Assembly: GCA_028279685.1 (NCBI GenBank)
Contig: JANQNG010000053.1
Coordinates: forward strand, 12,347 to 76,346
Reading direction: 5' to 3'
Length of the DNA stretch: 64,000 nt
From: Candidatus Nanoarchaeia archaeon
GTDB taxonomy: Archaea > Nanobdellota > Nanobdellia > Woesearchaeales > SKIA01
Part shown: piece by piece, positions 1 through 64,000 of the stretch
How the letters are laid out: every line of letters begins with the position of its first letter
Position numbering within the stretch: the first letter of the stretch is position 1
Made by a program: the position numbers and the translations under genes
Notes under the pieces: generated by a model
Seen by the model: the letters and a program-made list of their open reading frames with translations, nothing else
Databases searched by the model: none
Told to the model about the DNA's origin: nothing

Positions 1-22
1 TTTTGTCAAAAATAGCTATTGG

Positions 23-283
23 ATGATGGCTTTATTTGTACTTGCAAGCATTCCTTTAGCATTTGTAGAACCTCTCCAAGATAGTTTTTTATTTTCAAGA
101 GTTTCTAAAAAGGATGAAGAAAAAATATATCCCATTTATGCAACTTCAAAAGATGTTGGTGCTTTCTTAGGGAAATTTATAATAGCAGGAGTGCTATTGA
201 TGTTACCTATGGGTTATGCTTTTTTAGTTACTGCAATTGTAATGGTATTTTTAACAAAATTAAGTATTTCTATTAGAAAATAA
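23..283 (+). CDS. small hydrophobic membrane protein (hypothetical)
   Basis: 86-aa ORF with two predicted TM helices; no recognisable family. Confidence 0.3.
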   Translation: MMALFVLASIPLAFVEPLQDSFLFSRVSKKDEEKIYPIYATSKDVGAFLGKFIIAGVLLMLPMGYAFLVTAIVMVFLTKLSISIRK

Positions 284-331
284 TCTAATATCTGTCAAAA
301 ATTATTTAAATAGTGTTCTTGTGAGATATTT

Positions 332-1066
332 ATGGAACTTATTATTGCAGTCATTATTGGTCTTGTATCGGGATTTCTTGGTGGTACTGTTGGGAGCGGA
401 GGGATGATATCCGTTCCTGCATTGTTATTTCTTGGATTGCCTCCTCAAATGGCTGTTGCGACGAATAAAGTAGGAGATATAGGTGCTTTTCTTGCTGCTT
501 CGGAAGAATACCTTAAAGCAAAGAAGATAAATATTAAATTCATGATGATTTTAGCGGTTCTTGCGATTGTTGGCAGTTTCCTTGGAACGCAGATTATGAT
601 AAAGTTGAGTGCTGAATTCTTGAATAATCTTATAGGGTTTGTTATATTATTGTCGTTGCCATTTGTGTTTTTTAAGAAGAAAATTGGGTTGAAGAATCAT
701 AAAGTATCAAAACTGAAAATGATTATTGGTATGGTAATTTACTTCTTACTATGTGTTCTTGGTGCAATGGTTGGCGCAGGAGGAGCCACCGTTATGTTGA
801 TTGTAATAATGTTTTTCTTTGGATTCGAAATTATTGAAGGGTACGGAACAAATAGTATTCCTGAGTTTTTCATAGCACTTATCCCAGCAATAGTATATTT
901 TACTCAAGGATTTGTTAATATTCCTATAGCTATTGCGTTATTCACAGGATGTCTTATTGGAGGATTTATTGGCTCAAAAACGGCATTAAAGAAAGGAAGT
1001 GTGTGGGTTAGATCTCTTTTTACTGTTGTGGTGGTTGCGTCTGTGATTAAGATATTATTTTTCTAA
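332..1066 (+). CDS. TauE/SafE (TSUP, DUF81) family membrane permease
   Basis: Polytopic membrane protein with duplicated Gly-rich motifs (GFLGGTVGSGGMISVP and GAMVGAGGATVML) typical of TauE/SafE. Confidence 0.7.
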   Translation: MELIIAVIIGLVSGFLGGTVGSGGMISVPALLFLGLPPQMAVATNKVGDIGAFLAASEEYLKAKKINIKFMMILAVLAIVGSFLGTQIMIKLSAEFLNNLIGFVILLSLPFVFFKKKIGLKNHKVSKLKMIIGMVIYFLLCVLGAMVGAGGATVMLIVIMFFFGFEIIEGYGTNSIPEFFIALIPAIVYFTQGFVNIPIAIALFTGCLIGGFIGSKTALKKGSVWVRSLFTVVVVASVIKILFF

Positions 1067-1092
1067 TTCATCAAATCTGGTTTCTAATATTG

Positions 1093-2490
1093 TTAAGATG
1101 TTCCTTTAATATCTTTGATGAATTGAAGGGGATTATCTGCATATTTGTCAATAAGCTTGTTTATCTGCTCAGGGCTTTTTTTTGCCTTTTTTACGAGATT
1201 GTATAGTATAGGATCATAATTAATATCTTTAATTTCTTCAATAAGCTTCTTTCTCAATGCTATTCTTAGCTCTTTTCCTAAGATATCTAAGGTTGTTTTT
1301 CCTGGGAAGAATTTCTTGACTAAGCCATCCATAACTATCATCATTCGTCCAAACAAACTGAACATATATGGATAGGGAACTCTATGTTTCATGCAAATTC
1401 TTAGTATTTCAACAAACCAGAATCCGAATCCTTCGTGAGGTGTTTTTTTCAAATATATTTTTATGTCTTCTCTAATCTTCTTATCGAATTTAGGGGGTGC
1501 ATTGCATGCATCCAATATTGCTTCAATAACTTCCTCAAGGTTTTGAGCATAAACTGTAAGAAGAAGCTGTTTTACTTTTTTTGTCTCCTTCTCATTAAAA
1601 TATCCTATGATGCCACAATCGATATTAGCGGCATCTCCGTTTTTTTGTGCTATGATATTGGCAGGATGAGGATCTGCGTTGAATAAATATGTTTTGTTCT
1701 CAAATAGAGTTCGTATAGCTCCTGTGAGGTATGTTTTTAATGATTTCTTTATGTTATAGTTTTTATTGTTTTCTACAGTTTTACTTTTATTCAATGGAAT
1801 TCCTTCGACAAATTGTGTGGTAATAACGTTGTTCTTACAATATTTTGGAATTGTTGTAAAGAATGTTCCTTTGCCAAGATCTTTTCTTAGTTTTGTTTCT
1901 GTTTTCTTATAGAGTTTCTTAATGCGTTCAATATTCCTAGCTTCATGCTTGAAATCTATTTCTTCAAGAAGCCAGGATTCTATTTGCTTAACTATTTTTG
2001 TGGCTTTAACATGTCTTAGAAGAGGTGAGAATAATTGAACAAAAGAAACAACACTTTTGATTACTTTGATATCCTTAAGTATTTGCTCTTCGATGTTTGG
2101 GCGTTTTATTTTTACTGCTACTTTGACATTTTTTATTTTTGCTTTATGGACTTGGGCTATGGAAGCAGAAGCTATTGGTTTTTTTTCAAATGTTGTGAAG
2201 AGTTGTTCAGGTGATTTTCTAAAGTCTTTTCTGATAATATTTTTTATTTCTGTATAAGATATTGGTGTTGTGTTATCTAGTAGCTTCTGAAGTTCTTCAC
2301 AATCTTTATCAGGCAAGATATCATATCTCATACTCAGAATCTGTCCCATTTTGATATAGGTTATTCCAAGTTTTTCACAACATTCGCGTATTCTTCGGCC
2401 AAGAAATTTTTTTTTATGTTTATTTAGCTTATAGAGGAGAAAATACTCTAAATATCTTGCAAATACCTCCATGAATCTTTTTTTACTCAT
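1093..2490 (-). CDS. ABC1/UbiB (ADCK) family atypical protein kinase
   Basis: 465 aa; motif ASASIAQVHKAK plus lysine-rich N-lobe and length typical of the ABC1/UbiB family. Confidence 0.75.
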   Translation of the reverse strand: MSKKRFMEVFARYLEYFLLYKLNKHKKKFLGRRIRECCEKLGITYIKMGQILSMRYDILPDKDCEELQKLLDNTTPISYTEIKNIIRKDFRKSPEQLFTTFEKKPIASASIAQVHKAKIKNVKVAVKIKRPNIEEQILKDIKVIKSVVSFVQLFSPLLRHVKATKIVKQIESWLLEEIDFKHEARNIERIKKLYKKTETKLRKDLGKGTFFTTIPKYCKNNVITTQFVEGIPLNKSKTVENNKNYNIKKSLKTYLTGAIRTLFENKTYLFNADPHPANIIAQKNGDAANIDCGIIGYFNEKETKKVKQLLLTVYAQNLEEVIEAILDACNAPPKFDKKIREDIKIYLKKTPHEGFGFWFVEILRICMKHRVPYPYMFSLFGRMMIVMDGLVKKFFPGKTTLDILGKELRIALRKKLIEEIKDINYDPILYNLVKKAKKSPEQINKLIDKYADNPLQFIKDIKGTS

Positions 2491-2995
2491 CCTTTGTCAC
2501 TATATCGAATTCTTTTACAATTTTCTTGACTGTCTTCTTTACAGGCTTAATGATATCTTTGTATTTGTTTCTTATGTATTTTTTATTGTTACTCAGATTC
2601 TTTCCTTTGAATTCACCTGAAACTTCTTCAATAGTATCTTTGGCAAGACCATACAATCCTGCTCCTAGTTTTATAACCATTTCTATAGCCTCCGATTCAA
2701 TTTTAGGTTCTGATTTTGTTCTTTTTCCTTGTTTGGTCTGTTTTATGTTCACGAAACCATGTTTTTTTAGGATGTTTATGTCTTTTGTTACATTGCCCTG
2801 ATCTCTTTTTGTTATCGATGCTAACTCATAGATACTTTCTGGATGGTGTTGTTTAATTACTTCTAGAAGTTGCATCCTGTTGGGATTAAGAACTTTCTGC
2901 ATATCTTTGAATGTAGCAAAGTATATGATGTTCTTAGATTTCTTCTTAGGTATTTTACCTATTTCAACTTTTATATTATTTGCATTCAGAGCCAC
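2483..2995 (-). CDS. winged-helix (MarR/ArsR-like) transcriptional regulator
   Basis: 170 aa with wHTH-like segment (MQLLEVIKQHHPESIYELASITKRDQGNVTKDINILKKHGFV) and K-rich tail; divergent from the grpE operon. Confidence 0.5.
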   Translation of the reverse strand: MALNANNIKVEIGKIPKKKSKNIIYFATFKDMQKVLNPNRMQLLEVIKQHHPESIYELASITKRDQGNVTKDINILKKHGFVNIKQTKQGKRTKSEPKIESEAIEMVIKLGAGLYGLAKDTIEEVSGEFKGKNLSNNKKYIRNKYKDIIKPVKKTVKKIVKEFDIVTKDE

Positions 2996-3130
2996 ATATA
3001 TGTAAAAAATTACATATATTTAAATGTTTTGATGAGTTACCGCTATTTTAATTTGTTTTTTTGTCTTTGGTTATTAAAGAGTAGCAACAAGATAATAAAA
3101 TTTATAAAATGAGTTGTATTTTCAAAAAAT

Positions 3131-3361
3131 ATGGATAAAGAAAAAGATTTATCTTTTATTTGTCAAGAAGAAGGTCATAAATGGAAACTTGTAGAAGATA
3201 ATGTGCGTGAAGAGCAAGGAAGATGTATTGGCCCTGATTGTTATGAGACATATAATAAAGGCAGTAGATACTATGTATGTTCTAGACCAGGATGTGATGC
3301 TACCAATACAGTTCATATAGATGAAGAAAATGACAGGATTCGTAATGAGTTCGGCATTTGA
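3131..3361 (+). CDS. small Cys-containing (zinc-ribbon-like) protein
   Basis: 76 aa with paired CxxxxC motifs (CIGPDC, CSRPGC). Confidence 0.3.
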   Translation: MDKEKDLSFICQEEGHKWKLVEDNVREEQGRCIGPDCYETYNKGSRYYVCSRPGCDATNTVHIDEENDRIRNEFGI

Positions 3362-3490
3362 AGTCCTCATTTGAACTTTTAGATTCTTTAGGTATTTGTT
3401 TTTGAGAATAGAGATATTTCAGATGAAAAAATCGAAGGATATGCTCAACATCTTGTAAATCATTACACTGGTCTTGAACCTAAATTCACA

Positions 3491-3793
3491 ATGAAGCATG
3501 AGGGTAAGAGTTTCGATGTTTCTTTAAGGCTTGATGCGCATACATATCTGATGCCTGAAGGGGGAAGTCACGAGGATAAGTATATTCATACGAGAGGAAC
3601 CACTATTGTTGGTCCTGCTTGGACAATTTTTGATGAAAATGGAAGGGAGTGCGAGCCTCGACCTGAAAGTCCTTCAATAGATATTGTTGTTGAATTCACA
3701 CCAAATAATGGTTCTTATGAGCAATCTGCAGTAACTGAAGAAGATATGAACGCAGTCTTAGCAATGAGGGCTTATTTGGAAAGTAAATTATAA
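3491..3793 (+). CDS. hypothetical protein
   Basis: 100-aa ORF, locally higher GC, no family recognised. Confidence 0.3.
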   Translation: MKHEGKSFDVSLRLDAHTYLMPEGGSHEDKYIHTRGTTIVGPAWTIFDENGRECEPRPESPSIDIVVEFTPNNGSYEQSAVTEEDMNAVLAMRAYLESKL

Positions 3794-3808
3794 TTTTTTT
3801 TATCTTAT
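3789..3808 (+). terminator. oligo-T element TATAATTTTTTTTATCTTAT (copy 1)
   Basis: 8-T run immediately after the stop of the 3491-3793 ORF; identical 20-mer recurs at 6857-6876. Confidence 0.35.
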
Positions 3809-3894
3809 AATATGAAACACTCTCCAATATATTTTTTCTAAAATATATTTTCTATAACACAAATATTTATATAAAAATCAACACCACATCAACA

Positions 3895-3915
3895 TTGTTG
3901 ACTTAAAGTCAACAA
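3895..3915. promoter_or_regulatory. perfect palindrome TTGTTGACT-TAA-AGTCAACAA upstream of grpE
   Basis: 9-bp inverted arms with 3-nt spacer, about 70-90 nt upstream of the likely grpE start; candidate heat-shock operator. Confidence 0.45.
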
Positions 3916-3925
3916 AATAGAAGAG

Positions 3926-4507
3926 TTGAAAAATATGGAGAAACCATGTATAGTAAAAATAACAAAGAGGTGTCATTTTGCCATGAAAAAGCCCTCAAAA
4001 ACCGAAAAAGAACAGAAATCACCATCAAAAGATGAGCAGATTACAGAGCTTACTGATCAACTGAAACGCCTCCAAGCGGAATTTATCAATTATAGAACAC
4101 GAGTTGAACAGGAAAAGCTCGAAATCAATAAACGGGCTAAGTCTGATCTCATGCAACAGCTCCTACCTGTATTAGATCATTTTGAGCTCGCTATGAAGAA
4201 TAGATTCAGTCCTGAAGATTTCGCAAAAGGGGTTGAATTAATTCAACAGCAGTTAACTATGATATTAGAAAAAGAAGGATTGCAACATATCGATTGTATA
4301 AACAAACCATTTAATCAAGATTTGCATGATGCAATTACATCAAAAATTTCAAACAATCTTAAACCAGATACGGTCATTGAAGAATTGCAGAAAGGGTATC
4401 TTTTCAAAGATATTGTTTTACGCCATGCAAAAGTTGCAGTTACAAAAAAGCCAGAAAATGGACAAAATAAAAATTCATCGGACAACACCACTCAAAACAA
4501 TGCTTGA
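3926..4507 (+). CDS. grpE: GrpE nucleotide exchange factor
   Basis: Coiled-coil then GrpE core (LKRLQAEFINYRTRVEQEK, LLPVLDHFELA). ORF opens at TTG 3926; ATG at 3986 with AGAGGTG SD is the more likely start. Confidence 0.9.
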   Translation: MKNMEKPCIVKITKRCHFAMKKPSKTEKEQKSPSKDEQITELTDQLKRLQAEFINYRTRVEQEKLEINKRAKSDLMQQLLPVLDHFELAMKNRFSPEDFAKGVELIQQQLTMILEKEGLQHIDCINKPFNQDLHDAITSKISNNLKPDTVIEELQKGYLFKDIVLRHAKVAVTKKPENGQNKNSSDNTTQNNA

Positions 4508-4997
4508 GATTGGCAGAACGTGTGATTGCAAAGGAGGGCAATGCGGGAAGTGCTGCGAACATGTAGGAGCAGTATTCCTCGATGGAGAGGAAGAGAAAGT
4601 TGCAAAAACGAAGAATATGACTGCGGAGGAATTTGAGAAAAAATTTCTCGAACATATAACAAGATTCAATACAACAAGGAAAAAAGCAAAGCAAAAAGAA
4701 AATGGAGAATGCATATTCCTTGCAAAAAACGGTTTATGCACCATTCACGAAGTGAAGCCATTGCATTGCCAAGTATGTCATCACGGTCCTTATGGAGAAG
4801 AGGCTCATGATTGGTTCGATGTGCATTATTTTGTCAACACAAATGATCCAAACTCATTACGAGAATGGAATATCAAACTCAACGTCAAACCTTCTAAAGT
4901 TGAAGGTGTGGCTTTGAAAGATCTCATCGGAAAAAAAGTAGATGAGATCTTGCATTATGAAGATTTACAATACCAAGGAGGTAAAAAAAATGAGTAA
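4500..4997 (+). CDS. YkgJ/UPF0153-family CxxCxxCC putative Zn/Fe-chelating protein
   Basis: [12 protein letters not shown] and [25 protein letters not shown] match the PF03692 pattern; ATG 4500 overlaps grpE stop; its stop overlaps dnaK ATG (ATGAGTAA). Confidence 0.6.
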
Positions 4998-6846
4998 AAT
5001 TATAGGTATAGATTTAGGAACTACTTTTTCAGCAGTCGCCGTTATGGAGGGTGGTAAACCGATTATTATTTCGAATGCTGAAGGATCACGAACAACACCA
5101 AGTGTTGTTGGTGTAAGAGATGGTGAACGTCTTGCAGGAGATGTTGCCAGAAGACAAGCTATTGTCAACCCCAAAAATACGGTGAGAAGTATTAAGAGAC
5201 ACATGGGTGAAGACTATAAAGTCAAACTTGATGGAAAAGACTATTCTCCACAAGAGATTTCTGCAATGATATTACAGAAACTGAAAGAAGATGCTGAAGC
5301 ATATCTTGGCCAGAAAGTTGAACGCGCAGTTATTACTGTTCCTGCTTACTTTACTGATGCACAGCGTCAGGCTACAAAAGATGCAGGTACCATTGCAGGT
5401 TTCAAAGTGGAGAGAATCATTAATGAGCCTACTGCGGCTTCGTTAGCATATGGTCTTGAAAAATCAGAAGATCACACCATTCTTGTCTTTGATTTTGGTG
5501 GTGGAACATTTGATGTTTCTATACTCGAATTAGGAGATAATGTTTTTGAGGTTAAGGCTTCAAATGGAGATAATCATCTTGGAGGAGATGATATTGATGA
5601 GCTTATTATAGACTGGATTGCTGATAGATTCAAGAAAGAAAATGGTATAGATCTCAGAGAGGATCCACAATCGTTACAACGATTGAAAGAAGCTGCTGAG
5701 AAGGCAAAGATTGAACTGAGCTCTTCACAAGTGGCAAAGATCAATCTGCCATTTATTACAGCGGATGCAACAGGACCGAAGCATGTTGATTATGAAATGA
5801 AGCGTTCAGAATTTGAGAAGATGATTGAATCAATCATAGAGCGATTGAAAGGTCCTACGATGACTGCGTTGAAAGATGCCAATATGGACAATAGCAAGAT
5901 TGACAAAGTGATTTTTGTTGGTGGTTCAACAAGAATTCCTGCAGTCCAGAAATTAGTGAAGGATCTCACAGGAAAAGAAGGTGATAAATCAGTTAATCCT
6001 GATGAAGCGGTTGCATTAGGTGCTGCTATCCAAGGAGGTATTCTTGGAGGGGATGTCAAAGATGTTTTGCTTCTGGATGTGACTCCTTTGAGTCTGGGTA
6101 TTGAAACATTGGGAGGAGTATTCACTAAAATGATTGATAAGAATACAACTATTCCAACAAAGAAAAGCCAAGTCTATTCAACTGCAGCCGATAATCAAAC
6201 AGCGGTTACCATCAGAGTTGGTCAGGGAGAACGTTCTATGTTTAATGACAACAAGCTTTTAGGACAGTTTGATTTAGTAGGAATACCTCCTGCGCCAAGA
6301 GGAGTGCCCCAGATAGAAGTAACTTTTGATATCGATGCAAATGGTATTGTGCATGTCACTGCAAAAGATCTTGGAACTGGCAAAGAACAGAGCATAAAGA
6401 TCACAGCAAGCTCTAATCTCTCAGAAGAAGAGATTGAGAAGATGAAGAAAGATGCTGAGAAGTTTGCTGAAGAAGACAAGAAGAAAAAGGAAGAGGTTGA
6501 AACCATTAACCAAGCAGAAACATTAGTGCATACTACTGAAAAGCTCATGGGTGAGGTTAAAGATAAAGTCGACAAAGCAAAACTTGATACGATCAAGAAA
6601 GAGATTGATGAACTCAAGAAGCTTCTCGAATCTAAAGATAGAGATGTTGCTGCAATCAAGAAGAAACTTGATGAAGTGAATAAAAAGGTTCAGGAGATGT
6701 CTACAGAGATGTATCAGAAAGTGCAGCAAGAACAAGCCGCAGCTCAACAGGCACAGCAAGGTCCTAAAGATAGTGGTAAGAGCAAGAAAGGTGAAAAAGT
6801 TGTTGATGCAGAAGTTGAAGATGTCGATGACAAGAAGAAAAAGTAA
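4990..6846 (+). CDS. dnaK: Hsp70 chaperone DnaK
   Basis: [31 protein letters not shown] and EEVD-like C-terminus; AGGAGGT SD 8 nt upstream of ATG 4990 (ORF-track M at 4942 is an upstream extension). Confidence 0.97.
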
Positions 6847-6856
6847 ATCTTTTTAA

Positions 6857-6876
6857 TATAATTTTTTTTATCTTAT
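6857..6876 (+). terminator. oligo-T element TATAATTTTTTTTATCTTAT (copy 2); alternatively a TATA-like promoter for dnaJ
   Basis: Identical 20-mer to 3789-3808, after the dnaK stop and about 20-27 nt before the dnaJ GTG at 6896. Confidence 0.3.
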
Positions 6877-6895
6877 TCAAAAAGAGTGAGTAAAG

Positions 6896-8008
6896 GTGGC
6901 AAAAGACTATTATGATATTTTGGGAGTGGGCAAGGAGGCTAGTCAAACAGAAATAAAAAAAGCCTACAAACGACTCGCGAAAAAATATCACCCTGATTTA
7001 AATAAAGGGGATAAAGATGCTGAGGGAAAATTCAAAGAGGTGAATGAAGCATTCTCTGTTCTTGGCGATGAGAAGAAGCGTTCAAATTATGATCGTTTTG
7101 GCACTGCTGATTTTGGAGCAGGAGGATCTGGCTTTGGAGGAGGGCCTTTTACTGGGTTTGATTTCTCTGATTTCGGATTTGGAGATATCTTCGACAGTTT
7201 CTTTGGTGGAAGAAGAAGACAACATGATTATCGCGGAGCTGATTTGCGATATGATCTAACAATCACATTAGAAGAAGCAGTCTTCGGTACAGAAAAGGTA
7301 ATTACATTACGAAAACCAGAAAGTTGTGAATCTTGTAAAGGTTCTGGAAGCAAGAGCGGCAATCTTGAAACCTGCAGCGAATGTCATGGTTCTGGCATGA
7401 TGAAAAAAATTCAGAGGACTCCTTTTGGCATGTTTCAATCTACTACCACATGTACTCGTTGTAATGGCCAGGGACAGATTTTCTCTGATCCTTGCAAAGA
7501 TTGTGATGGAACTGGAAGGATTATGGCAAAGAAGCAGATCAAAGTAAAAATTCCGGCAGGTGTAGATAATGGATCAAGAGTTCGTGTTCCTGCTGGAGGA
7601 GAAGCTGGCATAAGAGGTGCAGCACCTGGTGATCTTTATCTGTATATCCATGTGAAACCACATGATTTCTTCCAAAGAGAAGACACTGATATTTATGTTG
7701 AAATCCCTATCAGTTTTGTCCAGGCAACATTAGGAACAACCCTTGAAATACCTACCTTGCATGGGAAAGTGAATTTGAAGATTCCTGCAGGTACACAAAC
7801 GGATACTTTTTTCAAAATTAAAGATAAAGGAGTTCCTTATCTTCATGGAGGAGGACTAGGAAATCAGTTAGTAAAGGTTGTGGTAAAGGTTCCTGAAAAG
7901 CTCAACAAAGAACAGAGAAAATTGCTTGAAGAATATGCTAAAAAATCAGGGGAAGATATTATTAAACCTCAAAAAAGCCTTTTTGAGCGCATAGGAGATA
8001 TATTCTAG
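6896..8008 (+). CDS. dnaJ: co-chaperone DnaJ (Hsp40)
   Basis: J-domain ([14 protein letters not shown]), G/F-rich linker, four CxxCxGxG zinc-finger repeats; GTG start. Confidence 0.95.
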
Positions 8009-8109
8009 ATTCGTATTCATTCATCAATACTTATAAGAGATTTTCATTGCTGAATGGTTGCAAATGAAAACATTTATATATGATTTCGGTATTTATCAGC
8101 CTATAAGTT

Positions 8110-9303
8110 ATGAGGGGTTTAATGAAAATGAAAAATATACTACCTGTAGTACTTACATTGGTACTTATCGTTCTGGTTGCTTGCCAACCATTGCCTGTTG
8201 TTCCAGAGGAACCTGGTGAAGAGATAACCTTGCCTGAGATTGAGATTCCTGAATTGGAACAGGAAGAGGAAGTTATACCTGAACCTGAATTATTCGATGA
8301 GATCATTGAAGTCACAGAGAAGGATCTTGTCGAACTCAATCCTGAAGCGGTAGATCCTGATGGTGATACGATTTATTACACATTCTCAGATCCATTCACT
8401 GAAGAAGGCGTTTGGCAGACAGAAGTTGGAGATGAAGGTGAATATGTTATTACTATTACAGCTTCTGATGGTGAATTGGAAGTAGAAATGGATGTTTATG
8501 TTATTGTCCATGCTGCAAATAAGCCACCAGTCATTGCAGGCCCTGATGAGCTTTACTTCAATGAAGGAGATATTGTCGAACTAGTCTATGATATTACTGA
8601 TCCTGATGGTGATGAAGTGATTGTTTCGTATTCAGGATGGATGCTTTCTGATATGTATCAGACAACGTTTGAGGATGAAGGAGATTATGACGTGAAGATT
8701 ACCGCACAGGATGCAGAGCACGAAACTGTTAAAGAAATTGTTGTTCATGTGATGCATACAAACAGAGCACCTATCATTGATGGTATCGATGAACTGATTG
8801 AGCTTACTGAAGGAGAGACACTTGAGGTTGTTCCTGATGCTGTTGATCCTGATGGTGATGAAGTGACCTTTACATTCTCAGAACCTTTGAATGATGAAGG
8901 CATCTGGAGAAGTGCTGATGGTGATGCTGGAGAATTTTTCATCACCGTAACTGCAAGTGATGGTGAAATGGAAGCAAGCTTCGAATCACAAGTCATAGTT
9001 TATAGAAGAAACCAAGCACCAGTTGTTATGTTACTTGGCGAAGCAGAAAACCTCGTGTATGAAGAAGGTGACATGATTGATCTTCTTGCAGCGCTTGATA
9101 TCACTGATGAAGAGGGTGACGATGTAACGGTTGAGTTTTCTGGATTTATGGAAACAGCGACTTATCAAACGACATTTGATGATGAAGGAACTTATGATCA
9201 GACAGTAATTGCGACTGATGCTGAAGGGAATATCAACACGTTTGATTTCGAGATTGTAATAGAGAATGTCAATAGGGCTCCTGTGTTTGTTTTGAACCCT
9301 TAA
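8110..9303 (+). CDS. secreted lipoprotein-like acidic protein with four ~90-aa Ig/cadherin-like repeats
   Basis: Signal peptide with LVAC lipobox-like site; four repeats each carrying DPDGD(E/T) and ITxTASDGE motifs. Confidence 0.6.
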   Translation: MRGLMKMKNILPVVLTLVLIVLVACQPLPVVPEEPGEEITLPEIEIPELEQEEEVIPEPELFDEIIEVTEKDLVELNPEAVDPDGDTIYYTFSDPFTEEGVWQTEVGDEGEYVITITASDGELEVEMDVYVIVHAANKPPVIAGPDELYFNEGDIVELVYDITDPDGDEVIVSYSGWMLSDMYQTTFEDEGDYDVKITAQDAEHETVKEIVVHVMHTNRAPIIDGIDELIELTEGETLEVVPDAVDPDGDEVTFTFSEPLNDEGIWRSADGDAGEFFITVTASDGEMEASFESQVIVYRRNQAPVVMLLGEAENLVYEEGDMIDLLAALDITDEEGDDVTVEFSGFMETATYQTTFDDEGTYDQTVIATDAEGNINTFDFEIVIENVNRAPVFVLNP

Positions 9304-9324
9304 TTTTTTTCTTTTTATTTGTTT
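9304..9324 (+). terminator. T-rich putative archaeal terminator
   Basis: TTTTTTTCTTTTTATTTGTTT directly after the stop at 9303. Confidence 0.3.
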
Positions 9325-9691
9325 GATTAAAATGAGTAAGCTACAAAATATCATAATTGGTTCTGTAGTCGGAGCTTTTTCTGTAGTGGGAGTTGCAGGT
9401 CTCTATGCGAGAGTTTGGGAATCTTTTCAGGAAGAAATCTCAGTAGAGGGTGGGAAAGTACGTCTTGTAGAAGATTACGGAGTAATAAATGATATGCATT
9501 GGTCAAGGGATGGAAAACGACTCTATATTTTTGGAGAGGATTCTCCAATAGATTTTCCTATTGGAAAATGGGATAAGGATATCAAAGAGAAAGATTTGGT
9601 TGACTTGAAATATAGAAGAAGCTTCCCGTGGTTCTGGCAGAAGCAAGATCAATTTGATGGTTGTTATATCAGCAATGATGAATACTACTGA
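9323..9691 (+). CDS. membrane-anchored hypothetical protein
   Basis: 122 aa, N-terminal TM helix then soluble domain; TTG start, ATG at 9332 possible. Confidence 0.35.
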   Translation: MIKMSKLQNIIIGSVVGAFSVVGVAGLYARVWESFQEEISVEGGKVRLVEDYGVINDMHWSRDGKRLYIFGEDSPIDFPIGKWDKDIKEKDLVDLKYRRSFPWFWQKQDQFDGCYISNDEYY

Positions 9692-10012
9692 CTACTTGGT
9701 TATAGAGTTCTTTTCAATTCTTTCTTTAGTACGTTTAATTGCCGTATTCATCAATAGTTGATTTTGCTCTCTAAGTTCTTCTATAATCTTGTCTTTCCTC
9801 TTTAGTTCTTCTTCCAAGATTTTCACTTTTTCTTTTGCGTCAAGCATGATATCAACTCAGGAATGCAGCTCTTGCAGCAGGAGGAATCACTGTTACATAT
9901 AATAAGGTAAACACTAAAATAAGTATAGGTATCAGAAAAACATAGCTTGCTCGTCTTCCCCTCATACATAATGGATAGAGACGCTGCTATTTAAAGTTAA
10001 TCGAAAAGAGAA

Positions 10013-10231
10013 TTAATGAAAAGAAGCAATATATCCCATCATAAATCCTTCCTCTATAGCATCAATGCAATCATTTTCTCCGCATTCTTGGACAAAAGAT
10101 TCATCATAGAATTGTTTTTCCTCTTCAGTTTCTTTTCTGTTTTCAATAATATCGAGTTGCTCATCTTCAAGAAATCTATTCAAAAAAACCATTCTTTCAT
10201 GTTCTTCTCCCATCTTTAACATTTGCATCAT
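10013..10231 (-). CDS. small highly acidic protein (hypothetical)
   Basis: 72 aa, Glu/Asp-rich; preceded by GGAGGTGA SD. Confidence 0.35.
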   Translation of the reverse strand: MMQMLKMGEEHERMVFLNRFLEDEQLDIIENRKETEEEKQFYDESFVQECGENDCIDAIEEGFMMGYIASFH

Positions 10232-10237
10232 ATCATA

Positions 10238-10339
10238 TCACCTCCAACGAATATATCTATAACCAAGATTCAACTGCTTTCTTGTTGCATTTCTAATCTG
10301 TTCGAATGCCAATCGTTCAATAGTTTTTGTTTCGTTCAT
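10238..10339 (-). CDS. 33-aa basic peptide (MNETKTIERLAFEQIRNATRKQLNLGYRYIRWR)
   Basis: Not in ORF track (below 60 aa); perfect GAGGTGA SD 4 nt before ATG; stop overlaps SD of the downstream acidic ORF. Confidence 0.25.
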   Translation of the reverse strand: MNETKTIERLAFEQIRNATRKQLNLGYRYIRWR

Positions 10340-10439
10340 ATGATCACCTCTAAACTATCTTTGGTAAAAGAAATTTATAAACCTCGCATGGGAATGTCCA
10401 GTGCTAGTAGAAAATATGGCATTAATTATATGGAAAATA

Positions 10440-10766
10440 TTATGGGATTTCTATAGTATCAGCGATAATTGATCTTTTTCCCTTGAAAATGCTAATTCTT
10501 CCTTTCACATTGATAGTTTCATTCGTGAGATTGACTCCATCAAAGAAAATTATGCGCTCTTTGCTTTCTATATGGGCATCGATAAAAGTAATATTTCCTT
10601 TCTTCTCCGTCGAGATCACATTTGCTTTGAAGTAGACTTGTTCATTATCGTCAAAAGCCAAGCTGAATCTTTCTTCATCAGCTAAAATCTTTGAAAAAAT
10701 AAACAAAAATATTAATCCAACCATAGAAATCATCAATGAAATTCTCTTTAAAGTGCGTTCGTGCAT
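10440..10766 (-). CDS. membrane-anchored small protein with OB-fold-like domain
   Basis: N-terminal TM helix then beta-rich segment (NVKGRISIFKGKRSIIADTIEI). Confidence 0.35.
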   Translation of the reverse strand: MHERTLKRISLMISMVGLIFLFIFSKILADEERFSLAFDDNEQVYFKANVISTEKKGNITFIDAHIESKERIIFFDGVNLTNETINVKGRISIFKGKRSIIADTIEIP

Positions 10767-10924
10767 GAATATTCTGAAAAAATAGTTATTAATATATGTT
10801 TGTGATAAAAAATTGTAAATGTTTACGAAGATTTTGAAAAAATCACGATTTAACCTCGTTTTTTCGTGATTTTAACGCTAAAAATAATAACATTTAAAAA
10901 GGATCGGTTCTAAAAATGTATTGT

Positions 10925-10943
10925 TGTGATAGTCATTATCACA
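10925..10943. promoter_or_regulatory. perfect palindrome TGTGATA-GTCAT-TATCACA upstream of Lys-rich gene
   Basis: 7-bp inverted arms with 5-nt spacer, about 30 nt upstream of ATG 10972 and adjacent to GAGGTGA SD. Confidence 0.4.
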
Positions 10944-10971
10944 TAAAAACTGCTATGAGGTGAGCGCACCA

Positions 10972-11316
10972 ATGGCTAAACGAAAAGTTAAAAGAAAAAA
11001 GCCAGTTAGAAGGAAGAAAAAGGCAGTGAAGAAGAAGACCAAAAAGAAGGCTAAGCGAAAAGTTAAGAGAAAGAAGAAAGTAAAGAAGAAGGCTAAGAGA
11101 AAGGTCAAAAGAAAGAAGAAAGCTAAGAAGAAGACCAAGAAAAATGCTAAGAGAAAGGTCAAAAGAAAGAAGAAAGCTAAAAGAAAAGTGAAGAGAAAGA
11201 AGAAAGCTAAGAAGAAGACCAAGAAAAAAGCTAAGAGAAAGGTCAAAAGAAAGAAGAAAGCCAAGAAAAAGGTCAAAAGAAAGAAAAAACCTGCCAAGAG
11301 GAAAAAGAAGAGATAG
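10972..11316 (+). CDS. extremely Lys/Arg-rich tandem-repeat basic protein (putative nucleic-acid-binding)
   Basis: About 114 aa, almost entirely K/R/A/V; unit AKRKVKRKKK repeated about 8 times; GAGGTGA SD 8 nt before ATG 10972 (ORF-track GTG 10960). Confidence 0.6.
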   Translation: MAKRKVKRKKPVRRKKKAVKKKTKKKAKRKVKRKKKVKKKAKRKVKRKKKAKKKTKKNAKRKVKRKKKAKRKVKRKKKAKKKTKKKAKRKVKRKKKAKKKVKRKKKPAKRKKKR

Positions 11317-11332
11317 ACTTCTTTTATTTTTT

Positions 11333-11710
11333 TTATTTATTAACCATTAATTCAATTTCTGTTGTTTTTAGTTCGTATGTGAGTGTGTTAAATATGATTC
11401 TCAGCGTTCTCGTCTGAATCGTATCTTGGACAGTAGCATAACACAGACATTCATAAGAGGTATAGGTGTTGCATCGTACATTGACTATGCGATACTGCTT
11501 TTCTAGTGCTGAAGTTATTTCAGCATCAAGATGTTCACAGAGAGAAGGGTTCTCTTCATGAGTAGAAGGATAATTAAAGAATATCCAGAGAACAATGCCT
11601 ACCATGGCAATGTTGAACAGTATCATAAGAAGGAAAAGCTTCCTATATTGTCGATGTTTTTTCATAGAAAGTACAACATACTTATTGTTTTTATAGTTTC
11701 TGTAGTACAA
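11333..11710 (-). CDS. membrane-anchored Cys-containing hypothetical protein
   Basis: 125 aa, one TM helix, several Cys in ectodomain. Confidence 0.35.
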   Translation of the reverse strand: MYYRNYKNNKYVVLSMKKHRQYRKLFLLMILFNIAMVGIVLWIFFNYPSTHEENPSLCEHLDAEITSALEKQYRIVNVRCNTYTSYECLCYATVQDTIQTRTLRIIFNTLTYELKTTEIELMVNK

Positions 11711-11742
11711 ATTTTTTTATAGTATCAGATATTTCAACCAAC

Positions 11743-12567
11743 ATGAGTGATGTTATAGCATTAATTTGCGATGCCGATCAGACACTAAATCCTGAACTAA
11801 TGCAGAAGCCATTGTTCGAGCATTATGGTGTGACGCCGAAAGATTTTTTTGCTGAGGTTAGCAAAAGAGTAGAATCAATAAGAAAACAAGGAAAAAGAAT
11901 ACAATCTGAGTTGGCATATCTCAATCTGATCTTAGAAAAGATTGCTGATGGAACATTCAAAAATTTGAATGATGTGCTGTTGAGAAAGATAGGAAAGGAT
12001 ATTGAGTTCTGCAAAGGAGTTCCCGCAGTATTTGGGAAGTTAAGGAAATTACTTGCTGCAGAATTTCCTGAAATAAAACTTGAAGTTTATGTAGTGAGCA
12101 GTGGTATGAAAGAATTGCTAATGGGAAGTGCATTGATGACTTGCCCTGAAGAGGAACGTATCAATGATGTGTATGCGTGTGAGTTCCTTGAGAAAAATGA
12201 TGTCTTATCTGAAGTTGTTTTGAATGTCAGTTATACAGAAAAGACCCGTTTCTTATTTGAGATATCGAAGGGAACGGCTAAGGTGAATGAGCGTATTCCT
12301 ATCAAGAGAGTGCCGTTTAAGCAAATGATCTATGTTGGGGATGGATTGAGTGATGTTCCTTGTTTTAGTCTATTAATGGACAATGGAGGACATTGTTTAG
12401 GTATTTATGATCCTGATAATAAAGAATCATATGAGAAAGTAAAGAAATTACTAGATGATAAACGTGTTCATGCTATTGGTCCTTGGGATTACACTGAAAA
12501 AAGCCCTACCTATAAATGGCTTGTTAAAAGAATAAGAAAAATAGCAAAAAACAATAAAATTAATTAA
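11743..12567 (+). CDS. HAD-superfamily hydrolase-like protein
   Basis: N-terminal DADQT (DxDxT motif I) and C-terminal YVGDGLSD (motif IV). Confidence 0.5.
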   Translation: MSDVIALICDADQTLNPELMQKPLFEHYGVTPKDFFAEVSKRVESIRKQGKRIQSELAYLNLILEKIADGTFKNLNDVLLRKIGKDIEFCKGVPAVFGKLRKLLAAEFPEIKLEVYVVSSGMKELLMGSALMTCPEEERINDVYACEFLEKNDVLSEVVLNVSYTEKTRFLFEISKGTAKVNERIPIKRVPFKQMIYVGDGLSDVPCFSLLMDNGGHCLGIYDPDNKESYEKVKKLLDDKRVHAIGPWDYTEKSPTYKWLVKRIRKIAKNNKIN

Positions 12568-14693
12568 GTTGGGCATTGATAGTTGTTAGGCATATTACCA
12601 CTAGACCAATCTACAGATTCATCTGGATCACCAGGAAATGTTCCGCAAGGACATGCTCCATCTGAGCAATCTGCTTCTGTGTAACCATCTGCTTCTGCGC
12701 CACAGGCATTGATGAAGGTTGTGTCTTCAATACCGTTATTGTCAGTATCACAGCAGACAGGTCTCCAGACATACAGTGAACACGGTCTCTCATCATCAGC
12801 AGGCCACAAGAATCGTTCACCACTAAAGAAACCCATTTCTCTTCTTGCAATAGGGATGACAATACCAATGCCGTTACCAGGACAATTCTCCATGCAAGTT
12901 ATCTCAAGGTCTGTGTCACAATCTCCTCCTACACAATCATATGTCCCGAAAGAAACTGACCAGATAGCTTCTGTTTCAGGATGGTTGAGCGTCAGGTCTC
13001 CGTCAATCTCGATATTGCCTGTGATCTTAAGGTCATCGTCAATTTCAACAGGAAGGCTTTCATTCTCCGGTGTTGTGTTTTCATTTCTCATGAAACCTTG
13101 AATATCCATGAGTCCATCGAGAAGCATAGTATTGCTGTAAAAATTACCAGCAAAGAGATTGTTTGTTGAGAATTGGGGAGTCTGCATACTAATCGGTGTA
13201 CAAAGGTCTGTATTGCTGTAGGCATCATCAATATTACCATTACAGTTGTTATCAATACCATCATTACACATCCTAGGCCCATCTTCAATAACTCCTGGAT
13301 TGATGCCTGCTGCAAAATCTTCAAGATCAGTATATTGGTTATCTCCCTGACCAACCATGTAATTATATACTTCGTTGTTTGCATCCATACCAGCAGCAGC
13401 TAATTCATCAATAGTGTCGACACAATCACAGTTATTTACATTTTCAGAGGGATTGTTTCCAACGTAACCATCTCCATCAGTATCAACAACATTTGGATTG
13501 TCTTGAAAATTTTGAGGTCCACAACCCACTCCAAGTATCCACCCATCACAGGCTTGCTCTTGATCATCAATAAGTCCATCACAGTCATTATCAAGACCAT
13601 CATTACAACGTCCAATATCACTTCCTTCTGTTATGCCTGGGTTAACATTGTCTTTTGTGTCGTCACAATCATTGCCTGTTGCTCCTGGGCACGGCTGAGT
13701 TCCACCGCTTGGTTTTCTCCAAACCCCTGAACAAACAAGCGTTTCATCAGGATAGTTGTCAAGATCGTCGTCACAACCCTCATCAATAATGAAATCATTG
13801 TCATTATCAATGTTGTCACAAATTTCAGTAGGAACAACAACATTGTCGTACATCGTAAATAATGAACTGACTTCTGTGCTAGTGAGTGCGTAATTGAAAA
13901 TACGGAGTTCATCAATATATCCTGTGTAGCTTGTCAACGAAGATCCTGCTACAAAGAAGCTTGCTGCATTGGAGAGATCTCTTGCTTCATCAGCGAAGTT
14001 CACCATATCATCATTTTGTGGAATACCATCAATATAGTAAAGTGCTTCTTGATCTCTATCAAAAACCCATACAACATGATGCCATACATTATCGTTCATA
14101 TCCATTGGAGCTGATTGAAGAAGTAAAGCCATGCCATCTTGGTTATCTTGAAATTCTCCTGCCAATCTTCCTGTATTGAAGAAGACTTCATATCCTGGCT
14201 GCATTGTCTCTTTCTTCTGAATAAGCGTTGCTTTTCCGCTTGGATCAGTTGTTTTTACCCATGCAGAAACAGTAAAATCTTGATTGTCCCCTATGTTCAT
14301 TACTGCTGGCCCATAGTTTAAGTAGCTTCCTGCAAATTGCACAGATTGTCCAAATTTACTGGGTTTGTATGAAACACCAGCAGGATCTCCTATTACTGTC
14401 GCTGGAGTACTGCTGACTTTATCATCGGTATCTCCATCCATAACTAAATAAAACAATAAGTTATCACAGAATTCATCAACTTGACCATTGCAGTTATCAT
14501 CTGTTCCGTCAGGACCTCCACCTGGCTTGAAACAAACTTCAAATGCTCCTGGATTGACATTTTCGTTACTTTCACTGCAGTCTTCAGGAACAGTGTATCC
14601 ATCACCATCAGTATCTGTCGCGGCTGAAACAACACCGACGAGAAACAGCATTATAATTAATACAACCATTGTGTTAAAAAGTTTTGCTTTCAT
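12564..14693 (-). CDS. secreted Ca-binding protein with thrombospondin type-3-like repeats and LamG (ConA-like) domain
   Basis: Signal peptide; repeated DTDGDGY / DNDCDGLIDD / CNDGIDNNCNGNIDD; LamG signature IDELRIFNYALTSTEV. Confidence 0.7.
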   Translation of the reverse strand: MKAKLFNTMVVLIIMLFLVGVVSAATDTDGDGYTVPEDCSESNENVNPGAFEVCFKPGGGPDGTDDNCNGQVDEFCDNLLFYLVMDGDTDDKVSSTPATVIGDPAGVSYKPSKFGQSVQFAGSYLNYGPAVMNIGDNQDFTVSAWVKTTDPSGKATLIQKKETMQPGYEVFFNTGRLAGEFQDNQDGMALLLQSAPMDMNDNVWHHVVWVFDRDQEALYYIDGIPQNDDMVNFADEARDLSNAASFFVAGSSLTSYTGYIDELRIFNYALTSTEVSSLFTMYDNVVVPTEICDNIDNDNDFIIDEGCDDDLDNYPDETLVCSGVWRKPSGGTQPCPGATGNDCDDTKDNVNPGITEGSDIGRCNDGLDNDCDGLIDDQEQACDGWILGVGCGPQNFQDNPNVVDTDGDGYVGNNPSENVNNCDCVDTIDELAAAGMDANNEVYNYMVGQGDNQYTDLEDFAAGINPGVIEDGPRMCNDGIDNNCNGNIDDAYSNTDLCTPISMQTPQFSTNNLFAGNFYSNTMLLDGLMDIQGFMRNENTTPENESLPVEIDDDLKITGNIEIDGDLTLNHPETEAIWSVSFGTYDCVGGDCDTDLEITCMENCPGNGIGIVIPIARREMGFFSGERFLWPADDERPCSLYVWRPVCCDTDNNGIEDTTFINACGAEADGYTEADCSDGACPCGTFPGDPDESVDWSSGNMPNNYQCPT

Positions 14694-14835
14694 ATTAACA
14701 TCACCTTCTTGAATCTAATGTTTTTTTGGGAAAGCACTCATTCTAAATCATTGTAAAAAGTAACTCACCCCTTATGGTAAGAACTTTACGCTCTAAATTG
14801 TTTATAAATATTGCGCTTGTAGAAGATATAGATAA

Positions 14836-14924
14836 TGGACCAAGGGGGATTCGAACCCCCGACCTACGGCTCTCCTTCCAGATGATAGAAGGCCGTCGCC
14901 CTATCCAGACTAGGCCACTGGTCC
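14836..14924 (-). tRNA. tRNA-Arg(TCT) with ~14-nt anticodon-loop intron
   Basis: Manual fold: acceptor GGACCAG/TTGGTCC, D-arm GCCT/GGGC, 5-bp anticodon stem ACGGC/GCCGT enclosing CT-TCT-A plus 14-nt insert, AGGTC variable loop, T-arm GGGGG-TTCGAAT-CCCCC, discriminator A, no encoded CCA. Confidence 0.65.
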
Positions 14925-14948
14925 ATAGGGTTTAAAAATGCAAGTCTT

Positions 14949-14956
14949 TATTTAAA
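14949..14956 (-). promoter_or_regulatory. TATA box (TTTAAATA) for the tRNA
   Basis: 24 nt upstream of the tRNA 5' end on the minus strand. Confidence 0.4.
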
Positions 14957-15053
14957 TCTTTTCAAGAGATCAACTTAACCTTATATAAACTCATGAGTAG
15001 TCACAACAGAGAATTTTATAAATGATGATTGTATTCTCTCTCCTGGTGATATT

Positions 15054-16157
15054 ATGACAGAAACTAATGATCCATCCATGATTGTAAAATACTGGGGAGT
15101 ACGAGGAAGTATCCCTACTCCGTTAACTGATGAGGAAATTAGGGAAAAACAGAAAGAGCTTATTAAGAAAGCTGTTGCTGATACTGGCCTTAATTTTATT
15201 AGACATGGAAATCAACAGAATGATAATGCTATTGACGAATTTCTTAATCAATTACCAAGATCAATAACAGGCACCTATGGAGGAGATACAACTTGTGTTG
15301 AGGTGCAAGCAAGAGATTCTCCTTTAGTTATTTTTGATGCAGGTTCGGGAATACGAAGATTGGGAGCCCACCTATTTTTCAACTATATCATGAAAAATAT
15401 GGCTCCAGAAAATATTGACGATATCAATCTTAATCCATTGAACAAAGAAGGAAACTCAAAGAAAGATATCCATATGTTCTTATCGCACTTTCATTGGGAT
15501 CATATACAAGGGTTGCCTTTCTTTGTTCCGGCGTTCCTTCCAAAATATCTGGGAATAAATCTTAGGTTTTATGGTCGGGAAGATGCAGATAATCAAATGT
15601 CTGAAGCATTAAAAGGTCAGCAACAAGATCCTGTGTTTCCTATTAATTGGCATGACTTGCCCTGTGAAAGAGGATATAAAGATCTTCCAAGAATGGATCC
15701 GCAAGAAGTTATTATAGATGAAGATTGTAATCTAAAAATCAATTATACTGAAGTGAATCATCCAGAAGGAGCGTTTGCTTATTCAGTTGAAATTAATAGA
15801 AAGAAATTTGTGTTTGCTACTGATAATGAACCTGGAGCAGTCTTAGATCAGAAATTAGTCAAATTAGCAGAAGGTGCTGATGAGTTGTATGTTGACACAC
15901 AGTATTCTGAGAAAGAGTATCCATCAAAACTTGGTTGGGGACATGGTAGGCCAAAAGATGCGGTTGATTTAGCATTGGCAGCGGGAGTCAAAACACTTAT
16001 TGGTGGACATCATGAGCCTATGAAAAACGATTTTCAGCTTGATGAGATGCACGAAGAGGCAGTCAAATACAAAAATGAGCAATTGAAGCTTCCTGAACAT
16101 GAAGGCAAGAAGCTTGAAATTATTTGGGCTCACCAAGGATTGGAGAGAAGATTATAA
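15054..16157 (+). CDS. metallo-beta-lactamase-fold hydrolase
   Basis: YWGVRGSIP, IFDAGSG and HxHxDH motif (LSHFHWDHIQG). Confidence 0.65.
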   Translation: MTETNDPSMIVKYWGVRGSIPTPLTDEEIREKQKELIKKAVADTGLNFIRHGNQQNDNAIDEFLNQLPRSITGTYGGDTTCVEVQARDSPLVIFDAGSGIRRLGAHLFFNYIMKNMAPENIDDINLNPLNKEGNSKKDIHMFLSHFHWDHIQGLPFFVPAFLPKYLGINLRFYGREDADNQMSEALKGQQQDPVFPINWHDLPCERGYKDLPRMDPQEVIIDEDCNLKINYTEVNHPEGAFAYSVEINRKKFVFATDNEPGAVLDQKLVKLAEGADELYVDTQYSEKEYPSKLGWGHGRPKDAVDLALAAGVKTLIGGHHEPMKNDFQLDEMHEEAVKYKNEQLKLPEHEGKKLEIIWAHQGLERRL

Positions 16158-16240
16158 CATCTCAACACTCATAACTGAGCACTGATAACTGCTATAAGCC
16201 GATATATTTATAAAGGGATTTCTAATCTCTTACTTTTACA

Positions 16241-16648
16241 ATGGGTGATGTTAAACAAGTATCAGTTGGATCATTACAAAAAGGTCGATATTGTGTCATT
16301 GATGATGCTGCCTGCACCGTTGTTGATGTGAAGGTCTCAAGACCTGGAAAGCATGGCCATGCCAAAGTAAACTTAACAGCAGTTGGTATGCTTGATGGCA
16401 AAAAACGCAATGTGATTATGCCTGGGCATGATATGATTGAGTCTCCTGTTATTGATAAGAAAAATGCACAAGTGCTTTCTGTAGAGGGAAATACTGCTAA
16501 TGTAATGGATGCAGAATCATACGAAACCTTTGATCTCAGCATACCTGATGAGCTGCAAGGACAAGTCAAGGAAGGAGATGTTGTTGTCTATTGGGTTATC
16601 CTTGATGACAAAGTAATGAAACAAATCAAAGGAAGCACAGAAGAGTGA
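16241..16648 (+). CDS. eif5a: translation initiation factor 5A (aIF-5A)
   Basis: Hypusination loop SRPGKHGHAK and overall aIF5A architecture. Confidence 0.9.
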   Translation: MGDVKQVSVGSLQKGRYCVIDDAACTVVDVKVSRPGKHGHAKVNLTAVGMLDGKKRNVIMPGHDMIESPVIDKKNAQVLSVEGNTANVMDAESYETFDLSIPDELQGQVKEGDVVVYWVILDDKVMKQIKGSTEE

Positions 16649-16653
16649 TAGTA

Positions 16654-16815
16654 ATGGCAAAATTCGAAGAGGCCCATGCGCGCCTATACAACAATATCTT
16701 TGTCTGCAAACGTTGCAAGTCGAAGATTAGAACAACAAATATGAGAGTTATCGACGGTAAAGTGCGCTGCAGGAAATGTAGCTATCCTAATTTGCGTCCG
16801 ATAAAAAGAAAGTAG
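16654..16815 (+). CDS. rpl40e: ribosomal protein L40e
   Basis: 53-aa MAKFEEAHARLYNNIFVCKRCKSKIRTTNMRVIDGKVRCRKCSYPNLRPIKRK; C4 zinc ribbon with NLRP; not in ORF track. Confidence 0.8.
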   Translation: MAKFEEAHARLYNNIFVCKRCKSKIRTTNMRVIDGKVRCRKCSYPNLRPIKRK

Positions 16816-16852
16816 GGAAATCTTTTTAAATAAGATAGGATGAATTGTTCTT

Positions 16853-18031
16853 ATGGTTTTTGATTGGTTGTGGAATTTTATTGTTAGTTACAAGGAAATA
16901 ATCATCTTCTATTTGATTATTATCATTCTTATTAGAATATTCCGTAAGAGACTTACTTTCCAATCGAAATTCATTGTATTATTGAAGACAAAACTTGGAC
17001 TTGCCTTTATGGAGAAGATTGCCAACAAACATAGAAATATGGTCAAACTCCTCGGATATATTGGCATTGGCATTGGATTCACAGGCATGGTGATTATTTG
17101 TTTTCTTCTTTTGAAAGGATTGTATTCATTGATATTTGTGCCTGAAGCTCCTGCTGTACTCACACCGGTTATTCCTGGTGTTAAAATTCCAGGCAGTCCT
17201 GTGTTTGTGCCATTTTGGTATGGCATTATAGCATTATTTATCGTAGTGGTGGTGCATGAATTTAGTCATGGCGTTGTTGCAAGAGCGCATAATCTCAAAA
17301 TCAAAAGTTCAGGACTGGTAATGTTTGGGCCGTTGTTCGGTGCGTTTGTTGAACCAGAAGAAAAACAACTGACAAAGGCGCAAGATACGAAACAATATTC
17401 TGTTCTTGCTGCAGGACCTTTTTCTAATGTACTTCTCGCTGTTGTTGTTGGGTTGATTATTGTTTTTATTGTTGCACCAATACAAGGCACTATGGAGTAT
17501 AATGCAGGAGTTTCGTTTGTTGATCTTGATCCAGGCTATGGAGCAGAAGCAGCCGGACTTCAGCCCGATGTTGCTTATACGTTTTTTGATGGTAAAGATG
17601 TTTCTTCTGTAGAAGAACTGAGCCTTATGCTCCAATGTAAATCGCCAGGAGAAGAGATAAGAATAGGAAATGAAAAAGGAACATATACAGTGATGCTCAA
17701 TGAGAGTCCTGCGAATCCTGGTAAAGCATATTTAGGTGTTCTTGGGGCAACATCTGCAATGAAACTCAAAGAGGAAAATCTTTCTTTCTTGCATACATTG
17801 CTTCTTGTTTTCCGAAGATTACTCGAATGGGTGGTTGTCCTGAGTCTTGGTATAGGATTAGCGAATCTTCTTCCACTGGGGCCTGTTGATGGTGGTAGGA
17901 TGCTGCTTGTCTCGTTAACTGCTGCCTATGGAAACAAGAAGGGCAAGTTCATTTGGGGAAAGACAAGTATTCTTTGCCTTATTATTATCATCATATTAGT
18001 TCTTGTTCCTATTATTAAAGGTATTTTCTAA
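16853..18031 (+). CDS. site-2 protease (M50 family) with PDZ domain
   Basis: HEFSHG zinc motif in TM helix, NLLPLGPVDGG motif, multiple TM helices. Confidence 0.8.
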   Translation: MVFDWLWNFIVSYKEIIIFYLIIIILIRIFRKRLTFQSKFIVLLKTKLGLAFMEKIANKHRNMVKLLGYIGIGIGFTGMVIICFLLLKGLYSLIFVPEAPAVLTPVIPGVKIPGSPVFVPFWYGIIALFIVVVVHEFSHGVVARAHNLKIKSSGLVMFGPLFGAFVEPEEKQLTKAQDTKQYSVLAAGPFSNVLLAVVVGLIIVFIVAPIQGTMEYNAGVSFVDLDPGYGAEAAGLQPDVAYTFFDGKDVSSVEELSLMLQCKSPGEEIRIGNEKGTYTVMLNESPANPGKAYLGVLGATSAMKLKEENLSFLHTLLLVFRRLLEWVVVLSLGIGLANLLPLGPVDGGRMLLVSLTAAYGNKKGKFIWGKTSILCLIIIIILVLVPIIKGIF

Positions 18032-18063
18032 ATTGTTATAAACTAGATTCTGTTTCTGATGCT

Positions 18064-18738
18064 ATGCATATATCAATTGTCCTTTGGAAACCAGCACATC
18101 CAGGTAATCTAGGTGCTGTAGCAAGAGTAATGGCTAATTTTGGATTTACGAAGCTTATTTTGATTGATCCTGAATGTAGTATTGACCAAGAGGCAAAAAA
18201 TAGAGCTAAGCATGCTCAGAGTATTTTAGAAAATGTTGTTATTTCTGACGAGAAAATTCTTGAAAGATTTGATATGCTTATTGCGACATCAGGAAAACTA
18301 GGATCAGATTATAATATTCCAAGAATCCCATTAACGCCTGCGCAATTAGCTGAAAATATTGGTAAATATAATTGTGCGCTTGTCTTCGGACCGGAAGACA
18401 GTGGATTAACCAATGAACAACTGAAGCGATGTGATTTGCTCGTCCATATTCCTGCTTCAAAAGAATATCCTATCTTTAATCTTTCGCATGCCGTTGGTAT
18501 ATTGCTCTATGAGCTTTTCAAGAAAAATGAAGAGACAACGGTGTCGCATATCTCGTCAGCAACAAAGAAAGAGAAAGAACTTCTTGTTGAAGTGATCGAG
18601 AAGAAACTGAAAACAATGGAATTCACGACAGAAGACAAGAGAGAGACTCAACGAAAGCTCTGGAAAAAAATTATAGGGAAAAGTTTTCTTACAAAAAGAG
18701 AAGCCCAATCACTAATAGGATTTCTTAAAAAAATATAG
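18064..18738 (+). CDS. SPOUT-family (TrmH/TrmJ-like) RNA 2'-O-methyltransferase
   Basis: N-terminal PAHPGNLGAVARVMANFG characteristic of SpoU/TrmJ. Confidence 0.7.
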   Translation: MHISIVLWKPAHPGNLGAVARVMANFGFTKLILIDPECSIDQEAKNRAKHAQSILENVVISDEKILERFDMLIATSGKLGSDYNIPRIPLTPAQLAENIGKYNCALVFGPEDSGLTNEQLKRCDLLVHIPASKEYPIFNLSHAVGILLYELFKKNEETTVSHISSATKKEKELLVEVIEKKLKTMEFTTEDKRETQRKLWKKIIGKSFLTKREAQSLIGFLKKI

Positions 18739-18745
18739 AAGAAAA

Positions 18746-19201
18746 TTATTTCTTCGAAGTGATCTTTGGAAGTTGCACTGGAGGAGGCAGATTAATATCT
18801 CTACTTAAGATTAGTGCCTCCACGTGACATTTAGAAAGTATGGTGTTCATCACGTTTTCCGCTACATCTGGAGAAAGTTTTTTATTCTTCTTCCATTCGG
18901 CAACAATCTTTTTTGCTTCATCAGCGTTACCGAGGTGCACGACCTCTCCATTGATTTGAATTTTCCCAATATTAGGATCATATTTTGAAAGGAATTCAAA
19001 TCCAAATTTTAATCCTGTTTGATCTTTGATGCCTGTCTTGATATCAAGTTCTTCTACAGAAGAAATATTGACATTATTGGAGATACTGATCTTTCCTTTT
19101 GAAGTACCTTCTTTCTTCTCAACGATCATTTTGGTAAAATTAAAGCCTATAACACCCATATTTATCACCTGTACTTTGATATAAGCGATATTGGTCAGCA
19201 T
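18746..19201 (-). CDS. hypothetical protein
   Basis: 151-aa ORF; no family recognised; likely start at internal Met (MGVIGF). Confidence 0.3.
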   Translation of the reverse strand: MLTNIAYIKVQVINMGVIGFNFTKMIVEKKEGTSKGKISISNNVNISSVEELDIKTGIKDQTGLKFGFEFLSKYDPNIGKIQINGEVVHLGNADEAKKIVAEWKKNKKLSPDVAENVMNTILSKCHVEALILSRDINLPPPVQLPKITSKK

Positions 19202-19329
19202 TTTATAAAGTTTGTGTCTCTTAGAAAAGAGATAAATTTATATATAACATATATTAGTATATTATATTGTATACTGAAATACAAAAATGTATATAGGTAT
19301 TCGGAAAAGGCGAAAAGAGGTGAGCAATA

Positions 19330-19479
19330 GTGTTATCAAAAACCGATGCAAATGAACTGATCAAAGAAGCTCAGGAGTATGCTTCAGCTGCCAAAGAGCT
19401 TGCGAAAGCACTTGGTGCTGAAAAAAGAATAAAGACAAGTTTAGAAAAGCTTCAGAATGAAGTATCTTCATTAGCATGA
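19330..19479 (+). CDS. possible small alpha-helical protein (49 aa)
   Basis: GTG start with AGGTGA SD 8 nt upstream; VLSKTDANELIKEAQEYASAAKELAKALGAEKRIKTSLEKLQNEVSSLA. Confidence 0.2.
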   Translation: MLSKTDANELIKEAQEYASAAKELAKALGAEKRIKTSLEKLQNEVSSLA

Positions 19480-19481
19480 AC

Positions 19482-20201
19482 TCAAACAAGATTGAAACGT
19501 TCGAGGTTGCCCTTATGCTCATACAATACTATTTGTTTTATTTCTACTGTCCTGGAAAGTTTATGGTTGATCAACCATAGATCCGATGGGATAATATTAA
19601 GCGATGCTATTTCTTCAGGTGAAAACCATTGTAGCTCTCCATGTTCTGATTTTTTGCATGTAATAGTATCAACCTGAACTTTTGTGAAAAAAAGCATAAA
19701 GCTATGTTTAATCATATTGTCTCCTTCTACATGTTCATGCATAACTGCATTAGTGGAGATAAATGATCCTTCTAACCCAGTTTTCTGCTTCACAAGCCTT
19801 AAGCTAGCTTCTTCAATATTTTCTTCAAGAAGAATCTTCCCTCCTATTAGAGACCAATATCCTTTGTAAGGTCTTTTGTTTCTTTTGATAAGAAGAATAT
19901 GATTACTGTTTGTTATAGCGACAAGTGCAACAGGAAGAGGACTCATTTCTGTACCTATAATATGGGGAAATACAGGAATACATCTTTCTGCATTCTTAGT
20001 GAGATAATAATAGAAACCTTTTTTCTCAAGTAATCCATCTTCTTGCATCTTCTCAATATGATAAGCAATCATATTTGACCTGATAGTATTATCTTTATTG
20101 AGTGCTTTCTCTATATCGCTGAATTTTAGCTTATTATTATTGAGAAATAGTTGGAATATCTCTTCCCTTTCCTTCTTAGCTAAACTACCATTATATTTCA
20201 T
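19482..20201 (-). CDS. winged-helix + degenerate NUDIX-fold protein
   Basis: wHTH (KFSDIEKALNKDNTIRSNMIAYHIEKMQEDGLLEKKG) then Nudix-like box GGKILLEENIEEASLRLVKQKTG lacking the REx2EE glutamates; ORF-track N-terminal extension to 20468 trimmed to Met at 20201. Confidence 0.55.
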   Translation of the reverse strand: MKYNGSLAKKEREEIFQLFLNNNKLKFSDIEKALNKDNTIRSNMIAYHIEKMQEDGLLEKKGFYYYLTKNAERCIPVFPHIIGTEMSPLPVALVAITNSNHILLIKRNKRPYKGYWSLIGGKILLEENIEEASLRLVKQKTGLEGSFISTNAVMHEHVEGDNMIKHSFMLFFTKVQVDTITCKKSEHGELQWFSPEEIASLNIIPSDLWLINHKLSRTVEIKQIVLYEHKGNLERFNLV

Positions 20202-20261
20202 GACTATTCCCCATCTAGTCGAAGAAATTCGAGGAATTATATAAAAATTATTGATTTCTTC

Positions 20262-20753
20262 ATGCAACTGGTGATATTCTTGGTTAATGAGAAAATAAGA
20301 GCGAAAGTTCATTATATAGCGGTTACGGGGATTGTAAGAAAAGGCAATAAATATCTGATCTGCAAGAGAAGCCCTAATGAGAAGGCGTTTCCAAATAAAT
20401 GGTGTGTGCCTGGTGGAAAGGTAGAAGTAAATGATTTCATCAACACCAATAAAGATACAAAAGATCATTGGTTTGATGTCTTTGAGAAAGTATTAGCAAA
20501 GGAAATTCTTGAGGAAACAAATTTGAAGATCAAGAATTTTGGTTATGTTTCTAATTTAGTATTCATCAGACCAAATGGATTTTCCACAGTCATTGTGAGC
20601 CTTCATGCAGATTATGCATCAGGAATAGTAACATTGGCCGAAGATGAGCTGATAGATTATGCGTGGGTCACTTTGGAAGAAGCCAAAGAATATGATCTCA
20701 TCGAGAATATCTGGGAACAGATAGCAATAGTTGATAAGAAGCTAAAGTCGTAG
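20262..20753 (+). CDS. NUDIX hydrolase
   Basis: Canonical Nudix box GGKVEVNDF...VLAKEILEETNL. Confidence 0.8.
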   Translation: MQLVIFLVNEKIRAKVHYIAVTGIVRKGNKYLICKRSPNEKAFPNKWCVPGGKVEVNDFINTNKDTKDHWFDVFEKVLAKEILEETNLKIKNFGYVSNLVFIRPNGFSTVIVSLHADYASGIVTLAEDELIDYAWVTLEEAKEYDLIENIWEQIAIVDKKLKS

Positions 20754-21149
20754 TTTTTTGTCGATATCTTTTGCTTTTCTTTTGATGAAATCAAACGCTT
20801 CATTCATTTCACCTTGGATCTGTTCTGTAAGCTTTTCAAGATTTTCAACTTTAAGGAAATACTTGTTTCTGGTTTCAGCTACAATGCCTGCTTCCATTAA
20901 TTTATTGAGATGGTGCACCACCGTTCCTCTGGAAAGACCTACTTCGAAAGCAAGTTCATCAGAACTCATCTGCCTATCTTGCTTCAATGCTCTAAGAAGT
21001 GCAATGAAGAGTCTAAAACAGCTCTGTTCTTTATCTCTTTTGTTGAATAAACCTAAAGTTTGACCAAACCATTGTAATTCTTCATTGATATTCTCTCTCT
21101 GAGGTATTTTACTCTTGATAATAGTTATCCTGCTGAAGCTAATTCCCAT
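20742..21149 (-). CDS. ArsR-family winged-helix transcriptional regulator
   Basis: LSRGTVVHHLNKLMEAGIV recognition helix; divergently oriented to the giant surface-protein gene. Confidence 0.65.
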   Translation of the reverse strand: MGISFSRITIIKSKIPQRENINEELQWFGQTLGLFNKRDKEQSCFRLFIALLRALKQDRQMSSDELAFEVGLSRGTVVHHLNKLMEAGIVAETRNKYFLKVENLEKLTEQIQGEMNEAFDFIKRKAKDIDKKLRL

Positions 21150-21238
21150 AAATTTGTAATAGTCTAGTGGTATATATAGTTATCCATTAATTTCTCCACG
21201 GGAAAACAATGCAGTTAACTTCAGAGTTAAGACAAATC

Positions 21239-21248
21239 TTTATATATA
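21239..21248 (+). promoter_or_regulatory. TATA-like box (TTTATATATA) upstream of giant gene
   Basis: About 60 nt upstream of TTG 21309; GGGGGG SD-like run 6 nt before start. Confidence 0.35.
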
Positions 21249-21308
21249 CTATTTAAGTAATAACACCAAACATAGGGGAACACAAAAGAAGTAATTGGGG
21301 GGTTAGTA

Positions 21309-24300
21309 TTGAACACTGAAATAAATAATAGACTATTCAGTCTCTATCTTGTGTTCTTACTGCTTTTTGCTCCCTCTATTCATGCTGCAACACTTTCTGG
21401 AACAATCTACTCCCCCACAGATGAGTTTGCTTCAGGATACAATATCTCGATAACCCAACAAAGCATTGTTCTTAACACCACTACAAATGGTTCAGGATAC
21501 TATAACTTTACTGGATTAAATGAAGGAGATGCTTATTATTTCAAGTTAGCAACAGGTTATTGGAATTATCCTTTCTTATCATTCTTCACTGATCTTTCTA
21601 GTGTAGAATTAATCAATGTCACGGGCAATACTACTATAGATCTTACTGCCTATAAAGCAACATTCGTATCAAGTCTTCCTGTTATTGCTTCTGATCATCA
21701 AAATGGTTCATTGATCAATGTCACGATAAATATTACTAATCTTGATACTATTGACGTCGAGAATTATAGTATAATTTTCGAGCTGCACAATGATAATGGT
21801 ACAGAGATGCTTACTGATTCGATACTGGAAGGTCTCACGTTACTTGCTAGTACGACACAAAATTATTCCATTGCACTTACGGTGCCAAACAATGCTACTG
21901 AGGGAGTTGCAGATCTTGTGCTACAAGTTGAGCAGATGCAAAACATTACTGATAATTGGGGTAATTATTCTCTTCTCCAAAGCAGAAATATTACTTCACG
22001 TTCTATAACGATTAACACAACAAGTCCTCCTGTGCCTGATATGCCTCCGAATATTTCGGTGTTGTTGGAGGAACCGTTGGATGGTTCGGTGTTGGTGAAT
22101 GATACGAATGTTTCTTTTATTTTCAATGTAACTTCTGATGAGGATAGTTCGTTTAATGTGAGTTGTGATTTCTGGACGAATGCAAGTGGTAGTTGGACGA
22201 ACAGTAGTGGCTTTATTGATATTACTAATCTTGCGGCTAATACGACAAACATATCGCAGTCATTTTGGAATGAGAGCTTAGGATTGGCTGGTTCTTACAC
22301 TTGGAATGTGCGTTGCTGGGATGAAAATAATCTGAGCAATTACGCATTTGCTGCGACAAACAGAACATACAATGTAACAGAACCAATTGCTGGTATTGCT
22401 AGTGAACTCTTCAATTACACTGTGCAAAAAACATTGATGTCTGGAGATCCTGCTACGGTTGGAGATATGAATATATCATTTCTGATTAATATCACTAACA
22501 TAGGAGGGACAAATCTTTCTACAATCTATGTGAATGATACTTTTGATGGTGCTGAAATAGCTTATAACTATTCATCGTTGACTTATACGACATTAGGTGT
22601 TGATTCAATAGTGTGGGACAACCTTACGAATATCTCAGGCATAGAAATGCTCGAACCAGATAACTCGATTCTCTTGACAGTGAATTTCTCTGCTATTGCT
22701 GCAACTGCGGACACCGTTAATATGGTATTTGTGAATGCCTCTGATGAAGTAGGTAATGAGAGTACAAGCATCCTGAATGCGACAGCGAATCTAGGCATTG
22801 TTGATCTTCCAGGAAATTTCACTCCTGCTGCAATCCTGATCAATCTGCTGCAGCCTATGAATCTTTTTGTTACTGATAATGCAACGAATATAACATTTGA
22901 GTTTAATGTAACATCGGCAAGAGAGAATGATTATCGTGTTGACTGTGGATTGTGGTGGAATGTTTCTGGAGTATGGAATCATTCCGGTCAGAGCAATATC
23001 ACGAATCTACTGGCAAACACAACGAATCTTTCAGAAGATTCATGGAATCTTACGGTTTCAGTGCCTGGTGATTATGAATGGAATGTCTATTGTTTCAATG
23101 CCACAAACTCAAGTGAATTTGCGTTTGCTGCGCAGAACAACACTTTTAATGTGAGTGATGCTGGTGCTCCAGAGATGCCTGTGATGATCAACATCACACT
23201 AACGCAACCATTGGATAATGCAGTCAGCGACAACGAGACAAATATCTCGTTTATGTTTGATGTGACCTCTGATGCTATGTCCGCGTTCAATGTGAACTGC
23301 AGTTTCTGGTGGAATGTTTCTGGCGTATGGGCTGATAGTGGATTTGAGAATAAGACAGGGCTTGATGCGAACATGACGATGATGACTACTGAGTTCTGGA
23401 ATGTTACTGTTCCTGCAGTTGAAAGTTATGAATGGAATGTGTTGTGTTGGGATGATGCAAATGCAAGTGAATTTGCATGGGCTCAACAGAACAGGACATT
23501 CAACATCACAGCAGCAGCCATCGCACAAACTGAAGGAACGAATATCACTGTAGATAAATCATGTAATGCAACGGTGAATGTATCTGATACGATTGAATGC
23601 CTTGTGAATATCACAAGCTCAGATATCAACAACATGACTGAGGTATGGTTATATGATGATCATGACTTTGCGTTCCTTAACTTTACTAATCAGTCAACCT
23701 GTCCTGTTCACAACTATAGCAACAGTCCTGGTGTGGACGGCAGTTATGTAAATGTCAATCTCACCTCCTGCTATGGTGGCTTTAATCTGACATTGGGCAA
23801 TTCGTTCCTTGTCTATCTGAACTTCACTGCATTGAGCGGTCTTGGCAATGAGACGATGAATATGGTAAATGTCACCTTCCAGTCAACGAACGGTTCTACA
23901 TTCTATCTCAATGCAAGCACGCTCATTATGGTGATGAATGATAGCGGCGGAATGCCTCCCTCAGAAAGCAGTGCTCTTATCGTCAATAAGTCAATTCTCA
24001 ATTCAGGAAATTTCACAGAAGGAGATAATATCACGTATCATATCAATGTCACTAACAATCATAGCATGTTGAACATGACTTCTATTTTCGTAAACGATAC
24101 CTTCCAAGTAAGTCAGCTAGAGTATCTTGATGCAAATGTCACTAATACATCTGGCGCATCAAACTTTGCATCCTGGAATGACATTATTAACCTTGCAGGA
24201 ATAGGAAGTCTTGAAGCAGGACAGTCATTGTCGATGTATGTCAATTTCACTATTGTGATCAACACTGGAGAGTTTACCAACACAGTAACGGTGAATGGCA

Positions 24301-27300
24301 CGCTTGAAAGTGGATTCTCTGAAGAGAATTCTTCTACAGTTACTGCTTCAGCTGGAGATGCAGGAGGAGAGTCTCCAACCATGGGTAATTATACACCTAT
24401 GTGGAATGAGGCAAAGTATGCGCAAAACGTCACGATTGATGACTTTGATTTCTTTGGAGCGCCGTACGTGGCAAGGGACAAAGGATGCGGCGGTCAGATG
24501 CAGGAAGAGAACACCAGTGCCGTAGCTGGGCAGAACTGCCACAATGATGGCATGATGAATCCTTCTGCTGATGGAAGTATTGCATTAGATCTTGGTGCTG
24601 TCTGGGTCGATGAGACATACGACTTCATGGCATGGAAACTTAAAGGACCATTCTCAGATCCTAATTATCATAACCTTAGTGTCTGTGGTGGAAATACAAG
24701 CTATGCTGCGTATGTTGTTGAGTTTGATGTTGATGACAACATATCAACAGGCTGCAGTACATCAAATATGTCTGAAGGATGTTATCCTGGTAGCGATTTC
24801 CAGATTTGGTATTTCCCTGATGACCATAACTCCTTATTTGCCTATTATAATGGCAGCGAACCTAGTGCATGGGGTCCGAATGATGGTGGGGCTTGTGTCG
24901 ATGGCATCTGCTTTGTAGCTAACACTTCAGTAAATGTCTCGATGAATGTCTCCTGTACAGGAGAAGGTATTACTATTGTGGTTAACAAGACAGATCTTCT
25001 CATAGCAAATCCTGCGTTGAACTTTGAGACGAACTCATTCAATGTAACACAAGCAACAACAAATCCTATTGATATGCTTACGAATTGGGGAGGAAGTGGA
25101 TTCATTGAAGCATTCTTTTTTACAGGTCCACAAGAAGATGTGGGAAGTTGCTTCCAATTTGATAACAATGAACAAGGATGTATTAATGCGTCTGATAATT
25201 TTTACTGTGTGTGGCAGGACTTTGGCGGAGGTAATGGTCTTTGTGATCCTGACTTCAATAACTTCCAAGAAGGTCAAGCTTGTTTTACTTATGATAACCA
25301 GACTGCATGTGAAAACAGCGATATTGGATATTGTGAATGGTTGACAAATGTTCCTGATCCAGACAATCCAGGACAAACACAAAATATTTGTGTTGAACAG
25401 TTTAATCCATTCTTGATTAGTGGTGGTGGAGATTGTGATACAAAATGTTTCGACTGCTTCAGCCAGACACAATGTGAAAACAGCAATGCTAATGGCGGAA
25501 GTGAATATGGTGGTTGTGAATGGTATATTGATCCGTTCAATCAAGTGGGATTCTGTGAAGCAAAAGGTATGAAGTTTGGTTGTGCAGAGAATCCAAGAGA
25601 TTGCTTTAATCAGACAGGTTGTACAGATGCAAATTGGCATTGGAATAATACATGGATGCTTTGCGCAGAAGATAGTTTAACGGAGATTTGTTTTAATGGA
25701 GTTGATGATAATGGTGATGGACAAATTGATTGTTCAGATAATGACTGTTTTGAAGAAAAAGAATGCGGTGGTCAACTCAATACATTAACAGGAGATTATC
25801 AAGGTATGAGTGCAGAAGAAGCAATCATGTCTTACTTCTTTGGAACAGGAGATCCAAACATTATACATTTGAAAGATGATAATGCTTCTGAAAATATAGG
25901 TGACTTATTCAATTTGACAAGTTTCAAAGTAGTTGTGGGGCCAAGAGGGATTGGTATGGGTATTGGACTTCAGAATATGTCAACGCTTAGCGCTTGTGGA
26001 GGAAGCATTGATGATCATAAATACATTTATGCATTAGATACTGATGCTAATAGTTCTTCAGGTTGTAATCTAACTATTGATGGTACACAGAAAGAGGGCT
26101 ATGAATATATAGTCAAATATGGGAATTTCTCAGTTGCTAATGAATCTGGGCAAGAAATGTATCTCTATCATTGCCTGCTTGATCAATGGCTGCTCAAGCC
26201 AGGATTAGTTGTGACGCCTCCTGCAGGAGAAGATCTTGATCCTGGAGAACCTGCCATAATGGAATGTCAGACATTAGCAACTACTCCTGATGAGGGTGCA
26301 GTTGCTGCGGTTATTATTGACAAGGCAGATATTGGTAATCCAAAAGAAGATATGAGATTTTTTGTAATGGTTGCTAATGTAAGTTATAACGGAGGTTGGA
26401 ATAATCTGTCGAATCTTAGTGCTGTTGATCTCATTGAGAATATCTATTATACTCCTGGCACTATTGGTGCTGAACCTATCGATTGTTTCCAAGAACCAAC
26501 AAAATGTGGTGCTGGCTTTATGCAGATTGGTGGCGGAGAGTTTATGCCATTTGAAGATTGTTTAGGTTCTGGAGATGAAGATATTGATGATCTTGTTAAC
26601 TGTGCTGATCCTGATTGTTTCTTTGCACCTCATTGTCAAGGCAGTCAAGACTTATTCGATGTGAGCAGTGATGTGACTGCACCAACTATTACGCTTGCAA
26701 AAGCAGATACTTTCGACGATGCTGCATTTATCTCCTGGACGAACAACGAGCCAACAAATGGAAGTCTAAGATTTTATCATAATGATAGCGCATGTTCTAC
26801 ACTTAATATAACCATTATTGATGAGGGATTGCCAGGATCTTTTGATGATTTCAAACCTTGGCATGGAGTGCCATTAGATCCAATGTCATTAAGTTATTCG
26901 CTCAGCGCAAGCACAACATATTATTATAAGATCTATTCAACTGATCGCGCAGATAATATAGGCGTTTCAGCTTGTTTGAACTTTACGACACTAGGATCTC
27001 CTCAGAATCTTTCCATGGTGATTAATTTCACACCACCCGTTAATGATACAGGTGATTTCTTAGGTAATCTCAGTATGGATCTCAATGGAGAACCATTCCA
27101 AATAGACAATACTAATTCAAAAGAATCATTGTTTGATGCAAACATTACTTTGTATAATCCGAGTGCAAATGCATCAAAGAACTGGAGTATTGAGCTTATA
27201 GAAGCAGATATCTTTCAAGATATGGTGTTTGACTTTAGTAGTGCATTACTGGCTAATGATTCTGGCGATCATGATGAAAATATTGGTATGGATGGCTATA

Positions 27301-30300
27301 GTTGGATGAACATAGCGCAGAAATTTGGCGTCGAGTATATTATTATTAAAATTCCAAATAATGGTGAAACACTCTATCATTGTCAGGATAATGGTACTAA
27401 TTGTACTGATGTGACGAGCACAAATGGTGTAGAACTTCTTGAAACAACTGCAGATTATACGAAATGGAAGATTCCTACTACACTAGGATTCTCAACGTAT
27501 TCAGCAGGAGGATCGACAAATGAGACATTCAATCTTACTTATGCGAATCTCACAACAACAACGCAAACAATCAACACATCGCAAAACACATTTTATCTTG
27601 TCAATGTTACTAATAATGACAATGTCACAAGAGGATATAATTTTAGTCTTGAGATAAGCGGTTCAGTAGATTGGGCAATCAACAACTCAGCAGGTCTTAA
27701 TAATATAGTATTTGCTGTCAATGAAAGTCAAGTATTGAATGTATCAATGAATTCAACCACAGAAGGAACGTATGCTTTCAATATTATTGGCATTAATGCT
27801 ACTAATGCGAGCATTGTACTCAATTCAAGCGAAGATTTGACATTGACACTTGTTGTAACGAATTGTTTCAGGCCATCAAATAGTACCACTGTTGTACTTA
27901 ATGAATCAACAACACTTTGTGCAGGAACGTATAATAAAACCAGATTCCAGTTCAATGCTGATAATATTACACTAGACTGTAATGGTGCTATCCTCGATGG
28001 TCAAAATACAACTTCATATGCAGTACAGGTACCAAATGGTATTGATGGTACAACATTAAAAAATTGTAATATCACAAGATATGATAATGCCTATGAAACA
28101 CAATTTATTGGTGACCCTGCAGCATATGACTATGTCATTAACAATACCTTCGAAGAAAATGAGTATGGGGTGTATCACGTTAATAATTATCTTGTGATGA
28201 TTATCAATAACACATTCTATGATAATGAATGGGGTATCCATTGGGGTAATAACGATTTCGGACTTATTCAGAACAATAACTTCACAAGACATAACTATTC
28301 TGCTATTGAGTTTGACAGTAGCTCAGTTATCAGGCATGCTGCTATTGTCGATAACTATTTCGAGGAAAATGCACTTAAGGGATGGCAAAACGCAATAGAG
28401 ATTGATGGCCAACCAGAGGATATTCTAATCCATAATAACACATTCATCAATAACAATAATTCGAACATACAAGCCTCATCAAGCTTTGCTATGGTAAGAT
28501 TCAACATCACGAACAATTACATTAGCAATGTTAAGAACGGAACAACAAGAAATGCTATTACACTCTATGATGTCCAGAATTTCTATATAGCGCACAATAC
28601 ACTCCTTAATGTCAATGGTTCAGGTATTTATGCAAGCTCAGGAACTAATGCTAACATCACTATCTACAATAATACTATTAAACATGGAGGTCTTACGAGT
28701 ACTAGTGCAGGAATATCCTTTGTTATAGGTGTCTACAATAGTACTATCACTGATAATTTTGTGGAAAACTTCTCTTATCCGATTTATCTATATGGCTACT
28801 CAGGAGATAATGTTGTCTATAACAACATCTTCAATCTTAGCGTCAATCCTGCCTACAATGGCAATAGCACAAATCAATTCAACACAACACTCAATTGTTC
28901 ATCAACAAACATCATAGGTGGGTCTTGTTACGGAGGTAACTATTGGGCGAATGCTACTTCAGGACAAGGATTCTCGCAGAGCTGTACTGATGCTGATAGG
29001 GATGGTATCTGTGATTCTACATACAACATTTCTGGAGTTGTAGATTATCACCCATTGACCAATGTAGGTAATGATACCTATTCAGATCCATACGAATATG
29101 ATGATGTATACACCAGTGCTAAAGGAGTCTTCACTGATGGTACTTGGCAATTCCACAATCTCAGCAATGCATCTGATATTGACTGGGTCAACTTCTCAGC
29201 CTCGGATGAAGAAGCTTATCTTATTGATACTACTAATTTCAGTGTGACAGGAACAGGAGCAGGACAATTAGATCTCTATATGACAATCTATAATGCTTCT
29301 ATGACTGCTCTTGAGACAAATGATGATGCGAATAGTGGAACCAGCAACGCAAGAATTAAATTCATTGCGCCATACGACGGTATATTCTATGTCAAAGTGC
29401 AGGACTATGACAGCACTAAGACATACGGAAATCTTAGTTATGCCATACAGGTTGAAAAACAAGGAAGACTTGTTGTTGTTCCTGTTAGTCATGCTGCTCA
29501 GAGTTCTTCTAACTACACATTACATACTACATTTAACGTGACTACTGCAGTGACTTGTCAAGGAGGTCCATGCCGTGAAGTGGTTGCTATTCTTGATCCG
29601 GAGCCGAAAATTAACAAAAAGATTCTCGATGACATTGAAAAGAAAGGAAAAGCAAATGTCATCATTAAACTAAAAGAGAAAGAAGAGAAAAAAGAACCAT
29701 TCTTTGGTATTTTTGCTTCTGATAAAGATGTGAAAGAAGAATTCCTTGATTCTATCAACACGAGAAAACTAGGTGAAGAAGAACCGCAAGGATTCTTTGC
29801 TGGAGTTGCAAGAGCATTAGGTATAGAACAAGAACCTGATCTTATTGTGCAACACACTTATGATGTGGTTGACGCAGTTAGCGGCGAGATTACGTCAGAG
29901 TCAATAGAAGCATTGCTAGAAAATGATCTTATTGAATCAATTGAATATAGTGTGCCTGTGTTTGCATCATTGTTTGATACCGTCGATCTGATCAATGCTT
30001 CGACAATGCAAAACTACGCAATCAACAGCACATACATGAATGGCACTGGTGTAACCGTATGCGTAATTGATTCTGGTATTAATTACACGCATCCTGATTT
30101 CGGTTCTTGTAGTCTAACTAGTGACATTAATGATGGTAGCTGTCCAACGGTTATTGGAGGTATTAATTATTGTGTTGATGAGGCGTGCACATCTACTGAC
30201 ATGAATCCAATTGACACGTATGGACATGGATCGCATGTTGCTGGTATTATAGCTTCAAGAGATGCGACGTATACAGGAGTTGCTCCAGGAGCAAAAATTG

Positions 30301-33300
30301 TTGCAGTAAAAGCATTGAACTCTTCAGGACAGGCAAGTGATTTCAGCAATATTTTAGCAGGTATCAATTACTGTGTAGCTAATGCCACGACTTATAACAT
30401 CTCAGTTATCACCATGAGTTTAGGCTCAACAGTCTACACACAACATTTCTGTGATGAAGATTACAGCTCAACAAGAGATGCGATCCAATCAGCCATTGAC
30501 GCAGGTATTATGGTTGTTATTGCTTCAGGTAATGAAAACAAAGGATATGACGATCCGCTCGGTATATCCTATCCTGCCTGTATCCGTAATGCGACAAGTG
30601 TTGGTTCGACAACAAAAGCCGATGCTGTTTCTACATTTACTAATAGAGCATATACGCTTGATTTGATGGCTCCTGGAGGAAGCATTGGAGCAACGGATTA
30701 TGATGGAACGCATGTTTCAATGAGTGGTACCTCTATGGCGACACCACATGTTTCCGGTGCAGCAGCCATTATGCAACAATATGCAAGAGAACTCTATGAT
30801 AGAAATATTACTGCACTCGATATTGAGACTCGATTACGGATGTTTGGTGTTAATATAGCCGATTCAAATTCAGGTCTTACCTATGCAAGAATAGATGTTG
30901 ATAACGCTACATTAGGAAAAGGTATTATTCCAAATACAACAGGAGCAGTGCCATTCTATATTGTTGCAGACGCTGGTCATGCAATGCAAAATCCATTTTG
31001 GATTGGCACTATGTCCGATGGAGAGACAATCAATACGTCCTGGATGGTTAACGCTACAGGAAACTTTACAGCGTATGAGTTCTTTTCTATCTATCAGAGT
31101 GACTTCTATGAATCTAACACATCACACTGGGAAATAAACATCACCGATATGCCAAATACACCTCCATACAGAAATATAAGTCCTGTTACTTCAGCAAATG
31201 AGGACACACTTTATTATAATGATGTGCAGGGTTTAGATAATGAATCACATAGTATATCGTATTCATTGAATTTGATTCCAACAGATTCAAATGCATCAAT
31301 TGATACCAATGGCTCAATTACTTGGACTCCTGATAATGACGATGCGGCAATTCAGAACTACACATTTAATTTAACATTGACAGATCAATTAGGTGATTCG
31401 AGCAATTATCAATATAATGTTACGGTAAGTAATGTGAATGATGCTCCAACTATCACTTCATCTCCAACATCGACAGCTACAGAGAACACATTATACACCT
31501 ATAATGCAACAGCAACAGATATTGATCCAACGAATGATACTATGACTTATGCTCTCCAGATCAACGATACCAATGCATCGATGAACTCTAGTGGACACTT
31601 TGAACTCTATGTTAATTCCACAGAGGTTGGTATTACATATAACTTTACAATTAATGTAACAGATGGTAATGGTGGATGGGATAACCAGACATGGAATGTA
31701 ACCGTCGAAGACGTCAACGATGCTATTACTATTTCCACAACACCTAACTATAATGCTACAGAAGATGCATTATATCATTATGACGTGAATTATACAGATC
31801 CTGATACTCCTGATGATGATGTGAGCTTCTATCTCACAACGTATCCAACAGGTATGATTATCAATATTAGTGATGGTAATATTACCTGGACGCCTGATAA
31901 TGATGATATTGGCAACAATACTGTTGTGGTTTTTGCTGTAGAGAATAGCACAAGTGAACATTACAATGATACACACACCTTTGGTGTCTGGGTAGCTAAT
32001 ACCAATGATGCACCATCAATAAATGTAACACCAAACGCATCAGCAACAGAGGATTCATTATATACTTCAACGTTTACAGCGAGTGATGTCGATCCAACGA
32101 ATGATACCATGAGTTATTATCTGCAGAGCAACACAACAAATGCAACTATCAACAGCAGCTCAGGTATTTTTTACTTCTTCCCTCTACAGGCAGATGTTAA
32201 TATTATGCATAACTTTACGGTGAATGTTACTGATGGCAATGCAGGATGGGATAGTCTTGATTTCAATATTACAACAAGCAATGTGAATGATGCGCCTGTC
32301 ATTTCAACTGCAGCAACGACGCGTTCAGCGGAGGAAGAGACTGAGTTCTGGCTTGATGTTGATGCTACTGATGAAGATAGTGATACATTAACCTATTCGA
32401 TAAGCACTTATCCTACAAGTATGGTGATCAACAGTTCTACTGGTAATATTACTTGGACGCCAACAAATACACAAGCTATTGCTTACACACATGCGGTTGT
32501 GGTTAACGTCAGTGATGGTAATGGGGGAGAGGATACTTTATCATTCAATGTAACAGTGAATAATACCAATGATATACCTGTACTCAACAGCACACATAAC
32601 ACTACAGCAATTGAAGACCTTGAATACACATATCTCTTTAGTATGAATGATTCTGATAACAAAAGTGATTCGTGGAATTATACGCTCATTAGCGGACCTG
32701 GTAATATGACTATAGGGTTAGATTCAGGATTGATCCAGTTCTCACCAAACAACTATGATGCAATCAATGGCTCCTACATTATCAATATCAATGTTACAGA
32801 GTACAATAGTAGTGGAGCAAATATGAGTTATCAAAATATCTCATTCAATCTAACAATTACAAATGTGAATGATGCTCCATCATTCACGAATGAACCTTCT
32901 GGTCAGCAATCAGTGCTTGAGGATAGTGCGTATAACTATGATTTTGATGCGACTGATCTTGATCCAACAAGCGATACATTGACTTATAGTTTGAATATCT
33001 CAGTATCAACTAATATTTCAGCAGTAACGGTAGGATCGAGTAATGGTAATCTAACGTGGACACCAACAAATGACGAGGTTGGAACTATAACATTACAAGT
33101 CGATGTTAGTGATGGTAATGGTGGATCTGATAATGTTACCTTCACTGTTCTAGTCAATAACACCAATGATGCTCCTGTTATATCAACGACATCACCGACT
33201 TCTGTAGCTACACAAGGATCAGAATATACCCAACAGATTAATGCATCAGATGCAGATTCAGGAGATAGCATCATGTATCAACTCAATGTTTCTCCATCAG

Positions 33301-36300
33301 GAATGTCTATGAATGATACAGGATATATTACGTGGACTCCAAACAGTACACATGGAGGAAATACTTATTCTGTTACTGTCGTTGTAAATGATACAAGTAA
33401 TGCGCAGGATAATCTTTCTTGGGATATTACAGTGAATGATGTTAATGATCCTCCTAATATTACTTCATCACCATCGGTGAATGCCACTGAAGATGTTAGT
33501 TATACATATAATGTAATCGCTACTGATCCGGAAAATGATACATTAAGTTATTATCTCACGATCTATCCTTCTGGTATGACGGTCACTATTTCCACAGGCC
33601 AAGTAAGTTGGACTCCAACAAATAGCGATATCGGATTCAATAATGTGACATTGCAGGTGATAGAAAATGCTACTGCGGATCATTATAGTACAACCCAGAA
33701 TTGGAGTGTTTATGTGAGTAATGTGAATGATGCTCCTGTTCTCTCAGGAATACCTGATCAGTCATTCGCAGAAGATTCATCATCAAATGTATCGATCAAT
33801 CTTTCAGCTTATGCAAGCGATAGTGATGGAGATACATTAACGTATGCAATCCAGTCTGAGTCAAATGAAGGATTAGTTAACTGCTCTGTGAACAGCACAA
33901 CTACACTGATTACTTGTACAGATCCTTCAGCAAACGAGAATGGTGCTTCAACAGTTGTTGCTAATGTGACTGATGGGACTTCTTGGGACACCGATACGTT
34001 CACCATTACTGTCACGTCAGTTAATGATGTACCAACGTTTACTGATGTTCCTAATACTACAATAACATTAACACAAGATGTTGCCTATAGCTTTGATGTC
34101 AATGCTACAGACAATGACACTAATGATACTGTTGCTGATGTGCTCAATTATTATGATAATACAAGTTTGTTCAACATTAATCCTTCAACAGGTATCATCA
34201 GTTTTACACCGTCATCAGATGATATCGGAAATCATAGTGTTTTGATCTGGACGACAGATCAGTCTAGTGCTAATGATACATATGCATTTACTGTTACTGT
34301 ACAAGATGCTAACGATGCTCCAACAGGAACTCCTATTCCGAACATGCAATGGAATGAAGATACCAATGCGAGTATAAATCTAAGTGAATATTTCACCGAT
34401 GCTGATGGTGATGTATTGAATTTCACTGCAGCTGTCCATAACGATACGCAAAATATCACTATAACGATAAACAATGAAACAGGTATTGCACTCCTTGTGT
34501 CTGCAGCAAATTGGTACGGAAAAAGAAATGTGACTTTTAATGCATCTGATCCGTCAGCAGCAGTAGCTTCAATTTACGTGAATTTGACAGTGTCCTCAGT
34601 GAATGATCTTCCTGTGGTTGCTGTCTCGAACATTTCATTGCAGGAAGATAGTGCTGTGCAGTTTATCAATATATCAGGCAATGTGAGTGATGTTGATCAA
34701 TCAGATCTAACGGCAATTGTATGGGCTATTGATTCATCAAATACATTCTCTGCAGATCTTGGGACTGCACAAATTATTAACAATACTTATCTAAGAATTG
34801 CGTTGACGGCAAATGCATTTGGCAATGATACTATCAGACTAAAAGCAACTGATACTCCTGGAGGAAGTGGTTATCAGACGTTATTGATCAATGTGACAGG
34901 AGTCAATGATGCTCCTTCAACACCAACTATAGTAATTCAACCTTCAGCACCTACACCAACTGATGATTTGACCTGTTCAAGAACACAGAATGCAACAGAT
35001 ATAGATGAGGATACTATTGTTTATTTCATTGATTGGTATAAAGATGGTGTGTTGCAAACTTCATATACAAATACAAGTACGGTTAGCAGTGCTGCTACTT
35101 CATCAGATGAACTTTGGAGCTGTGTAATGACTGCTTTTGATGGCACGGTTAATGGAACAGCAGCAAACACAAGCACTACTATCGGGAACAATCCTCCAAC
35201 CATACCGACAATAGCATTCACGCCATCATTACCATATACATCAGATATGCTCTATTGTAATGTTACAACAAACAGCACTGATGCAGATAATGATTCTATT
35301 GATTATCTCTATGAGTTCTATAAAGATAATATCTTGAATTTCACTAATCAAACAAATGTTACCTATGCTCCATTGCCATCTGCGTTGACAGCAAAAGGAG
35401 AGGTGTGGAAGTGCAGTGTACGTGCTTATGATAATAAAAGCTATAGCAATAGTACTTCGTCGACGAGAACAATCATTAACACAGAGCCTGTTGTTACAGT
35501 CAATTCACCAGTATCTGGTACACCGAGTGTTGTTGAGCCTGATTATCAAGAGTTCAATCTCTCTGTCTATGACGCAGACAATGATTTCATCTCCTTCACT
35601 TGGACAAAAGATGCTGTGCAGATGGTTGAAAACAACTCTAATGAAACATTTTCATCATATAGCTACTATAATAACTACACAGAAGCAGGTAATCATACTA
35701 TTGTTGTCTCAGCCAGTGATGGTCAAGGCTCAGATACCTTTACTTGGACATTGATTGTGAATAATACAAACAGAGCTGTTGCACTTGATGCAATACCTGC
35801 ACAAACAATGACGGAAGATACTGCATTTTCTTTAACTATCACTGCGAATGATTCGGATACTGATGATACTTTAGTCTATGGAGAAAATACCTCTTTGTTT
35901 GCTATCGATACATCTACAGGAGTAATAAGTTTTACTCCCGACAACGATGATGCGGCAATACCAAGTAAAGTATATAATGTTAATATAACTGTGACTGATG
36001 GTGTTTCAACAGATTGGGAAGTTGTTGATTTCACCGTCAATAATGTAGAAGATGCCCCTGTATTAAGCAATATAGGATCACAAACTGCATTGACGACAAT
36101 AGATTATGTGCTTGAGATGTCAGCATCTGATGCAGATAATAGCACAATTACGTATAATGTTACTAATCTCACAACAGTTACATTCCTTGCTGATGGAGCT
36201 TTGAACTTCACTTCAAGTACGGGAGTGTTCAATCTTTCTGCAAACGCATCGCACGTAGGAACATATTTATTGAATTTCTCAGTGACTGATGGCAATACTA

Positions 36301-39300
36301 CTTCTGATGATTCAGAGATTGTTAATATTACTATCATTGACAGTAATACAGCACCAAATATTACTAGTTCATTTCCTTCATCAAATACTCCGTCGATCAA
36401 TGAAGGATCATCACAGCAATTTTGGGTAACGGTTTATGATAATGAGACTACACCAGGTGTGGCATGGTATGTTGATGATGTATTTAATAATTCTGATACT
36501 TCTTGGACATTCACCACAGATTACAGCAGTGCAGGATCATACACAATCAAAGCTATAGTCTCTGATGGCGAACAAAGTGTGCAAAAGCAATGGGTACTTA
36601 CGGTCTTGAATGTCAACAGAGATCCTATCTTATCAGCAATTGCTGACCAGACTGCTACAGAGGATCAAGAATTCTCATTAACCATATCTGCTTCAGATGC
36701 AGATGGAGATTCCTTAACGTTCTATGATAACACAAGCCTCTTCAATATCAATCCATTAACAGGAGCAATTACTTTTACACCGACTAATGCACAGAGTACA
36801 GGGGATAGAGTCATAAAAATTAGTGTTGCTGATCAACATGGTGCAATAGATACACAAGATGTAACATTCACCGTGCAAAATACTAATGATGCTCCTGTCC
36901 TCAGTGCAGTAGGTCCGCAGACAGCACAGAGTGATGTTCTTTTCACAAGATACATTTATGCAAGCGATATAGATCTTGGCATCACGGGAGTAACAGAAAG
37001 CTTGACCTATAGTGATGATACTTCATTATTTGATGTCACGACAATTAATAGTACATTAGGGGTTATTAACTTCACACCGTCGAGAAATGATATTGGAACG
37101 CATTTTATTAGAATAAGTGTTACTGACAGCAGCGATGCAGTAAGTAATGAATACATTTTCTTTGATGTGCTTGATTCTAATTCACCACCCGTGTTTACCA
37201 ATATTTCACTTTCAGGAGCAATAGAAGATAATCTTACTAGCAATGCAACTGCAGTATATTCTATTACAGAAACGACAGCAGCGTTAACGTTTAATAGTAC
37301 TGCCTATGATCCTGATGGATCGCAGATTTCAACGACATGGAAGATTGATGATGTTTTAGTGAGTTCTACTTCAGGTTATGTGTTTACGCCAAGTTATACA
37401 TCAGCTGGTAATTATACGCTTGTGCTCAATGTGACCGACGGTCTTGCTTATGTGAATAGAACATACACCATTCATGTAAGTAATGTGAACAGAGATCCTA
37501 CTATTTCTGCATTGAGTAATCAATCATTGACAGAAGACACGCTTTTTACTTATCAAATAAATGGAACTGATGCAGATAATGAACCATTAACCTATGCTAT
37601 TAATGATACGAGAATACCTATTGATCCACAAACAGGTCTCATTAATTTTACGCCGACACAGTTGCTGCTTGGCAAGAGCTCTACCACTAAAATGTTTGAG
37701 CTGAATGTGACGGTCAAAGACAATGTCTCAGGAACAAACAATGGAGAGGTATCTGCATTTGTTAACTTTACTTTGACAAATGTCAATGATGAACCTGAAC
37801 AGGTAGCTAATGTTCCCGATGCACTATTCTTTGAAGATCAGACATTCAGCATCAATCTCAGCTATTACTTTGATGATCCTGAAAATGATACATTAACCTA
37901 TGGTGTGTATGCAACGCCGGTTAATATTACAACAACGAAGATCGGCAGTGATAGTTATAATCTTACGCCTGCTGAGAATTTCTATGGGGAGAATAATATT
38001 ACATTCAATGTTTCAGATGGTGCATTGGAGATTGAATCAAATATTGTAATATTGACCGTACAGTCAATGAATGATCTTCCTTCAATTAACACATCAAATA
38101 ATAATCTTGATATCTATCTGAATGAGGATAGTGGAACGACGAGTTTTAATTTGACAGGCAATCTTACTGATTTGGAGACTCCCTTATCATCACTTGTGCT
38201 TTCTATCAGCCAAGACAATAGGTTCTCGACGGAACTTGGTAGTGCTGTGATAGAGGATAAAAATATCACGTTTACTCTTGCAAGCAATGCATACGGCAAT
38301 GACACTATACTGCTCAGAGTTACTGATGCTGATGGAGGTTATTCAACAGCAACTATGTTCGTCAATATCACTAATACAGCAGATGTACCAAGTGCTCCTT
38401 CAATTGATCTCGTGCCTGATAATGCGACAGCGAATGACAATTTGACATGTAACATTACTGCAAACAGCACCGATCCTGATGGTGATACTGTTTCTTATGT
38501 GAGGGAATGGTACAGTGGAGCAAATGTTAATAGTCTTTCATTGCAATCAGACCTTACAGGTAATGAAACTATTACTTCATCAAATACATCAGGCAGTGAA
38601 GTATGGAGATGTAATGTTTATGCGACTGATGGTACTCTCAATAGCTCGACGGTATCTGATATTATTATCACAGATAATACTCCTCCGACACAGCCAGGTA
38701 TTGTGATTCATCCATCAACAACCGTATCAAGATTAGCTACATACACTACTGATAGTTTAATCTGCAATGTCACAACAACAAGCAATGATACGGGAATTAT
38801 TTATTATAACTATACTTGGTATAAAGATGGATTGGAACAAACAAGTACAAGAACCACGGTATCGTTTGTGATGCTGAGTTCAGGTTCTACGTCAAAAGAT
38901 GAACAATGGAGATGCGGCGTGAAGGCAGAAGATGATCAAGGATCCTATAGTCAACCAGCATCATATGTGACGAGAATTCTTGATTCAACTCCAACGGTTG
39001 ATAGCAGAAGTCCATCAGATGATAATGTGACTATCACAGAAGGTCAGAATACCACCTTTATCTATGTTGTTGCTGATGCAGATAATGATGCTATAAGTTA
39101 TGCTTGGGAACTTGATGATGTTGCAGTGAGTTCAGTGAGCAATTATACGTATAGTGCATCGTATACTTCCGCAGGAGTGCATGTTTTAGAGGTCGTAGCA
39201 AGTGATGGTATTAATGAACTTTCAGCAAGCTGGGATATCACCGTAACTGAAGTGGCAAGAGCACCAGTTATATCGACAGTGCTTGAAGATACTATTACGG

Positions 39301-42300
39301 TGTTTGAAGATGAATCTTATCAGGTTGATATTGTGGCGAGTGATCCTGATGGAGATGCGTTGACATTCTATGACAATACAGGATTGTTTGATATTGGTCA
39401 AACTTCAGGAAGAATTAACTTTACGGCAACGCAAGATCATGCCGATACAGGTAGTTATTCTGTTATTATTACAGTGACTGATGGTAATAACAACGATACA
39501 CTTTCAACGACATTCAGCATCGTAAACATTAATGATGCACCTGTATTGAGAAATATAGGAGATCAAACAGCACGTTCAGATAGACAATACACGCTAAGAA
39601 CGTCAGCATCAGATGATGATGGTGATACAATGACGTATTCAATGATCGGGCTTGATGCGTCATATCTAAATGTATCAACAGGAATACTTAATTTTACGCC
39701 AAGTAGAGAAGATATTGGCACAAGCAATGTCACCATAATTGTAAGTGATGGCAACGGAGGTCAGGATTCAGAAACATTCTCTTTTACCGTGCTTGATTCA
39801 AATCATCCACCATTTATTGTTTCGGCAACGCCAAACTCCAGCAATGTGACTATTAATGAACTTGAATCGCAGACGTTTGGCATTGTAGCTAGTGATCCTG
39901 ATAATACAACGCCTTCAATAACATGGTATAGAAATGGTACGCTTATAGCAGGTGAAATAGGTAATACTTTTACTTTTACTTCAAACTACAGTGATGCAGG
40001 AGATTATTTGTATGAGGCTCAGGCGAGCGATGGTATTATGACTGTAACACAGAGTTGGATTTTGACAGTGTTGAATCTCAACAGAGATCCGTTCTTCAAT
40101 GACTTTGCAAATCAAAATCTTACTGAAGATATTGCTTATTCAATGACAGTAACTGCTGTGGATCCTGATGGGAATGATCTCAGGTATTACAGCAATTCAA
40201 CATACTTTATCATTGACACAGATAATGGCACTATAAGTTTCACACCGACACAATCAATGCTTGGGTATAATGAATCAGTATCAGAAGAGGTTGGTATATT
40301 TGCAGAGGATGGTAATGGAGGATTTGGATCAACATCAATACTCTTTACTATTAATAATGTAAATGATGCACCGGTGCTTTCACCAGTAGGAACATTGACG
40401 GTGCTAAGCGGAGAGACTTTGTCAATGCAGCTTTCTGCAACTGATGTAGACTCATTGAGTTTAAGTTATGCTGATTCAGGATTTGATGGATTTAATATGA
40501 ATAATTCAGGATACATTAATCATACTTTTACAGCACAAGATCTTGGGTCACATGAAGTACTCCTTACGGTTGATGACGGGGATGGTGGTGTTGATGCTGA
40601 AGTTGTAATTATAAATGTACTCGATAGTAATCAGTATACGCCAAGTGTAGATTCATTCACACCTGCATCGAATCTTTCAATCAATGAAACTGAGTCAGTA
40701 GCATTTACTGTATCAACATCCGATGGTGATGGAACTACACCTACCATTAGATGGCTCGTTAATAATGAAATAGTAAAAGTTGAAACAGCAAGTTCATCAA
40801 CATACTACTACAGAACAACCTATGATACGGGAGCAGGAACAAATAACATCACCGTGAATGTTAGTGATGGAAGTAAAAGTTCAACTGAAACAAGAGCGGT
40901 TACTGTCCTGAACAAGAATAGAGCTCCTATTATTATACCATTAGGTAATCAATATGTTATTGAGGATAATTGGCACTACTTCAGATTTGATGTCGTCGAT
41001 CCTGATGAAGGAGATACCTTATTCTTCCATGCTAATTCGACACTTTTCGAGATCACCTCTATAGGGGAGAATATTATTGAGTATTCATTCTTCCCCACAC
41101 AAGCAGATGTTGGCGTGCATGAAATGACAGCGAGAGCAATGGATGGTACAACAGTGACAACTTTAGTTTTCAATATTACTGTTGTTGCAAGTAATGATGA
41201 TCCTATAATAACTACAATCCCTGCATTATTCTGCGATCAGGATGATGGCACTGATTGTGCATATGATGTTGAAGCATCAGACTCAGACGATACTGATCTC
41301 ATCTATGAGGCATTCACCGATCTTTTCACAATAAACCCATCAACAGGAGCATTCTCATTTGATGATTCAAATGTGCAAGCAGGATATTATGAAATTATGG
41401 TGCGTGTTTCCGACGATGAAGGTGCCTTTGATTTTGATATCCTTAGGCTTTTCATAGCAGATACCAATGAGTATCCAAGAATTGACAAAGTGATGCCTAC
41501 AAACAGCACGCAAAACATTTCGGAGTCAGAGTCAATAGATTTCGTTATTGATGCATGGGATCCTGATGGAAATGTTCCAACGGTAACATGGTTGGTTGAT
41601 GATGTAACGCAAGATAGACAGGCATTGCAAGAAAGATTTACCTTCAGAACAAACTATACACAGTCAGGCACATACACCATCACAGCAAGAGCTTATGATG
41701 GAAATTATGCCAATACAACATCTTGGACGGTCATCGTGAACAACGTAAGAGATTCAGACAATGATTATATCCCTGATTACTATCCAAATACCACGTTATG
41801 GGACAACTGCAGATACGTCTATAATCCTGGCCAGGTAGATCTGGATGATGATAATGAAGGAGATATCTGTGAGAATAATCTTGATGGAGATACCGTGCCT
41901 GATGATAGAGATAATGTCTTAGGAGATGCTAATAATCTTCAGTCTGATAGTTTTGATCACTTCTCGTTGCATATTGGAGGGGGAGATAATCTCAATCAAG
42001 AGTTTGATGGATCAAACAATGTACGATTCTTTGAAACTGAGTATTCGCTTGCTAATGGTGCTGCGACATCCGCACCCCTTATTGACATGGACTTCAACTT
42101 CAGCAATGGAACTCTTGATATGGGAAATTTCAGCATGGATCAACAAGCAGGAGGAGCCAGTGAAGGAAGTTTCTTAGCACAAGGATTTCCTTCAGGAGAA
42201 ACTAAAACAATCTATGTCGACAGTATACTCGAAGATAGCACAGTATGTATTGAAGATGCTGAAATAACTAGCATTGCAAGTATATCAACAGGATGTGCTG

Positions 42301-43181
42301 GCGCGAATGAGTATAATGTCACTTGCAATGGCACCATTGTTGAAGGTAATGGAACAAATTATACCTGTTCCTATGACTCAACACTGGATAAATACTATAT
42401 CACAGGGTTGCAGCATTCAGGAGTAATTGAAGTTGAAGCTGTAGACACAAGTGGCGATGGAGATGATGATACCACGACAACCACTGGCGGTGGTGGAGGT
42501 GGCGGCGGAGGCGGCTCCGGTGGAGGAGGCGCATCTCAAGGAGGTAATGGAACAGCTAAGATTTATTTTACGATGCCACAAGGAGGTCAGTATTATACCA
42601 AAGAGGTACATGATGATCTAATTGCGATAACTGAAGTTGAACTCTATGCAAGAGAGACAACAGGCAATGCAGTGCTTACTATAGCAGTGGATGATTCTTT
42701 TAATCTTGCATTGGAGAATGTCATAATATATCAAGTATTGACTATGGATTTGACTTCTGATGATCTTGTCAATCCTAAGATAACATTCACAGTACCAAAA
42801 TCATGGACCAATGAAATGCAGCTAGATAAAAATACGATCTCACTATATTCTCGAATAGATGGTGTTTGGACGCCAGGAGAAACAGTCATCAGAAGTGAGA
42901 ATAATAACAATATAACATATGTAACACAATTAGACACTATTTATTCGCTAGTATTAATAGGGGGACTTATGCAAACTATTGAAGAACCAGAACCTGTTGA
43001 AGAGGTAAGAGAAGCCATAGTTGACGATGAATCTGAAAAGAAAGGACTTCCTGCATTACTCAGATTGCCAAATAAGACAGTCACTGCGCTAATATGGTTT
43101 ATAGTCCTATTGCTGATCTTGATCATTACAGGAATCATTCTCAATGCGCACAGAAGAAAGAGGGAGAGAGAAATAGCATAA
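21309..43181 (+). CDS. giant (7290 aa) multidomain N-glycosylated surface protein / putative adhesin with embedded subtilisin
   Basis: Uninterrupted 21.9-kb ORF with signal peptide, hundreds of NxS/T sequons, DUF11-like repeats, beta-helix, S8 peptidase, cadherin-like array, TSP3 repeats and C-terminal TM anchor; TTG start. Confidence 0.9.
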   Translation: MNTEINNRLFSLYLVFLLLFAPSIHAATLSGTIYSPTDEFASGYNISITQQSIVLNTTTNGSGYYNFTGLNEGDAYYFKLATGYWNYPFLSFFTDLSSVELINVTGNTTIDLTAYKATFVSSLPVIASDHQNGSLINVTINITNLDTIDVENYSIIFELHNDNGTEMLTDSILEGLTLLASTTQNYSIALTVPNNATEGVADLVLQVEQMQNITDNWGNYSLLQSRNITSRSITINTTSPPVPDMPPNISVLLEEPLDGSVLVNDTNVSFIFNVTSDEDSSFNVSCDFWTNASGSWTNSSGFIDITNLAANTTNISQSFWNESLGLAGSYTWNVRCWDENNLSNYAFAATNRTYNVTEPIAGIASELFNYTVQKTLMSGDPATVGDMNISFLINITNIGGTNLSTIYVNDTFDGAEIAYNYSSLTYTTLGVDSIVWDNLTNISGIEMLEPDNSILLTVNFSAIAATADTVNMVFVNASDEVGNESTSILNATANLGIVDLPGNFTPAAILINLLQPMNLFVTDNATNITFEFNVTSARENDYRVDCGLWWNVSGVWNHSGQSNITNLLANTTNLSEDSWNLTVSVPGDYEWNVYCFNATNSSEFAFAAQNNTFNVSDAGAPEMPVMINITLTQPLDNAVSDNETNISFMFDVTSDAMSAFNVNCSFWWNVSGVWADSGFENKTGLDANMTMMTTEFWNVTVPAVESYEWNVLCWDDANASEFAWAQQNRTFNITAAAIAQTEGTNITVDKSCNATVNVSDTIECLVNITSSDINNMTEVWLYDDHDFAFLNFTNQSTCPVHNYSNSPGVDGSYVNVNLTSCYGGFNLTLGNSFLVYLNFTALSGLGNETMNMVNVTFQSTNGSTFYLNASTLIMVMNDSGGMPPSESSALIVNKSILNSGNFTEGDNITYHINVTNNHSMLNMTSIFVNDTFQVSQLEYLDANVTNTSGASNFASWNDIINLAGIGSLEAGQSLSMYVNFTIVINTGEFTNTVTVNGTLESGFSEENSSTVTASAGDAGGESPTMGNYTPMWNEAKYAQNVTIDDFDFFGAPYVARDKGCGGQMQEENTSAVAGQNCHNDGMMNPSADGSIALDLGAVWVDETYDFMAWKLKGPFSDPNYHNLSVCGGNTSYAAYVVEFDVDDNISTGCSTSNMSEGCYPGSDFQIWYFPDDHNSLFAYYNGSEPSAWGPNDGGACVDGICFVANTSVNVSMNVSCTGEGITIVVNKTDLLIANPALNFETNSFNVTQATTNPIDMLTNWGGSGFIEAFFFTGPQEDVGSCFQFDNNEQGCINASDNFYCVWQDFGGGNGLCDPDFNNFQEGQACFTYDNQTACENSDIGYCEWLTNVPDPDNPGQTQNICVEQFNPFLISGGGDCDTKCFDCFSQTQCENSNANGGSEYGGCEWYIDPFNQVGFCEAKGMKFGCAENPRDCFNQTGCTDANWHWNNTWMLCAEDSLTEICFNGVDDNGDGQIDCSDNDCFEEKECGGQLNTLTGDYQGMSAEEAIMSYFFGTGDPNIIHLKDDNASENIGDLFNLTSFKVVVGPRGIGMGIGLQNMSTLSACGGSIDDHKYIYALDTDANSSSGCNLTIDGTQKEGYEYIVKYGNFSVANESGQEMYLYHCLLDQWLLKPGLVVTPPAGEDLDPGEPAIMECQTLATTPDEGAVAAVIIDKADIGNPKEDMRFFVMVANVSYNGGWNNLSNLSAVDLIENIYYTPGTIGAEPIDCFQEPTKCGAGFMQIGGGEFMPFEDCLGSGDEDIDDLVNCADPDCFFAPHCQGSQDLFDVSSDVTAPTITLAKADTFDDAAFISWTNNEPTNGSLRFYHNDSACSTLNITIIDEGLPGSFDDFKPWHGVPLDPMSLSYSLSASTTYYYKIYSTDRADNIGVSACLNFTTLGSPQNLSMVINFTPPVNDTGDFLGNLSMDLNGEPFQIDNTNSKESLFDANITLYNPSANASKNWSIELIEADIFQDMVFDFSSALLANDSGDHDENIGMDGYSWMNIAQKFGVEYIIIKIPNNGETLYHCQDNGTNCTDVTSTNGVELLETTADYTKWKIPTTLGFSTYSAGGSTNETFNLTYANLTTTTQTINTSQNTFYLVNVTNNDNVTRGYNFSLEISGSVDWAINNSAGLNNIVFAVNESQVLNVSMNSTTEGTYAFNIIGINATNASIVLNSSEDLTLTLVVTNCFRPSNSTTVVLNESTTLCAGTYNKTRFQFNADNITLDCNGAILDGQNTTSYAVQVPNGIDGTTLKNCNITRYDNAYETQFIGDPAAYDYVINNTFEENEYGVYHVNNYLVMIINNTFYDNEWGIHWGNNDFGLIQNNNFTRHNYSAIEFDSSSVIRHAAIVDNYFEENALKGWQNAIEIDGQPEDILIHNNTFINNNNSNIQASSSFAMVRFNITNNYISNVKNGTTRNAITLYDVQNFYIAHNTLLNVNGSGIYASSGTNANITIYNNTIKHGGLTSTSAGISFVIGVYNSTITDNFVENFSYPIYLYGYSGDNVVYNNIFNLSVNPAYNGNSTNQFNTTLNCSSTNIIGGSCYGGNYWANATSGQGFSQSCTDADRDGICDSTYNISGVVDYHPLTNVGNDTYSDPYEYDDVYTSAKGVFTDGTWQFHNLSNASDIDWVNFSASDEEAYLIDTTNFSVTGTGAGQLDLYMTIYNASMTALETNDDANSGTSNARIKFIAPYDGIFYVKVQDYDSTKTYGNLSYAIQVEKQGRLVVVPVSHAAQSSSNYTLHTTFNVTTAVTCQGGPCREVVAILDPEPKINKKILDDIEKKGKANVIIKLKEKEEKKEPFFGIFASDKDVKEEFLDSINTRKLGEEEPQGFFAGVARALGIEQEPDLIVQHTYDVVDAVSGEITSESIEALLENDLIESIEYSVPVFASLFDTVDLINASTMQNYAINSTYMNGTGVTVCVIDSGINYTHPDFGSCSLTSDINDGSCPTVIGGINYCVDEACTSTDMNPIDTYGHGSHVAGIIASRDATYTGVAPGAKIVAVKALNSSGQASDFSNILAGINYCVANATTYNISVITMSLGSTVYTQHFCDEDYSSTRDAIQSAIDAGIMVVIASGNENKGYDDPLGISYPACIRNATSVGSTTKADAVSTFTNRAYTLDLMAPGGSIGATDYDGTHVSMSGTSMATPHVSGAAAIMQQYARELYDRNITALDIETRLRMFGVNIADSNSGLTYARIDVDNATLGKGIIPNTTGAVPFYIVADAGHAMQNPFWIGTMSDGETINTSWMVNATGNFTAYEFFSIYQSDFYESNTSHWEINITDMPNTPPYRNISPVTSANEDTLYYNDVQGLDNESHSISYSLNLIPTDSNASIDTNGSITWTPDNDDAAIQNYTFNLTLTDQLGDSSNYQYNVTVSNVNDAPTITSSPTSTATENTLYTYNATATDIDPTNDTMTYALQINDTNASMNSSGHFELYVNSTEVGITYNFTINVTDGNGGWDNQTWNVTVEDVNDAITISTTPNYNATEDALYHYDVNYTDPDTPDDDVSFYLTTYPTGMIINISDGNITWTPDNDDIGNNTVVVFAVENSTSEHYNDTHTFGVWVANTNDAPSINVTPNASATEDSLYTSTFTASDVDPTNDTMSYYLQSNTTNATINSSSGIFYFFPLQADVNIMHNFTVNVTDGNAGWDSLDFNITTSNVNDAPVISTAATTRSAEEETEFWLDVDATDEDSDTLTYSISTYPTSMVINSSTGNITWTPTNTQAIAYTHAVVVNVSDGNGGEDTLSFNVTVNNTNDIPVLNSTHNTTAIEDLEYTYLFSMNDSDNKSDSWNYTLISGPGNMTIGLDSGLIQFSPNNYDAINGSYIININVTEYNSSGANMSYQNISFNLTITNVNDAPSFTNEPSGQQSVLEDSAYNYDFDATDLDPTSDTLTYSLNISVSTNISAVTVGSSNGNLTWTPTNDEVGTITLQVDVSDGNGGSDNVTFTVLVNNTNDAPVISTTSPTSVATQGSEYTQQINASDADSGDSIMYQLNVSPSGMSMNDTGYITWTPNSTHGGNTYSVTVVVNDTSNAQDNLSWDITVNDVNDPPNITSSPSVNATEDVSYTYNVIATDPENDTLSYYLTIYPSGMTVTISTGQVSWTPTNSDIGFNNVTLQVIENATADHYSTTQNWSVYVSNVNDAPVLSGIPDQSFAEDSSSNVSINLSAYASDSDGDTLTYAIQSESNEGLVNCSVNSTTTLITCTDPSANENGASTVVANVTDGTSWDTDTFTITVTSVNDVPTFTDVPNTTITLTQDVAYSFDVNATDNDTNDTVADVLNYYDNTSLFNINPSTGIISFTPSSDDIGNHSVLIWTTDQSSANDTYAFTVTVQDANDAPTGTPIPNMQWNEDTNASINLSEYFTDADGDVLNFTAAVHNDTQNITITINNETGIALLVSAANWYGKRNVTFNASDPSAAVASIYVNLTVSSVNDLPVVAVSNISLQEDSAVQFINISGNVSDVDQSDLTAIVWAIDSSNTFSADLGTAQIINNTYLRIALTANAFGNDTIRLKATDTPGGSGYQTLLINVTGVNDAPSTPTIVIQPSAPTPTDDLTCSRTQNATDIDEDTIVYFIDWYKDGVLQTSYTNTSTVSSAATSSDELWSCVMTAFDGTVNGTAANTSTTIGNNPPTIPTIAFTPSLPYTSDMLYCNVTTNSTDADNDSIDYLYEFYKDNILNFTNQTNVTYAPLPSALTAKGEVWKCSVRAYDNKSYSNSTSSTRTIINTEPVVTVNSPVSGTPSVVEPDYQEFNLSVYDADNDFISFTWTKDAVQMVENNSNETFSSYSYYNNYTEAGNHTIVVSASDGQGSDTFTWTLIVNNTNRAVALDAIPAQTMTEDTAFSLTITANDSDTDDTLVYGENTSLFAIDTSTGVISFTPDNDDAAIPSKVYNVNITVTDGVSTDWEVVDFTVNNVEDAPVLSNIGSQTALTTIDYVLEMSASDADNSTITYNVTNLTTVTFLADGALNFTSSTGVFNLSANASHVGTYLLNFSVTDGNTTSDDSEIVNITIIDSNTAPNITSSFPSSNTPSINEGSSQQFWVTVYDNETTPGVAWYVDDVFNNSDTSWTFTTDYSSAGSYTIKAIVSDGEQSVQKQWVLTVLNVNRDPILSAIADQTATEDQEFSLTISASDADGDSLTFYDNTSLFNINPLTGAITFTPTNAQSTGDRVIKISVADQHGAIDTQDVTFTVQNTNDAPVLSAVGPQTAQSDVLFTRYIYASDIDLGITGVTESLTYSDDTSLFDVTTINSTLGVINFTPSRNDIGTHFIRISVTDSSDAVSNEYIFFDVLDSNSPPVFTNISLSGAIEDNLTSNATAVYSITETTAALTFNSTAYDPDGSQISTTWKIDDVLVSSTSGYVFTPSYTSAGNYTLVLNVTDGLAYVNRTYTIHVSNVNRDPTISALSNQSLTEDTLFTYQINGTDADNEPLTYAINDTRIPIDPQTGLINFTPTQLLLGKSSTTKMFELNVTVKDNVSGTNNGEVSAFVNFTLTNVNDEPEQVANVPDALFFEDQTFSINLSYYFDDPENDTLTYGVYATPVNITTTKIGSDSYNLTPAENFYGENNITFNVSDGALEIESNIVILTVQSMNDLPSINTSNNNLDIYLNEDSGTTSFNLTGNLTDLETPLSSLVLSISQDNRFSTELGSAVIEDKNITFTLASNAYGNDTILLRVTDADGGYSTATMFVNITNTADVPSAPSIDLVPDNATANDNLTCNITANSTDPDGDTVSYVREWYSGANVNSLSLQSDLTGNETITSSNTSGSEVWRCNVYATDGTLNSSTVSDIIITDNTPPTQPGIVIHPSTTVSRLATYTTDSLICNVTTTSNDTGIIYYNYTWYKDGLEQTSTRTTVSFVMLSSGSTSKDEQWRCGVKAEDDQGSYSQPASYVTRILDSTPTVDSRSPSDDNVTITEGQNTTFIYVVADADNDAISYAWELDDVAVSSVSNYTYSASYTSAGVHVLEVVASDGINELSASWDITVTEVARAPVISTVLEDTITVFEDESYQVDIVASDPDGDALTFYDNTGLFDIGQTSGRINFTATQDHADTGSYSVIITVTDGNNNDTLSTTFSIVNINDAPVLRNIGDQTARSDRQYTLRTSASDDDGDTMTYSMIGLDASYLNVSTGILNFTPSREDIGTSNVTIIVSDGNGGQDSETFSFTVLDSNHPPFIVSATPNSSNVTINELESQTFGIVASDPDNTTPSITWYRNGTLIAGEIGNTFTFTSNYSDAGDYLYEAQASDGIMTVTQSWILTVLNLNRDPFFNDFANQNLTEDIAYSMTVTAVDPDGNDLRYYSNSTYFIIDTDNGTISFTPTQSMLGYNESVSEEVGIFAEDGNGGFGSTSILFTINNVNDAPVLSPVGTLTVLSGETLSMQLSATDVDSLSLSYADSGFDGFNMNNSGYINHTFTAQDLGSHEVLLTVDDGDGGVDAEVVIINVLDSNQYTPSVDSFTPASNLSINETESVAFTVSTSDGDGTTPTIRWLVNNEIVKVETASSSTYYYRTTYDTGAGTNNITVNVSDGSKSSTETRAVTVLNKNRAPIIIPLGNQYVIEDNWHYFRFDVVDPDEGDTLFFHANSTLFEITSIGENIIEYSFFPTQADVGVHEMTARAMDGTTVTTLVFNITVVASNDDPIITTIPALFCDQDDGTDCAYDVEASDSDDTDLIYEAFTDLFTINPSTGAFSFDDSNVQAGYYEIMVRVSDDEGAFDFDILRLFIADTNEYPRIDKVMPTNSTQNISESESIDFVIDAWDPDGNVPTVTWLVDDVTQDRQALQERFTFRTNYTQSGTYTITARAYDGNYANTTSWTVIVNNVRDSDNDYIPDYYPNTTLWDNCRYVYNPGQVDLDDDNEGDICENNLDGDTVPDDRDNVLGDANNLQSDSFDHFSLHIGGGDNLNQEFDGSNNVRFFETEYSLANGAATSAPLIDMDFNFSNGTLDMGNFSMDQQAGGASEGSFLAQGFPSGETKTIYVDSILEDSTVCIEDAEITSIASISTGCAGANEYNVTCNGTIVEGNGTNYTCSYDSTLDKYYITGLQHSGVIEVEAVDTSGDGDDDTTTTTGGGGGGGGGGSGGGGASQGGNGTAKIYFTMPQGGQYYTKEVHDDLIAITEVELYARETTGNAVLTIAVDDSFNLALENVIIYQVLTMDLTSDDLVNPKITFTVPKSWTNEMQLDKNTISLYSRIDGVWTPGETVIRSENNNNITYVTQLDTIYSLVLIGGLMQTIEEPEPVEEVREAIVDDESEKKGLPALLRLPNKTVTALIWFIVLLLILIITGIILNAHRRKREREIA
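22020..23520 (+). other. three ~120-aa N-terminal repeats with conserved W/C motif
   Basis: NVS..FWWNVSGVW...YEWNV.CWD..N.SEFA.A.QN.TFN.T recurs three times, interleaved with DUF11-like segments. Confidence 0.5.
25100..25790 (+). other. cysteine-rich module (C-x-C-x-W repeats, possible EGF/dockerin-like)
   Basis: About 28 Cys in about 230 aa in recurring patterns (CINASDNFYCVWQDFGG, CENSDIGYCEWL, CFNGVDDNGDGQIDCSDNDCF). Confidence 0.45.
27900..28900 (+). other. right-handed parallel beta-helix (pectate-lyase-like) domain
   Basis: About 15 coils with N-rich periodic motifs (NNTF.NN, IxNNxF, NITNNYI). Confidence 0.6.
29080..29460 (+). other. pre-peptidase C-terminal (PPC)-like domain
   Basis: DPYEYDDVYTSA..DWVNFSA..LDLYMTIYNAS..NARIKFIAPYDGIFYVKVQDY..YAIQV. 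Confidence 0.5.
29560..29960 (+). other. subtilisin propeptide (inhibitor I9)-like segment
   Basis: K/E-rich segment ending VQHTYDVVDAVSGEITSESIEALLENDLIESIEYSVPV immediately N-terminal of the S8 domain. Confidence 0.5.
30010..30910 (+). other. subtilisin-like serine peptidase (S8) catalytic domain
   Basis: Full triad: VCVIDSGI (Asp codon about 30069), HGSHVAG (His about 30224), GTSMATPHVSG (Ser about 30730). Confidence 0.85.
31130..41760 (+). repeat. array of roughly thirty ~95-aa cadherin-like (Ig-fold) repeats
   Basis: Repeat junctions carry N(V/T)ND(A/P)P(V/T), e.g. VSNVNDAPTI, VQNTNDAPVL; each repeat has D.DG/D.D...T(Y/F) Ca-site-like motifs. Confidence 0.75.
34900..35500 (+). other. 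PKD/Ig-like W-C module triplet (first of two)
   Basis: Three tandem about-65-aa units with L.C....D.D.D...Y...WYKDG....W.C...A.D; second set at about 38380-38990. Confidence 0.45.
41745..41935 (+). other. thrombospondin type-3-like calcium-binding repeats
   Basis: DSDNDYIPDYYPN..DNCRYVYNPGQVDLDDDNEGDICENNLDGDTVPDDRDN. Confidence 0.6.
42484..42533 (+). repeat. GC-rich GGN codon run encoding poly-Gly linker
   Basis: ggcggtggtggaggtggcggcggaggcggctccggtggaggaggc encodes GGGGGGGGGGSGGGG after a TTTT (Thr) run. Confidence 0.8.
43085..43181 (+). other. C-terminal transmembrane anchor with basic tail
   Basis: LIWFIVLLLILIITGIILNAHRRKREREIA-stop. Confidence 0.7.
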
Positions 43182-43224
43182 TATTTATAAACAACGAAGC
43201 TAAATATGATTTGGGTGGTATAGC

Positions 43225-44661
43225 ATGAGATCGATAATCCTGAGTTTAATCTTTTTGATTCTGACATTGCCTTTAGGGTTTGCCCTCTGGGAAGAGCCTA
43301 CATCATCGAATTTGATGACTGCTGGACAAGAATTTGAGAGCAATGGCTTCACCGCAGTGGTTTTATCTGTCGATGAAGACAATGCTGATGTTCAAGTATT
43401 AGGACCAAGTGGAAAAATTGTGGGGAGAGGGATTATAACAATGGAACAAGACCTCACTATAGAAGAGGAAGTAAGGATCAAAGCTGAAGAATTCGTTTAT
43501 CGATATGAAAAATATCATGTTCTTTTCTCTTTGGAATCATGGATTGATGGAGAGATACTTGATGTTCATGCGCCTGAACAGTTTGAGTTGGATAGAAAAT
43601 ATGATGTTGAAATAGATATTAGAAATACAGGTCCTGCGGATGCTTCTTATGTTATGATGCTTGAGTATGATGATACTGAACTCTGGAGTGACGCTACATC
43701 ACGTCGTATATCTCTCGGACAGAACGAAAGAGGAACTATATCTTTTGAAATAAGACCGATCAAAGATATTACTAAGCCTATCGATTTCGTTCTTATTTCT
43801 GCAGATGAAGAATTAGGAAGAAAAAGTATATCAGGATTCTCTTTTGTGGAATCCCTTATCGCAATCAAAGAAGTTGTGTTTTCAGAAATTATGCAAACCA
43901 ACGGAGAATATCCGGTCACTATTGTCGTGGAGAATAATGATGAAGTTACAAAATCAATGAGTATTAAGCTTATTGGTGAATATTTTATCCTTAATACACT
44001 TGCGGGACCTGGAGACTTATTGAATGTCAATGTTCCTGCACATTCAACAGGAGAAGTTACGTTCTACGTTAAACCATTAAACAAAGGCATGCAGAACCTT
44101 AATGTTAAGCTTTATGATGATAAATTATTTGCAGAAGAATCATTAGTTGTGGTTGATGTGCGTGACACGAATGTTGGATATATAGGAACGATTACCATTC
44201 CAGAGAATATGGTCAAGGGAGAAGAAAATGAAATTACTATTGTTGTACACAATGCAGGGGCGGAGGAGAGTGAACTTGTTGTGAAAATCATAGCAGCTTC
44301 ACTTGATTATGATGTTTCTGAAAAGATGATGATTCTTGAGGGACAGTCTTCTAAGGAAACTTCTTTTACCGTGAAGCCTTTGCTTACTGGTGAGATTCCT
44401 TTTCAGATAGTATTATATCGTAATGATGAGAAGATTGATACAGAAAGTGCTGTTATTAACGTGAATAAAGGAACAACAACATCACCATCAATACCAACTG
44501 AAGATGATGAAGAATCTGAACTAGATATTGTTGTTTGTCCAGAACCTGAGCCTTGCAGCACAGGATTCAAGAAGGCATTTATCACTTCATTAGTTGTTAA
44601 TTTTCTTCTGTTGATTATCATTGGTATCAATCATTTAAGAAAAATGGGAATTACACTCTAG
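43225..44661 (+). CDS. CARDB-repeat surface protein with C-terminal TM anchor
   Basis: Signal peptide; several about-100-aa repeats with NxG..A motifs (DIRNTGPADAS, VVHNAGAEES); ends STGFKKAFITSLVVNFLLLIIIGINHLRK. Confidence 0.6.
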   Translation: MRSIILSLIFLILTLPLGFALWEEPTSSNLMTAGQEFESNGFTAVVLSVDEDNADVQVLGPSGKIVGRGIITMEQDLTIEEEVRIKAEEFVYRYEKYHVLFSLESWIDGEILDVHAPEQFELDRKYDVEIDIRNTGPADASYVMMLEYDDTELWSDATSRRISLGQNERGTISFEIRPIKDITKPIDFVLISADEELGRKSISGFSFVESLIAIKEVVFSEIMQTNGEYPVTIVVENNDEVTKSMSIKLIGEYFILNTLAGPGDLLNVNVPAHSTGEVTFYVKPLNKGMQNLNVKLYDDKLFAEESLVVVDVRDTNVGYIGTITIPENMVKGEENEITIVVHNAGAEESELVVKIIAASLDYDVSEKMMILEGQSSKETSFTVKPLLTGEIPFQIVLYRNDEKIDTESAVINVNKGTTTSPSIPTEDDEESELDIVVCPEPEPCSTGFKKAFITSLVVNFLLLIIIGINHLRKMGITL

Positions 44662-45581
44662 AACGTGTAGTGTTTTTCTTCAAAATTTTTTATTTTTCCT
44701 TTTTCGACAGGAATTCCTTGTTCCTGCAATAATCTCTTCTTCTTAAGTATTGGTTTTCCAGTGGTTTTTCCCATAAAACCTCCTAAAGAACCATCAATCT
44801 TGACAACAAGATGGCAGGGAATGATAGGTGCATAAGGATTATTTCTCATCACTTGTCCTATTGCTTGATATGCTTTTGTGTTTAATGCGAGAGCAAGATC
44901 TTTGTATGTTGTGACTTTTTTCTTAGGCACAGAAAGTAATTTGAGAAATACTTTGTTGCGTAAGGTTTTGCCTAAGAGTTCATCTTTTAGTATCTTCAAG
45001 AAAACAAAAATGCTTTTCTTGTCTTTGTTGATAATACTGTCTTTATAGCGTTTTGCTATGGCAAGCAGATTCTCCTTGTCAAATAGAATAGCTCTCTTTG
45101 TTAAAGCCTGAAAAACAGTATCTTTGATAAGATAGGAACAGAACTGAGTTACGTTTTTAACTTTTTTAGAATATCTGCATCGCTCAAAGTCAATCATCAC
45201 AGCTTCATATTTAGCATCAATAATGATGTGCTTATACGGATTAGTCATCTCGAATTTATTGATATGGAGGTCGTCCATCAGTGCGCATTGATCAAGAATC
45301 TGGAAAAGGACATTAAGCATCTGTCGTTTTTTTGCTTCCCCTTGCAGGAATTGCTCGATAGTTAATCCATCAATAAATTCCATAATAATCTGATCTTTAC
45401 TACTGCTGATCAGTCTTGGACCAATATGATGCTTATTAAGAATCTTCAGGAATTTTGATTCATTATACAGCGTATTAGTTGAGCTTCTCGGATTATGGGT
45501 TTTGATAATGACTTTCCTCCCATTTTGCTCTTCAAGCTTTACAATCCCTCGTTTTCCTTTTGCGTAGAAGTTGTCTATCAT
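44658..45581 (-). CDS. fusion protein: Bud32/RIO-like small kinase fold + MGMT (O6-alkylguanine-DNA alkyltransferase) DNA-binding domain
   Basis: N-terminal about 200 aa resemble small protein kinases (GKRGIVKL, IIMEFIDG, IDFE) with divergent catalytic loop; C-terminal about 90 aa match MGMT (AYQAIGQVMRNNPYAPIIPCHLVV...GGFMG). Confidence 0.6.
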   Translation of the reverse strand: MIDNFYAKGKRGIVKLEEQNGRKVIIKTHNPRSSTNTLYNESKFLKILNKHHIGPRLISSSKDQIIMEFIDGLTIEQFLQGEAKKRQMLNVLFQILDQCALMDDLHINKFEMTNPYKHIIIDAKYEAVMIDFERCRYSKKVKNVTQFCSYLIKDTVFQALTKRAILFDKENLLAIAKRYKDSIINKDKKSIFVFLKILKDELLGKTLRNKVFLKLLSVPKKKVTTYKDLALALNTKAYQAIGQVMRNNPYAPIIPCHLVVKIDGSLGGFMGKTTGKPILKKKRLLQEQGIPVEKGKIKNFEEKHYTF

Positions 45582-45611
45582 ATTGAAGTAAGAAAGAAGT
45601 AGTTAATAAAG

Positions 45612-46496
45612 TTATTCAAGATAAGAATCAATCACATTTGCTTTAACAGACACACCAAATATTTTTGCTCCAGGGACAGGAACATACGGTGGAATACGCT
45701 TCTTTTTCTTTTGTTGCTCACTACAAGAAAAAGAAAATGATAACTCTCCGATAAGGGATATAATGTTCCCAAGATCTGTTTTAATAGTCGCAACATCGTT
45801 TTCAATGGTAAGTGTGGCTTCAATTTCTTTATACGTAATTCCTCTATATCTGATATCAAAACTTCTTACATCTTGTTTAATAGTATCATTATTTTCTTCT
45901 TGTAGATCATCATACCAGTGAAGACAAGAGAGAAAAGCAGACATCATCGTATGAGATTCAGGAAGGATAGCATTGCTTGAGTCTATTTCGCAATAATATT
46001 CCTTTTTTTCTATTGATCCTATCTGATTAAGGATAGTTCCTTTATCGTAGTCAAAGTATTCAGAAAATACCCATTTCAAATTGTCTGTTGGAAGACCATT
46101 GGCTTCTGCAAATGTAATCTCCTCTTCTGATGCATCAGTACCTATAAGCGAACGTCTAGCAATAATTGAATTAACGGTTTCTCCATTAACAAGATATTCC
46201 TTAATATTTAACGCAATGCGATAGATTTGTAAGAAAGTAGCATCTATTTGTCCATGCATAACTAATGCATCTCCCTCCTGATAAATCTCGAAAAATGTTT
46301 CCTTATCATCAATAGTGTCAAAAACGAACTTTCTTGTTACATTATAATCTATTCTTGCAGAATCTGCTGTGTGAAAGCATGGAGAATCAGAAAAAGCAAA
46401 TTTTGGATCATCTGCATTTGCAGTAGAAATAATAAATAGAGGAGCTGCTGTTAGGAAAAGGCTTTTCACGAGTTTCCCGAGGCTCATTACAATCAC
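45612..46496 (-). CDS. secreted hypothetical protein
   Basis: Signal peptide (FLTAAPLFIISTANA); 294 aa, no family recognised; start overlaps upstream gene stop by 4 nt. Confidence 0.4.
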   Translation of the reverse strand: MIVMSLGKLVKSLFLTAAPLFIISTANADDPKFAFSDSPCFHTADSARIDYNVTRKFVFDTIDDKETFFEIYQEGDALVMHGQIDATFLQIYRIALNIKEYLVNGETVNSIIARRSLIGTDASEEEITFAEANGLPTDNLKWVFSEYFDYDKGTILNQIGSIEKKEYYCEIDSSNAILPESHTMMSAFLSCLHWYDDLQEENNDTIKQDVRSFDIRYRGITYKEIEATLTIENDVATIKTDLGNIISLIGELSFSFSCSEQQKKKKRIPPYVPVPGAKIFGVSVKANVIDSYLE

Positions 46497-47032
46497 TTGC
46501 TTACTTCATACACATACAACGTTTCGTATGCGAGTTTTTGTTTTCCCACCTCTTTTGATACATATTGATGCTCTTTGAGCAATTTGTCGATTTTTTTCTT
46601 TTTGCTTAATGAACTGAATAATAACAGTATTTTTCCTTTTTTATCCAAGTGATTTCTGGCATCTTTTAAGAACTTTTCTATGATTTCATAGCCTTCAGGG
46701 CCTCCATCAAGAGCTATATCTTTGACGTCAGCATCATTTGGAAGATAAGGGGGGTTAAAAATGATCAAATTGAAAGTGCCTTTGATATTGCTAAACAAAT
46801 CAGATTGTACTATGGTGATAGAAGGATCATTAATAGTTTTATGAAGGTGCTCTATTACTTTCGGATTGATATCGGCAAGTAGAACACGCTCAAACTTCTT
46901 TTTAGCTTCTTTACCGAGTATGCCTGAGCCAGTTCCTAAGTCAAGTGCTTGTTTCCCTTCATAATCACCAATAAAAGAAAGTAAAAAATAGGAATCTTCT
47001 CTAGGCTCATAGATGTTATCACTAATGATCAT
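46493..47032 (-). CDS. N5-glutamine methyltransferase, Mtq2/HemK-like
   Basis: SAM motif LDLGTGSGI, ADINP and NPPY catalytic motif; 179 aa as expected for Mtq2. Confidence 0.75.
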   Translation of the reverse strand: MIISDNIYEPREDSYFLLSFIGDYEGKQALDLGTGSGILGKEAKKKFERVLLADINPKVIEHLHKTINDPSITIVQSDLFSNIKGTFNLIIFNPPYLPNDADVKDIALDGGPEGYEIIEKFLKDARNHLDKKGKILLLFSSLSKKKKIDKLLKEHQYVSKEVGKQKLAYETLYVYEVSK

Positions 47033-47140
47033 AAAAAGAGATAATAATTTCTTATTTTAAAAAACTATTGAGAATCTTTATAAAATAATACTCATTTGCT
47101 CGTACTCTGGGGTGTCAATTTGAAAACAGGGCTGAAAGTG

Positions 47141-47626
47141 ATGGATGTTATGACGACAAAACCAGTTATAGCTTCACCTGAAATGAGTATTAATGCATGT
47201 GCATTACTCATGAGAGAATATGATCTTGGAAGTGTTATTATCAAGAACAAAGACGATGAGTTAATAGGCATTGTTACCGAAGAAGATATGGTGTATAAAG
47301 TCATTGCTGATAAGATTGACGTTGATAATCCTATTTTGGATCTTATGACTAGGAAAGTGGAGACAATTAAGCCTAATGAAGACATTTTCAAAGCGCTTAT
47401 GAAGATGAAAGATTACGATATGAGGAGACTTCCTGTTGTCGATGAACAAAATAAGCTAATGGGGCTTATCACTTTGAAAGATATTTTAAAGATTCAACCT
47501 CAATTGTTTGATTTAATTGTAGAGATGATTGATTTAAGAGAGGAACAGAGAAAGTTTCGGCTTTTTGATAGTAAAGGAAATCTTGCACCAGACTTCAATG
47601 GCAGTGATCTTGATGATGAATTCTAA
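47141..47626 (+). CDS. CBS domain pair protein
   Basis: Two CBS motifs (LGSVIIKNKDDELIGIVTEEDM; RRLPVVDEQNKLMGLITLKDIL); ORF-track start 47096 trimmed to ATG 47141. Confidence 0.7.
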   Translation: MDVMTTKPVIASPEMSINACALLMREYDLGSVIIKNKDDELIGIVTEEDMVYKVIADKIDVDNPILDLMTRKVETIKPNEDIFKALMKMKDYDMRRLPVVDEQNKLMGLITLKDILKIQPQLFDLIVEMIDLREEQRKFRLFDSKGNLAPDFNGSDLDDEF

Positions 47627-47705
47627 AGATAATCGAATCTGAACAAAAACATTTATAAATACCCCTTTATTCTGCTGCACCACTACTTAGGTAGGAGGCA
47701 AAAAT

Positions 47706-48359
47706 ATGGACAAGAAAGCCGTTAAGGAAGCTCTAGAGAAGCTCAGAAAAAATTCTAAGAAGCTTAAATTTAATCAATCTGTTGACTTAGTGATTAGTTT
47801 CTCCGGTCTTAATCTGAAAAATGCATCGCATCAGGTAGATTTCTATGTAAATCTTCATAAGACAAGAGGTAGAAAGATCAAAATATGTGCTCTAGTGGGG
47901 CCAGAGCTTAAGGAAGATGCTGCTAAAGTATGTGATAAAGCCATCCTTGCAGATGATTTCTCTAAATTTCAGAACAATAAAGCTGCACAGAAAAAGCTCG
48001 CGGAGGAATTTGATTACTTTATAGCGCAAGCTGATATTATGGCAAAAATTGCTCAGACGTTTGGTCGTATCCTTGGAACAAGGGGTAAAATGCCAAATCC
48101 TAAAGCAGGATGTGTTGTTCCTAAGAAGGCAAATCTTCAACCATTGTACGATAGACTACAAAAGCTTCTCAGAGTACAAGTAAAGAAAGAACCTGCGTTG
48201 AAAATATCTGTTGCAAAAGAGGATACTGATGATGATACGATCATAGATAATATTATGATAATATACGATCAATTAATTCATCACCTTCCAAGCGAAGAGC
48301 ACAATGTAAAGATAGTACAGTTGAAATTTACCATGAGTAAACCAGTGAGGATACGATGA
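47706..48359 (+). CDS. rpl1: ribosomal protein L1
   Basis: GTRGKMPNPKAG motif and L1 architecture. Confidence 0.93.
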   Translation: MDKKAVKEALEKLRKNSKKLKFNQSVDLVISFSGLNLKNASHQVDFYVNLHKTRGRKIKICALVGPELKEDAAKVCDKAILADDFSKFQNNKAAQKKLAEEFDYFIAQADIMAKIAQTFGRILGTRGKMPNPKAGCVVPKKANLQPLYDRLQKLLRVQVKKEPALKISVAKEDTDDDTIIDNIMIIYDQLIHHLPSEEHNVKIVQLKFTMSKPVRIR

Positions 48360-49204
48360 AAGCACATATATCAGCAAAAAAGAAGGAAGTTGTGAATGGT
48401 ATAGTTAAATTGCTCAAGGAATATCCTATCATTGGTGCAATAAATATGGAGGGACTTCCTGCTAAACAATTGCAAAACATGAGAGAAACACTGAGAAAAG
48501 ATGTTGTTATCTTCATGGCAAAAAGAAGGCTTATCAACATAGCCATTGAGCATTCAAAGAAAAAGGGGCTAGAAAAACTCGTGCCATTTCTGGAAGGTAT
48601 GCCTGCATTGCTTTTTACAAAGGAGAACCCTTTCAAATTATTTAAGATTATCAAAAAGAACAAGAGCCCTGCTCCTGCTAAGGCTGGGCAGAAGGCTCCT
48701 AAAGATATTGTTATTCCTGCTGGTCCTACTCCATTTGCTCCAGGACCTGTTATTTCAGAATTAGCAAGCATTGGATTAAAAACAGGTGTTGAAAATGGCA
48801 AAGTTGCCGTTAAAGCAGATACGGTCGTAGCTGAAGAAGGAACAGAAATAAGTGGGAATCTCGCTCAGATGCTCACAAGATTAGGCATCACACCTATGGA
48901 AGTTGGACTTGATCTAACTGCTGTTTATGAAGAGGGAGAAATCTTAGACAAAAAAGTTCTTGACGTTGATGAGGAACAAACTATCAATGATCTCAAAAAT
49001 GCAGCTTCATGGGCTTTTAATTTAGCTATCTTTTCAGCAATAGCAAACAAAGATACTATTAATCACCTTATTATCAAGGCGTTAACCGAAGCAAAAGCTT
49101 TAGCTCTTGAAGGAGATATCATTACTGAAGATACCAAAAAGGATATATTTGCTAAGGCAGAAAGACAAGCAACAGCGGTTCATGCTCTTGTTCAAAACAA
49201 ATAA
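48356..49204 (+). CDS. rplP0: ribosomal stalk protein P0 (L10)
   Basis: Typical aP0 N-terminus (KKKEVVNGIVKLLKEYPIIGAINMEGLPAKQLQNMR); start overlaps L1 stop. Confidence 0.9.
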   Translation: MKAHISAKKKEVVNGIVKLLKEYPIIGAINMEGLPAKQLQNMRETLRKDVVIFMAKRRLINIAIEHSKKKGLEKLVPFLEGMPALLFTKENPFKLFKIIKKNKSPAPAKAGQKAPKDIVIPAGPTPFAPGPVISELASIGLKTGVENGKVAVKADTVVAEEGTEISGNLAQMLTRLGITPMEVGLDLTAVYEEGEILDKKVLDVDEEQTINDLKNAASWAFNLAIFSAIANKDTINHLIIKALTEAKALALEGDIITEDTKKDIFAKAERQATAVHALVQNK

Positions 49205-49224
49205 TGATTACGGAGGTATAAAAA

Positions 49225-49533
49225 ATGGAATATGTTTATGCGGCAATGGTTTTGCATAAGGCGGGAAAGAAAGTAGATGAAGCTTCTCTTAAGAAAGTGC
49301 TTGAAGCAGCTGGTGTCAAAGCTGATGATGGCAGAGTTAAAGCAATGGTTGCAGCACTTGATGGTGTCGATATCGATGCAGCAATCAAAGAGGCTGCTGC
49401 TGCCCCTGTAGCTGCTGCACCTGCGGCTGCTGCTCCAGAAGGTGGCGATGCACCTGCAGAGAAGAAAGAAGCTAAAAAAGAAGAGAAGAAGGAAGAAGAC
49501 ATGGGCGCTGGACTAGGTGCGCTCTTCGGCTGA
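49225..49533 (+). CDS. rpl12: ribosomal stalk protein P1 (L12)
   Basis: [30 protein letters not shown], Ala/Pro hinge, acidic tail ending [11 protein letters not shown]. Confidence 0.9.
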
Positions 49534-49561
49534 TTCCCTCTTATAATATTGGTGATACGTC

Positions 49562-50572
49562 TTGCTGAGTGAGACTGAAAAAGAAAAACTAATAGCGGAT
49601 CTTGAAGAACTGCAGAAGCACATCAATGAGAAAAAAAAACATGTCTCCAAAATCAATAAAGAGAAGGAGAAATGGTTCTCAGAGAAACGTAAGTATGGTA
49701 GAGATATCGCTGAAAAAATTGGCAGTTTTAAGGAACAACGCTCAGCAAGAAATGAAATAACAGGTTCTATAAAGGAAAAGAAAGAGAAACGGAAAGAATT
49801 CAATAAGGTTATTCGAAAGAAGATAGAAGAGATTAAGAAATATAAAAAAGAAAAAGATGATATTCTGAAGAAGCATAATCTTCGAGGAGACCCTTCAAAG
49901 ATTAAGAAAACTATTAATGATATGGAGTTTAAGCTTGAGACTGTTCCTATGAGCTTCAAGAAAGAACAGGAGATGAACAAGAAACTCAAGGAGCTAAGAA
50001 AACAGCTTAATGAATATAAGGCGGTAAAAGCCCAAATAGACAAAATAGGATCGCTTTCAAAAGAAATAGATAAGCTTAAGAAAAACTCTGATGAGGTGCA
50101 TGAGGGCATCCAGGAACAAGCAAAGGAAGGCCAGGGAGTTCATGAAGATTTGATTAGTAATTCTAAGGAAATTAATAGTCTAAAGAAGAAAGAAAAAGAA
50201 GCAACCAAAAATTTTACTGAGATGAAGGAGAAATATCAGCATCTTAACAATGAAATGAAAGAACTTAGAGATAAAGCAGATGAAATCAGGAGCAAGCTCA
50301 AAGAAAACAACATTGCTGTTGCTGAGGAAAGAAAGAAATCAGATATGCAGATTCTCAAAGAAAAAGGAAAAGAAGTAGAAGCAAAGATTAAGAAGAAGGC
50401 TAAGCTGACAACTGAAGATTTACTGGCATTGCAAGGCCTGAATAAAAAAGAAGAACATAAACCTAAGAAAAAAGGTTCAAAAAAGACTGAGAAGAAAGAA
50501 AAGACTAGTGTTAAAAAAAAAGAAACTAAGAAAAAAGAGACAAAAAAGAAAGAAGATTCAAAAGAGAAATAA
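49562..50572 (+). CDS. Lys/Glu-rich coiled-coil protein (hypothetical)
   Basis: 336 aa, about 45% K+E, heptad-like periodicity, KKKETKKKE tail. Confidence 0.45.
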   Translation: MLSETEKEKLIADLEELQKHINEKKKHVSKINKEKEKWFSEKRKYGRDIAEKIGSFKEQRSARNEITGSIKEKKEKRKEFNKVIRKKIEEIKKYKKEKDDILKKHNLRGDPSKIKKTINDMEFKLETVPMSFKKEQEMNKKLKELRKQLNEYKAVKAQIDKIGSLSKEIDKLKKNSDEVHEGIQEQAKEGQGVHEDLISNSKEINSLKKKEKEATKNFTEMKEKYQHLNNEMKELRDKADEIRSKLKENNIAVAEERKKSDMQILKEKGKEVEAKIKKKAKLTTEDLLALQGLNKKEEHKPKKKGSKKTEKKEKTSVKKKETKKKETKKKEDSKEK

Positions 50573-50579
50573 TGTTACG

Positions 50580-51392
50580 ATGACACTGTATCTAATTGGC
50601 ATAGGTTTGTATGATAAGAAGGATATTTCTATTAAAGGACTTGAAATTATAAAAAAATGCTCTGTTATCTATTTAGAATATTACACTTCTCTCCTCCATA
50701 ATGCACTTGATGAATTATCAGAATACTATGGTAAAAATATTGTGAAAGCTGATAGAGCAATGGTTGAACAAGGATGCGACGAGATATTGGAGAGAGCTGA
50801 AAATGAAAATGTTGCATTTTTAGTTGTTGGTGATGTGTTTGGTGCTACAACACATACCGATCTATTTTTGAGAGCTAGAGAAAAAGGAGTTACTGTTGAA
50901 GTGATTCATAATGCTTCAATACTGAATGCAGTTGGCTTAGTTGGATTGGAATTGTATAAATATGGAAAAACAACAAGTATTGTTTTCCCTGATAATAATT
51001 GGTTGTCGGAAACCTCTTATGATGTCATTAAAATGAACAAGAAGAATGATCTCCACACTCTTTGCCTTCTTGACATTAAAATAGCTGAACCCTCAAAAGA
51101 AGACTTGCTCCGTGGCAAAACAGACACTCCAAGACCTTCACGATTCATGAAAATTCATGAAGCGATAGATGTCTTACTTCGTATTGAGAAAGTGAGAAAT
51201 GAAGGCATCTTCAGTGAAGATACATTATGCATTGGAGTAGCTAGACTAGGAGCAGAGAGCAAAGAACAGAAGATTGTAGTAGGTAAAGCAAAAGATCTTC
51301 AGAAGATTGATTTTGGAGAACCTTTGCATTCTTTGATTATTCCTGGAAAACTGCATCATATTGAGGAAGAGATGTTGGCCTTGTGGAAATAA
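50580..51392 (+). CDS. dph5: diphthine synthase
   Basis: MTLYLIGIGL..., VAFLVVGDVFGATTH, tetrapyrrole-methylase fold; ORF-track 50508 is an upstream extension. Confidence 0.9.
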   Translation: MTLYLIGIGLYDKKDISIKGLEIIKKCSVIYLEYYTSLLHNALDELSEYYGKNIVKADRAMVEQGCDEILERAENENVAFLVVGDVFGATTHTDLFLRAREKGVTVEVIHNASILNAVGLVGLELYKYGKTTSIVFPDNNWLSETSYDVIKMNKKNDLHTLCLLDIKIAEPSKEDLLRGKTDTPRPSRFMKIHEAIDVLLRIEKVRNEGIFSEDTLCIGVARLGAESKEQKIVVGKAKDLQKIDFGEPLHSLIIPGKLHHIEEEMLALWK

Positions 51393-51488
51393 GTTATTAA
51401 ATTATTAAAAGAGGACAGCATTCATCGTATCATAAGTTTTTGCGCTCAAGAACCAAATGCTAAAGGAAACGAAGGGAAAAAGCCTATT

Positions 51489-51749
51489 GTGCTTATTGAA
51501 GGAATTGAAGAGGTTTTTTTCAATCTTGATTTTTCTCATGTTCCTGAAGAGAAATACAATTCTATTTTAGAATTGGGAGGTGTTCTGCCAAAAGGTATTG
51601 GAAATAGTCTTCGAGCCACTTTCCAAAGTTATAATGGAGGACTCATTTGCGGAACAGTGTTGGATTCCAAGAGTAGAAAATATGATGCTACACTAGGGAA
51701 CGAATATTATATGTTTTATGGGGAATGTTTTGGCATGATGATTAAATAA
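51489..51749 (+). CDS. hypothetical small protein
   Basis: 86-aa ORF with GTG start; no family. Confidence 0.25.
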   Translation: MLIEGIEEVFFNLDFSHVPEEKYNSILELGGVLPKGIGNSLRATFQSYNGGLICGTVLDSKSRKYDATLGNEYYMFYGECFGMMIK

Positions 51750-51750
51750 T

Positions 51751-52860
51751 TCAATGATCAATCTTATATCGTAGAATGGCAGCAATCTTACCTATATCTT
51801 TCAATTGAACCCCTTCTCGAGTCTCAACACTAATAATTTCTACTTTAGTACTCATTGCTTCTGCTTTCTCTTCAATATCAGCAACGGTAGCATCGTCGAT
51901 AATTTCAGAAATCAATACCGTATCAGCGGCACCCATTTTGATAGCTCGCAACACCTCTTCTTGACCATAAGCAGCTAATCCTGTATCTTTTGAAAGATGC
52001 TCGAAGAACTGATGCATCAATCGCTTCTCATGCATTACTTCTTCTTTAGCTAATACATCATCGCATTTATCCAGTAATTCCTGCAATCCAAAATCCCCTG
52101 TATACCCTAAATCCTTCACAGCAATAATTTTTTGTTTAAGCTCATTGGTTAATCCACTTTTTTCTATGAATTCCTCTTTGCTTTTTCCAGGGCCTCCAAC
52201 AAGAATTCCTTTGATCTCATTCTTTCCAAGAAATTCATCTTTAGCATGTTCTGCCATACGCTTATAGAATTCTAGTGCAGCACCATCTCGTAATCGCTCA
52301 AAACGCGCAGCAGATTGTCCTCCTGTTTTGTGTTTTCCTGGAACCGCAGATCCTGATTTTACAAGAGGTATGATTGTTTTTCCTTTAAGCAATGCAAGAT
52401 TCCCTTCACGTTTATCAAGTACAATCATCCCAAACATAATATCGTCATCAAGCATATCTTGCAGAACATCAAGTACAAAGACTTTATCACAACGATATAA
52501 TCGCTGTTTCATAGGTAGAGGAGGTTCAATACTCCATACTTTGTAATCCTGCTGACCTTCGCGTTCAGCTACATTACCAGAAAACGCTGCTAATCCATGG
52601 GGAGGAGTCTTCGGATATGTTTTGAGATGCTGAATCATTTTCTCTAACGCGGTAATTACATTATCTCTTGTGGATTTGCTCTTAATATTAGTGGCGGTAC
52701 CTTGCTCCTGGAAGAGATGCTCAGTAATCTTATTGAGCTCATAACCTTGAGGCACATATACGGTAACAAGCTCGGTATGCCTGCCTCGATAACCTTCAAG
52801 CTCTTTTACGAACTGCTTGAGCTTGAATTTCTCTTTTGCAGTCATGGTGTGTTCTGTCAT
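51751..52860 (-). CDS. prf1: peptide chain release factor aRF1
   Basis: NIKS codon-recognition motif and GGQ motif (KTGGQSAARFERLR). Confidence 0.92.
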   Translation of the reverse strand: MTEHTMTAKEKFKLKQFVKELEGYRGRHTELVTVYVPQGYELNKITEHLFQEQGTATNIKSKSTRDNVITALEKMIQHLKTYPKTPPHGLAAFSGNVAEREGQQDYKVWSIEPPLPMKQRLYRCDKVFVLDVLQDMLDDDIMFGMIVLDKREGNLALLKGKTIIPLVKSGSAVPGKHKTGGQSAARFERLRDGAALEFYKRMAEHAKDEFLGKNEIKGILVGGPGKSKEEFIEKSGLTNELKQKIIAVKDLGYTGDFGLQELLDKCDDVLAKEEVMHEKRLMHQFFEHLSKDTGLAAYGQEEVLRAIKMGAADTVLISEIIDDATVADIEEKAEAMSTKVEIISVETREGVQLKDIGKIAAILRYKIDH

Positions 52861-52883
52861 AATACACTGAAAAGAAGTGTTGT

Positions 52884-53330
52884 TTATAAATATTTACGTA
52901 GAATCCTATCATAAGGTAATGCAAAATTAACAAGAATTAAATCATTGAAATAGGATTTTGGGAGTTTTTTATCATTCTCTACTGTAAATTTACCATCTTT
53001 TCTTGTTTGATACCAAACAGGAAATTGCTTTTTAATAAATTGTTCAGTGTCTCTATAGGTTTGTCCAACATTTCCTGTACAAATGATTTTGGCAAGAGAT
53101 ACAGAGGAATCATTCTCTTCTGATCTATAAATAAGCACTTTCAAAACTTTAGATTTCAATGTCATATGAAAGGAAAAGACTCCCATATCAGAAATACCAA
53201 CAAACCAATCATCATATTCTAAGGGATTGATAGGTTCTGTTGGTGTATGTACATCCATTAATTTATTACTTATACCAGTAATGCTTGGTTTCTGCCTATC
53301 TTCATGTTCCATCCTGATAGAAATACACAA
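52884..53330 (-). CDS. hypothetical protein
   Basis: 148-aa ORF immediately upstream (co-directional) of aRF1. Confidence 0.35.
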   Translation of the reverse strand: MCISIRMEHEDRQKPSITGISNKLMDVHTPTEPINPLEYDDWFVGISDMGVFSFHMTLKSKVLKVLIYRSEENDSSVSLAKIICTGNVGQTYRDTEQFIKKQFPVWYQTRKDGKFTVENDKKLPKSYFNDLILVNFALPYDRILRKYL

Positions 53331-53420
53331 TTATTATATAAACCTTTTTAATAGAACTACTATGAAATGAGTAATTAATATTTTGGTTAACATTATAAAT
53401 GTGCAATTATTGATGATTCC

Positions 53421-53894
53421 ATGATCAAAGAAATCCTCTATTTATTCCTCATAACGCTTGTGCCTGCGATAGAGCTAAGAGGATCTATACCTTATGGAAT
53501 ATTATTTACTGATCTCCATTGGTTTGCCGTGTTTATTATCTGCTTAATCAGTAATATTATATTGGGGGTGGTATTCTATTTGCTCATTGATTTTCTGCTT
53601 AAGTATATTATTCTGAAAATACCATTTATGCATAAGCTTTGGAAGAAGTACATAGCTCGATTGCAGAAAAAGGCAGAGAAGCCTGTTGAACGATATGGAG
53701 CATGGGCAGTAGCGTTCTTTATTGCTATTCCTTTGCCTGGATCAGGCAGTATCAGCGGAGGTATCATTGCCTATCTCTTTGGATTGGAGAAAAAGAAATT
53801 CTTTTTAGCTAATGCATTAGGTGTCTTCGTTGCTGCAATCTTGGTAACAGCAATTGTATTAAGTGGTTCTAGTCTATTTGGCGTGCTACACTAA
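53421..53894 (+). CDS. small integral membrane protein
   Basis: 157 aa, four predicted TM helices. Confidence 0.4.
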   Translation: MIKEILYLFLITLVPAIELRGSIPYGILFTDLHWFAVFIICLISNIILGVVFYLLIDFLLKYIILKIPFMHKLWKKYIARLQKKAEKPVERYGAWAVAFFIAIPLPGSGSISGGIIAYLFGLEKKKFFLANALGVFVAAILVTAIVLSGSSLFGVLH

Positions 53895-55124
53895 TTTGAT
53901 CTTTTTGCATCTTGATATTACATTAGTAGAATTAAGGATGTCTTTGCAAAGCTTCATCACATCAGTATATACTCTCTTCACTTCAGCATATAATCGCTTA
54001 TTCTTCTCATAGGCATTCTTATGCTTTTCCTTGAATGATTTGCATGCATCTTTTGCATTTATTGGAGGACCTTCTCTTATCGTGGTGTTGCTTAACTTAT
54101 TGGCCTTCACAATAATATAAAAAACTCCTTTCTTATTGAATTCAAAATCTCCATCTAATATCCCGAAATCATAATGTTTGAGTTGCTTTTGAATATGCTC
54201 ATAGATCTTATACAACTTCGTTCCTGCTACGTCTTTGCTTCCTTCGACAGGAATAGCTTCGAATGCAATGAAGAAGTTTTCTTTTGATGTATTTTTTTTA
54301 ATATTATGAAGGCTCATAGGGGTTTCAACAAAGCATTCTTGTGAAGGATTATCGAGGAATAAAGCAGCTTTCTCCTTAAACAAGGAGAATTGTTTCTTAC
54401 TTAAGGCAGCAGCAGCATTTCTGCAAGGCTGTACTGGATCAACAAGAATTAATGGAGATATAGTTTTTGCTCCATTAAGTTCTTCCATAACATTTTTTTC
54501 TTTATAGTGATCTTCAATATCAATAATTACGCGATCTTTCCATCGAGATGCATGATCAACTAACTTTTCAAATGAACCATAATAAATAATAAGCAAATCG
54601 ATCACATGGCCTGAAAATCCATTAATATACGATTCAGCGCCGTATATTTTTGCAGCTTTGCAGAATTTTTTAGCGAGTCTAATTTCATCTTTTTGACTTT
54701 CTTTTAAGTGCTTTTTTACCCAAGCAACATGCAAGGGACTCATATCAGTCACATTGACTGCCTCTTTTGGTTTCTCCACCCTCCGCACAGGTACAATCTC
54801 AAAGTGTAATCCCTTATGCAAAAATTGGAAGTAATCCCTGCTGCCATGGATTCTCACAGGATTAAAGTCTTTTAGTACAGGTTCGAGCATATCAGATAAA
54901 GTAGTATCATCATATTGAGGATCAAACCTAACAAACACATCAACATCAAAGTCTCCTTTTAAGAATGTTTCCTTGGCAAAGCTGCCCCCTAGCACAGCTT
55001 CCGCATCAATATACTTAAGATTATCATTGATTTGTTGAATGATTCTCATGACTTCATCTATCTTAATTTTTTTCGGTCTAATATGCTCCTTTACCTGTTC
55101 AAATAAATCAGCCATAGACTTCAT
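53886..55124 (-). CDS. cca: CCA-adding tRNA nucleotidyltransferase, archaeal class I
   Basis: GGSFAKETFLKGDFDVDVFV matches the class-I signature GS...GT....SDxDxFV; ORF-track start 55223 trimmed to Met 55124. Confidence 0.8.
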   Translation of the reverse strand: MKSMADLFEQVKEHIRPKKIKIDEVMRIIQQINDNLKYIDAEAVLGGSFAKETFLKGDFDVDVFVRFDPQYDDTTLSDMLEPVLKDFNPVRIHGSRDYFQFLHKGLHFEIVPVRRVEKPKEAVNVTDMSPLHVAWVKKHLKESQKDEIRLAKKFCKAAKIYGAESYINGFSGHVIDLLIIYYGSFEKLVDHASRWKDRVIIDIEDHYKEKNVMEELNGAKTISPLILVDPVQPCRNAAAALSKKQFSLFKEKAALFLDNPSQECFVETPMSLHNIKKNTSKENFFIAFEAIPVEGSKDVAGTKLYKIYEHIQKQLKHYDFGILDGDFEFNKKGVFYIIVKANKLSNTTIREGPPINAKDACKSFKEKHKNAYEKNKRLYAEVKRVYTDVMKLCKDILNSTNVISRCKKIKLV

Positions 55125-55213
55125 AATCTCTCGATAGTATAAAAAGATACTCTTCTGAAAACGGGAAATATTTATAAATGGCATAGACGAAGTATTAATA
55201 AAGAGGTGTATCG

Positions 55214-56446
55214 GTGGACGCATTACTGTATTTGACAGGGATATCTATTATTCTTATCATTGGCATTTTTGCCACCGTTTTCTCGAATAAGCTAAAAATA
55301 GCCAATGTATTGCCTTTACTCTTAGTTGGTATTGCATTGAGTGGAGCAGGAGAGCTTTTTACCTTTTCAGAAACATTCCTTCTTGCCATGGCTATAATTA
55401 CTCTTGTTATGGTTGTGTTTGAAGGATCCTCAAAACTCAAACTTAAGGAGTTAGATAGTCTTTCCAATGATGCATTACGACTAATTATTGTATTTGTCCT
55501 TCTTAACTTAGTTATCATGACTGTTTTTACTTTTCTTCTCTTTTTTGCTACTGGTACCTTCTCTTGGGCTAATATTCTTGCCTCTGCAATCTTTTCTATA
55601 GCAATGACAAGTACTGATGCAGGAGCGGTAATGGTGATGTATAAGAATGCTTCAGGATATCGTCTTAATCATATCTTAAAACGCATCCAGATGGAATCGG
55701 TAGTGAACACTCCTATTCTTTTTATCCTTGTTTTCATCTTGCTAGATCTCATTACAGCAATGGGTAATAAAGGACAACTTAGTCTTCTCATTGTAGGAAC
55801 GGTATTAGCAAAACAAATAATTATCGGACTAGGGACAGGCCTCGTTATAGGAATTGTTATCTTTAAAATCATGAAAAAAATCTACTCTTCGCAACTTTCA
55901 CCAATTGGTATGATCGGTGCAATCCTTATCGCATATGTGCTTTCAGAGAATCTTGGAGGGGATGGGGTGCTTAGTGTTGCAACATTAGGTATCTTCTATG
56001 GTGCAGTCACATTACGACAAAAAGAAACATTATCATTCTTTAGTACCACCTTGTCTAATTTCTTTGAAATTTTTGTTTTTGTTTTTTTAGGGCTAATTAT
56101 TAAGATACCTTTGACTCTTGAATTCTTTCTGAAATCATTGTTACTTTTCATGGTGCTCCTTGTTGTTCGTTATATCTCTGTACGAATTTCTTACAAGAAG
56201 CATAATCTCACTAAGAAGGAGATGCTTTTCATTTCTACATCAATGCCAAAAGGAATCACAACAGCAGTATTGACATTTTCTTTCATGATATTGGGATTTT
56301 CTGGTGTAGATCAAATTATAAGTCTTATGTTTGCATCTATTATCTATTCAGTTATATTGAGTACCATTGTGCAGAAACTCAGTGGAAAGCTTATTGTTGA
56401 AGAACACCATGAGAAAACAGCTGAGAAAGATCATGTTGCTTCATAG
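55214..56446 (+). CDS. monovalent cation/H+ antiporter (CPA/NhaP-like)
   Basis: 10-12 TM helices, CPA1-like N-terminus; GTG start with AGAGGTG SD. Confidence 0.65.
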   Translation: MDALLYLTGISIILIIGIFATVFSNKLKIANVLPLLLVGIALSGAGELFTFSETFLLAMAIITLVMVVFEGSSKLKLKELDSLSNDALRLIIVFVLLNLVIMTVFTFLLFFATGTFSWANILASAIFSIAMTSTDAGAVMVMYKNASGYRLNHILKRIQMESVVNTPILFILVFILLDLITAMGNKGQLSLLIVGTVLAKQIIIGLGTGLVIGIVIFKIMKKIYSSQLSPIGMIGAILIAYVLSENLGGDGVLSVATLGIFYGAVTLRQKETLSFFSTTLSNFFEIFVFVFLGLIIKIPLTLEFFLKSLLLFMVLLVVRYISVRISYKKHNLTKKEMLFISTSMPKGITTAVLTFSFMILGFSGVDQIISLMFASIIYSVILSTIVQKLSGKLIVEEHHEKTAEKDHVAS

Positions 56447-58176
56447 GCTAGAGCGTAGAGTTCTGGATCGTGGGCAGATTTCTTCAAAACTGTACCGAAA
56501 GCAAGAGCAAGAAGAAACTGGGTTGATTTTCTTCCTTTGAGCATTCTTATAGTTCCTTTCCTAAGATTTTCATTATCCTTATATGTGTGAGGGTATCCGA
56601 ATTTACTATTCAAAATAGGATGTTCATAGATATTGAGAAGCATATCGAGCAGTCCGATTTTCTGTTCATTCTCTTTCATAACAAGATATTCAATAATCGT
56701 TTTGTTCTTTTTCGTAAGATCCTTATCTTTCTCAATATTCTTCACGAAGTGTAAAATCCAATTAGCCTTACTATTCTTCATACTATTTTTGAATTCTTCA
56801 ATAACATGTTCAGCATAAGCTATATCTTCATCATTGAATTCTTTCAGCCATTTGCATTTTCGTTTTACGGGGTCAATAAAAAACTCCTCTGAAGAGAGCA
56901 GAGACTGTTCTGCTGTCTCACTATGATAATATTGACAATGAAGAGCAATTTTGAGAAGGTTATTCCCAACCAGATTTGCAATGGCCCTTCGCTTAGTCTC
57001 TACATAAGGAAGAAGATGTTGATCTTTTTCCGGATTGTTTCGGATGTACCACTCCGCTGCCTTTACTCCAACATAACCTTTCAACGAAGTCTTAATCACT
57101 TTTGGATTCTCAAATGCTTTGTCCCAATCGATATAATGATCAAATCTTAAGACAGGGAGAAAGTGAGGAATTCTTCTTCCAACAGTATGAACAATCTTAC
57201 GAGCAACACGATATTGTTTGCTATCTCTTGGAAATCTTTTCTGGAACCATCTTCTCATCTCTCTTCCTTTACTGACTATAAATTTCTCATCCGCTATTTG
57301 AAGAGTACCATTATTGTTATAGATATCTCCAAGTTTTGTTATTAGTCCATCAAAGCGCTTTTTCACTCTCTCTATATGATCAACATAGATAATTTCCCCC
57401 TTTGCATTGAGAATTGGTTTTCTCCTTGGGAGATTGGATTCAGTCTCTTTGATAAATTCCATTGATTTTCCTGGTTGTGGTCTTCTATCGAGTACTTCGA
57501 GATTGCGTAAAAGTTTTTTGCTGTCGCTCTTGATAAACTTAAGTGCAGCTTCTTTGGAGAGATTCTCTCTTGCATAATCTCTGAGGTGTTTGATAATTTT
57601 GGCCACAGAGACACCTTCTTCTTCATCAATATCATGAAGAATGTCACTAATAATATTAATGTAATCAACGCTCTGTTCGTACTCTTTGCTATAGGTTCCT
57701 TCCTTGATAAGAATTTCTGCTGTCTTTATCGCAGATTCCATCTCAATGAGCGCTGTTTCAAGAACATGACTGAGATAATATGTTTTGTCGTTTCTTTCTT
57801 TGTATCCATGATTCAATGCAGCATAGCGTATTGTTTCAGCAATAAGCAAAATTTGATCCTCAGTGAATTGTGGTGCAATGTAAACACTACTTGGCGCTTT
57901 CTCAAACATGCTTTCCTCAGTTATTAATTCAAGAGGAGATAATTCCTGAGTCTGCTCATCATAGAGTTGCAGCGATTCTGAGAGTGTATCATTTTCATAA
58001 TCATCTGAGCTTATATCTTCAGTAGGAAGATGACGTGCAATCTCTCTTGAGAATAGAGATTTAGTATAGGTAACAATGAATTGATTATTTACTTTCCTGC
58101 AGTTTCTTAAGATGAGTTCAATAACAGAAGGGTTGATGCTGGTATAGTTAATTCGAGGATTGTCTAGCTTACTCAT
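56431..58176 (-). CDS. large hypothetical cytoplasmic protein (581 aa)
   Basis: No TM, no recognisable motifs. Confidence 0.4.
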   Translation of the reverse strand: MSKLDNPRINYTSINPSVIELILRNCRKVNNQFIVTYTKSLFSREIARHLPTEDISSDDYENDTLSESLQLYDEQTQELSPLELITEESMFEKAPSSVYIAPQFTEDQILLIAETIRYAALNHGYKERNDKTYYLSHVLETALIEMESAIKTAEILIKEGTYSKEYEQSVDYINIISDILHDIDEEEGVSVAKIIKHLRDYARENLSKEAALKFIKSDSKKLLRNLEVLDRRPQPGKSMEFIKETESNLPRRKPILNAKGEIIYVDHIERVKKRFDGLITKLGDIYNNNGTLQIADEKFIVSKGREMRRWFQKRFPRDSKQYRVARKIVHTVGRRIPHFLPVLRFDHYIDWDKAFENPKVIKTSLKGYVGVKAAEWYIRNNPEKDQHLLPYVETKRRAIANLVGNNLLKIALHCQYYHSETAEQSLLSSEEFFIDPVKRKCKWLKEFNDEDIAYAEHVIEEFKNSMKNSKANWILHFVKNIEKDKDLTKKNKTIIEYLVMKENEQKIGLLDMLLNIYEHPILNSKFGYPHTYKDNENLRKGTIRMLKGRKSTQFLLALAFGTVLKKSAHDPELYALAYEAT

Positions 58177-58297
58177 GATGTTAGAACGAGGAGAAACTTT
58201 ATATGAATTTCGCCAATCTTCACTTTTAAGTAAAAATTAATTGTAGATCATTTTGAGCACTCATTAACTTTAAAAGCAATAGTACTATTCTTCTCTT

Positions 58298-60052
58298 ATG
58301 AAACGTTCACCCATTATATCCGTATTAGGTCATGTTGACCATGGAAAAAGCTCTATACTTGATAGTATTAGAGAATCAAATATTTTAGCTACAGAGGCAG
58401 GAGCTATTACTCAGGCAATTGGTGCTTCCATCATACCTCTTGAAGTGCTTCAAAAAAAATGTGGATCATTATTAGGAAGTGTCAAAGGATTAGATATCCA
58501 AGGACTTTTGTTTATTGATACACCAGGACATGCTGCATTTACTTCTCTTCGTAAAAGGGGGGGAAATCTGGCAGATATTGCTATTCTTGTAGTTGACATC
58601 AATGAAGGATTTAAACCACAAACCATTGAAGCCATAGAAATTCTCAAGACATCAAAAACGCCATTTGTTGTTGCTGCAAATAAACTCGATCTTATTCCCA
58701 GCTATCGTCACAAAGATGAAAAGATTTTAGCGGATATCAAAGCACAAGATGAGAAAGTGACAAGTAGAGTTGAAACAAAACTCTATGAATTAGTTGGAAA
58801 GTTTGCTGAAATGGATTTGCAATCTGAACGTTTTGATCGTGTAGATGATTTTGCAAAACAGCTCGCCATCGTTCCTATTAGTGCAAAATTCGGCTGGGGA
58901 ATTCCAGAGCTATTAACTATACTTGTTGCATTAACAAAGAAATACCTTGAGGAGAATCTTGCATTCAATATTGAAGGTCCAGGAAAAGGATCTATACTTG
59001 AAATAAAAGAAGAGCAAGGATTAGGAAAAACATTGGACGTTATTATGTATGATGGACACATCAAGATCAATGACACTATTGTAATAGGAACACTTGACGA
59101 ACCTCTTGTAACACGTGTTAAAGCATTATTCGAGCCTGCTCCTCTTGCAGAAATGCGTGATAAAAAATCAAAATTCACCTCTATTAAAGAAGCAAAAGCC
59201 GCCACAGGAGTGAAGATAAGTGCTCCTGAATTAGATGGTGTTGTTGCAGGCATGCCTATACAAGTCGCTACGGAGAATATAGATGTTGTTAAGGAAGATA
59301 TTATGAATGAAGTTGAAGATGTGCTTATTGAGACAGAAGAATCTGGTATTATTATCAAAGCAGATAATCTTGGAAGTCTCGAAGGAATTATTCAATTATT
59401 GAATGAACATGATATCCCAATACGAAAAGCAATCATAGGCAACATCACAAAGAAAGATGTGCTTGATGCTGAGAGTAATGCAGAAGAAGATCCTTTGCTT
59501 GCAGTAATTCTTGCTTTCAATGTCAAGCTTGCTAAAGATGTGATAGTTCCTGACACAGTGAAAGTTATTACTTCTGATATTATTTATCGTCTACTGGATG
59601 ATTATGAAGAATGGAAAGAAAAGAAAACAAAAGAATTAGAGGAAAAAGAATTAGCTAAAATAACAAAACCCTGTAAAATTCAAGTATTATCTGGTTGTAT
59701 TTTCCGTGGAAGCAATCCTTGTGTTGCAGGTGTTGAAGTTCTTGAAGGTACATTGAAACAGCATATGAAATTAATAAAAAAAGATGGTTCTCGATTAACT
59801 GAAGTTAAAGAGATTCAGATGAATAAGAAATCGGTTTCCGAGGCAAAAGAAGGAGAGAAAGTTGCTGTATCAATGCATGGTGTTATGGCTGAAAGGCATG
59901 TCTTTGAGAATGATATCTATTATTCTGATGTCAACGAAGAAAACTTCAGAAATCTCAAAGCTTATGCTAAAAAGTTAGCTCCTAAAGAGAAAGATCTACT
60001 CAAGGAAATAGCGGCCATCAAACGAAAGGAAAATCCTTTGTGGGGAGTCTGA
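58298..60052 (+). CDS. infB: translation initiation factor aIF5B / aIF-2
   Basis: G1 GHVDHGKSS, G3 DTPGH, NKLD; domain order as in aIF5B. Confidence 0.92.
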   Translation: MKRSPIISVLGHVDHGKSSILDSIRESNILATEAGAITQAIGASIIPLEVLQKKCGSLLGSVKGLDIQGLLFIDTPGHAAFTSLRKRGGNLADIAILVVDINEGFKPQTIEAIEILKTSKTPFVVAANKLDLIPSYRHKDEKILADIKAQDEKVTSRVETKLYELVGKFAEMDLQSERFDRVDDFAKQLAIVPISAKFGWGIPELLTILVALTKKYLEENLAFNIEGPGKGSILEIKEEQGLGKTLDVIMYDGHIKINDTIVIGTLDEPLVTRVKALFEPAPLAEMRDKKSKFTSIKEAKAATGVKISAPELDGVVAGMPIQVATENIDVVKEDIMNEVEDVLIETEESGIIIKADNLGSLEGIIQLLNEHDIPIRKAIIGNITKKDVLDAESNAEEDPLLAVILAFNVKLAKDVIVPDTVKVITSDIIYRLLDDYEEWKEKKTKELEEKELAKITKPCKIQVLSGCIFRGSNPCVAGVEVLEGTLKQHMKLIKKDGSRLTEVKEIQMNKKSVSEAKEGEKVAVSMHGVMAERHVFENDIYYSDVNEENFRNLKAYAKKLAPKEKDLLKEIAAIKRKENPLWGV

Positions 60053-60090
60053 TTAGATATGTTTATATTATAGTGAGCACTCCCTCTTTT

Positions 60091-60465
60091 ATGAATTCGT
60101 TGGATGAATCTCTTGTTGTTTTTGAACTGGATACTAACCTAGCAGCTAGATCTTCCGCAACATTGCTTATTCTATATGAGATTAAAGATAACCAGTTAGT
60201 TACTGTCTACGACCCTAGAAAAGATGATGGAGAAATAGATTCTCCTAAAAATGAAAATGTAATGAGAATTATTAAAGAGCGAGGGGCTAAAGCATATGTG
60301 ATTAACTTGCCGTTATCTCGTCCAAAAGAAGTATTGGGACTTATATTGAACTTTGAAGATTATCGTGAATGGGGATGTTATGAATCATTAAATATGCATT
60401 TTTGGAGATATGATTTTGAACGTGAAGGAATAGAAGTTAAAGAAATGATATATTTGCCTAGATAA
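60091..60465 (+). CDS. hypothetical protein
   Basis: ORF-track 60040 start overlaps infB; Met at 60091 more likely. Confidence 0.3.
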   Translation: MNSLDESLVVFELDTNLAARSSATLLILYEIKDNQLVTVYDPRKDDGEIDSPKNENVMRIIKERGAKAYVINLPLSRPKEVLGLILNFEDYREWGCYESLNMHFWRYDFEREGIEVKEMIYLPR

Positions 60466-60466
60466 A

Positions 60467-61045
60467 TTATTGATCATAGTACCCTTCTTTTTCTGTGAGG
60501 TCTAGGAAGTCATGGAATATTCTCAGCAATTTAGGAAATGGCTTGAAGTATTTCTCTTTCTTTTTGATAATAAACTCTTTGCTCCATCCTTTCCATCGAT
60601 ATTTGAAGTTATATTCATACACTAAAGAATCCATTTGATCAATTGCCTTCGCAAACTTAGCTTCGATTGTTTTCATTTCTTCAAATTCATTGAAGAGCTT
60701 TATGAACTTATCACCAGTGTGTTTTGGTAGTTGAGGTTTGAGTTTTTTAGCAGCGAGAGCTTCCTTTTTCTCTTGATCAGGGTCATTTCTATCTGGTCTA
60801 AAAGGAGTATCTCCTGATTCAACCTCTACAAGATCATGATACATAAGAATCTCATAAACTTTTCGCCTATCAACTTTCTCATCTATCTCGTCAAAGAAAT
60901 AATCTGCCAACATAAGACAGCTCCAGGTGTGTTCAGCAGAACTCTCTTTCCTATCTCCTACATTAGCATCTCTATAGACTGATTTTAGTTTATTCACAAT
61001 CTCGAATTTAAGTAAGTCATCCATATATGCACTCATTGCCTTCAT
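60467..61045 (-). CDS. HD-domain phosphohydrolase (YfbR-like 5'-deoxynucleotidase family)
   Basis: SSAEHTWSCLMLADYF and LMYHDLVEVESGDTP (H..HD...D metal motif). Confidence 0.75.
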   Translation of the reverse strand: MKAMSAYMDDLLKFEIVNKLKSVYRDANVGDRKESSAEHTWSCLMLADYFFDEIDEKVDRRKVYEILMYHDLVEVESGDTPFRPDRNDPDQEKKEALAAKKLKPQLPKHTGDKFIKLFNEFEEMKTIEAKFAKAIDQMDSLVYEYNFKYRWKGWSKEFIIKKKEKYFKPFPKLLRIFHDFLDLTEKEGYYDQ

Positions 61046-61136
61046 TATAAAAATATTATTATTATGCTAGATAGTAATGTCTCAAACATAATATTATCAT
61101 AATCATCTTTATAAAATTCTAAATGCTCCTCAGCAT

Positions 61137-61931
61137 ATGAAACTTATCAAAATACCATTCAATGGAGCATCTATGAATAAGAGAGATGGACAAGAGTTGG
61201 CTCCTGATGCAATATGCAGTCATTTCGATGAAATGTATTGCAATGAAGTTGGCGTTAAGACAGACCCTTCTATTGCATCCATTGATATTGATAATAACAA
61301 TGTAGAAGAGAGTTTTCAATTGATAGAAAAAGAGTTAACAGAAATATTTGGGAAAGCTACAGAGAAGATATGTCTAATAGGAGGAGATCATAGTATTAGT
61401 TATCCTGCGTTTAGAGCATTCGCTAAAGGAAAAACTAGTCCAGGATTGATTGTGTTTGATGCACATCCTGATTGCATGCATGATTTCAAACCTCCAACTC
61501 ATGAAGATTGGCTCAGGGTATTAATTGAAGAGCAATCGATCAAACCAGAGCATATTATTCTCGTCGGTATAAGAAGCTGTGATAAACAGGAAATTGATTT
61601 TCTCAAAACGCATAATATTCGTTATTTCACAATGAAACAGATTGCTCAAGAAGGTATACAGCAGATTTGTGACATTATCATGGAGAATGCAAGACTCTGG
61701 AGTGATCTCTATCTCAGTGTTGATATTGATGCTGTAGATCCTGGGATGGCTCCTGGCACAGGATATTGTGAACCTGGAGGATTGGCTTCAAGAGAATTAC
61801 TCTACTGCATTCAGCGCTTACGATTGCTCAAGAATCTTTCAGCTGTTGATATTGTAGAAATAAATCCGAAAAGAGATATCAACGCTATGACATCTAAGCT
61901 CGGGGCAAAACTCATAAGAGAATTATTCTAA
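61137..61931 (+). CDS. arginase/agmatinase-family ureohydrolase
   Basis: GGDHSISYP, LIVFDAHPD, SVDIDAVDPGMAPGTG Mn-binding motifs. Confidence 0.8.
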   Translation: MKLIKIPFNGASMNKRDGQELAPDAICSHFDEMYCNEVGVKTDPSIASIDIDNNNVEESFQLIEKELTEIFGKATEKICLIGGDHSISYPAFRAFAKGKTSPGLIVFDAHPDCMHDFKPPTHEDWLRVLIEEQSIKPEHIILVGIRSCDKQEIDFLKTHNIRYFTMKQIAQEGIQQICDIIMENARLWSDLYLSVDIDAVDPGMAPGTGYCEPGGLASRELLYCIQRLRLLKNLSAVDIVEINPKRDINAMTSKLGAKLIRELF

Positions 61932-62164
61932 AGGTCATCGTCTTCGTCTTTTTCCTTGTTAGATTCTTCTATATCTTCGTTGTATCCTTTAACAAATCCT
62001 TCTTCTTCCGGGGATATCTCATCATTTCTACCTAAGTCTTCAGCACCCTCATCTTCATAGATTTCATGCTCTTCAGGCTCGTCGTCATACTCCATGAAGC
62101 GATTTTCGAAAATTTGCTTTAAATATTTTTTGGTTATCGCCGAGATTCTCTTAAAAATAGCCAT
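61928..62164 (-). CDS. small acidic protein (hypothetical)
   Basis: 78 aa, very E/D-rich C-terminal half. Confidence 0.3.
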   Translation of the reverse strand: MAIFKRISAITKKYLKQIFENRFMEYDDEPEEHEIYEDEGAEDLGRNDEISPEEEGFVKGYNEDIEESNKEKDEDDDL

Positions 62165-62260
62165 ATTATCGCAGTAAAGGCTTTATAACGCCAAAAAATA
62201 CAAATATTTAAAAAGTGATCACTCCTGCCAGAACATACTAATTCAATGGAAGGTGGTACC

Positions 62261-62617
62261 ATGTTGGTAGTTAAGTCGAAAATAAAAGATGTCGTAAAAA
62301 ACTGCAATGTAGCAGGTGATTTAGCCGATGCTTTGAGCAAGAAGCTAACTATGATGATTGAAGATGCTTGTAAGAGAGCCGATGAGAATGGCAGGAAGAC
62401 TGTTATGGCAAAGGATGTGCCCTTCTTCTTTACATGCAAAGGCAAAGCAAGCGACATGATCGTGGTTAAAAGCAAGCTCAAAGATGTTGCTAAGGGTTAC
62501 AATGTGGCTGGAGATCTAGCTGATGCCTTAAATAATGTTGCTGTCACTATGGTTGGCATGGCAGAAGAGAGAGCTGCTGGCAACAACAGAAAGACTCTTA
62601 TGGCAAAAGACCTGTAA
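62261..62617 (+). CDS. tandem (doublet) histone-fold protein
   Basis: Two about-55-aa halves each with helix-loop-helix-loop-helix pattern ending GRKTVMAKDV / NRKTLMAKDL; GGAAGGTGG SD before ATG 62261. Confidence 0.65.
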   Translation: MLVVKSKIKDVVKNCNVAGDLADALSKKLTMMIEDACKRADENGRKTVMAKDVPFFFTCKGKASDMIVVKSKLKDVAKGYNVAGDLADALNNVAVTMVGMAEERAAGNNRKTLMAKDL

Positions 62618-62671
62618 ATAGGTCTTTTTTTCTCTTTCTTTATTCCAAACATTTAAATATTACAGCTTCTC

Positions 62672-63190
62672 ATGCCCTCTAGAAGAGGTGTTTTTGAATT
62701 GACCATACCTGTGAGAGAAGTAATGACTAAGCATATCATCAAGCTTCCTGAAAGTTCTACTATCAGAGAAGCAGTAAAATTAATGGCTGAAAATCAAATT
62801 AGTTGTGTTCTTGTAGTCGATAAGAAAGGAAAACTGGCAGGTGTTTTCACTGAAAGAGATGTACTAGTTAAAGTTGCCCTGAAAAAAGCGAATCCTTCTA
62901 AAACAACTGTCGATAAGATCATGACAAAAAATGTTGAGACAGCATCTCCGGATGAAAGCATCTTCGAGATAGCAAAGCATCTTAGCAAAAGAAAATTTCG
63001 CCGATTTCCAATTGTAAAAAATGGAGATCTTAAAGGACTTATTACTGAAACAGATATTGTTCTCTTCTCCAATAAAGAAATGGAAAAACTAGTCAAGATG
63101 CAGAAGAGTCTCATTATTGTTATTTTCATTATGGCGTTGCTTATTCTGATATACAGCCTGAAAGTATTTCAGTATGCTGCTACGCTGTAA
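62672..63190 (+). CDS. CBS domain pair protein with C-terminal TM anchor
   Basis: Two CBS motifs followed by hydrophobic helix (LIIVIFIMALLILIYSL). Confidence 0.7.
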   Translation: MPSRRGVFELTIPVREVMTKHIIKLPESSTIREAVKLMAENQISCVLVVDKKGKLAGVFTERDVLVKVALKKANPSKTTVDKIMTKNVETASPDESIFEIAKHLSKRKFRRFPIVKNGDLKGLITETDIVLFSNKEMEKLVKMQKSLIIVIFIMALLILIYSLKVFQYAATL

Positions 63191-63291
63191 GTTGTATTAC
63201 TGCCCAGCGAAGTTATCTAATGTATATCGAACTACGACAGGACTCGATTCGAATAGCGAAGACACATAAGAACGGAGCGCAGTAATACAAC
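63191..63291. repeat. long inverted repeat / stable hairpin (possible ncRNA or terminator structure)
   Basis: GTTGTATTACTGC (63191-63203) is perfectly complementary to GCAGTAATACAAC (63279-63291); inner nested TATCGAA/TTCGAATA arms; sits between two convergent genes. Confidence 0.5.
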
Positions 63292-63336
63292 ATTGTAAAA
63301 GTATTACTACCCAACAAGCTCATAAGATGCTATATT

Positions 63337-63990
63337 TTATCTTACAGTAAACTTATGGACATCACGTCCAGAACAAAGATACAGATCCTTTCCAACTTTT
63401 GTCGCTGTGCTAAGACCATACATTTCATTTGGAATATTTAGTGTTCCTATGTAAGGATTGTCTGCTTTTGGAGCAATAACTTCTATTCTTCCAAATGGAG
63501 ATAGGCCAAATTCTCCATCATTTCTTTCAACATCAAGAAATAATAAGGAGATATCATTTAACTTAACTTCTCTATTATCTGGTATTGAATTCATTTCAAA
63601 ATCAAAACATCCGTATTTATTAGGCATATAACCGTTAGGTTTTTCAACTCCTTCTATCGTAATATCTCTACTTTCATTTAAATTTAATTCTAAATTGCTA
63701 TCTCCGAAGTGCAATATTAATCTTTTTTCATACAAAGTAGTTGAAGTTAAGTCCAATCCACTCCATTTTTCTAATAACTCTCCAAGAGGCATTTTTCCAC
63801 TGGACTTAGTTCCTTTTCTTGCTAATGAATAAAGAGTTAAATTATCAAAACTATGAAACCCCCCAAATGCTAAAATATTTTTAGAGTCCATACCAACAAC
63901 AAGAGGTCTTTTGGGATATATTCCTTTATCCATTATTCCAAGCTCTTTTTTTGTTGCCCAGTTGACATCACCGTCTTTATTAATTTTCAT
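63337..63990 (-). CDS. hypothetical protein
   Basis: 217-aa ORF near window edge; may extend beyond 64000. Confidence 0.35.
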   Translation of the reverse strand: MKINKDGDVNWATKKELGIMDKGIYPKRPLVVGMDSKNILAFGGFHSFDNLTLYSLARKGTKSSGKMPLGELLEKWSGLDLTSTTLYEKRLILHFGDSNLELNLNESRDITIEGVEKPNGYMPNKYGCFDFEMNSIPDNREVKLNDISLLFLDVERNDGEFGLSPFGRIEVIAPKADNPYIGTLNIPNEMYGLSTATKVGKDLYLCSGRDVHKFTVR

Positions 63991-64000
63991 AAGATTATGA

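Follow-up and report, generated by a model that had tools for sequence, protein, structure and literature searches.

Giant surface proteins and surface proteases of archaea

Giant surface proteins have been proposed as a device for host interaction in DPANN archaea (PMC6642349, PMC10266531). They include the SPEARE proteins of Nanohaloarchaeota, which are 4-9.4 kaa long, and of which that of Ca. Nha. antarcticus was detected by proteomics (PMC6642349, PMC10266531); the assignment of a serine protease to them is disputed (PMC10266531). In the tetrabrachion/STABLE complex of Staphylothermus marinus, a long surface stalk holds a subtilisin-family protease off the membrane, with suggested roles in precursor cleavage and peptide supply (PMC5744192). 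S8 domains have also been proposed to self-cleave giant Omnitrophota proteins, which are envelope-associated mosaics with S8 or C39 peptidase domains and TSP3 and dockerin repeats, into several products (10.1101/2023.11.21.568195).

The 7290-residue protein described here bears a partial likeness to each. Firstly, like SPEARE proteins it comes from a DPANN archaeon, has a mostly extracellular body rich in adhesion domains and a transmembrane (TM) helix near its C-terminus, and has a proposed role in host interaction; however, it lacks both the laminin-G domains and the conserved cytoplasmic domain (ATPase or 'restriction') by which SPEARE proteins are defined, and its S8 unit is unambiguous. 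Secondly, the STABLE protease is a separate polypeptide held non-covalently on a coiled-coil stalk, whereas here protease and Ig/cadherin-like stalk are covalently joined, the sequence relationship being limited to S8. Thirdly, the Omnitrophota proteins are bacterial, exceed 10 kaa, and span the membrane many times, with enzyme domains in the cytoplasm, an architecture not shared with this protein. On balance, we favour reading it as an archaeal surface subtilase, anchored in the membrane, that has expanded and been joined to a DPANN head module and that acts at the cell surface.

The window (the whole stretch of 64,000 nucleotides analysed) contains archaeal translation genes, and the named matches of its aIF5B were all from Nanoarchaeota or Woesearchaeota, at identities of 62% or less. 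The family to which the protein's Cys-rich module belongs also occurs in Woesearchaeota and Nanoarchaeota MAGs. Judged by these genes, the organism is a divergent Woesearchaeota-type DPANN archaeon.

Composition of the 7290-residue protein

Only two segments of the protein are hydrophobic, the signal peptide and the TM helix at its C-terminus, and it contains 406 N-X-S/T sequons, compared with 154 +/- 10 in shuffled sequences (z = 24.7). Their density, 5.6 per 100 aa, is 12-fold that in the 38 other proteins of the window (0.45); it peaks at 9.3 in the distal region, and is similarly high (4-7.5) in the related surface proteins measured, namely P0148 and relatives of the protease cassette. On account of these two segments and the sequon excess, the sequence is read as that of a type-I membrane-anchored cell-surface protein, of 790 kDa before glycans, which is very probably heavily N-glycosylated.

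Table 1. Features of the giant gene and its neighbours, with positions in the window
Feature	Residues	Position	Strand	Basis
ArsR/HTH_5-type winged-helix gene (135 aa)		20742..21149	-	Pfam HTH_5
Divergent intergenic region (159 bp)		21150..21308	.	sequence read directly
Giant-protein ORF (7290 aa)		21309..43181	+	TTG start, no internal stop
Signal peptide	1-26	21309..21386	+	n-region with R8, h-region LFSLYLVFLLLFAP, cleavage motif IHA then A
Distal beta-sandwich region	27-1030	21387..24398	+	weak Pfam/NCBIfam matches, internal repeats, Cys pairs
DPANN-specific disulphide-rich module	1031-2190	24399..27878	+	homology, invariant Cys
Right-handed parallel beta-helix (NosD-like)	2191-2585	27879..29063	+	Pfam Beta_helix, NosD
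PPC-type pre-peptidase domain and extra beta-sandwich	2586-2760	29064..29588	+	Pfam PPC (E 0.012)
I9-type subtilase propeptide	2761-2900	29589..30008	+	Pfam Inhibitor_I9 (E 0.015)
S8 subtilase catalytic domain	2901-3200	30009..30908	+	Pfam Peptidase_S8 (E 9.4e-44)
Post-catalytic beta-jelly-roll	3201-3283	30909..31157	+	alignment to 3afg
Ig/cadherin-like array, 37 contiguous domains	3284-6814	31158..41750	+	Pfam, iterated HMM
Thrombospondin-type-3-like acidic Ca-binding repeats	6815-6880	41751..41948	+	NCBIfam, Pfam
Conserved pre-anchor domain	6881-7050	41949..42458	+	BLASTP
Asp/Thr/poly-Gly flexible linker	7051-7090	42459..42578	+	sequence read directly
PGF-pre-PGF domain	7091-7235	42579..43013	+	NCBIfam TIGR04213
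Acidic spacer, single TM helix, basic cytoplasmic tail, TAA stop		43014..43181	+	Kyte-Doolittle
TM helix (approximate residues)	7258-7281	43080..43151	+	Kyte-Doolittle maximum 3.22
Downstream companion, type-I membrane protein (478 aa)		43225..44661	+	signal peptide, CARDB-like, TM

The distal region comprises a CarboxypepD_reg-like domain, three W/C repeats, each with one Cys pair (286/336, 546/595 and 664/713), and DUF7507/DUF11-like domains, with internal repeats 35-48% identical. The disulphide-rich module that follows is 1160 aa long, contains an acidic double-disulphide repeat and may, as read by eye, include FN3-like parts that match no family in this protein. Over about 1150 aa it is 31-50% identical to proteins of Woesearchaeota, Nanoarchaeota and Gugararchaeum, with around 35 cysteines invariant across the homologues. 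A search of the PDB found no sequence relatives of the module, and its AF2 model (pLDDT 63) was mostly beta, returning only generic beta-sandwich strings from Foldseek. The adjoining beta-helix matched both Beta_helix (E 5.6e-23) and NosD (E 4.3e-20).

The conserved protease cassette begins with the PPC region, modelled by AF2 as beta-sandwiches, and continues with a Lys/Glu-rich propeptide almost devoid of sequons (0.7 per 100 aa). The assignments of both to PPC and I9 are tentative by sequence (E about 0.01) and come mainly from the structure model. The catalytic domain has its D2921, H2973, N3075 and S3142 intact, as located by their motifs, matches PDB entries in phmmer at E-values down to 1.8e-35, and resembles subtilisins in Foldseek (TM 0.84-0.89). 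Thermococcus kodakarensis Tk-SP (3afg) is the nearest solved relative of the cassette, and is itself, unlike this protein, a small secreted enzyme; the sequence alignment to it extends through the jelly-roll. The AF2 model of the cassette (pLDDT 75) matched the pro-enzyme fold best: unautoprocessed pro-subtilisin E (TM 0.81-0.82), pro-Tk-subtilisin and ProN-Tk-SP, the last aligned over 583 columns. About 440-470 columns aligned to unautoprocessed pro-subtilisins, compared with about 310 to mature enzymes. An autoprocessing site is predicted near residues 2886-2905.

Between the cassette and the anchor lie Ig/cadherin-like domains of about 94 aa each, with linkers of zero length, matching Big_9 (E 4e-102), Cadherin_4, Cadherin_5, He_PIG and PKD. 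An iterated HMM found 36 domains, and a single diverged copy filled a 101-aa gap to give 37. The array also contains a super-repeat of about 1158 aa (4206-5400 against 5361-6540), and its consensus motifs (ED, DxDxD, DG and NxNDxP) are of cadherin type, with D27 present in every domain. The array is a putative Ca2+-stiffened stalk, both Ca2+ binding and stalk length being extrapolated from motif similarity. The TSP3-like repeats matched NCBIfam throspo3_MtsC locally (E 3.3e-9) and Pfam TSP_3 (E 0.02). Beyond them, the pre-anchor domain, 27-35% identical to P0033, P0152, P0032, P0129, P0053 and others, occupies the same position relative to the anchor in stand-alone surface subtilases, and runs of at least six glycines occur near the C-terminus in 58 of 174 related proteins. 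The membrane-proximal, sequon-poor PGF-pre-PGF domain (E 2.2e-9; 37.5 bits, cut-off 28) aligns with the C-termini of P0004, P0044, P0050 and others. The basic tail that follows the TM helix is about 10 aa long; a PGF motif and a match to a CTERM sorting signal were sought at the C-terminus, and neither was found.

The original prediction, that one C-terminally anchored polypeptide is a mosaic of adhesion domains with Ca-type repeats and a complete subtilisin unit, is therefore confirmed by these results, including its signal peptide, W/C repeats, Cys-rich module, beta-helix, TSP3-like repeats, poly-Gly hinge and TM anchor. Its inventory needed some amendment. The DUF11-like domains matched weakly (DUF11/DUF7507-like, E 1.6e-4 and 3.5e-3); the cadherin-like repeats stood, at 37 rather than about thirty; the subtilisin unit, complete as claimed, is accompanied by an unlisted PPC domain, I9 propeptide and jelly-roll; and the PGF-pre-PGF domain preceding the anchor had been missed.

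Relatives, neighbours and competing explanations

Among 1.84 billion representatives, the protein is alone in its own 50% cluster, with best partial relatives 46-50% identical, and neither a close nor a characterised full-length homologue was found, as had been anticipated. The further suggestion that it belongs to no described family was overstated: searches by segment and across genomes assigned every part to a recognisable family, and giant membrane-anchored surface proteins were already known in DPANN archaea as SPEARE (PMC6642349, PMC10266531). Over its C-terminal two thirds the protein is laid out like the widespread archaeal PPC-I9-S8-jelly-roll surface subtilases, an uncharacterised metagenomic family (e.g. 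P0030-P0042) whose cassette of about 700 aa is 39-46% identical. One subset of these has the pre-anchor domain, another the PGF-pre-PGF region, and 60 of 149 have a hydrophobic C-terminal anchor. A typical member, however, is 1.0-1.5 kaa long with its cassette right after the signal peptide, whereas in the giant the cassette comes after 2585 residues and is succeeded by 37 Ig domains.

The Cys-rich module is in turn the core of stand-alone DPANN surface proteins of 1.6-3 kaa (Woesearchaeota, Nanoarchaeota and Ca. Gugararchaeum; P0001-P0009, loci L004-L022), annotated by NCBI as 'PGF-pre-PGF domain-containing protein', in which beta-helix, protease and long Ig array are absent from the gene and within 10 kb. 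Module and protease cassette meet again in a metagenomic protein of 5051 aa (P0148; ENA ERZ27262661, locus L023), co-linear with the giant: from a W/C-like N-terminus it runs through the module (44-46% identical), the beta-helix, the S8 cassette (33% identical) and Ig repeats to a TM helix with a basic tail, and it has 5.5 sequons per 100 aa. It differs in having a much shorter Ig array and other gene neighbours. Its cassette is also not the nearest to that of the giant (rank 67; reverse rank 40), and hence the combination of module and cassette may have arisen more than once.

These relatives also allow a rather doubtful reading of the protein as part of an S-layer or canopy, with a protease that serves nutrition and no role in host contact. 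The module family, of about 1.7 kaa, would then be the wall protein of this lineage, and the giant a covalent version of tetrabrachion/STABLE, building or decorating its own envelope and digesting environmental protein for peptide uptake. The family occurs widely across genomes of Woesearchaeota and Nanoarchaeota, where it sits among housekeeping genes; 14 of 25 members have a hydrophobic C-terminal anchor, and several are annotated PGF-pre-PGF; a high density of sequons is usual in the wall glycoproteins of archaea; and both nutritional and precursor-cleaving roles have been proposed for tetrabrachion/STABLE (PMC5744192). However, module-family members are normally anchored close to the module, and 37 stalk domains between module and membrane fit reach better than a lattice.

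An improbable alternative treats the locus as a system of three genes, in which the ArsR-type regulator controls the giant gene and the companion is a dedicated partner, such as a co-receptor, dock or assembly factor. The predicted arrangement was borne out: the regulator (HTH_5 E 1.4e-10; 41.3 bits, cut-off 22) is divergent across the intergenic region, where AT-rich TATA-like boxes precede both genes, and which is presumably their promoter region and contains a weak, imperfect 14-nt palindrome (21205-21228, 79% complementary). The companion, encoded on the same strand, starts 44 nt past the stop of the giant; it carries a signal peptide and, as claimed, an anchor of similar type, a C-terminal TM helix. 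Its CARDB-like beta-sandwiches matched weakly (CARDB E 7.6e-7, though no individual stretch passed). The proposed linkage of the three fared poorly. The companion is an orphan, with no homologue detected at E <= 1e-3 anywhere, has its own TATA-like box, TTTATAAA, and GGTGG before its ATG, and contains no sequons, compared with 406 in the giant. Neither neighbour accompanies P0148. Regulator homologues (51-53% identical) adjoin module-family genes at just two loci, L011 and L012, where they are convergent and downstream, and are absent from about 17 other module loci; L011 and L012 represent one other lineage, and so essentially one independent observation. Any functional tie of the ArsR-type gene to the giant gene is thus putative and weak at best. 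Its product has just one Cys and lacks the CXC metal-site motif; it gives no ground for being called a metal sensor and is regarded as a generic winged-helix protein.

It is very improbable that the protein is a conduit of SPEARE or type-IV-secretion-like type, moving material between cells with a giant ectodomain and a cytoplasmic ATPase or nuclease. In general plan the two agree, each being a giant ectodomain of a DPANN archaeon with many adhesion domains and a TM helix close to its C-terminus (PMC6642349, PMC10266531), but the most conserved feature of SPEARE is its cytoplasmic domain, and the few cytoplasmic residues here contradict this reading; profile searches found no Laminin_G or toxin-like domains in the protein, and no VirB4-like gene lies downstream within the window.

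Finally, the ORF is a genuine single gene, continuous as originally described, with a GGGGGG Shine-Dalgarno-like run 7-12 nt 5' of its TTG. It recurs on a 27.7-kb contig of the Logan assembly SRR20820740, possibly from the same reads, with 0 mismatches in the 14,892 bases compared from window position 33225 onward. The protein called there (P0029, 7276 aa) is identical apart from its start, an alternative GTG at aa 15 that would truncate the signal peptide. Direct DNA repeats within the gene are only 60-83% identical, leaving repeat collapse without a substrate, and its domain copies average 24% identity (maximum 55%); the internal repeats are old. Homologues cross all junctions checked: P0001, P0002 and P0004 from the N-terminus to the module; P0148 from the module as far as the beginning of the beta-helix region (about aa 2250), matching the beta-helix in a separate alignment with order kept; P0076 and P0059 from beta-helix through PPC to S8; P0053 and P0047 from S8 to the Ig array, with TSP3 and pre-anchor matched separately in order; and P0134 from pre-anchor through PGF-pre-PGF to the TM helix. 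An assembly artefact, chimera or decaying pseudogene, formed from collapsed or mis-joined repeats or fused unrelated genes, is consequently hardly credible even for a metagenome-derived contig whose two assemblies may share reads, given that two assemblers produced identical sequence, near-identical repeats are absent, independent homologues span the junctions, and conserved cysteines, catalytic residues that are all intact and a reading frame free of stops over 21.9 kb argue for selection.

A proposed mode of action at the cell surface

The favoured reading, an expanded surface subtilase bearing a DPANN head, would start from an ancestral layout of PPC domain, I9 propeptide, S8 domain, jelly-roll, a few Ig domains, pre-anchor domain, poly-Gly linker, PGF-pre-PGF domain and TM helix. 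The Ig/cadherin segment would have expanded to 37 domains through nested duplications, and about 2600 N-terminal residues would have been gained, comprising the glycan-rich beta-sandwich repeats, the disulphide-rich module and the NosD-like beta-helix. After Sec export, removal of the signal peptide and glycosylation at many of the sequons, the C-terminal helix would retain the protein in the membrane, with the PGF-pre-PGF domain placed at the level of the envelope. Ca2+ at cadherin-type inter-domain sites would make the array a semi-rigid stalk of about 150 nm, at about 4.5 nm per domain, lifting the protease and head well past the cell's own envelope.

At the far end of this stalk, the beta-sandwich repeats, Cys-rich module and beta-helix would bind a partner surface or polymer. 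The pro-subtilase would fold with the aid of its I9 propeptide and probably cleave itself at the predicted site, after which the head of about 2900 residues would be either held via the propeptide or released. The stalk-borne protease would then be active on the bound target, whether an envelope protein of a host cell or a protein from the environment. The original suggestion of an apparatus for attachment and processing is a reasonable, though putative, reading of such a protein. Hence, in an archaeon whose symbiotic lifestyle is assumed from its lineage, we infer that this protein may combine contact with a host or substrate and proteolysis.

Continuity and setting of the giant gene

The open reading frame encoding the giant protein (21309..43181, + strand) has 7290 codons and zero internal stops. 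Its start is a TTG preceded by a GGGGGG run, and initiation there yields a canonical signal peptide, with R8, a hydrophobic core and an IHA/A junction. The same gene is present on a 27.7-kb contig from the independent Logan assembly of SRR20820740, which may share reads with the deposited contig. Across the 14,892 bases compared, the two DNA sequences had 0 mismatches, and the protein called from the Logan contig (P0029, 7276 aa) begins at a GTG 14 codons downstream, with all other residues the same as those of the window ORF. Direct DNA repeats within 21000-45000 have only 60-83% identity, and the 37 copies of the stalk domain share a mean protein identity of 24%, with a maximum of 55%. Hence neither a collapse of repeats nor a mis-join of near-identical copies is plausible.

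The junctions between the parts of the protein are spanned by homologues from the database searches. The N-terminal repeats are joined to the Cys-rich module in three of these (P0001, P0002 and P0004), and P0148, a 5051-aa metagenomic relative, connects the module to the first part of the beta-helix region, with a separate beta-helix match in the same order. P0076 and P0059 span the junctions from the beta-helix through PPC to S8; in P0053 and P0047 the match continues past the protease cassette and far into the Ig array, with P0053 also separately matching the pre-anchor domain; and P0134 has the pre-anchor domain, PGF-pre-PGF region and anchor in the order of the giant protein. The giant gene is therefore real, and continuous at the assembly level. 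The uninterrupted reading frame of the original prediction is borne out by the absence of stops, the second assembly and the homologues across its junctions, while the assembly collapse or chimeric join in the repeat array that had been named as a refutation was not found, the repeats being diverged and the junctions independently spanned.

The window is archaeal chromosome, and its exact proteins occur on an NCBI contig of 103.7 kb. It encodes aRF1, aIF5A, aIF5B, the ribosomal proteins L1 and L10P (the latter bearing the archaeal insertion) and an archaeal CCA-adding enzyme, as well as grpE-dnaK-dnaJ and an intron-containing tRNA. As the named matches to aIF5B came only from Nanoarchaeota or Candidatus Woesearchaeota, at no more than 62% identity, and the nearest relatives of the Cys-rich module are also from Woesearchaeota and Nanoarchaeota MAGs, the source is a divergent Woesearchaeota-type DPANN archaeon. 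Given that the complete genomes of relatives are ~1.1-1.6 Mb, the giant gene would constitute ~2% of a roughly 1-Mb genome. The tRNA (14835-14925, - strand, 91 nt; Rfam tRNA, 56.5 bits) was called by ARAGORN as tRNA-Pyl, with the anticodon CTA at position 38. By inspection, its anticodon stem is ACGGC/GCCGT and its anticodon UCU (Arg), and the loop is interrupted at the canonical 37/38 site by an intron of 14 nt. Hence it is an archaeal tRNA-Arg, not a suppressor, and recoding of stop codons through a tRNA-Pyl(CUA) was rejected, with TAA, TGA and TAG all ending genes in the window. The grpE-dnaK-dnaJ cluster (3926-8008, + strand) is itself an observation of these chaperone genes in a DPANN archaeon; where grpE ends and dnaK begins, an ORF encoding a CxxCxxCC domain (4326-4997) overlaps both genes in a different frame.

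Domain architecture

Features of the giant protein, in residues of the 7290-aa product
Feature	Position (aa)	Strand	Content or basis
Signal peptide	1-26	+	translation
Beta-sandwich region	27-1030	+	CarboxypepD_reg-like domain; 3 W/C repeats (1 Cys pair each); weak DUF7507/DUF11-type matches
Disulphide-rich module	1031-2190	+	~35 Cys invariant in 22 homologues
Right-handed beta-helix	2191-2585	+	Beta_helix 5.6e-23; NosD 4.3e-20
Protease cassette	2586-3283	+	PPC, I9 propeptide, S8 catalytic domain, jelly-roll resembling that of Tk-SP
Ig/cadherin-like array	3284-6814	+	37 contiguous ~94-aa domains, zero-length linkers
TSP3-like acidic repeats	6815-6880	+	profile matches
Conserved pre-anchor domain	6881-7050	+	homologues
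Asp/Thr/poly-Gly linker	7051-7090	+	sequence
PGF-pre-PGF domain	7091-7235	+	TIGR04213 E 2.2e-9, 37.5 bits vs curated cut-off 28, match aa ~7100-7211
Single TM helix, then ~10-residue basic tail	~7258-7281	+	hydrophobicity

Much of the predicted domain order was upheld, including the beta-helix, the TSP3-type repeats, the poly-Gly hinge and the C-terminal TM anchor. At the N-terminus, the W/C repeats stood, but the DUF11-like repeats predicted with them were reduced to weak matches. The Cys-rich module was substantiated by 31-50% identity to at least 20 proteins and loci, with its invariant cysteines counted in a 22-sequence alignment; genomes were scanned for it with a 9-sequence alignment. 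No relative of the module was found in the PDB by sequence, and its AF2 model had a pLDDT of 63. Foldseek matches of the module to alpha-2-macroglobulin, complement and ciliary proteins in the PDB were dropped as functional leads, being long strings of beta-sandwiches with a TM of ~0.08. The segment from the beta-helix to S8 had no relative in a scan of the genome contigs collection, from which the source genome is absent.

The residues of the S8 catalytic domain occur in subtilisin order: D2921 (VIDSG), H2973 (HGSHVAG), N3075 (ASGNE) and S3142 (GTSMATP), with N3075 as the oxyanion Asn alongside the Asp-His-Ser triad. The domain matches PF00082 in Pfam (E 9.4e-44; 150 bits, cut-off 21.8), and the I9 propeptide is weak by sequence (Pfam E 0.015) and unusually Lys/Glu-rich (11% K+R, 22% D+E). 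For the cassette, modelled by AF2 at pLDDT 75, the best matches were unautoprocessed pro-subtilisins, with TM 0.74-0.82 across 436-469 columns, whereas mature subtilisins aligned across only ~310 columns. Comparison with pro-subtilisin E gave a TM of 0.81-0.82, that with pro-Tk-subtilisin a TM of ~0.75 over ~460 columns, and that with ProN-Tk-SP an alignment of 583 columns. This pattern confirms that the pro-enzyme is complete and that its propeptide is docked. The motifs and the model together confirm the predicted subtilisin unit as a complete pro-subtilase with intact catalytic residues.

The stalk matched several profiles, with Big_9 (E 4.2e-102, 14 stretches) followed by Cadherin_4 (7.6e-36), He_PIG (1.2e-34) and Cadherin_5 (5.9e-21). 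The cadherin-like repeats of the original prediction are therefore present, although not in the number of around thirty that was claimed, as an iterated HMM resolved 37. Self-BLAST of the giant protein with tiled queries found the internal repeats, and the array is built of nested duplications that include a super-repeat of ~1158 aa. The domain consensus, DaP..tatED..sAtD.DgDtltY..VtDG..TV.NvN, is most conserved at D27 (37/37 domains), P3 (35/37), D73 (34/37) and N91 (31/37). It fits the acidic pair, DxDxD and DxNDxP-type linker of inter-domain Ca2+-ligand motifs, and the profiles and consensus jointly demonstrate a 37-domain array with predicted cadherin-type Ca-ligand motifs.

The C-terminus of the giant protein reads ...LPALLRLPNKTVTALIWFIVLLLILIITGIILNAHRRKREREIA. 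It lacks the PGF motif, and no CTERM model matched it at E <= 1. Sorting by archaeosortase through a PGF-CTERM signal was consequently rejected, and the C-terminus is treated as a plain TM anchor. By sequence, the signal peptide and this anchor give the protein an extracytoplasmic type-I topology.

The giant protein contains 406 N-X-S/T sequons, against 154 +/- 10 in shuffled sequences (z = 24.7), a density of 5.6 per 100 aa, as against 0.45 for 38 further proteins encoded in the window. Sequons are densest at the distal N-terminus (9.3 per 100 aa), fall to ~5 in the stalk and 2.7 in the S8 catalytic domain, and almost disappear, at 0.7 each, from the I9 propeptide and from the PGF-pre-PGF domain next to the membrane. 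A high density, 4-7.5 per 100 aa, also marks the relatives of the giant protein. The enrichment suggests that the exposed parts of the protein are very heavily N-glycosylated; no glycosylation genes were seen within the 64-kb window. A separate 397-aa protein (8110-9303, + strand), with a lipobox-like LVAC and ~3 cadherin/PKD-type repeats, has the NVNRAP linker motif of the giant protein and is 24-32% identical to its domains, but is extremely Glu/Asp-rich and has 0 sequons. Hence one genome encodes two contrasting forms of the same repeat type, one in a putatively glycan-coated giant, and the other in a bare acidic protein.

Relatives and neighbouring genes

Among 1.84 billion representatives, searched exhaustively with HMMER, the giant protein stood alone in its 50% cluster, and so the close full-length homologue that would have counted against a new protein did not emerge. 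Its parts are instead found in separate families. The ~700-aa cassette is conserved as a unit, at 39-46% identity, in many proteins of 1.0-1.5 kaa, in which it comes directly after the signal peptide. One subset of cassette relatives has the giant protein's pre-anchor domain, and another its PGF-pre-PGF region; 60 of 149 have a hydrophobic C-terminal anchor, a poly-Gly run lies close to the C-terminus in 58 of 174 related proteins, and P0053 and P0047 are cassette proteins with a longer Ig array. The module occurs in 19 GTDB species genomes, where it is the core of DPANN surface proteins of 1.6-3 kaa, several of which are annotated PGF-pre-PGF. Neither protease, beta-helix nor Ig array was found in the module genes or the surrounding 10 kb at the loci examined (L002-L023), save in the fusion at L023, the P0148 locus. 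A split arrangement, in which a gene for S8, beta-helix or Ig domains sits beside a module gene, was rejected on the same evidence. Since cassette and module occur as separate protein families, the giant protein is best described as a putative surface subtilase whose stalk has been greatly lengthened and whose N-terminus carries, by fusion, a head that is normally a protein of its own.

P0148 has its parts in the same order as the giant protein, and the modules of the two form one subclade, at 44-46% identity. However, their S8 cassettes are not mutual nearest relatives, ranking 67 and 40. This hints that the pairing of module and subtilase was assembled repeatedly, or that the cassette was replaced. 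A 3467-aa protein, P0164, closely resembles P0148 at both termini, with 58% identity between the S8 cassettes of the two. The Cys-rich module found no match in P0164, and hence closely related giants seem to come in forms that have the module and forms that lack it. In a Nanoarchaeota MAG, L015 contains 2-3 tandem module-family segments at 1905-10232 (matches at 1905-2435, 4083-5480 and 6612-10232), which suggests a local expansion of paralogues. Genes for membrane-anchored thioredoxin/DsbA-like proteins lie 0.7-3 kb downstream of module genes (L002 21331-21921; L003/L007 15404-16075), but were dropped as a conserved linkage, being confined to two independent loci, with none at the other loci or in the window.

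The genes flanking the giant gene had been predicted to belong with it. The upstream regulator (135 aa; 20742..21149, - strand) is a true HTH_5 winged-helix protein (PF01022 E 1.4e-10; 41.3 bits, cut-off 22), with a single Cys, in EQSCFRL, and no CXC metal-site (alpha3) motif. Homologues that are 51-53% identical occur in two related Woesearchaeota MAGs (L011 14881-15339 and L012 14956-15429, both - strand), immediately downstream of, and convergent with, module-family genes of ~1650 aa, whereas the window arrangement is divergent. None was found at the other loci examined, including that of P0148. The linkage between regulator and module thus amounts to about one independent recurrence, a weak association: the ArsR-type gene of the original prediction stands, but not its membership of the locus. 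The downstream companion (478 aa; 43225..44661, + strand) has a signal peptide, the predicted TM anchor and weak CARDB-like matches in place of clear CARDB repeats. Its gene has a TATA-like box of its own, and the protein contains 0 sequons. A homologue search found none, and as an orphan it was rejected as a conserved partner. With the regulator's weak recurrence and an orphan companion of this kind, the three genes are not accepted as a demonstrated unit. A gene at 44658-45581 (- strand) is convergent with that of the companion, their ends overlapping by 4 nt, and encodes a 307-aa protein with a weak kinase-like N-terminal region and an O6-methylguanine-DNA methyltransferase DNA-binding domain (E 1.2e-17).

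Known systems and possible function

The giant protein shares only a general plan with the SPEARE proteins of Nanohaloarchaeota, which are defined by a conserved cytoplasmic C-terminal domain past the TM helix (type III restriction or VirB4-like ATPase) and at least one laminin-G domain (PMC6642349, PMC10266531). In the giant protein only ~10 residues follow the helix, and Pfam scans found no match to the Laminin_G families. On these domain features it is not a SPEARE protein, and the SPEARE-type reading was rejected. Laminin_G_3 is also carried by nearly all of the few archaeal proteins in a survey of those exceeding 5000 aa (PMC11573180), unlike the giant protein. A separate, ordinary-sized secreted protein of 709 aa (12564-14693, - strand), encoded 7 kb upstream of the giant gene, has this hallmark of archaeal huge proteins and SPEARE ectodomains (Laminin_G_3 E 9e-20), together with MopE-like Cys-rich metal-binding motifs.

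Tetrabrachion, which has a coiled-coil stalk, binds the separately encoded subtilase STABLE non-covalently, whereas the stalk of the giant protein consists entirely of Ig-like beta domains and its protease is in the same polypeptide; by this comparison, the two would be functional analogues only. In bacterial cell-envelope proteinases (lactocepin, C5a peptidase and SGO_0316 type), a family-specific S8 domain is accompanied by PA/Fn domains, and the anchor is of the LPXTG kind. The giant protein has no LPXTG and comes from an archaeon, sharing the S8 fold alone, and scored far below the NCBIfam cut-offs for SGO_0316_fam (37 bits against 1400) and dentilisin PrtP (66 against 300). No account of its architecture, or of Woesearchaeota giant proteins, was found in the literature searched, and no DPANN wall protein was identified in a cryo-ET paper on DPANN. 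The claim of an undescribed family is overstated, as the protein can be placed within two known kinds, the giant surface proteins of DPANN archaea and the surface subtilases with a membrane anchor.

The protein would be exported by Sec and N-glycosylated, with a stalk stiffened by Ca2+ that could extend ~150 nm, as cadherin repeats measure ~4.5 nm per domain, and a head that may bind a partner surface or polymer. Autocleavage is normal for subtilase propeptides. Folding assisted by I9 could be followed by self-cleavage near aa 2886-2905, which would split the protein into a ~2900-residue head and an active protease borne on the stalk. Self-cleavage has also been raised for the S8 domains of giant Omnitrophota proteins (10.1101/2023.11.21.568195). 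Overall, contact with a host or substrate, combined with proteolysis, is the function we think probable, with either a host envelope or environmental protein as the target, and contact with a host is expected for DPANN (PMC6642349, PMC10266531). The giant protein might instead be a wall component with a feeding protease, the role proposed for the Staphylothermus STABLE protease (PMC5744192), although we regard this as rather unlikely.

Contact with proteolysis could also take a more specific form, which we regard as rather unlikely: a self-cleaving surface polyprotein, assembled more than once as a two-part tool for gripping a host cell and breaching its envelope of protein. The glycan-coated head of ~2900 residues, comprising the beta-sandwich repeats, module and beta-helix, would then be detached or tethered by the propeptide, while the active subtilase stayed on its ~150-nm stalk. 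Such a protein would be a covalent, and far larger, counterpart of tetrabrachion and its STABLE protease. Were the pairing to have been assembled more than once, this would point to a two-part DPANN tool against the host cell.

Little is understood of the means by which DPANN archaea recognise their hosts, hold on to them and breach them, and the best-known candidates, the SPEARE proteins, are enzymatically disputed. The giant protein, which would rank among the largest archaeal proteins, is a cleaner case: an unambiguous, complete pro-subtilase in a giant membrane-anchored adhesin with a predicted glycan coat, fused to a Cys-rich module that different DPANN lineages have conserved. Suitable fragments for expression are the module, the 700-aa cassette and pieces of the stalk with three or four domains. 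Even if its role were confined to the wall and its protease served feeding, the giant protein would count among the very few enzymatic proteins of the archaeal envelope. Read as a 'Rosetta stone', the fusion predicts cooperation, in related archaea, between module proteins and surface subtilases that are encoded separately.

Follow-up and report, generated by a model that had tools for sequence, protein, structure and literature searches.

The subtilisin embedded in this archaeal protein is a genuine, complete zymogen cassette, carried by a heavily N-glycosylated, membrane-anchored surface protein of giant size, and its sequence and predicted structure suggest that it is probably active. The window analysed, a stretch of 64,000 nucleotides, comes from a DPANN archaeon, a tiny, symbiotic-type organism that is Woesearchaeota/Nanoarchaeota-like. 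The giant ORF occupies positions 21309-43181 of the window, on the + strand like all its features described below, and runs from a TTG start for 7,290 aa, uninterrupted by stops; the translation without signal peptide has a mass of about 787 kDa. In other assemblies the start is a GTG located 14 codons in, giving 7,276 aa, and P0243 corresponds to the giant protein itself (100% identity). In line with this source, the window also encodes aRF1 and an archaeal CCA-adding enzyme, and its aIF5B has 60-62% identity to proteins of Nanoarchaeota/Woesearchaeota MAGs.

The protein begins with a predicted Sec-type signal peptide (aa 1-26, nt 21309-21386; LFSLYLVFLLLFAPSIHA, with A as the next residue), recognised by the n/h/c-region pattern in the translation. 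Profile searches delimit behind it an N-terminal 'head' (aa 27-2584, nt 21387-29060) that is made up of a CarboxypepD_reg-like domain, DUF11-like repeats, Cys-rich modules, an fn3-like domain and a right-handed beta-helix of the Beta_helix/NosD-like type (aa ~2236-2549, nt 28014-28955; E 1.5e-26 for Beta_helix and 1e-15 to 1e-20 for NosD). These searches recognised no catalytic domain in the head, and a PDB sequence search with it gave no match. C-terminal to the protease cassette lies a stalk of about 35 Ig-like domains (Big_9, He_PIG, cadherin-like and PKD; aa ~3291-6830, nt 31179-41798), followed by thrombospondin-type-3-like acidic repeats and a beta domain (aa ~6831-7060, nt 41799-42488), a region homologous to the C-terminal region of the relatives P0247, P0263 and P0264. 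A Gly/Thr-rich linker then leads to a PGF-pre-PGF domain, an archaeal surface-protein domain (aa ~7099-7210, nt 42603-42938), which scores above cut-off (TIGR04213, 37.6 bits versus 28). No PGF motif of the PGF-CTERM archaeosortase signal precedes the C-terminal helix in the translation (…LPNKTVTALIWFIV…), and the predicted anchor is a plain transmembrane helix (aa 7259-7280), which together with a basic cytoplasmic tail of 10 aa (HRRKREREIA) is encoded by nt 43083-43178. The NxS/T sequons number 406 in the whole protein, that is, 5.6 per 100 aa, and 175 of them are in the head.

The catalytic domain (Peptidase_S8, subtilisin; aa 2889-3205, nt 29973-30923) was identified by Pfam, by PDB matches and by structure prediction. 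The PF00082 match spans aa 2912-3174, with E 2.6e-42 in a 4,000-aa piece and E 1.4e-44 (153 bits) for the excised domain, the scores of 145-153 bits comparing with a curated cut-off of 21.8. PDB subtilisins were matched at E 2e-35, with AAGNE opposite the ASGNE of the giant, and the AlphaFold model of the domain (pLDDT about 90) has the subtilisin fold according to Foldseek (TM-score 0.82-0.90, normalised by PDB chain length; rmsd 2.2-3 Å). The earlier note had read the triad as intact from the motifs VIDSGI, HGSHVAG and GTSMATPHV, which are indeed found at nt 30063, 30225 and 30726, and had proposed an alignment to the S8 family as a check. In our alignment of the giant S8 domain with subtilisin BPN' and 138 relatives, D2921 (nt 30069-30071) falls at BPN' D32, H2973 (nt 30225-30227; the first His of HGSH) at H64 and S3142 (nt 30732-30734) at S221, while the oxyanion-hole Asn N3075 (nt 30531-30533; in ASGNE) falls at N155. 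The substrate-binding strand S125-L126-G127 is retained in the same alignment. Since all of these positions align with BPN', neither a misplaced triad nor a loss of the Asn, which would have spoken against that reading, was seen.

The equivalents of D32, H64 and N155 are kept in all 138 relatives and that of S221 in 135. The S8 domain is therefore very improbably a binding module without catalytic activity, of the CspC/CspA kind: S8 pseudoproteases do exist, and there is a weak match to the NCBIfam CspC model, but the triad, the oxyanion Asn and the substrate-binding strand of the giant are all intact and conserved as in its relatives. Judged by alignment and model together, the domain is apparently catalytically competent.

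Directly upstream is a K/E-rich I9-type propeptide, an intramolecular chaperone and inhibitor (aa ~2765-2888, nt 29601-29972). Its match to PF05922 is below threshold (E 0.004, 18.3 bits versus a cut-off of 21.2), but precomputed PF05922 matches are present in many homologues, and two AlphaFold models covering I9 and S8 (pLDDT 77 and 80) show an I9 alpha/beta fold directly N-terminal to S8 and packed against it as in pro-subtilisins (pLDDT 70-93). The best Foldseek matches of both models are unautoprocessed pro-subtilisin E, pro-Tk-subtilisin and ProN-Tk-SP, with structural alignments to pro-subtilisins of 430-475 columns in which propeptide and enzyme are both covered. Despite the low Pfam score, the I9 assignment is thus supported by structure prediction and by homologues. 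It agrees with the earlier note's description of a complete I9 and S8 unit about 2900 residues from the N-terminus, a description borne out by Pfam, AlphaFold and the BPN' alignment.

The propeptide also stands out by its lack of glycosylation sites. It has 0 NxS/T sequons in the giant, and family-wide it carries 0.87 per 100 aa versus 5.5 for the rest, its density being lower than that of the rest in 106 of 106 relatives. We count this depletion as support for a propeptide that would act as a separate, transient element.

The cassette extends beyond I9 and S8 on both sides. A PPC (pre-peptidase C-terminal type) beta-sandwich lies N-terminal to the propeptide (aa ~2590-2727, nt 29076-29489), in the giant as in the whole subfamily, and not C-terminal to the peptidase, where a domain of this type would normally sit and be removed once secretion is complete. 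In the giant it scores below the PF04151 cut-off (E 0.005, 18-19.2 bits versus 25.9), but 17 of 20 homologous segments of relatives match PF04151 at E<=0.01 (best 1.2e-8), and AlphaFold models the domain as a folded beta-sandwich (pLDDT 75-90). Between PPC and I9 there is a short conserved beta segment with a CxGGxC motif and an LDP end (aa ~2734-2762, nt 29508-29594; strands 150-178 of model 2, pLDDT 85-94). On the other side, S8 is followed by a conserved beta domain (aa ~3206-3290, nt 30924-31178; PFY...NxSW.VNATG...YEFF), whose strands are predicted with pLDDT 68-94 and which aligns with the beta-jelly-roll region of Tk-SP: a single HMMER stretch onto 3afg runs through chain residue 509, and the structural alignment with 3afg has 583 aligned columns. 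The unit had been placed at nt 29560-30910 in the earlier note; the post-S8 beta domain extends past the end of this interval, and the PPC domain, correctly said to precede the protease domain, lies upstream of 29560.

The predicted autoprocessing site is encoded by nt 29961-29984, where alignment with Tyr-1 and Ala1 of BPN' places P4-P1 at F-A-S-L2888 and P1'-P4' at F-D-T-V. Both AlphaFold models give low pLDDT for the linker at this I9-S8 junction. Leu occupies P1 in the giant and in 128 of 138 relatives, among them the deeply embedded P0271, P0247, P0262 and P0298. Because this near-invariant Leu is kept at the junction, a single specific cut after L2888 is predicted, rather than a general fragmentation. 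On the prime side, however, the mature N-terminus reads FDTVD in the giant versus DxSVP in the family, so the exact register and the efficiency of cleavage could differ. This local departure from the SVP motif of the family would be in line with a protein that does not cleave itself, in which case I9 would stay covalently attached, S8 would be latent or act externally, and the giant would work as an intact, tethered adhesin-protease. In the same direction, proteomics of a Nanohaloarchaeum showed its giant surface protein to be largely intact, at >315 kDa (PMC6642349), although that protein has no homology to the present one in this region and its protease domain has been called into question (PMC10266531). 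The giant nevertheless retains the P1 Leu, the triad and the I9 fold, and a covalent I9 tail in the cleft would block external substrates. We consider an uncleaved protein unlikely.

The course of events towards which we lean, by a small measure, is one of I9-assisted folding, self-cleavage after L2888, separation of the head and digestion of external substrates by the tethered protease. The signal peptide and the transmembrane helix point to Sec export and C-terminal anchoring, and with this topology the protease and the head would be at the far end of the stalk, whose length, estimated from the typical size of Ig domains, would exceed 100 nm. The unglycosylated I9 is modelled as folding against S8 as in pro-subtilisins. 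By homology and by conservation of the site, S8 would then cut its own chain after L2888 (FASL-FDTV), yielding a head-PPC-I9 chain of 312 kDa and an S8-stalk-anchor chain of 474 kDa. After degradation or displacement of I9, the head would be set free or put to further use, and the still tethered S8 may digest external proteins, e.g. envelope proteins of the host or of neighbours, or peptides for uptake. That is, with a complete, apparently working S8 domain and its own propeptide, the giant probably cuts itself in two. The earlier note had put forward autoprocessing into fragments or surface-tethered proteolysis of external substrates; the two, both of which we infer, are compatible and not alternatives, since in I9-bearing subtilases self-cleavage between I9 and S8 normally comes before external activity. 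In Tk-SP, for instance, the N-propeptide is autoprocessed first (PMC3599501).

The fate of the head after the cut could also be different. We know of no characterised precedent for a 2,760-aa extension N-terminal to the propeptide, and the head might hinder or alter processing. PCSK9 keeps its prodomain even when cleavage has taken place, and its active site is thereby blocked. In CspB (Clostridioides CspBA/CspB), likewise, the prodomain remains on a catalytically competent site after autoprocessing and blocks it (PMC3567191). External proteolysis would therefore not follow automatically from cleavage. Applied to the giant, this would mean that the chain is cut after L2888 but that I9 is held in the active site, the cassette serving mainly as a non-covalent joint between head and stalk until a trigger (host contact, Ca2+ or force) couples activation of the protease to release of the head. 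The structure predictions show a zymogen complex in its inhibited form, heads appear to have been added upstream of the propeptide repeatedly, and discarding a head that is large, costly and presumably functional would seem wasteful. However, the sequence features fit stable and transient I9 binding alike, a sequon-free, K/E-rich I9 suiting a degradable propeptide equally well, and in the ~1,200-aa relatives only PPC and I9 are found upstream, which favours an ancestral role in ordinary zymogen activation. Such a latched state, trigger included, seems to us rather improbable. For the fate of the head, Bacillus subtilis WprA offers a further model: one precursor gives a stable pro-region (CWBP23) and an S8 protease (CWBP52), both retained at the surface (PMC8767453). 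WprA and CspB are nevertheless much smaller, bacterial and members of other S8 subfamilies, with pro-regions of tens of kDa versus 312 kDa in the giant.

Long spacers or stalks that hold an S8 protease at the cell surface are familiar from lactococcal PrtP, streptococcal C5a peptidase, pyrolysin of Pyrococcus and the STABLE protease of Staphylothermus with its tetrabrachion stalk, all of which act on external proteins. In these cell-envelope subtilases the prodomain and S8 are N-terminal, or the protease is made as a chain of its own that binds to the stalk, and to our knowledge no region of several thousand residues precedes the prodomain in any of the four. Tk-SP and Tk-subtilisin of Thermococcus kodakarensis (PDB 3afg, 2e1p) and pro-subtilisin E (3whi), which give the best structural matches to propeptide and S8, are small secreted enzymes of about 400-640 aa without PPC before the propeptide, head, stalk or anchor, and are only 21-25% identical to the giant in the structural alignments; Tk-SP is also matched over its C-terminal beta-jelly-roll region. 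Self-processing by S8 domains of giant proteins is an idea already published for Omnitrophota, whose S8/C39 peptidases were proposed to cut their own giant chain into smaller products or to act on other substrates (West-Roberts et al., bioRxiv 10.1101/2023.11.21.568195). Compared by description, those proteins are likewise giant, membrane-associated, multi-domain and S8-bearing, but they are bacterial, longer than 30,000 aa and carry S8 near the N-terminus, and no I9/PPC cassette, conserved cleavage site or kinship to the DPANN family is described.

The SPEARE and other nanohaloarchaeal giants, for which a role in host interaction was proposed (Hamm 2019, PMC6642349; La Cono 2023, PMC10266531), resemble the present protein: they too are DPANN proteins that lie mostly outside the cell, display Ig-like adhesion domains and are held by a C-terminal transmembrane anchor. 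Their 'serine protease' region, however, is a disputed threading prediction, whereas the S8 domain of the giant is unambiguous. These proteins are defined by a large, conserved cytoplasmic C-terminal domain behind the transmembrane helix, described as type III restriction-like and re-read as a VirB4/TraG ATPase (PMC6642349, PMC10266531); no Pfam or NCBIfam match to such a domain was obtained in the giant, with its 10-aa tail. Their ectodomain is further characterised by laminin-G and several adhesion domains; Pfam found no Laminin_G in the giant ORF, which has many Ig-like, cadherin-like and PKD domains. A separate LamG protein gene is located at 12564-14693 of the window.

The closest kin belong to a large, unnamed family of membrane-anchored DPANN/archaeal S8 proteases (e.g. 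P0244, and P0001, an 'S8 family serine peptidase' of Micrarchaeota). The cassette of about 700 aa (PPC, short beta segment, I9, S8 and beta domain) is 40-46% identical to theirs and is a conserved unit, with 29 relatives collinear throughout. The family also shares the P1 Leu, four invariant Cys, an Ig-like C-terminal extension, the Gly linker, the PGF-pre-PGF domain and the transmembrane anchor; the last three are found, for example, in P0244 (1,197 aa, 46% identical). The differences are in length: the stalk has about 3,500 aa in the giant versus about 300-900 aa in the family, and the giant carries its 2,560-aa head ahead of the cassette whereas most relatives have only the signal peptide there, being typically DPANN proteases of ~1,200 aa whose cassette starts at aa ~21-45. 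More than 1,000 aa upstream of the cassette are found in only 5 of the 148 closest cluster representatives, the giant included.

Since most relatives have the cassette directly behind the signal peptide and the sequence is of metagenomic origin, a chimeric assembly or a wrong fusion of a head gene with an ordinary protease gene was considered. We judge it highly improbable: the 7,290 codons are stop-free in a genome of 37% G+C and uniform in composition, a Logan assembly and an NCBI contig (103.8 kb long) both yield this protein as a gene call, no hydrophobic relic of a signal peptide was found ahead of PPC, the relative P0298 spans the head-cassette boundary collinearly (giant aa 2505-3428), and upstream regions longer than 1,000 aa occur in other proteins too.

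The nearest S8 neighbour of each embedded relative is a protein with an N-terminal cassette (P0262, for example, is 75% identical to P0246). The long heads look independently acquired, and head accretion upstream of the propeptide is, as far as these comparisons indicate, recurrent. In the giant, an archaeal surface protease of a common type has been expanded, and it does not represent a new kind of system. The addition of a head has shifted a module that is N-terminal in the standard architecture towards the interior, and the stalk has grown to about 35 Ig-like domains.

Judged from its sequence, the protease domain embedded in the giant, a 7,290-aa membrane-anchored surface protein, is a member of the Peptidase S8 family in which all the defining features that can be read from an alignment are present. 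The Pfam Peptidase_S8 model matched aa 2912-3174 with 153 bits (cut-off 21.8; E 1.4e-44), and a phmmer comparison with PDB sequences retrieved 166 subtilases, headed by the intracellular subtilisin 7y6m (E 2e-35), with the ASGNE of the giant aligned to AAGNE. When the domain was aligned with subtilisin BPN' and 138 cluster representatives, D2921, H2973, N3075 and S3142 fell in the columns of BPN' D32, H64, N155 and S221; the first three columns are invariant across the family, and the fourth is Ser in 135 of the 138 representatives. The catalytic triad that the earlier note had described as intact is thus where BPN' places it, and the alignment revealed neither a misplaced triad residue nor loss of the oxyanion-hole Asn. 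The substrate-binding strand S125-L126-G127 is retained as well. A pseudoprotease is contradicted by the triad, the oxyanion Asn and this strand, and we reject that reading as highly improbable.

The same note had placed a complete subtilisin, made up of I9 propeptide, S8 domain and PPC domain, between window positions 29560 and 30910. The S8 domain is real and was correctly recognised; the PPC domain (nt 29076-29489, forward strand), however, lies just outside that start, and both accessory domains score below their Pfam cut-offs (I9, 18.3 bits against 21.2; PPC, 18-19 bits against 25.9). These two assignments, weak by sequence, are supported for PPC by the relatives, in which 17 of 20 homologous segments match PF04151 (lowest E 1.2e-8), and for I9 by structure prediction. 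That is, two AlphaFold models (553 aa, pLDDT 77; 716 aa, pLDDT 80) both folded I9 confidently against S8, and their closest PDB structures were unautoprocessed pro-subtilisin E (3whi, E 1e-27), pro-Tk-subtilisin (2e1p and mutants) and ProN-Tk-SP (3afg), in alignments of 430-475 columns that covered propeptide and enzyme alike. Between PPC and I9 lies a short beta segment with a CxGGxC...LDP motif (window 29508-29594, forward strand), which is conserved in all full-cassette relatives and was modelled with a pLDDT of 85-94. Downstream of S8, a conserved beta domain extending to about nt 31178 on the same strand aligns with the beta-jelly-roll part of Tk-SP; a confident model of it came from the second AlphaFold run, which included full-cassette homologues, and none from the first. 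Structurally, the models suggest that the cassette would work like both pro-Tk-subtilisin and Tk-SP.

When 1.84 billion cluster representatives were scanned exhaustively with HMMER, PPC, I9 and S8 serving as the query, 2,173 proteins matched at E<=1e-30. The whole ~700-aa stretch of PPC, beta segment, I9, S8 and post-S8 beta domain was collinear in 29 of the best 150, and therefore constitutes a conserved cassette; the anchored archaeal proteases that carry it, the giant's among them, form an unnamed subfamily. In a typical relative, of about 1,200-1,500 aa, the cassette starts at residue ~21-45, directly after the signal peptide. The closest of these, P0244 (1,197 aa, 46% identical), ends in a Gly linker, a PGF-pre-PGF-like domain and a TM helix, and the gene encoding P0001, from a Micrarchaeota MAG, likewise opens with PPC-I9-S8. 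In the closest 148 representatives, I9 begins at a median position of residue ~44, and the upstream part exceeds 500 aa in 11, 1,000 aa in five and 2,000 aa in two, the latter being the giant, which is its own cluster representative (P0243), and P0271 (5,092 aa, catalytic Asp at 3877). Scans of reference genomes and metagenome contigs agreed with this: at about 75 loci, S8 usually began within 20-250 aa of the ORF start and had no more than ~1,030 aa before it, though 10-kb flanks were present. These scans missed the deeply embedded relatives that the cluster-representative scan recovered. A homologue search with the module returned only proteins shorter than 1,000 aa (longest 967) and not the giant's own 7,276-aa protein, whereas the representative scan recovered the giant and many relatives of 1,000-5,000 aa, so that censuses of giant architectures should not rest on the former.

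Five relatives (P0271, P0247, P0262, P0277 and P0298; 2,300-5,092 aa) carry the cassette 1,000-3,900 residues from the N-terminus, some of them with two PPC copies. Their upstream parts, or heads, contain DUF11 repeats, Cys-rich modules and a beta-helix as in the giant, and are not collinear with its head. The nearest S8 of each deeply embedded relative is that of a protein with an N-terminal cassette; for example, P0262 (catalytic Asp at 1661) is 75% identical to P0246 (Asp at 493). From these comparisons, heads seem to have been acquired in front of the cassette on several independent occasions.

The ORF of the giant (window 21309-43181, forward strand) runs through 7,290 codons without interruption, at a uniform G+C of 0.37-0.40. 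Its translation opens with a Sec-type signal peptide (LFSLYLVFLLLFAPSIHA↓A), after which the head comprises a CarboxypepD_reg-like domain, DUF11-type repeats, Cys-rich modules, an fn3-like domain and a right-handed beta-helix (Pfam Beta_helix, E 1.5e-26). Pfam and NCBIfam recognised no catalytic domain other than S8 in the 2,560 residues upstream of the cassette, and aa 27-2584 had no sequence match in the PDB. Downstream of the cassette follow ~3,500 residues of Big_9, He_PIG, cadherin-like and PKD domains, roughly 35 Ig-like units in all, then thrombospondin-type-3-like repeats, a Gly/Thr linker, a PGF-pre-PGF domain (TIGR04213, 37.6 bits, cut-off 28) and a single hydrophobic helix (aa 7259-7280) with a 10-residue basic tail. 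With such a C-terminal anchor, the stalk would bear the protease at its outer end, and the head would lie further out still. NxS/T sequons number 406, against 154 predicted from composition, an excess that would fit a heavily N-glycosylated archaeal surface protein. That this architecture is an artefact of assembly or gene calling is hardly credible, given the uninterrupted ORF, the uniform G+C and a second call of the same protein (7,276 aa, from an internal GTG) on the Logan assembly of run SRR20820740. An assembly chimera in particular was rejected, since the C-terminal 4,700 residues are collinear with the N-terminal-cassette proteins P0264 and P0263, and the alignment with P0298 spans the junction of head and cassette (giant aa 2505-3428). 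The exact product of a gene neighbouring the giant is also recorded under both NCBI and Logan, on a 103.8-kb contig.

Genes near the giant include those for aRF1, an archaeal class-I CCA-adding enzyme and aIF5B, the last with top matches among Nanoarchaeota/Woesearchaeota MAG proteins (60-62% identity), which identifies the organism as a DPANN archaeon. ARAGORN called a tRNA-Pyl (anticodon CTA) at window 14836-14924 on the reverse strand, raising the possibility of amber read-through; Rfam alignment and reading of the loop showed it to be a tRNA-Arg(UCU) whose 14-nt intron follows position 37. It is thus no amber suppressor, read-through on this ground is ruled out, and nothing points to a reassigned stop codon. 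Envelope genes are numerous in the region. On the forward strand, an ORF at window 43225-44661 is K/E-rich with few sequons, and a TATA-like TTTATAAA at 43183-43190 suggests that it may have its own promoter; a predicted Big_9/PKD surface protein of 397 aa is encoded at 8110-9303, and a DnaK (Hsp70, E 5e-241) and DnaJ pair at 4942-8008, with a further ORF just upstream (4326-4997). A predicted surface protein of 709 aa with Laminin_G_3 and a MopE-like metal-binding motif is encoded on the reverse strand (12564-14693).

As established for subtilisins E and BPN', an I9-type propeptide is an intramolecular chaperone that the enzyme itself removes and that remains inhibitory until degraded. In Tk-SP, the N-propeptide Ala1-Ala113 is autoprocessed first (PMC3599501). 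When the giant is aligned with the BPN' junction (...HAY↓AQSVP...), the scissile bond falls two residues ahead of the SVP motif of the family, predicting a cut at FASL2888↓FDTVD. Leu occupies P1 in 128 of 138 relatives, the embedded P0271, P0247, P0262 and P0298 among them, and the I9-S8 linker is in both models the sole low-confidence stretch between two confident domains. A single self-cut after L2888 is therefore, on balance, the outcome we favour: it would split the protein into a head-PPC-I9 chain of 312 kDa and an S8-stalk-anchor chain of 474 kDa, whose tethered S8 would then act on external proteins. The distribution of sequons also sets the propeptide apart. I9 is the only part of the giant without any (none in its 124 aa, the whole protein averaging 5.6 per 100 aa), and among 106 relatives the density per 100 aa is 0.87 in I9, 2.6 in S8 and 5.5 in the rest, being lower in I9 than in the rest in all 106. 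The propeptide thus appears, from these counts, to be kept free of N-glycosylation sites family-wide, as is expected of a domain that packs tightly on the enzyme and is degraded later.

It is rather unlikely that the giant stays uncleaved as one intact tethered enzyme; a Nanohaloarchaeum giant has been found largely intact (PMC6642349), but it is unrelated to this one in the S8 region. Slightly less probable still is that cleavage occurs and I9 remains bound, so that the cassette becomes a non-covalent joint. PCSK9 is a case of such a bound prodomain. In CspB, too, a competent site is occluded by the prodomain, which is still tightly bound (PMC3567191). The CxGGxC...LDP segment of the giant, if packed on the post-S8 beta domain, would hold the chains together after cleavage. 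A more speculative extension, to which we give a lower probability again, is a zymogen latch in which the head is attached to the stalk tip only through I9 plugging the active site, so that loss of I9 would at once free or deploy the head and activate the protease; host contact, Ca2+ or force could trigger the displacement or degradation of I9.

The earlier note had taken the internal protease to imply processing of the giant into fragments or tethered proteolysis of external substrates. This is not new in principle, since S8 domains of Omnitrophota giants have been proposed to cut those giants into pieces or to cleave other substrates (bioRxiv 10.1101/2023.11.21.568195). A large pro-region that survives cleavage is also known from B. 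subtilis, where the WprA precursor gives rise to CWBP23 and CWBP52 and the pro-region persists as a separate wall protein (PMC8767453). Membership among the SPEARE proteins was rejected: their defining cytoplasmic domain is absent from the giant, and Pfam and NCBIfam found no LamG domain in it. Moreover, the protease assignment of SPEARE proteins is disputed (PMC10266531), whereas the S8 assignment in the giant, likewise of DPANN origin, is secure. What is new is the complete zymogen cassette at a deep internal position, a position that appears to result from repeated accretion of heads onto a common protease family, together with a specific predicted cut site.

Ultrasmall symbiotic archaea and bacteria are marked by their giant surface proteins. 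How such proteins mature, and whether those of DPANN archaea act as one chain or several, are questions that this case makes concrete and testable: its protease is unambiguous, a specific cut is predicted after L2888, the predicted fragments are of 312 and 474 kDa, and the 700-aa cassette lends itself to separate expression. If the latch were true, one 787-kDa translation product would become a two-chain machine coupling adhesion to proteolysis, and if it evolved repeatedly in DPANN, placing cargo upstream of a subtilisin propeptide would be a general route to releasable surface modules. If the propeptide is cleaved at all, the heads would by construction be releasable or held only non-covalently, which would bear on how DPANN organisms contact their hosts and feed on them.

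Follow-up and report, generated by a model that had tools for sequence, protein, structure and literature searches.

An ArkI-type RNA kinase joined end-to-end to a short MGMT domain in a DPANN archaeon

The window, by which we mean the whole 64-kb stretch of DNA that was analysed, comes from a small DPANN-group archaeon and encodes a protein of 307 amino acids in which an RNA kinase of the ArkI type is joined end-to-end to a short MGMT domain. The reading that we consider most likely, and hold with modest confidence, is that the RNA (tRNA) kinase is active, while the alkyltransferase domain to which it is joined is impaired in its catalysis. This architecture seems to be undescribed in the literature searched. 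The gene and its two domains are the following.

44658..45581, minus strand: complete coding sequence of the fusion, 307 aa, from the open reading frame (ORF) listing and the sequence, with its stop codon at 44658-44660.
44979..45581, minus strand: RNA-kinase domain of the ArkI family (COG2112/AQ578), aa 1-201, from phmmer, the family profile, Foldseek and the KIN HMM.
44661..44969, minus strand: short-form MGMT domain, with the C-terminal domain only, aa 205-307, from PF01035 and TIGR00589.

A fusion of a kinase-like fold with an MGMT domain had been proposed in a sequence-only reading of this DNA, and the seamless ORF, the PF01035 match and the kinase matches in the PDB bear it out. The two halves are not separate genes: they share a single ORF that runs from ATG to stop on the minus strand, with neither stop nor frameshift between them. 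One could still suspect that two genes were merged by the assembly or by a sequencing indel, since several relatives have an MGMT ORF that overlaps, in a different frame, with the stop of the kinase, and there one indel could be enough to produce a fusion. We regard this as extremely unlikely. The junction is in frame, and the identical 307-aa protein occurs in the NCBI contig and in the independent Logan assembly of SRR20820740, where the same gene was called on the Logan contig. Moreover, there are 29 other fusions, and two of the collected ones, P0002 and P0004, were each found again in independent samples. The AF2 model of the fusion protein (pLDDT 93.7, pTM 0.88) is also confident across the junction, with a pLDDT of 91-92.

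The kinase half belongs to the ArkI/COG2112/AQ578 family of RNA kinases. Compared with the PDB as a single sequence by phmmer, it matches 8yv5 (E=7e-12) and 7vnx (E=2.7e-7), and the family profile A2 ranks the Ark1 of G. acetivorans first at 3.4e-26, TkArkI at 1.9e-14, and RAD53 next best at 1.6e-4. The KIN HMM, built in this analysis, scores the kinase half at 1.9e-73. With the AF2 model, the target-normalised TM values given by Foldseek are 0.83-0.84 for 8yv4/8yv5 (Ark1), 0.71 for 7vnx (TkArkI), and about 0.5-0.55 for Src and for PRPK (human Bud32). The modelled fold is bilobal and ePK-like, without subdomains VIII and X, and it has a long C-terminal helical part made of helices 169-184 and 188-203. 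The sequence-only reading was thus right to call the N-terminal 200 or so residues kinase-like, and the segments IIMEFIDG (the hinge) and IDFE (the DFG equivalent) are present.

Its attribution of this half to the Bud32/RIO type, on the other hand, did not survive. The NCBIfam Bud32 models give the fusion scores far under their cutoffs (16.5 bits against 188 for NF011463, and 13.5 against 125 for TIGR03724), no Bud32 or RIO chain is found among the 60 PDB rows listed for the family profile, there is no HGD, and both profile and structure matches lead to ArkI. What the protein shares with Bud32/PRPK and RIO is the atypical-kinase superfamily, a small size and the lack of an APE subdomain. An HMM match had been expected for each half: the one to DNA_binding_1 is significant, but those of the N-terminal half to Pfam kinase models, with E about 1e-3, stay below threshold. 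A role in anti-phage defence (MADS, PD-T4-6) was considered and rejected, the fusion protein giving, with the PADLOC and NCBIfam defence models, no more than E=6e-4 (16 bits) for PD-T4-6 and E=0.016 for MADS6. Synteny was of no help in deciding on orthology with Ark1, because the neighbours of the Ark1 genes of G. acetivorans and Archaeoglobus are unrelated; a literature search found no paper on structures 8yv4/8yv5.

The catalytic features of the kinase half can be located precisely.

45546..45563, minus strand: P-loop AKGKRG, aa 7-12, in which K8 and G9 correspond to K32 and G33 of TkArkI (7vnx alignment, mutagenesis).
45228..45263, minus strand: non-canonical catalytic loop INKFEMTNPYKH, aa 107-118 (7vnx alignment, family conservation).
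45183..45191, minus strand: metal-binding triplet DFE, aa 131-133, all three residues (D131, F132, E133) invariant, D131 corresponding to D149 of TkArkI.
45042..45047, minus strand: Y179-K180, the first two residues of the ArkI motif YKR, located in the long C-terminal helix (family conservation).

All 17 columns that are invariant in the 76-member kinase family are retained in the window protein. Eight of its residues (K8, G9, K27, E41, K117, D131, N143 and T145) match residues of TkArkI that mutagenesis found to be important; K27 and E41 are the counterparts of K51 and E65, K117 of K137, and N143 and T145 of N160 and T162 in subdomain IX. The P-loop glycine G9 is almost invariant in the family. 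Y179 is invariant and K180 conserved in at least 90% of the members; the third residue of the YKR motif is here Asp, not Arg. With ArkI and Ark1 (TkArkI, 7vnx; G. acetivorans, 8yv4/8yv5) the protein thus has in common a bilobal mini-kinase fold that lacks the peptide-binding subdomain, the K-G of the P-loop, the Lys-Glu pair, the K-H of the catalytic loop, DFE, the N..T motif and YK.

The catalytic loop is one place where the protein departs from TkArkI. The sequence-only reading had remarked that the HGD loop is altered, and it is, with LHINKFEMTNPYKH present. K109 and E111 stand where TkArkI has H130 and Q132, so that HGQ there becomes K-F-E here. The change is a family trait: K109, E111, P115 and K117 are invariant across the 76 members, and the K-x-E form is also that of the Ark1 of G. 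acetivorans, as QKEE. Since H130 and Q132 were both found important in the mutagenesis of TkArkI reported in the ArkI paper, the substrate or the chemistry could differ.

According to the same paper, the enzymes of the ArkI family are RNA kinases without the peptide-binding subdomain VIII. By analogy with them, the kinase domain would most likely phosphorylate an RNA 2'-OH using ATP, U47 of tRNA being the best guess. The resulting Up47 is chiefly a mark of thermostability, but it has been found in mesophiles too. tRNA-Arg(TCT), the sole tRNA of the window, carries U47-C48, which is compatible with phosphorylation of U47 but uninformative; a 'tRNA-Pyl(cta)' called in the window is an artefact produced by ARAGORN settings that ignore introns. 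The host also differs from those of ArkI and Ark1, in being a DPANN archaeon and probably not a thermophile. More generally, we observe that the organisms that carry ArkI-like DPANN kinases are mostly not thermophiles, which counts against an Up47 function. No KptA/Tpt1 eraser was found among the 20 window ORFs scanned.

We now turn to the C-terminal half, whose MGMT-like nature had also been recognised and is confirmed by the domain models. PF01035 (DNA_binding_1) matches aa 208-287 with E=1.2e-17 and 63.9 bits (cutoff 27), and the NCBIfam model TIGR00589 (ogt) gives 53.6 bits (cutoff 46.4); the segments NNPYAPIIPCHLVV (with Cys256, His257 and Leu258), KAYQAIG, GGFMG and KKKRLLQEQG are all present. 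Neither Pfam nor NCBIfam detects an N-terminal domain of the Methyltransf_1N type: the MGMT match begins at aa 205, directly after the kinase. This missing domain is common to the whole short MGMT family, to which the nearest relatives belong, namely 'MGMT family proteins' from CPR bacteria and DPANN archaea that stand alone and are about 100-108 aa long. They resemble the window domain in length and loop structure, with identities of at most 62% in alignment tables and at most 68% in BLASTP local alignments, and they differ in being separate genes and catalytically canonical. The closest of them by BLASTP ranking, P0121, lies in a bacterial-type context with no kinase.

Three positions of the active site deserve attention.

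44808..44819, minus strand: active-site PCHL, aa 255-258, with Cys256 and His257 kept and Leu258 (codon CTT) in place of the PCHR Arg.
44718..44720, minus strand: Gln288 (codon CAA), where human MGMT has Glu172, from the alignment to relatives.
44865..44867, minus strand: Gln239 at the arginine-finger position (human Arg128), from the alignment of 120 stand-alone members.

The active-site motif of the window protein reads IPCHLV. Both things that the sequence-only reading had seen in it are there, the retained Cys (C145 in human MGMT, kept in 119/120 stand-alone members) and the Leu that replaces the PCHR Arg. That Arg, R147, is found in 119/120 stand-alone, 32/32 operon-linked and 29/29 other fused MGMTs, and Glu at E172 in 120/120 stand-alone, 31/31 aligned operon-linked and 28/29 other fused MGMT domains. 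Leu at R147 and Gln at E172 each belong to this protein alone among about 180 relatives. The second change, Gln288, had escaped the earlier reading; together with R147L it makes up the diagnostic changes. Work attributed to Rafferty et al. in 1994 is said to show that E172Q inactivates human MGMT. In a proposed mechanism, Glu172 and His146 deprotonate Cys145 through a Glu-His-water-Cys relay (PMC2632678).

The arginine finger tells another story. Gln239 does stand at the position of Arg128, as the motif KAYQAIG had suggested, but it is not diagnostic: among the 120 stand-alone short MGMTs, 71 have Arg and 49 (41%) have Gln, so that Gln is a normal state of the family, and we rejected it as a special trait. 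Likewise, the Phe found at the Tyr158 position is the norm for short MGMTs. The remaining machinery is kept, namely Tyr226 (Tyr114), Asn248 (Asn137), Lys281 (Lys165) and the equivalent of Gly131. Compared with MGMT, Ogt and the C-terminal part of Ada, the domain therefore shares PF01035, Pro-Cys-His and the equivalents of Tyr114, Gly131, Asn137 and Lys165, and differs in having no N-terminal domain, like the short family as a whole, and in the replacements Arg128 to Gln, Tyr158 to Phe, Arg147 to Leu and Glu172 to Gln.

We rejected the idea that the MGMT half is decaying as a whole or has become a pseudogene. This half keeps 27 of the 30 columns conserved at 95% or more, the misses being G109K, R147L and E172Q, and this points to a specific loss in the active site. 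Judging from these residues, Cys256 probably no longer accepts alkyl groups, or does so much more slowly; since the Cys, the His, and the counterparts of Tyr114, Asn137 and Lys165 are all kept, some residual transfer is possible.

A fully bifunctional enzyme would explain these same retained residues and columns: the MGMT domain would repair O6-alkylguanine in DNA despite Leu258 and Gln288, the kinase would work separately, and the fusion would only save a promoter or a start site in a streamlined genome. The MGMT domains of the other fusions all look canonical in their catalytic residues, and no second MGMT was found in the 64-kb window. However, R147 and E172 are essentially invariant across the 180 or so relatives, Glu172 belongs to the proposed Cys-activating relay, and two simultaneous changes in the Cys-activating network are unlikely to be neutral. 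We thus consider such an enzyme possible but unlikely.

Alkyltransferase-like proteins (ATLs) lack the acceptor Cys, which is replaced by Trp or Ala, and keep the arginine finger and the lesion pocket. The window protein differs on both counts, keeping the Cys and lacking the finger, and an assignment to the ATLs was rejected because the acceptor Cys is retained. In phmmer searches of the PDB, Atl1 (3gva) matches the protein with E=0.032 only, against 2.5e-8 for true MGMTs such as 1mgt, which match the C-terminal half. What remains in common with S. pombe Atl1 and E. coli YbaZ is that only the C-terminal domain of MGMT is present, and the presumed binding of lesions, a likeness that is conceptual if the window domain is inactive.

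Such analogies bear on the suggestion, made in the sequence-only reading, that the protein is a DNA-damage sensor or signalling protein, for which nothing was found in support. In this scenario, the MGMT-like domain would bind alkylguanine, or Cys256 would be slowly alkylated, and the event would regulate or target the kinase, much as in the methyl-Cys switch of Ada or in the ATLs. A kept Cys with a disabled relay would suit a slow or binding-only module, the pTM of the model suggests a defined geometry between the domains, the fusion is recurrent, and there is a loose thematic link in the nucleotide pocket of TkArkI, which binds guanosine and deoxyguanosine tightly according to the ArkI paper. 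Against it, the ArkI family consists of RNA kinases that lack the subdomain for peptide substrates, the arginine finger is missing here, though this is common in short MGMTs, and no regulatory partner or output domain was found near the fusion gene among the scanned window ORFs. Finally, 29 of the 30 fusions have a canonical, apparently catalytic MGMT, so that the architecture itself needs no sensor-type domain. We rate a sensor as really quite improbable.

The fusion had been described as novel, and its search in other genomes showed otherwise: the same join recurs in 30 collected sequences, so it is neither a one-off nor unique. Eight of these also carry an N-terminal Mtq2 methyltransferase. 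At least 353 species-level genomes contain the ArkI-like family, and from these the 80 best-matching loci were kept, almost all labelled as archaea of the Woesearchaeota/Nanoarchaeia type. The gene order in DPANN is Mtq2, then the ArkI-like kinase, then the short MGMT. Of the 80 species-level loci, 59 have an upstream Mtq2 on the kinase strand, which is fused to the kinase in 23, and 31 have a downstream MGMT on that strand. The MGMT is directly adjacent in 21, with stop and start overlapping in some, and in four loci its ORF begins exactly at the end of the kinase.

The fusions derive from this conserved operon order. A single ancestral event was rejected: the nearest neighbour on the kinase tree is unfused for 19 of the 30 fused kinases, and the state changes on that tree imply that the junction was made or broken at least 15 times. 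Repeated fusion and conserved order may mean that there is a real functional coupling. Other MGMT fusions, such as Ada, the MGMT-EndoV of Ferroplasma and those of the AlkA type, likewise join MGMT to another regulator or enzyme of nucleic acids. There it is paired with a transcription factor or an enzyme of DNA repair, here with an RNA kinase, to which a protein methyltransferase may be added. Neither the MGMT domain nor the Mtq2 operon, both of which the window protein has, is seen with the Ark1 of Archaeoglobales, and the ArkI paper mentions neither the fusion nor the operon.

In the window, the genes upstream of the fusion are the following.

46493..47032, minus strand: methyltransferase of the HemK2/MTQ2 family, the conserved upstream operon partner (TIGR00537, 138 bits, cutoff 87; NF011529, 165, cutoff 162).
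45612..46496, minus strand: ORF of 294 aa between Mtq2 and the fusion gene, whose start overlaps the stop of Mtq2 (ORF listing).

The window Mtq2 also matches mad2 (2e-20), a generic methyltransferase similarity; the HemK2/MTQ2 models are above cutoff. The 294-aa ORF has no Pfam, NCBIfam or PADLOC match, and a gene at its position is absent in most related loci.

This neighbourhood invites a further conjecture: the MGMT domain, along with Mtq2 and the RNA kinase, might repair or recognise O6-alkylguanine in tRNA or rRNA, or serve as an extra tRNA-binding domain. Both the operon partners and other genes of the window (ribosomal proteins L1 and L10, aRF1, the CCA-adding enzyme and aIF5B) are related to translation, and the C-terminal domain is strongly basic, with 21 K+R against 6 D+E. 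However, its richness in Lys may simply reflect a genome of 37% GC, and members of the same short MGMT family also occur alone in CPR bacteria, adjoining the DNA repair gene fpg. In human MGMT, the C-alpha of Gly131 is in steric conflict with the ribose 2'-OH, which prevents the repair of RNA (PMC10814553); this Gly is invariant in the short family and retained here. A domain directed to RNA thus seems very unlikely.

We return to the reading that we prefer, an active RNA kinase joined to an impaired alkyltransferase. Two neighbouring genes of the Mtq2-kinase-MGMT operon would have been fused end-to-end into one polypeptide. Its mini-kinase, which keeps the family-invariant residues for ATP binding, metal binding and catalysis, would transfer phosphate from ATP to an RNA 2'-OH. 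Its MGMT domain comes from a family that otherwise has the full machinery of alkyl transfer, and Leu258 and Gln288 here replace the PCHR Arg and the Cys-activating Glu; with transfer lost or slowed, the domain would be a module that binds nucleic acids or lesions, or would be vestigial. It is more probable that the two halves act independently, co-expressed by virtue of the fusion, than that they work as a device for signalling. An 87-aa linker, of low complexity and rich in Pro and Ser, found in one of the fusions fits independent domains, and so does the stand-alone MGMT P0121, which has no kinase around it; for the window protein, the pTM of 0.88 in the AF2 model hints at a fixed arrangement of the domains, which would fit cooperation over independence.

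A bolder version of such cooperation, which we judge quite unlikely, is that of a true functional module of DPANN archaea made up of Mtq2, the ArkI-like kinase and the short MGMT. It would serve a translation-linked response to alkylation or the modification of nucleic acids, with the MGMT-type domain working in physical contact with the RNA kinase. The window protein would then be an ATL-like derivative, with the Cys but without the relay, that senses a lesion or an alkylation in order to gate or target RNA phosphorylation. If this were true, the MGMT fold and the ArkI family would gain a role beyond DNA repair and the thermostabilisation of tRNA.

ArkI was discovered in 2022 as the writer of 2'-phosphouridine in tRNA, and linked to thermotolerance. 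The present analysis adds a large ArkI-like family with a conserved operon, very often fused to Mtq2, a methyltransferase of release factors, and repeatedly fused to an MGMT that lacks its N-terminal domain. The kinase of these proteins goes unseen because public annotation labels them as MGMT or HemK only. Should the genes be linked by no more than their operon, the window protein would remain a clean natural experiment, an MGMT that is intact except for the PCHR Arg and the relay Glu, with its Cys kept. If the linkage is functional, it would point to an unexplored tie of RNA phosphorylation with the methylation of translation factors and with alkylation repair in ultra-small archaea, and would raise the question of the role of ArkI-type kinases in organisms that are not thermophiles.

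The kinase-like and MGMT-like halves lie in a single gene: 44658-45581 (-) is one uninterrupted open reading frame of 307 amino acids, from ATG to stop, and the protein is identical in the NCBI contig and in an independent Logan assembly. This observation of the sequence-only reading is confirmed, far beyond chance, and every motif it quoted is found in the protein. Three tools agree on a C-terminal MGMT domain: Pfam PF01035 covers residues 208-287 (E=1.2e-17) with 63.9 bits, above its gathering score of 27, NCBIfam TIGR00589 reaches 53.6 bits where 46.4 is the cutoff, and solved MGMTs such as 1mgt match with E=2.5e-8 among PDB sequences. The N-terminal 200 amino acids have only sub-threshold kinase matches in Pfam, but match PDB sequences, two entries with E=7e-12 and TkArkI (7vnx) with 2.7e-7.

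The kinase half had been labelled Bud32/RIO, on motifs correctly observed; profile, fold and residues place it instead in the ArkI family. ArkI (COG2112/AQ578) is an archaeal RNA kinase whose product is 2'-phosphouridine at tRNA position 47; HGQ replaces HRD and DFE replaces DFG, subdomains VIII and X are absent, and a YKR motif sits on the long C-terminal helix (PMC9095486). By Foldseek, the two best PDB entries are 8yv4 and 8yv5, 'G. acetivorans RNA kinase Ark1'. The AlphaFold model of the window protein (pLDDT 93.7, pTM 0.88) reaches a target-normalised TM of 0.83-0.84 with Ark1 and 0.71 with TkArkI, and just about 0.5 with Src-type kinases and human PRPK (Bud32). A profile built from 76 family members and run against PDB finds G. 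acetivorans Ark1 at E=3.4e-26, TkArkI at 1.9e-14 and the next kinase family (RAD53) at 1.6e-4, with no Bud32 or RIO chain among the 60 matches listed. The NCBIfam models of Bud32 score 13-16 bits on the window protein against cutoffs of 125-188.

Aligned with TkArkI, the window protein keeps eight residues shown to matter there by mutagenesis: K32, G33, K51 and E65 become K8, G9, K27 and E41, and K137, D149, N160 and T162 become K117, D131, N143 and T145. The YK of the YKR motif is kept as Y179-K180. The HGQ triplet of TkArkI is here K109-F-E111, of which K109 and E111 are invariant across the DPANN kinase family, and G. acetivorans Ark1 has the same K-x-E form (QKEE). The kinase half is therefore, judged from the alignment, an ArkI-family kinase with its family-specific catalytic residues intact; all residues invariant in the family are present. 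It would phosphorylate RNA, with tRNA U47 the most plausible site; Up47 is chiefly thermophile-associated, yet documented in mesophiles. The window itself contains a tRNA and a second kinase:

14835-14925 (-): tRNA-Arg(TCT) with a 14-nt intron, found by ARAGORN with introns allowed
1096-2490 (-): second atypical kinase, ABC1/UbiB family (PF03109, E=1e-53)

The variable loop of this tRNA is AGGUC (U47-C48), and its Rfam tRNA match scores 56.5 bits. The 91-nt 'tRNA-Pyl(cta)' called by ARAGORN in default mode is this ordinary tRNA-Arg(TCT) once introns are allowed.

A relative of the kinase is encoded in 353 species-representative genomes. The loci of the best 80, almost all Woesearchaeota or Nanoarchaeia, were scanned with six-frame ORFs and our own HMMs. 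Upstream of the kinase and on its strand, 59 of 80 loci have a HemK2/MTQ2 methyltransferase (Mtq2), 23 of these with Mtq2 and kinase in one ORF; downstream, again on the kinase strand, 31/80 have a short MGMT (directly adjacent in 21, stop and start sometimes overlapping, and fused in one), and both are present in 28/80. These counts are lower bounds, because a flank of 1.5 kb or more is available on both sides of the gene in just 66 of the 80 loci. The sole other comparably recurrent neighbour is TFB, convergent downstream of the trio in 34/80 loci; all others occur in at most 16 of 80 each. In 16/80 loci, Mtq2 has upstream of it, on its own strand, a conserved ORF of about 152-155 amino acids with no Pfam match (for example L018 252-707, L083 432-893 and L085 253-720); neither this ORF nor TFB is at the corresponding window position. 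Archaeoglobales Ark1 genes have no Mtq2 or MGMT neighbours, and synteny is therefore no help for establishing orthology.

The fusion makes one polypeptide from adjacent operon genes. The same architecture, which the sequence-only reading proposed to seek in other genomes, was found there: a word-indexed search gave five fusions, and phmmer, run exhaustively over 1.84 billion representatives, many more, for a total of 30 sequences (22 kinase+MGMT, 8 Mtq2+kinase+MGMT), collected beside 140 kinase-only and 92 Mtq2+kinase proteins. The fusions are real, because two of them, P0002 and P0004, recur in independent samples, each with Mtq2 directly upstream. Domain comparisons indicate that the fusion did not arise once, since the MGMT domains of the first five fusions are all nearer a stand-alone MGMT than the domain of another fusion, 19 of the 30 fused kinases have an unfused nearest kinase-domain neighbour, and parsimony on an NJ tree requires at least 15 state changes. 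Linkers between kinase and MGMT are mostly 0-8 amino acids long; that of fusion P0247 is exceptional, with 87 Pro/Ser-rich, low-complexity residues.

Closest to the MGMT half are stand-alone proteins of about 100-108 amino acids, named 'MGMT family', from DPANN archaea and CPR bacteria, at most 62% identical to it in alignment tables and 68% in BLASTP local alignments. They consist of the C-terminal domain alone; in human MGMT, the N-domain is stabilising (review, PMC10814553). The member ranked closest, P0121 (locus L082, 5001-5327), has bacterial-type neighbours (Fpg, F-type ATP synthase a/c/b, LytR_C), and named members include Beckwithbacteria, Woesebacteria and Collierbacteria; this context and these names make the N-domain-less family common to CPR bacteria and DPANN archaea. 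When 120 of these proteins are aligned with human MGMT, Y114, G131, N137, H146, K165 and E172 are invariant, C145 and R147 occur in 119 each, and position Tyr158 is Phe in 117. Position Arg128, the arginine finger, is Arg in 71 and Gln in 49: the Gln that had been singled out (Gln239) is indeed present, but it is ordinary for the family, since 49 members share it.

Two other residues are out of the ordinary: the R147 position holds Leu258, and the E172 position holds Gln288, which the sequence-only reading missed. The Cys is kept, and two relay/active-site residues are lost. General decay is rejected, since 27 of the 30 columns with at least 95% conservation are kept, all but G109K, R147L and E172Q; the pattern is one of targeted active-site change. 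Glu172 and His146 have been proposed as responsible for deprotonating Cys145 (PMC2632678). Operon-linked MGMTs are canonical (C145, H146 and R147 in 32/32, E172 in the 31/31 aligned there), and the 29 other fused domains have R147 in 29 and E172 in 28; against both sets, the window protein alone has Leu and Gln, whose codons, CTT and CAA, are each one nucleotide step from the canonical codon. Rafferty and colleagues are said to have found, in 1994, that E172Q inactivates human MGMT. Alkyl transfer by the MGMT half would be lost or strongly slowed. Among the other fusions, P0282 has Asp in place of Glu172, and in P0270 the motif reads PCYR (His146 to Tyr), with Ser replacing Asn137 as well.

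A domain directed at RNA is a weakened reading, because in human MGMT the C-alpha of Gly131 excludes the ribose 2'-OH (PMC10814553), and Gly131, invariant in the short family, is kept here. Nothing speaks positively for the proposed DNA-damage sensor or signalling protein: the ArkI enzymes phosphorylate RNA, and 29/30 fusions look like ordinary, predicted active alkyltransferases. For this degenerate copy the sensor keeps a low probability, and the model's pTM of 0.88 may point to domains held in a fixed arrangement. The two halves would rather act independently. Both domains are members of known families; the ArkI paper (PMC9095486) mentions neither the kinase+MGMT architecture nor the Mtq2-ArkI-MGMT operon, no description of them was found in the literature searched, and public annotation gives the fusions MGMT or HemK names alone.

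The window has the gene order of the related loci, Mtq2 before the fusion gene, with a 294-aa ORF between the two; most related loci have no gene at the position of this ORF. These and other neighbours are:

46493-47032 (-): Mtq2 (TIGR00537 at 138 bits, cutoff 87)
45612-46496 (-): 294-aa ORF with a hydrophobic N-terminus, its start overlapping the Mtq2 stop; no match in Pfam, NCBIfam or PADLOC
21309-43181 (+): giant ORF of 7290 aa with a signal-like N-terminus, subtilase (Peptidase_S8), numerous repeats of the Big_9, He_PIG and cadherin-like kinds, and a membrane anchor at the C-terminus
43225-44661: CARDB-domain membrane protein of 478 aa, after the giant ORF

Many genes of this neighbourhood serve translation. 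The release factor aRF1, the known Mtq2 substrate, is encoded about 5 kb from Mtq2 (eRF1 domains 1-3, 51754-52860 (-)), and nearby genes encode ribosomal proteins L1 and L10, aIF5B, a CCA-adding enzyme and a diphthine-synthase-like methylase. Mtq2 resembles the PADLOC mad2 methyltransferase of the MADS system (E=2e-20), and the kinase, weakly, NCBIfam MADS6 (E=0.016); this was put down to a general likeness of fold, as the HemK2/MTQ2 models exceed their curated cutoffs. In 92 of the 261 collected kinase-bearing proteins, an ArkI-like kinase is fused C-terminally to the HemK2/MTQ2 release-factor methyltransferase (loci L006, L007, L029, L030, L038, L039, L041 and others), under the NCBI label of just 'HemK2/MTQ2 family protein methyltransferase'. 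The coupling of Mtq2 with ArkI apparently lacks a published description, and may tell more about the role of the kinase than the MGMT fusion does.
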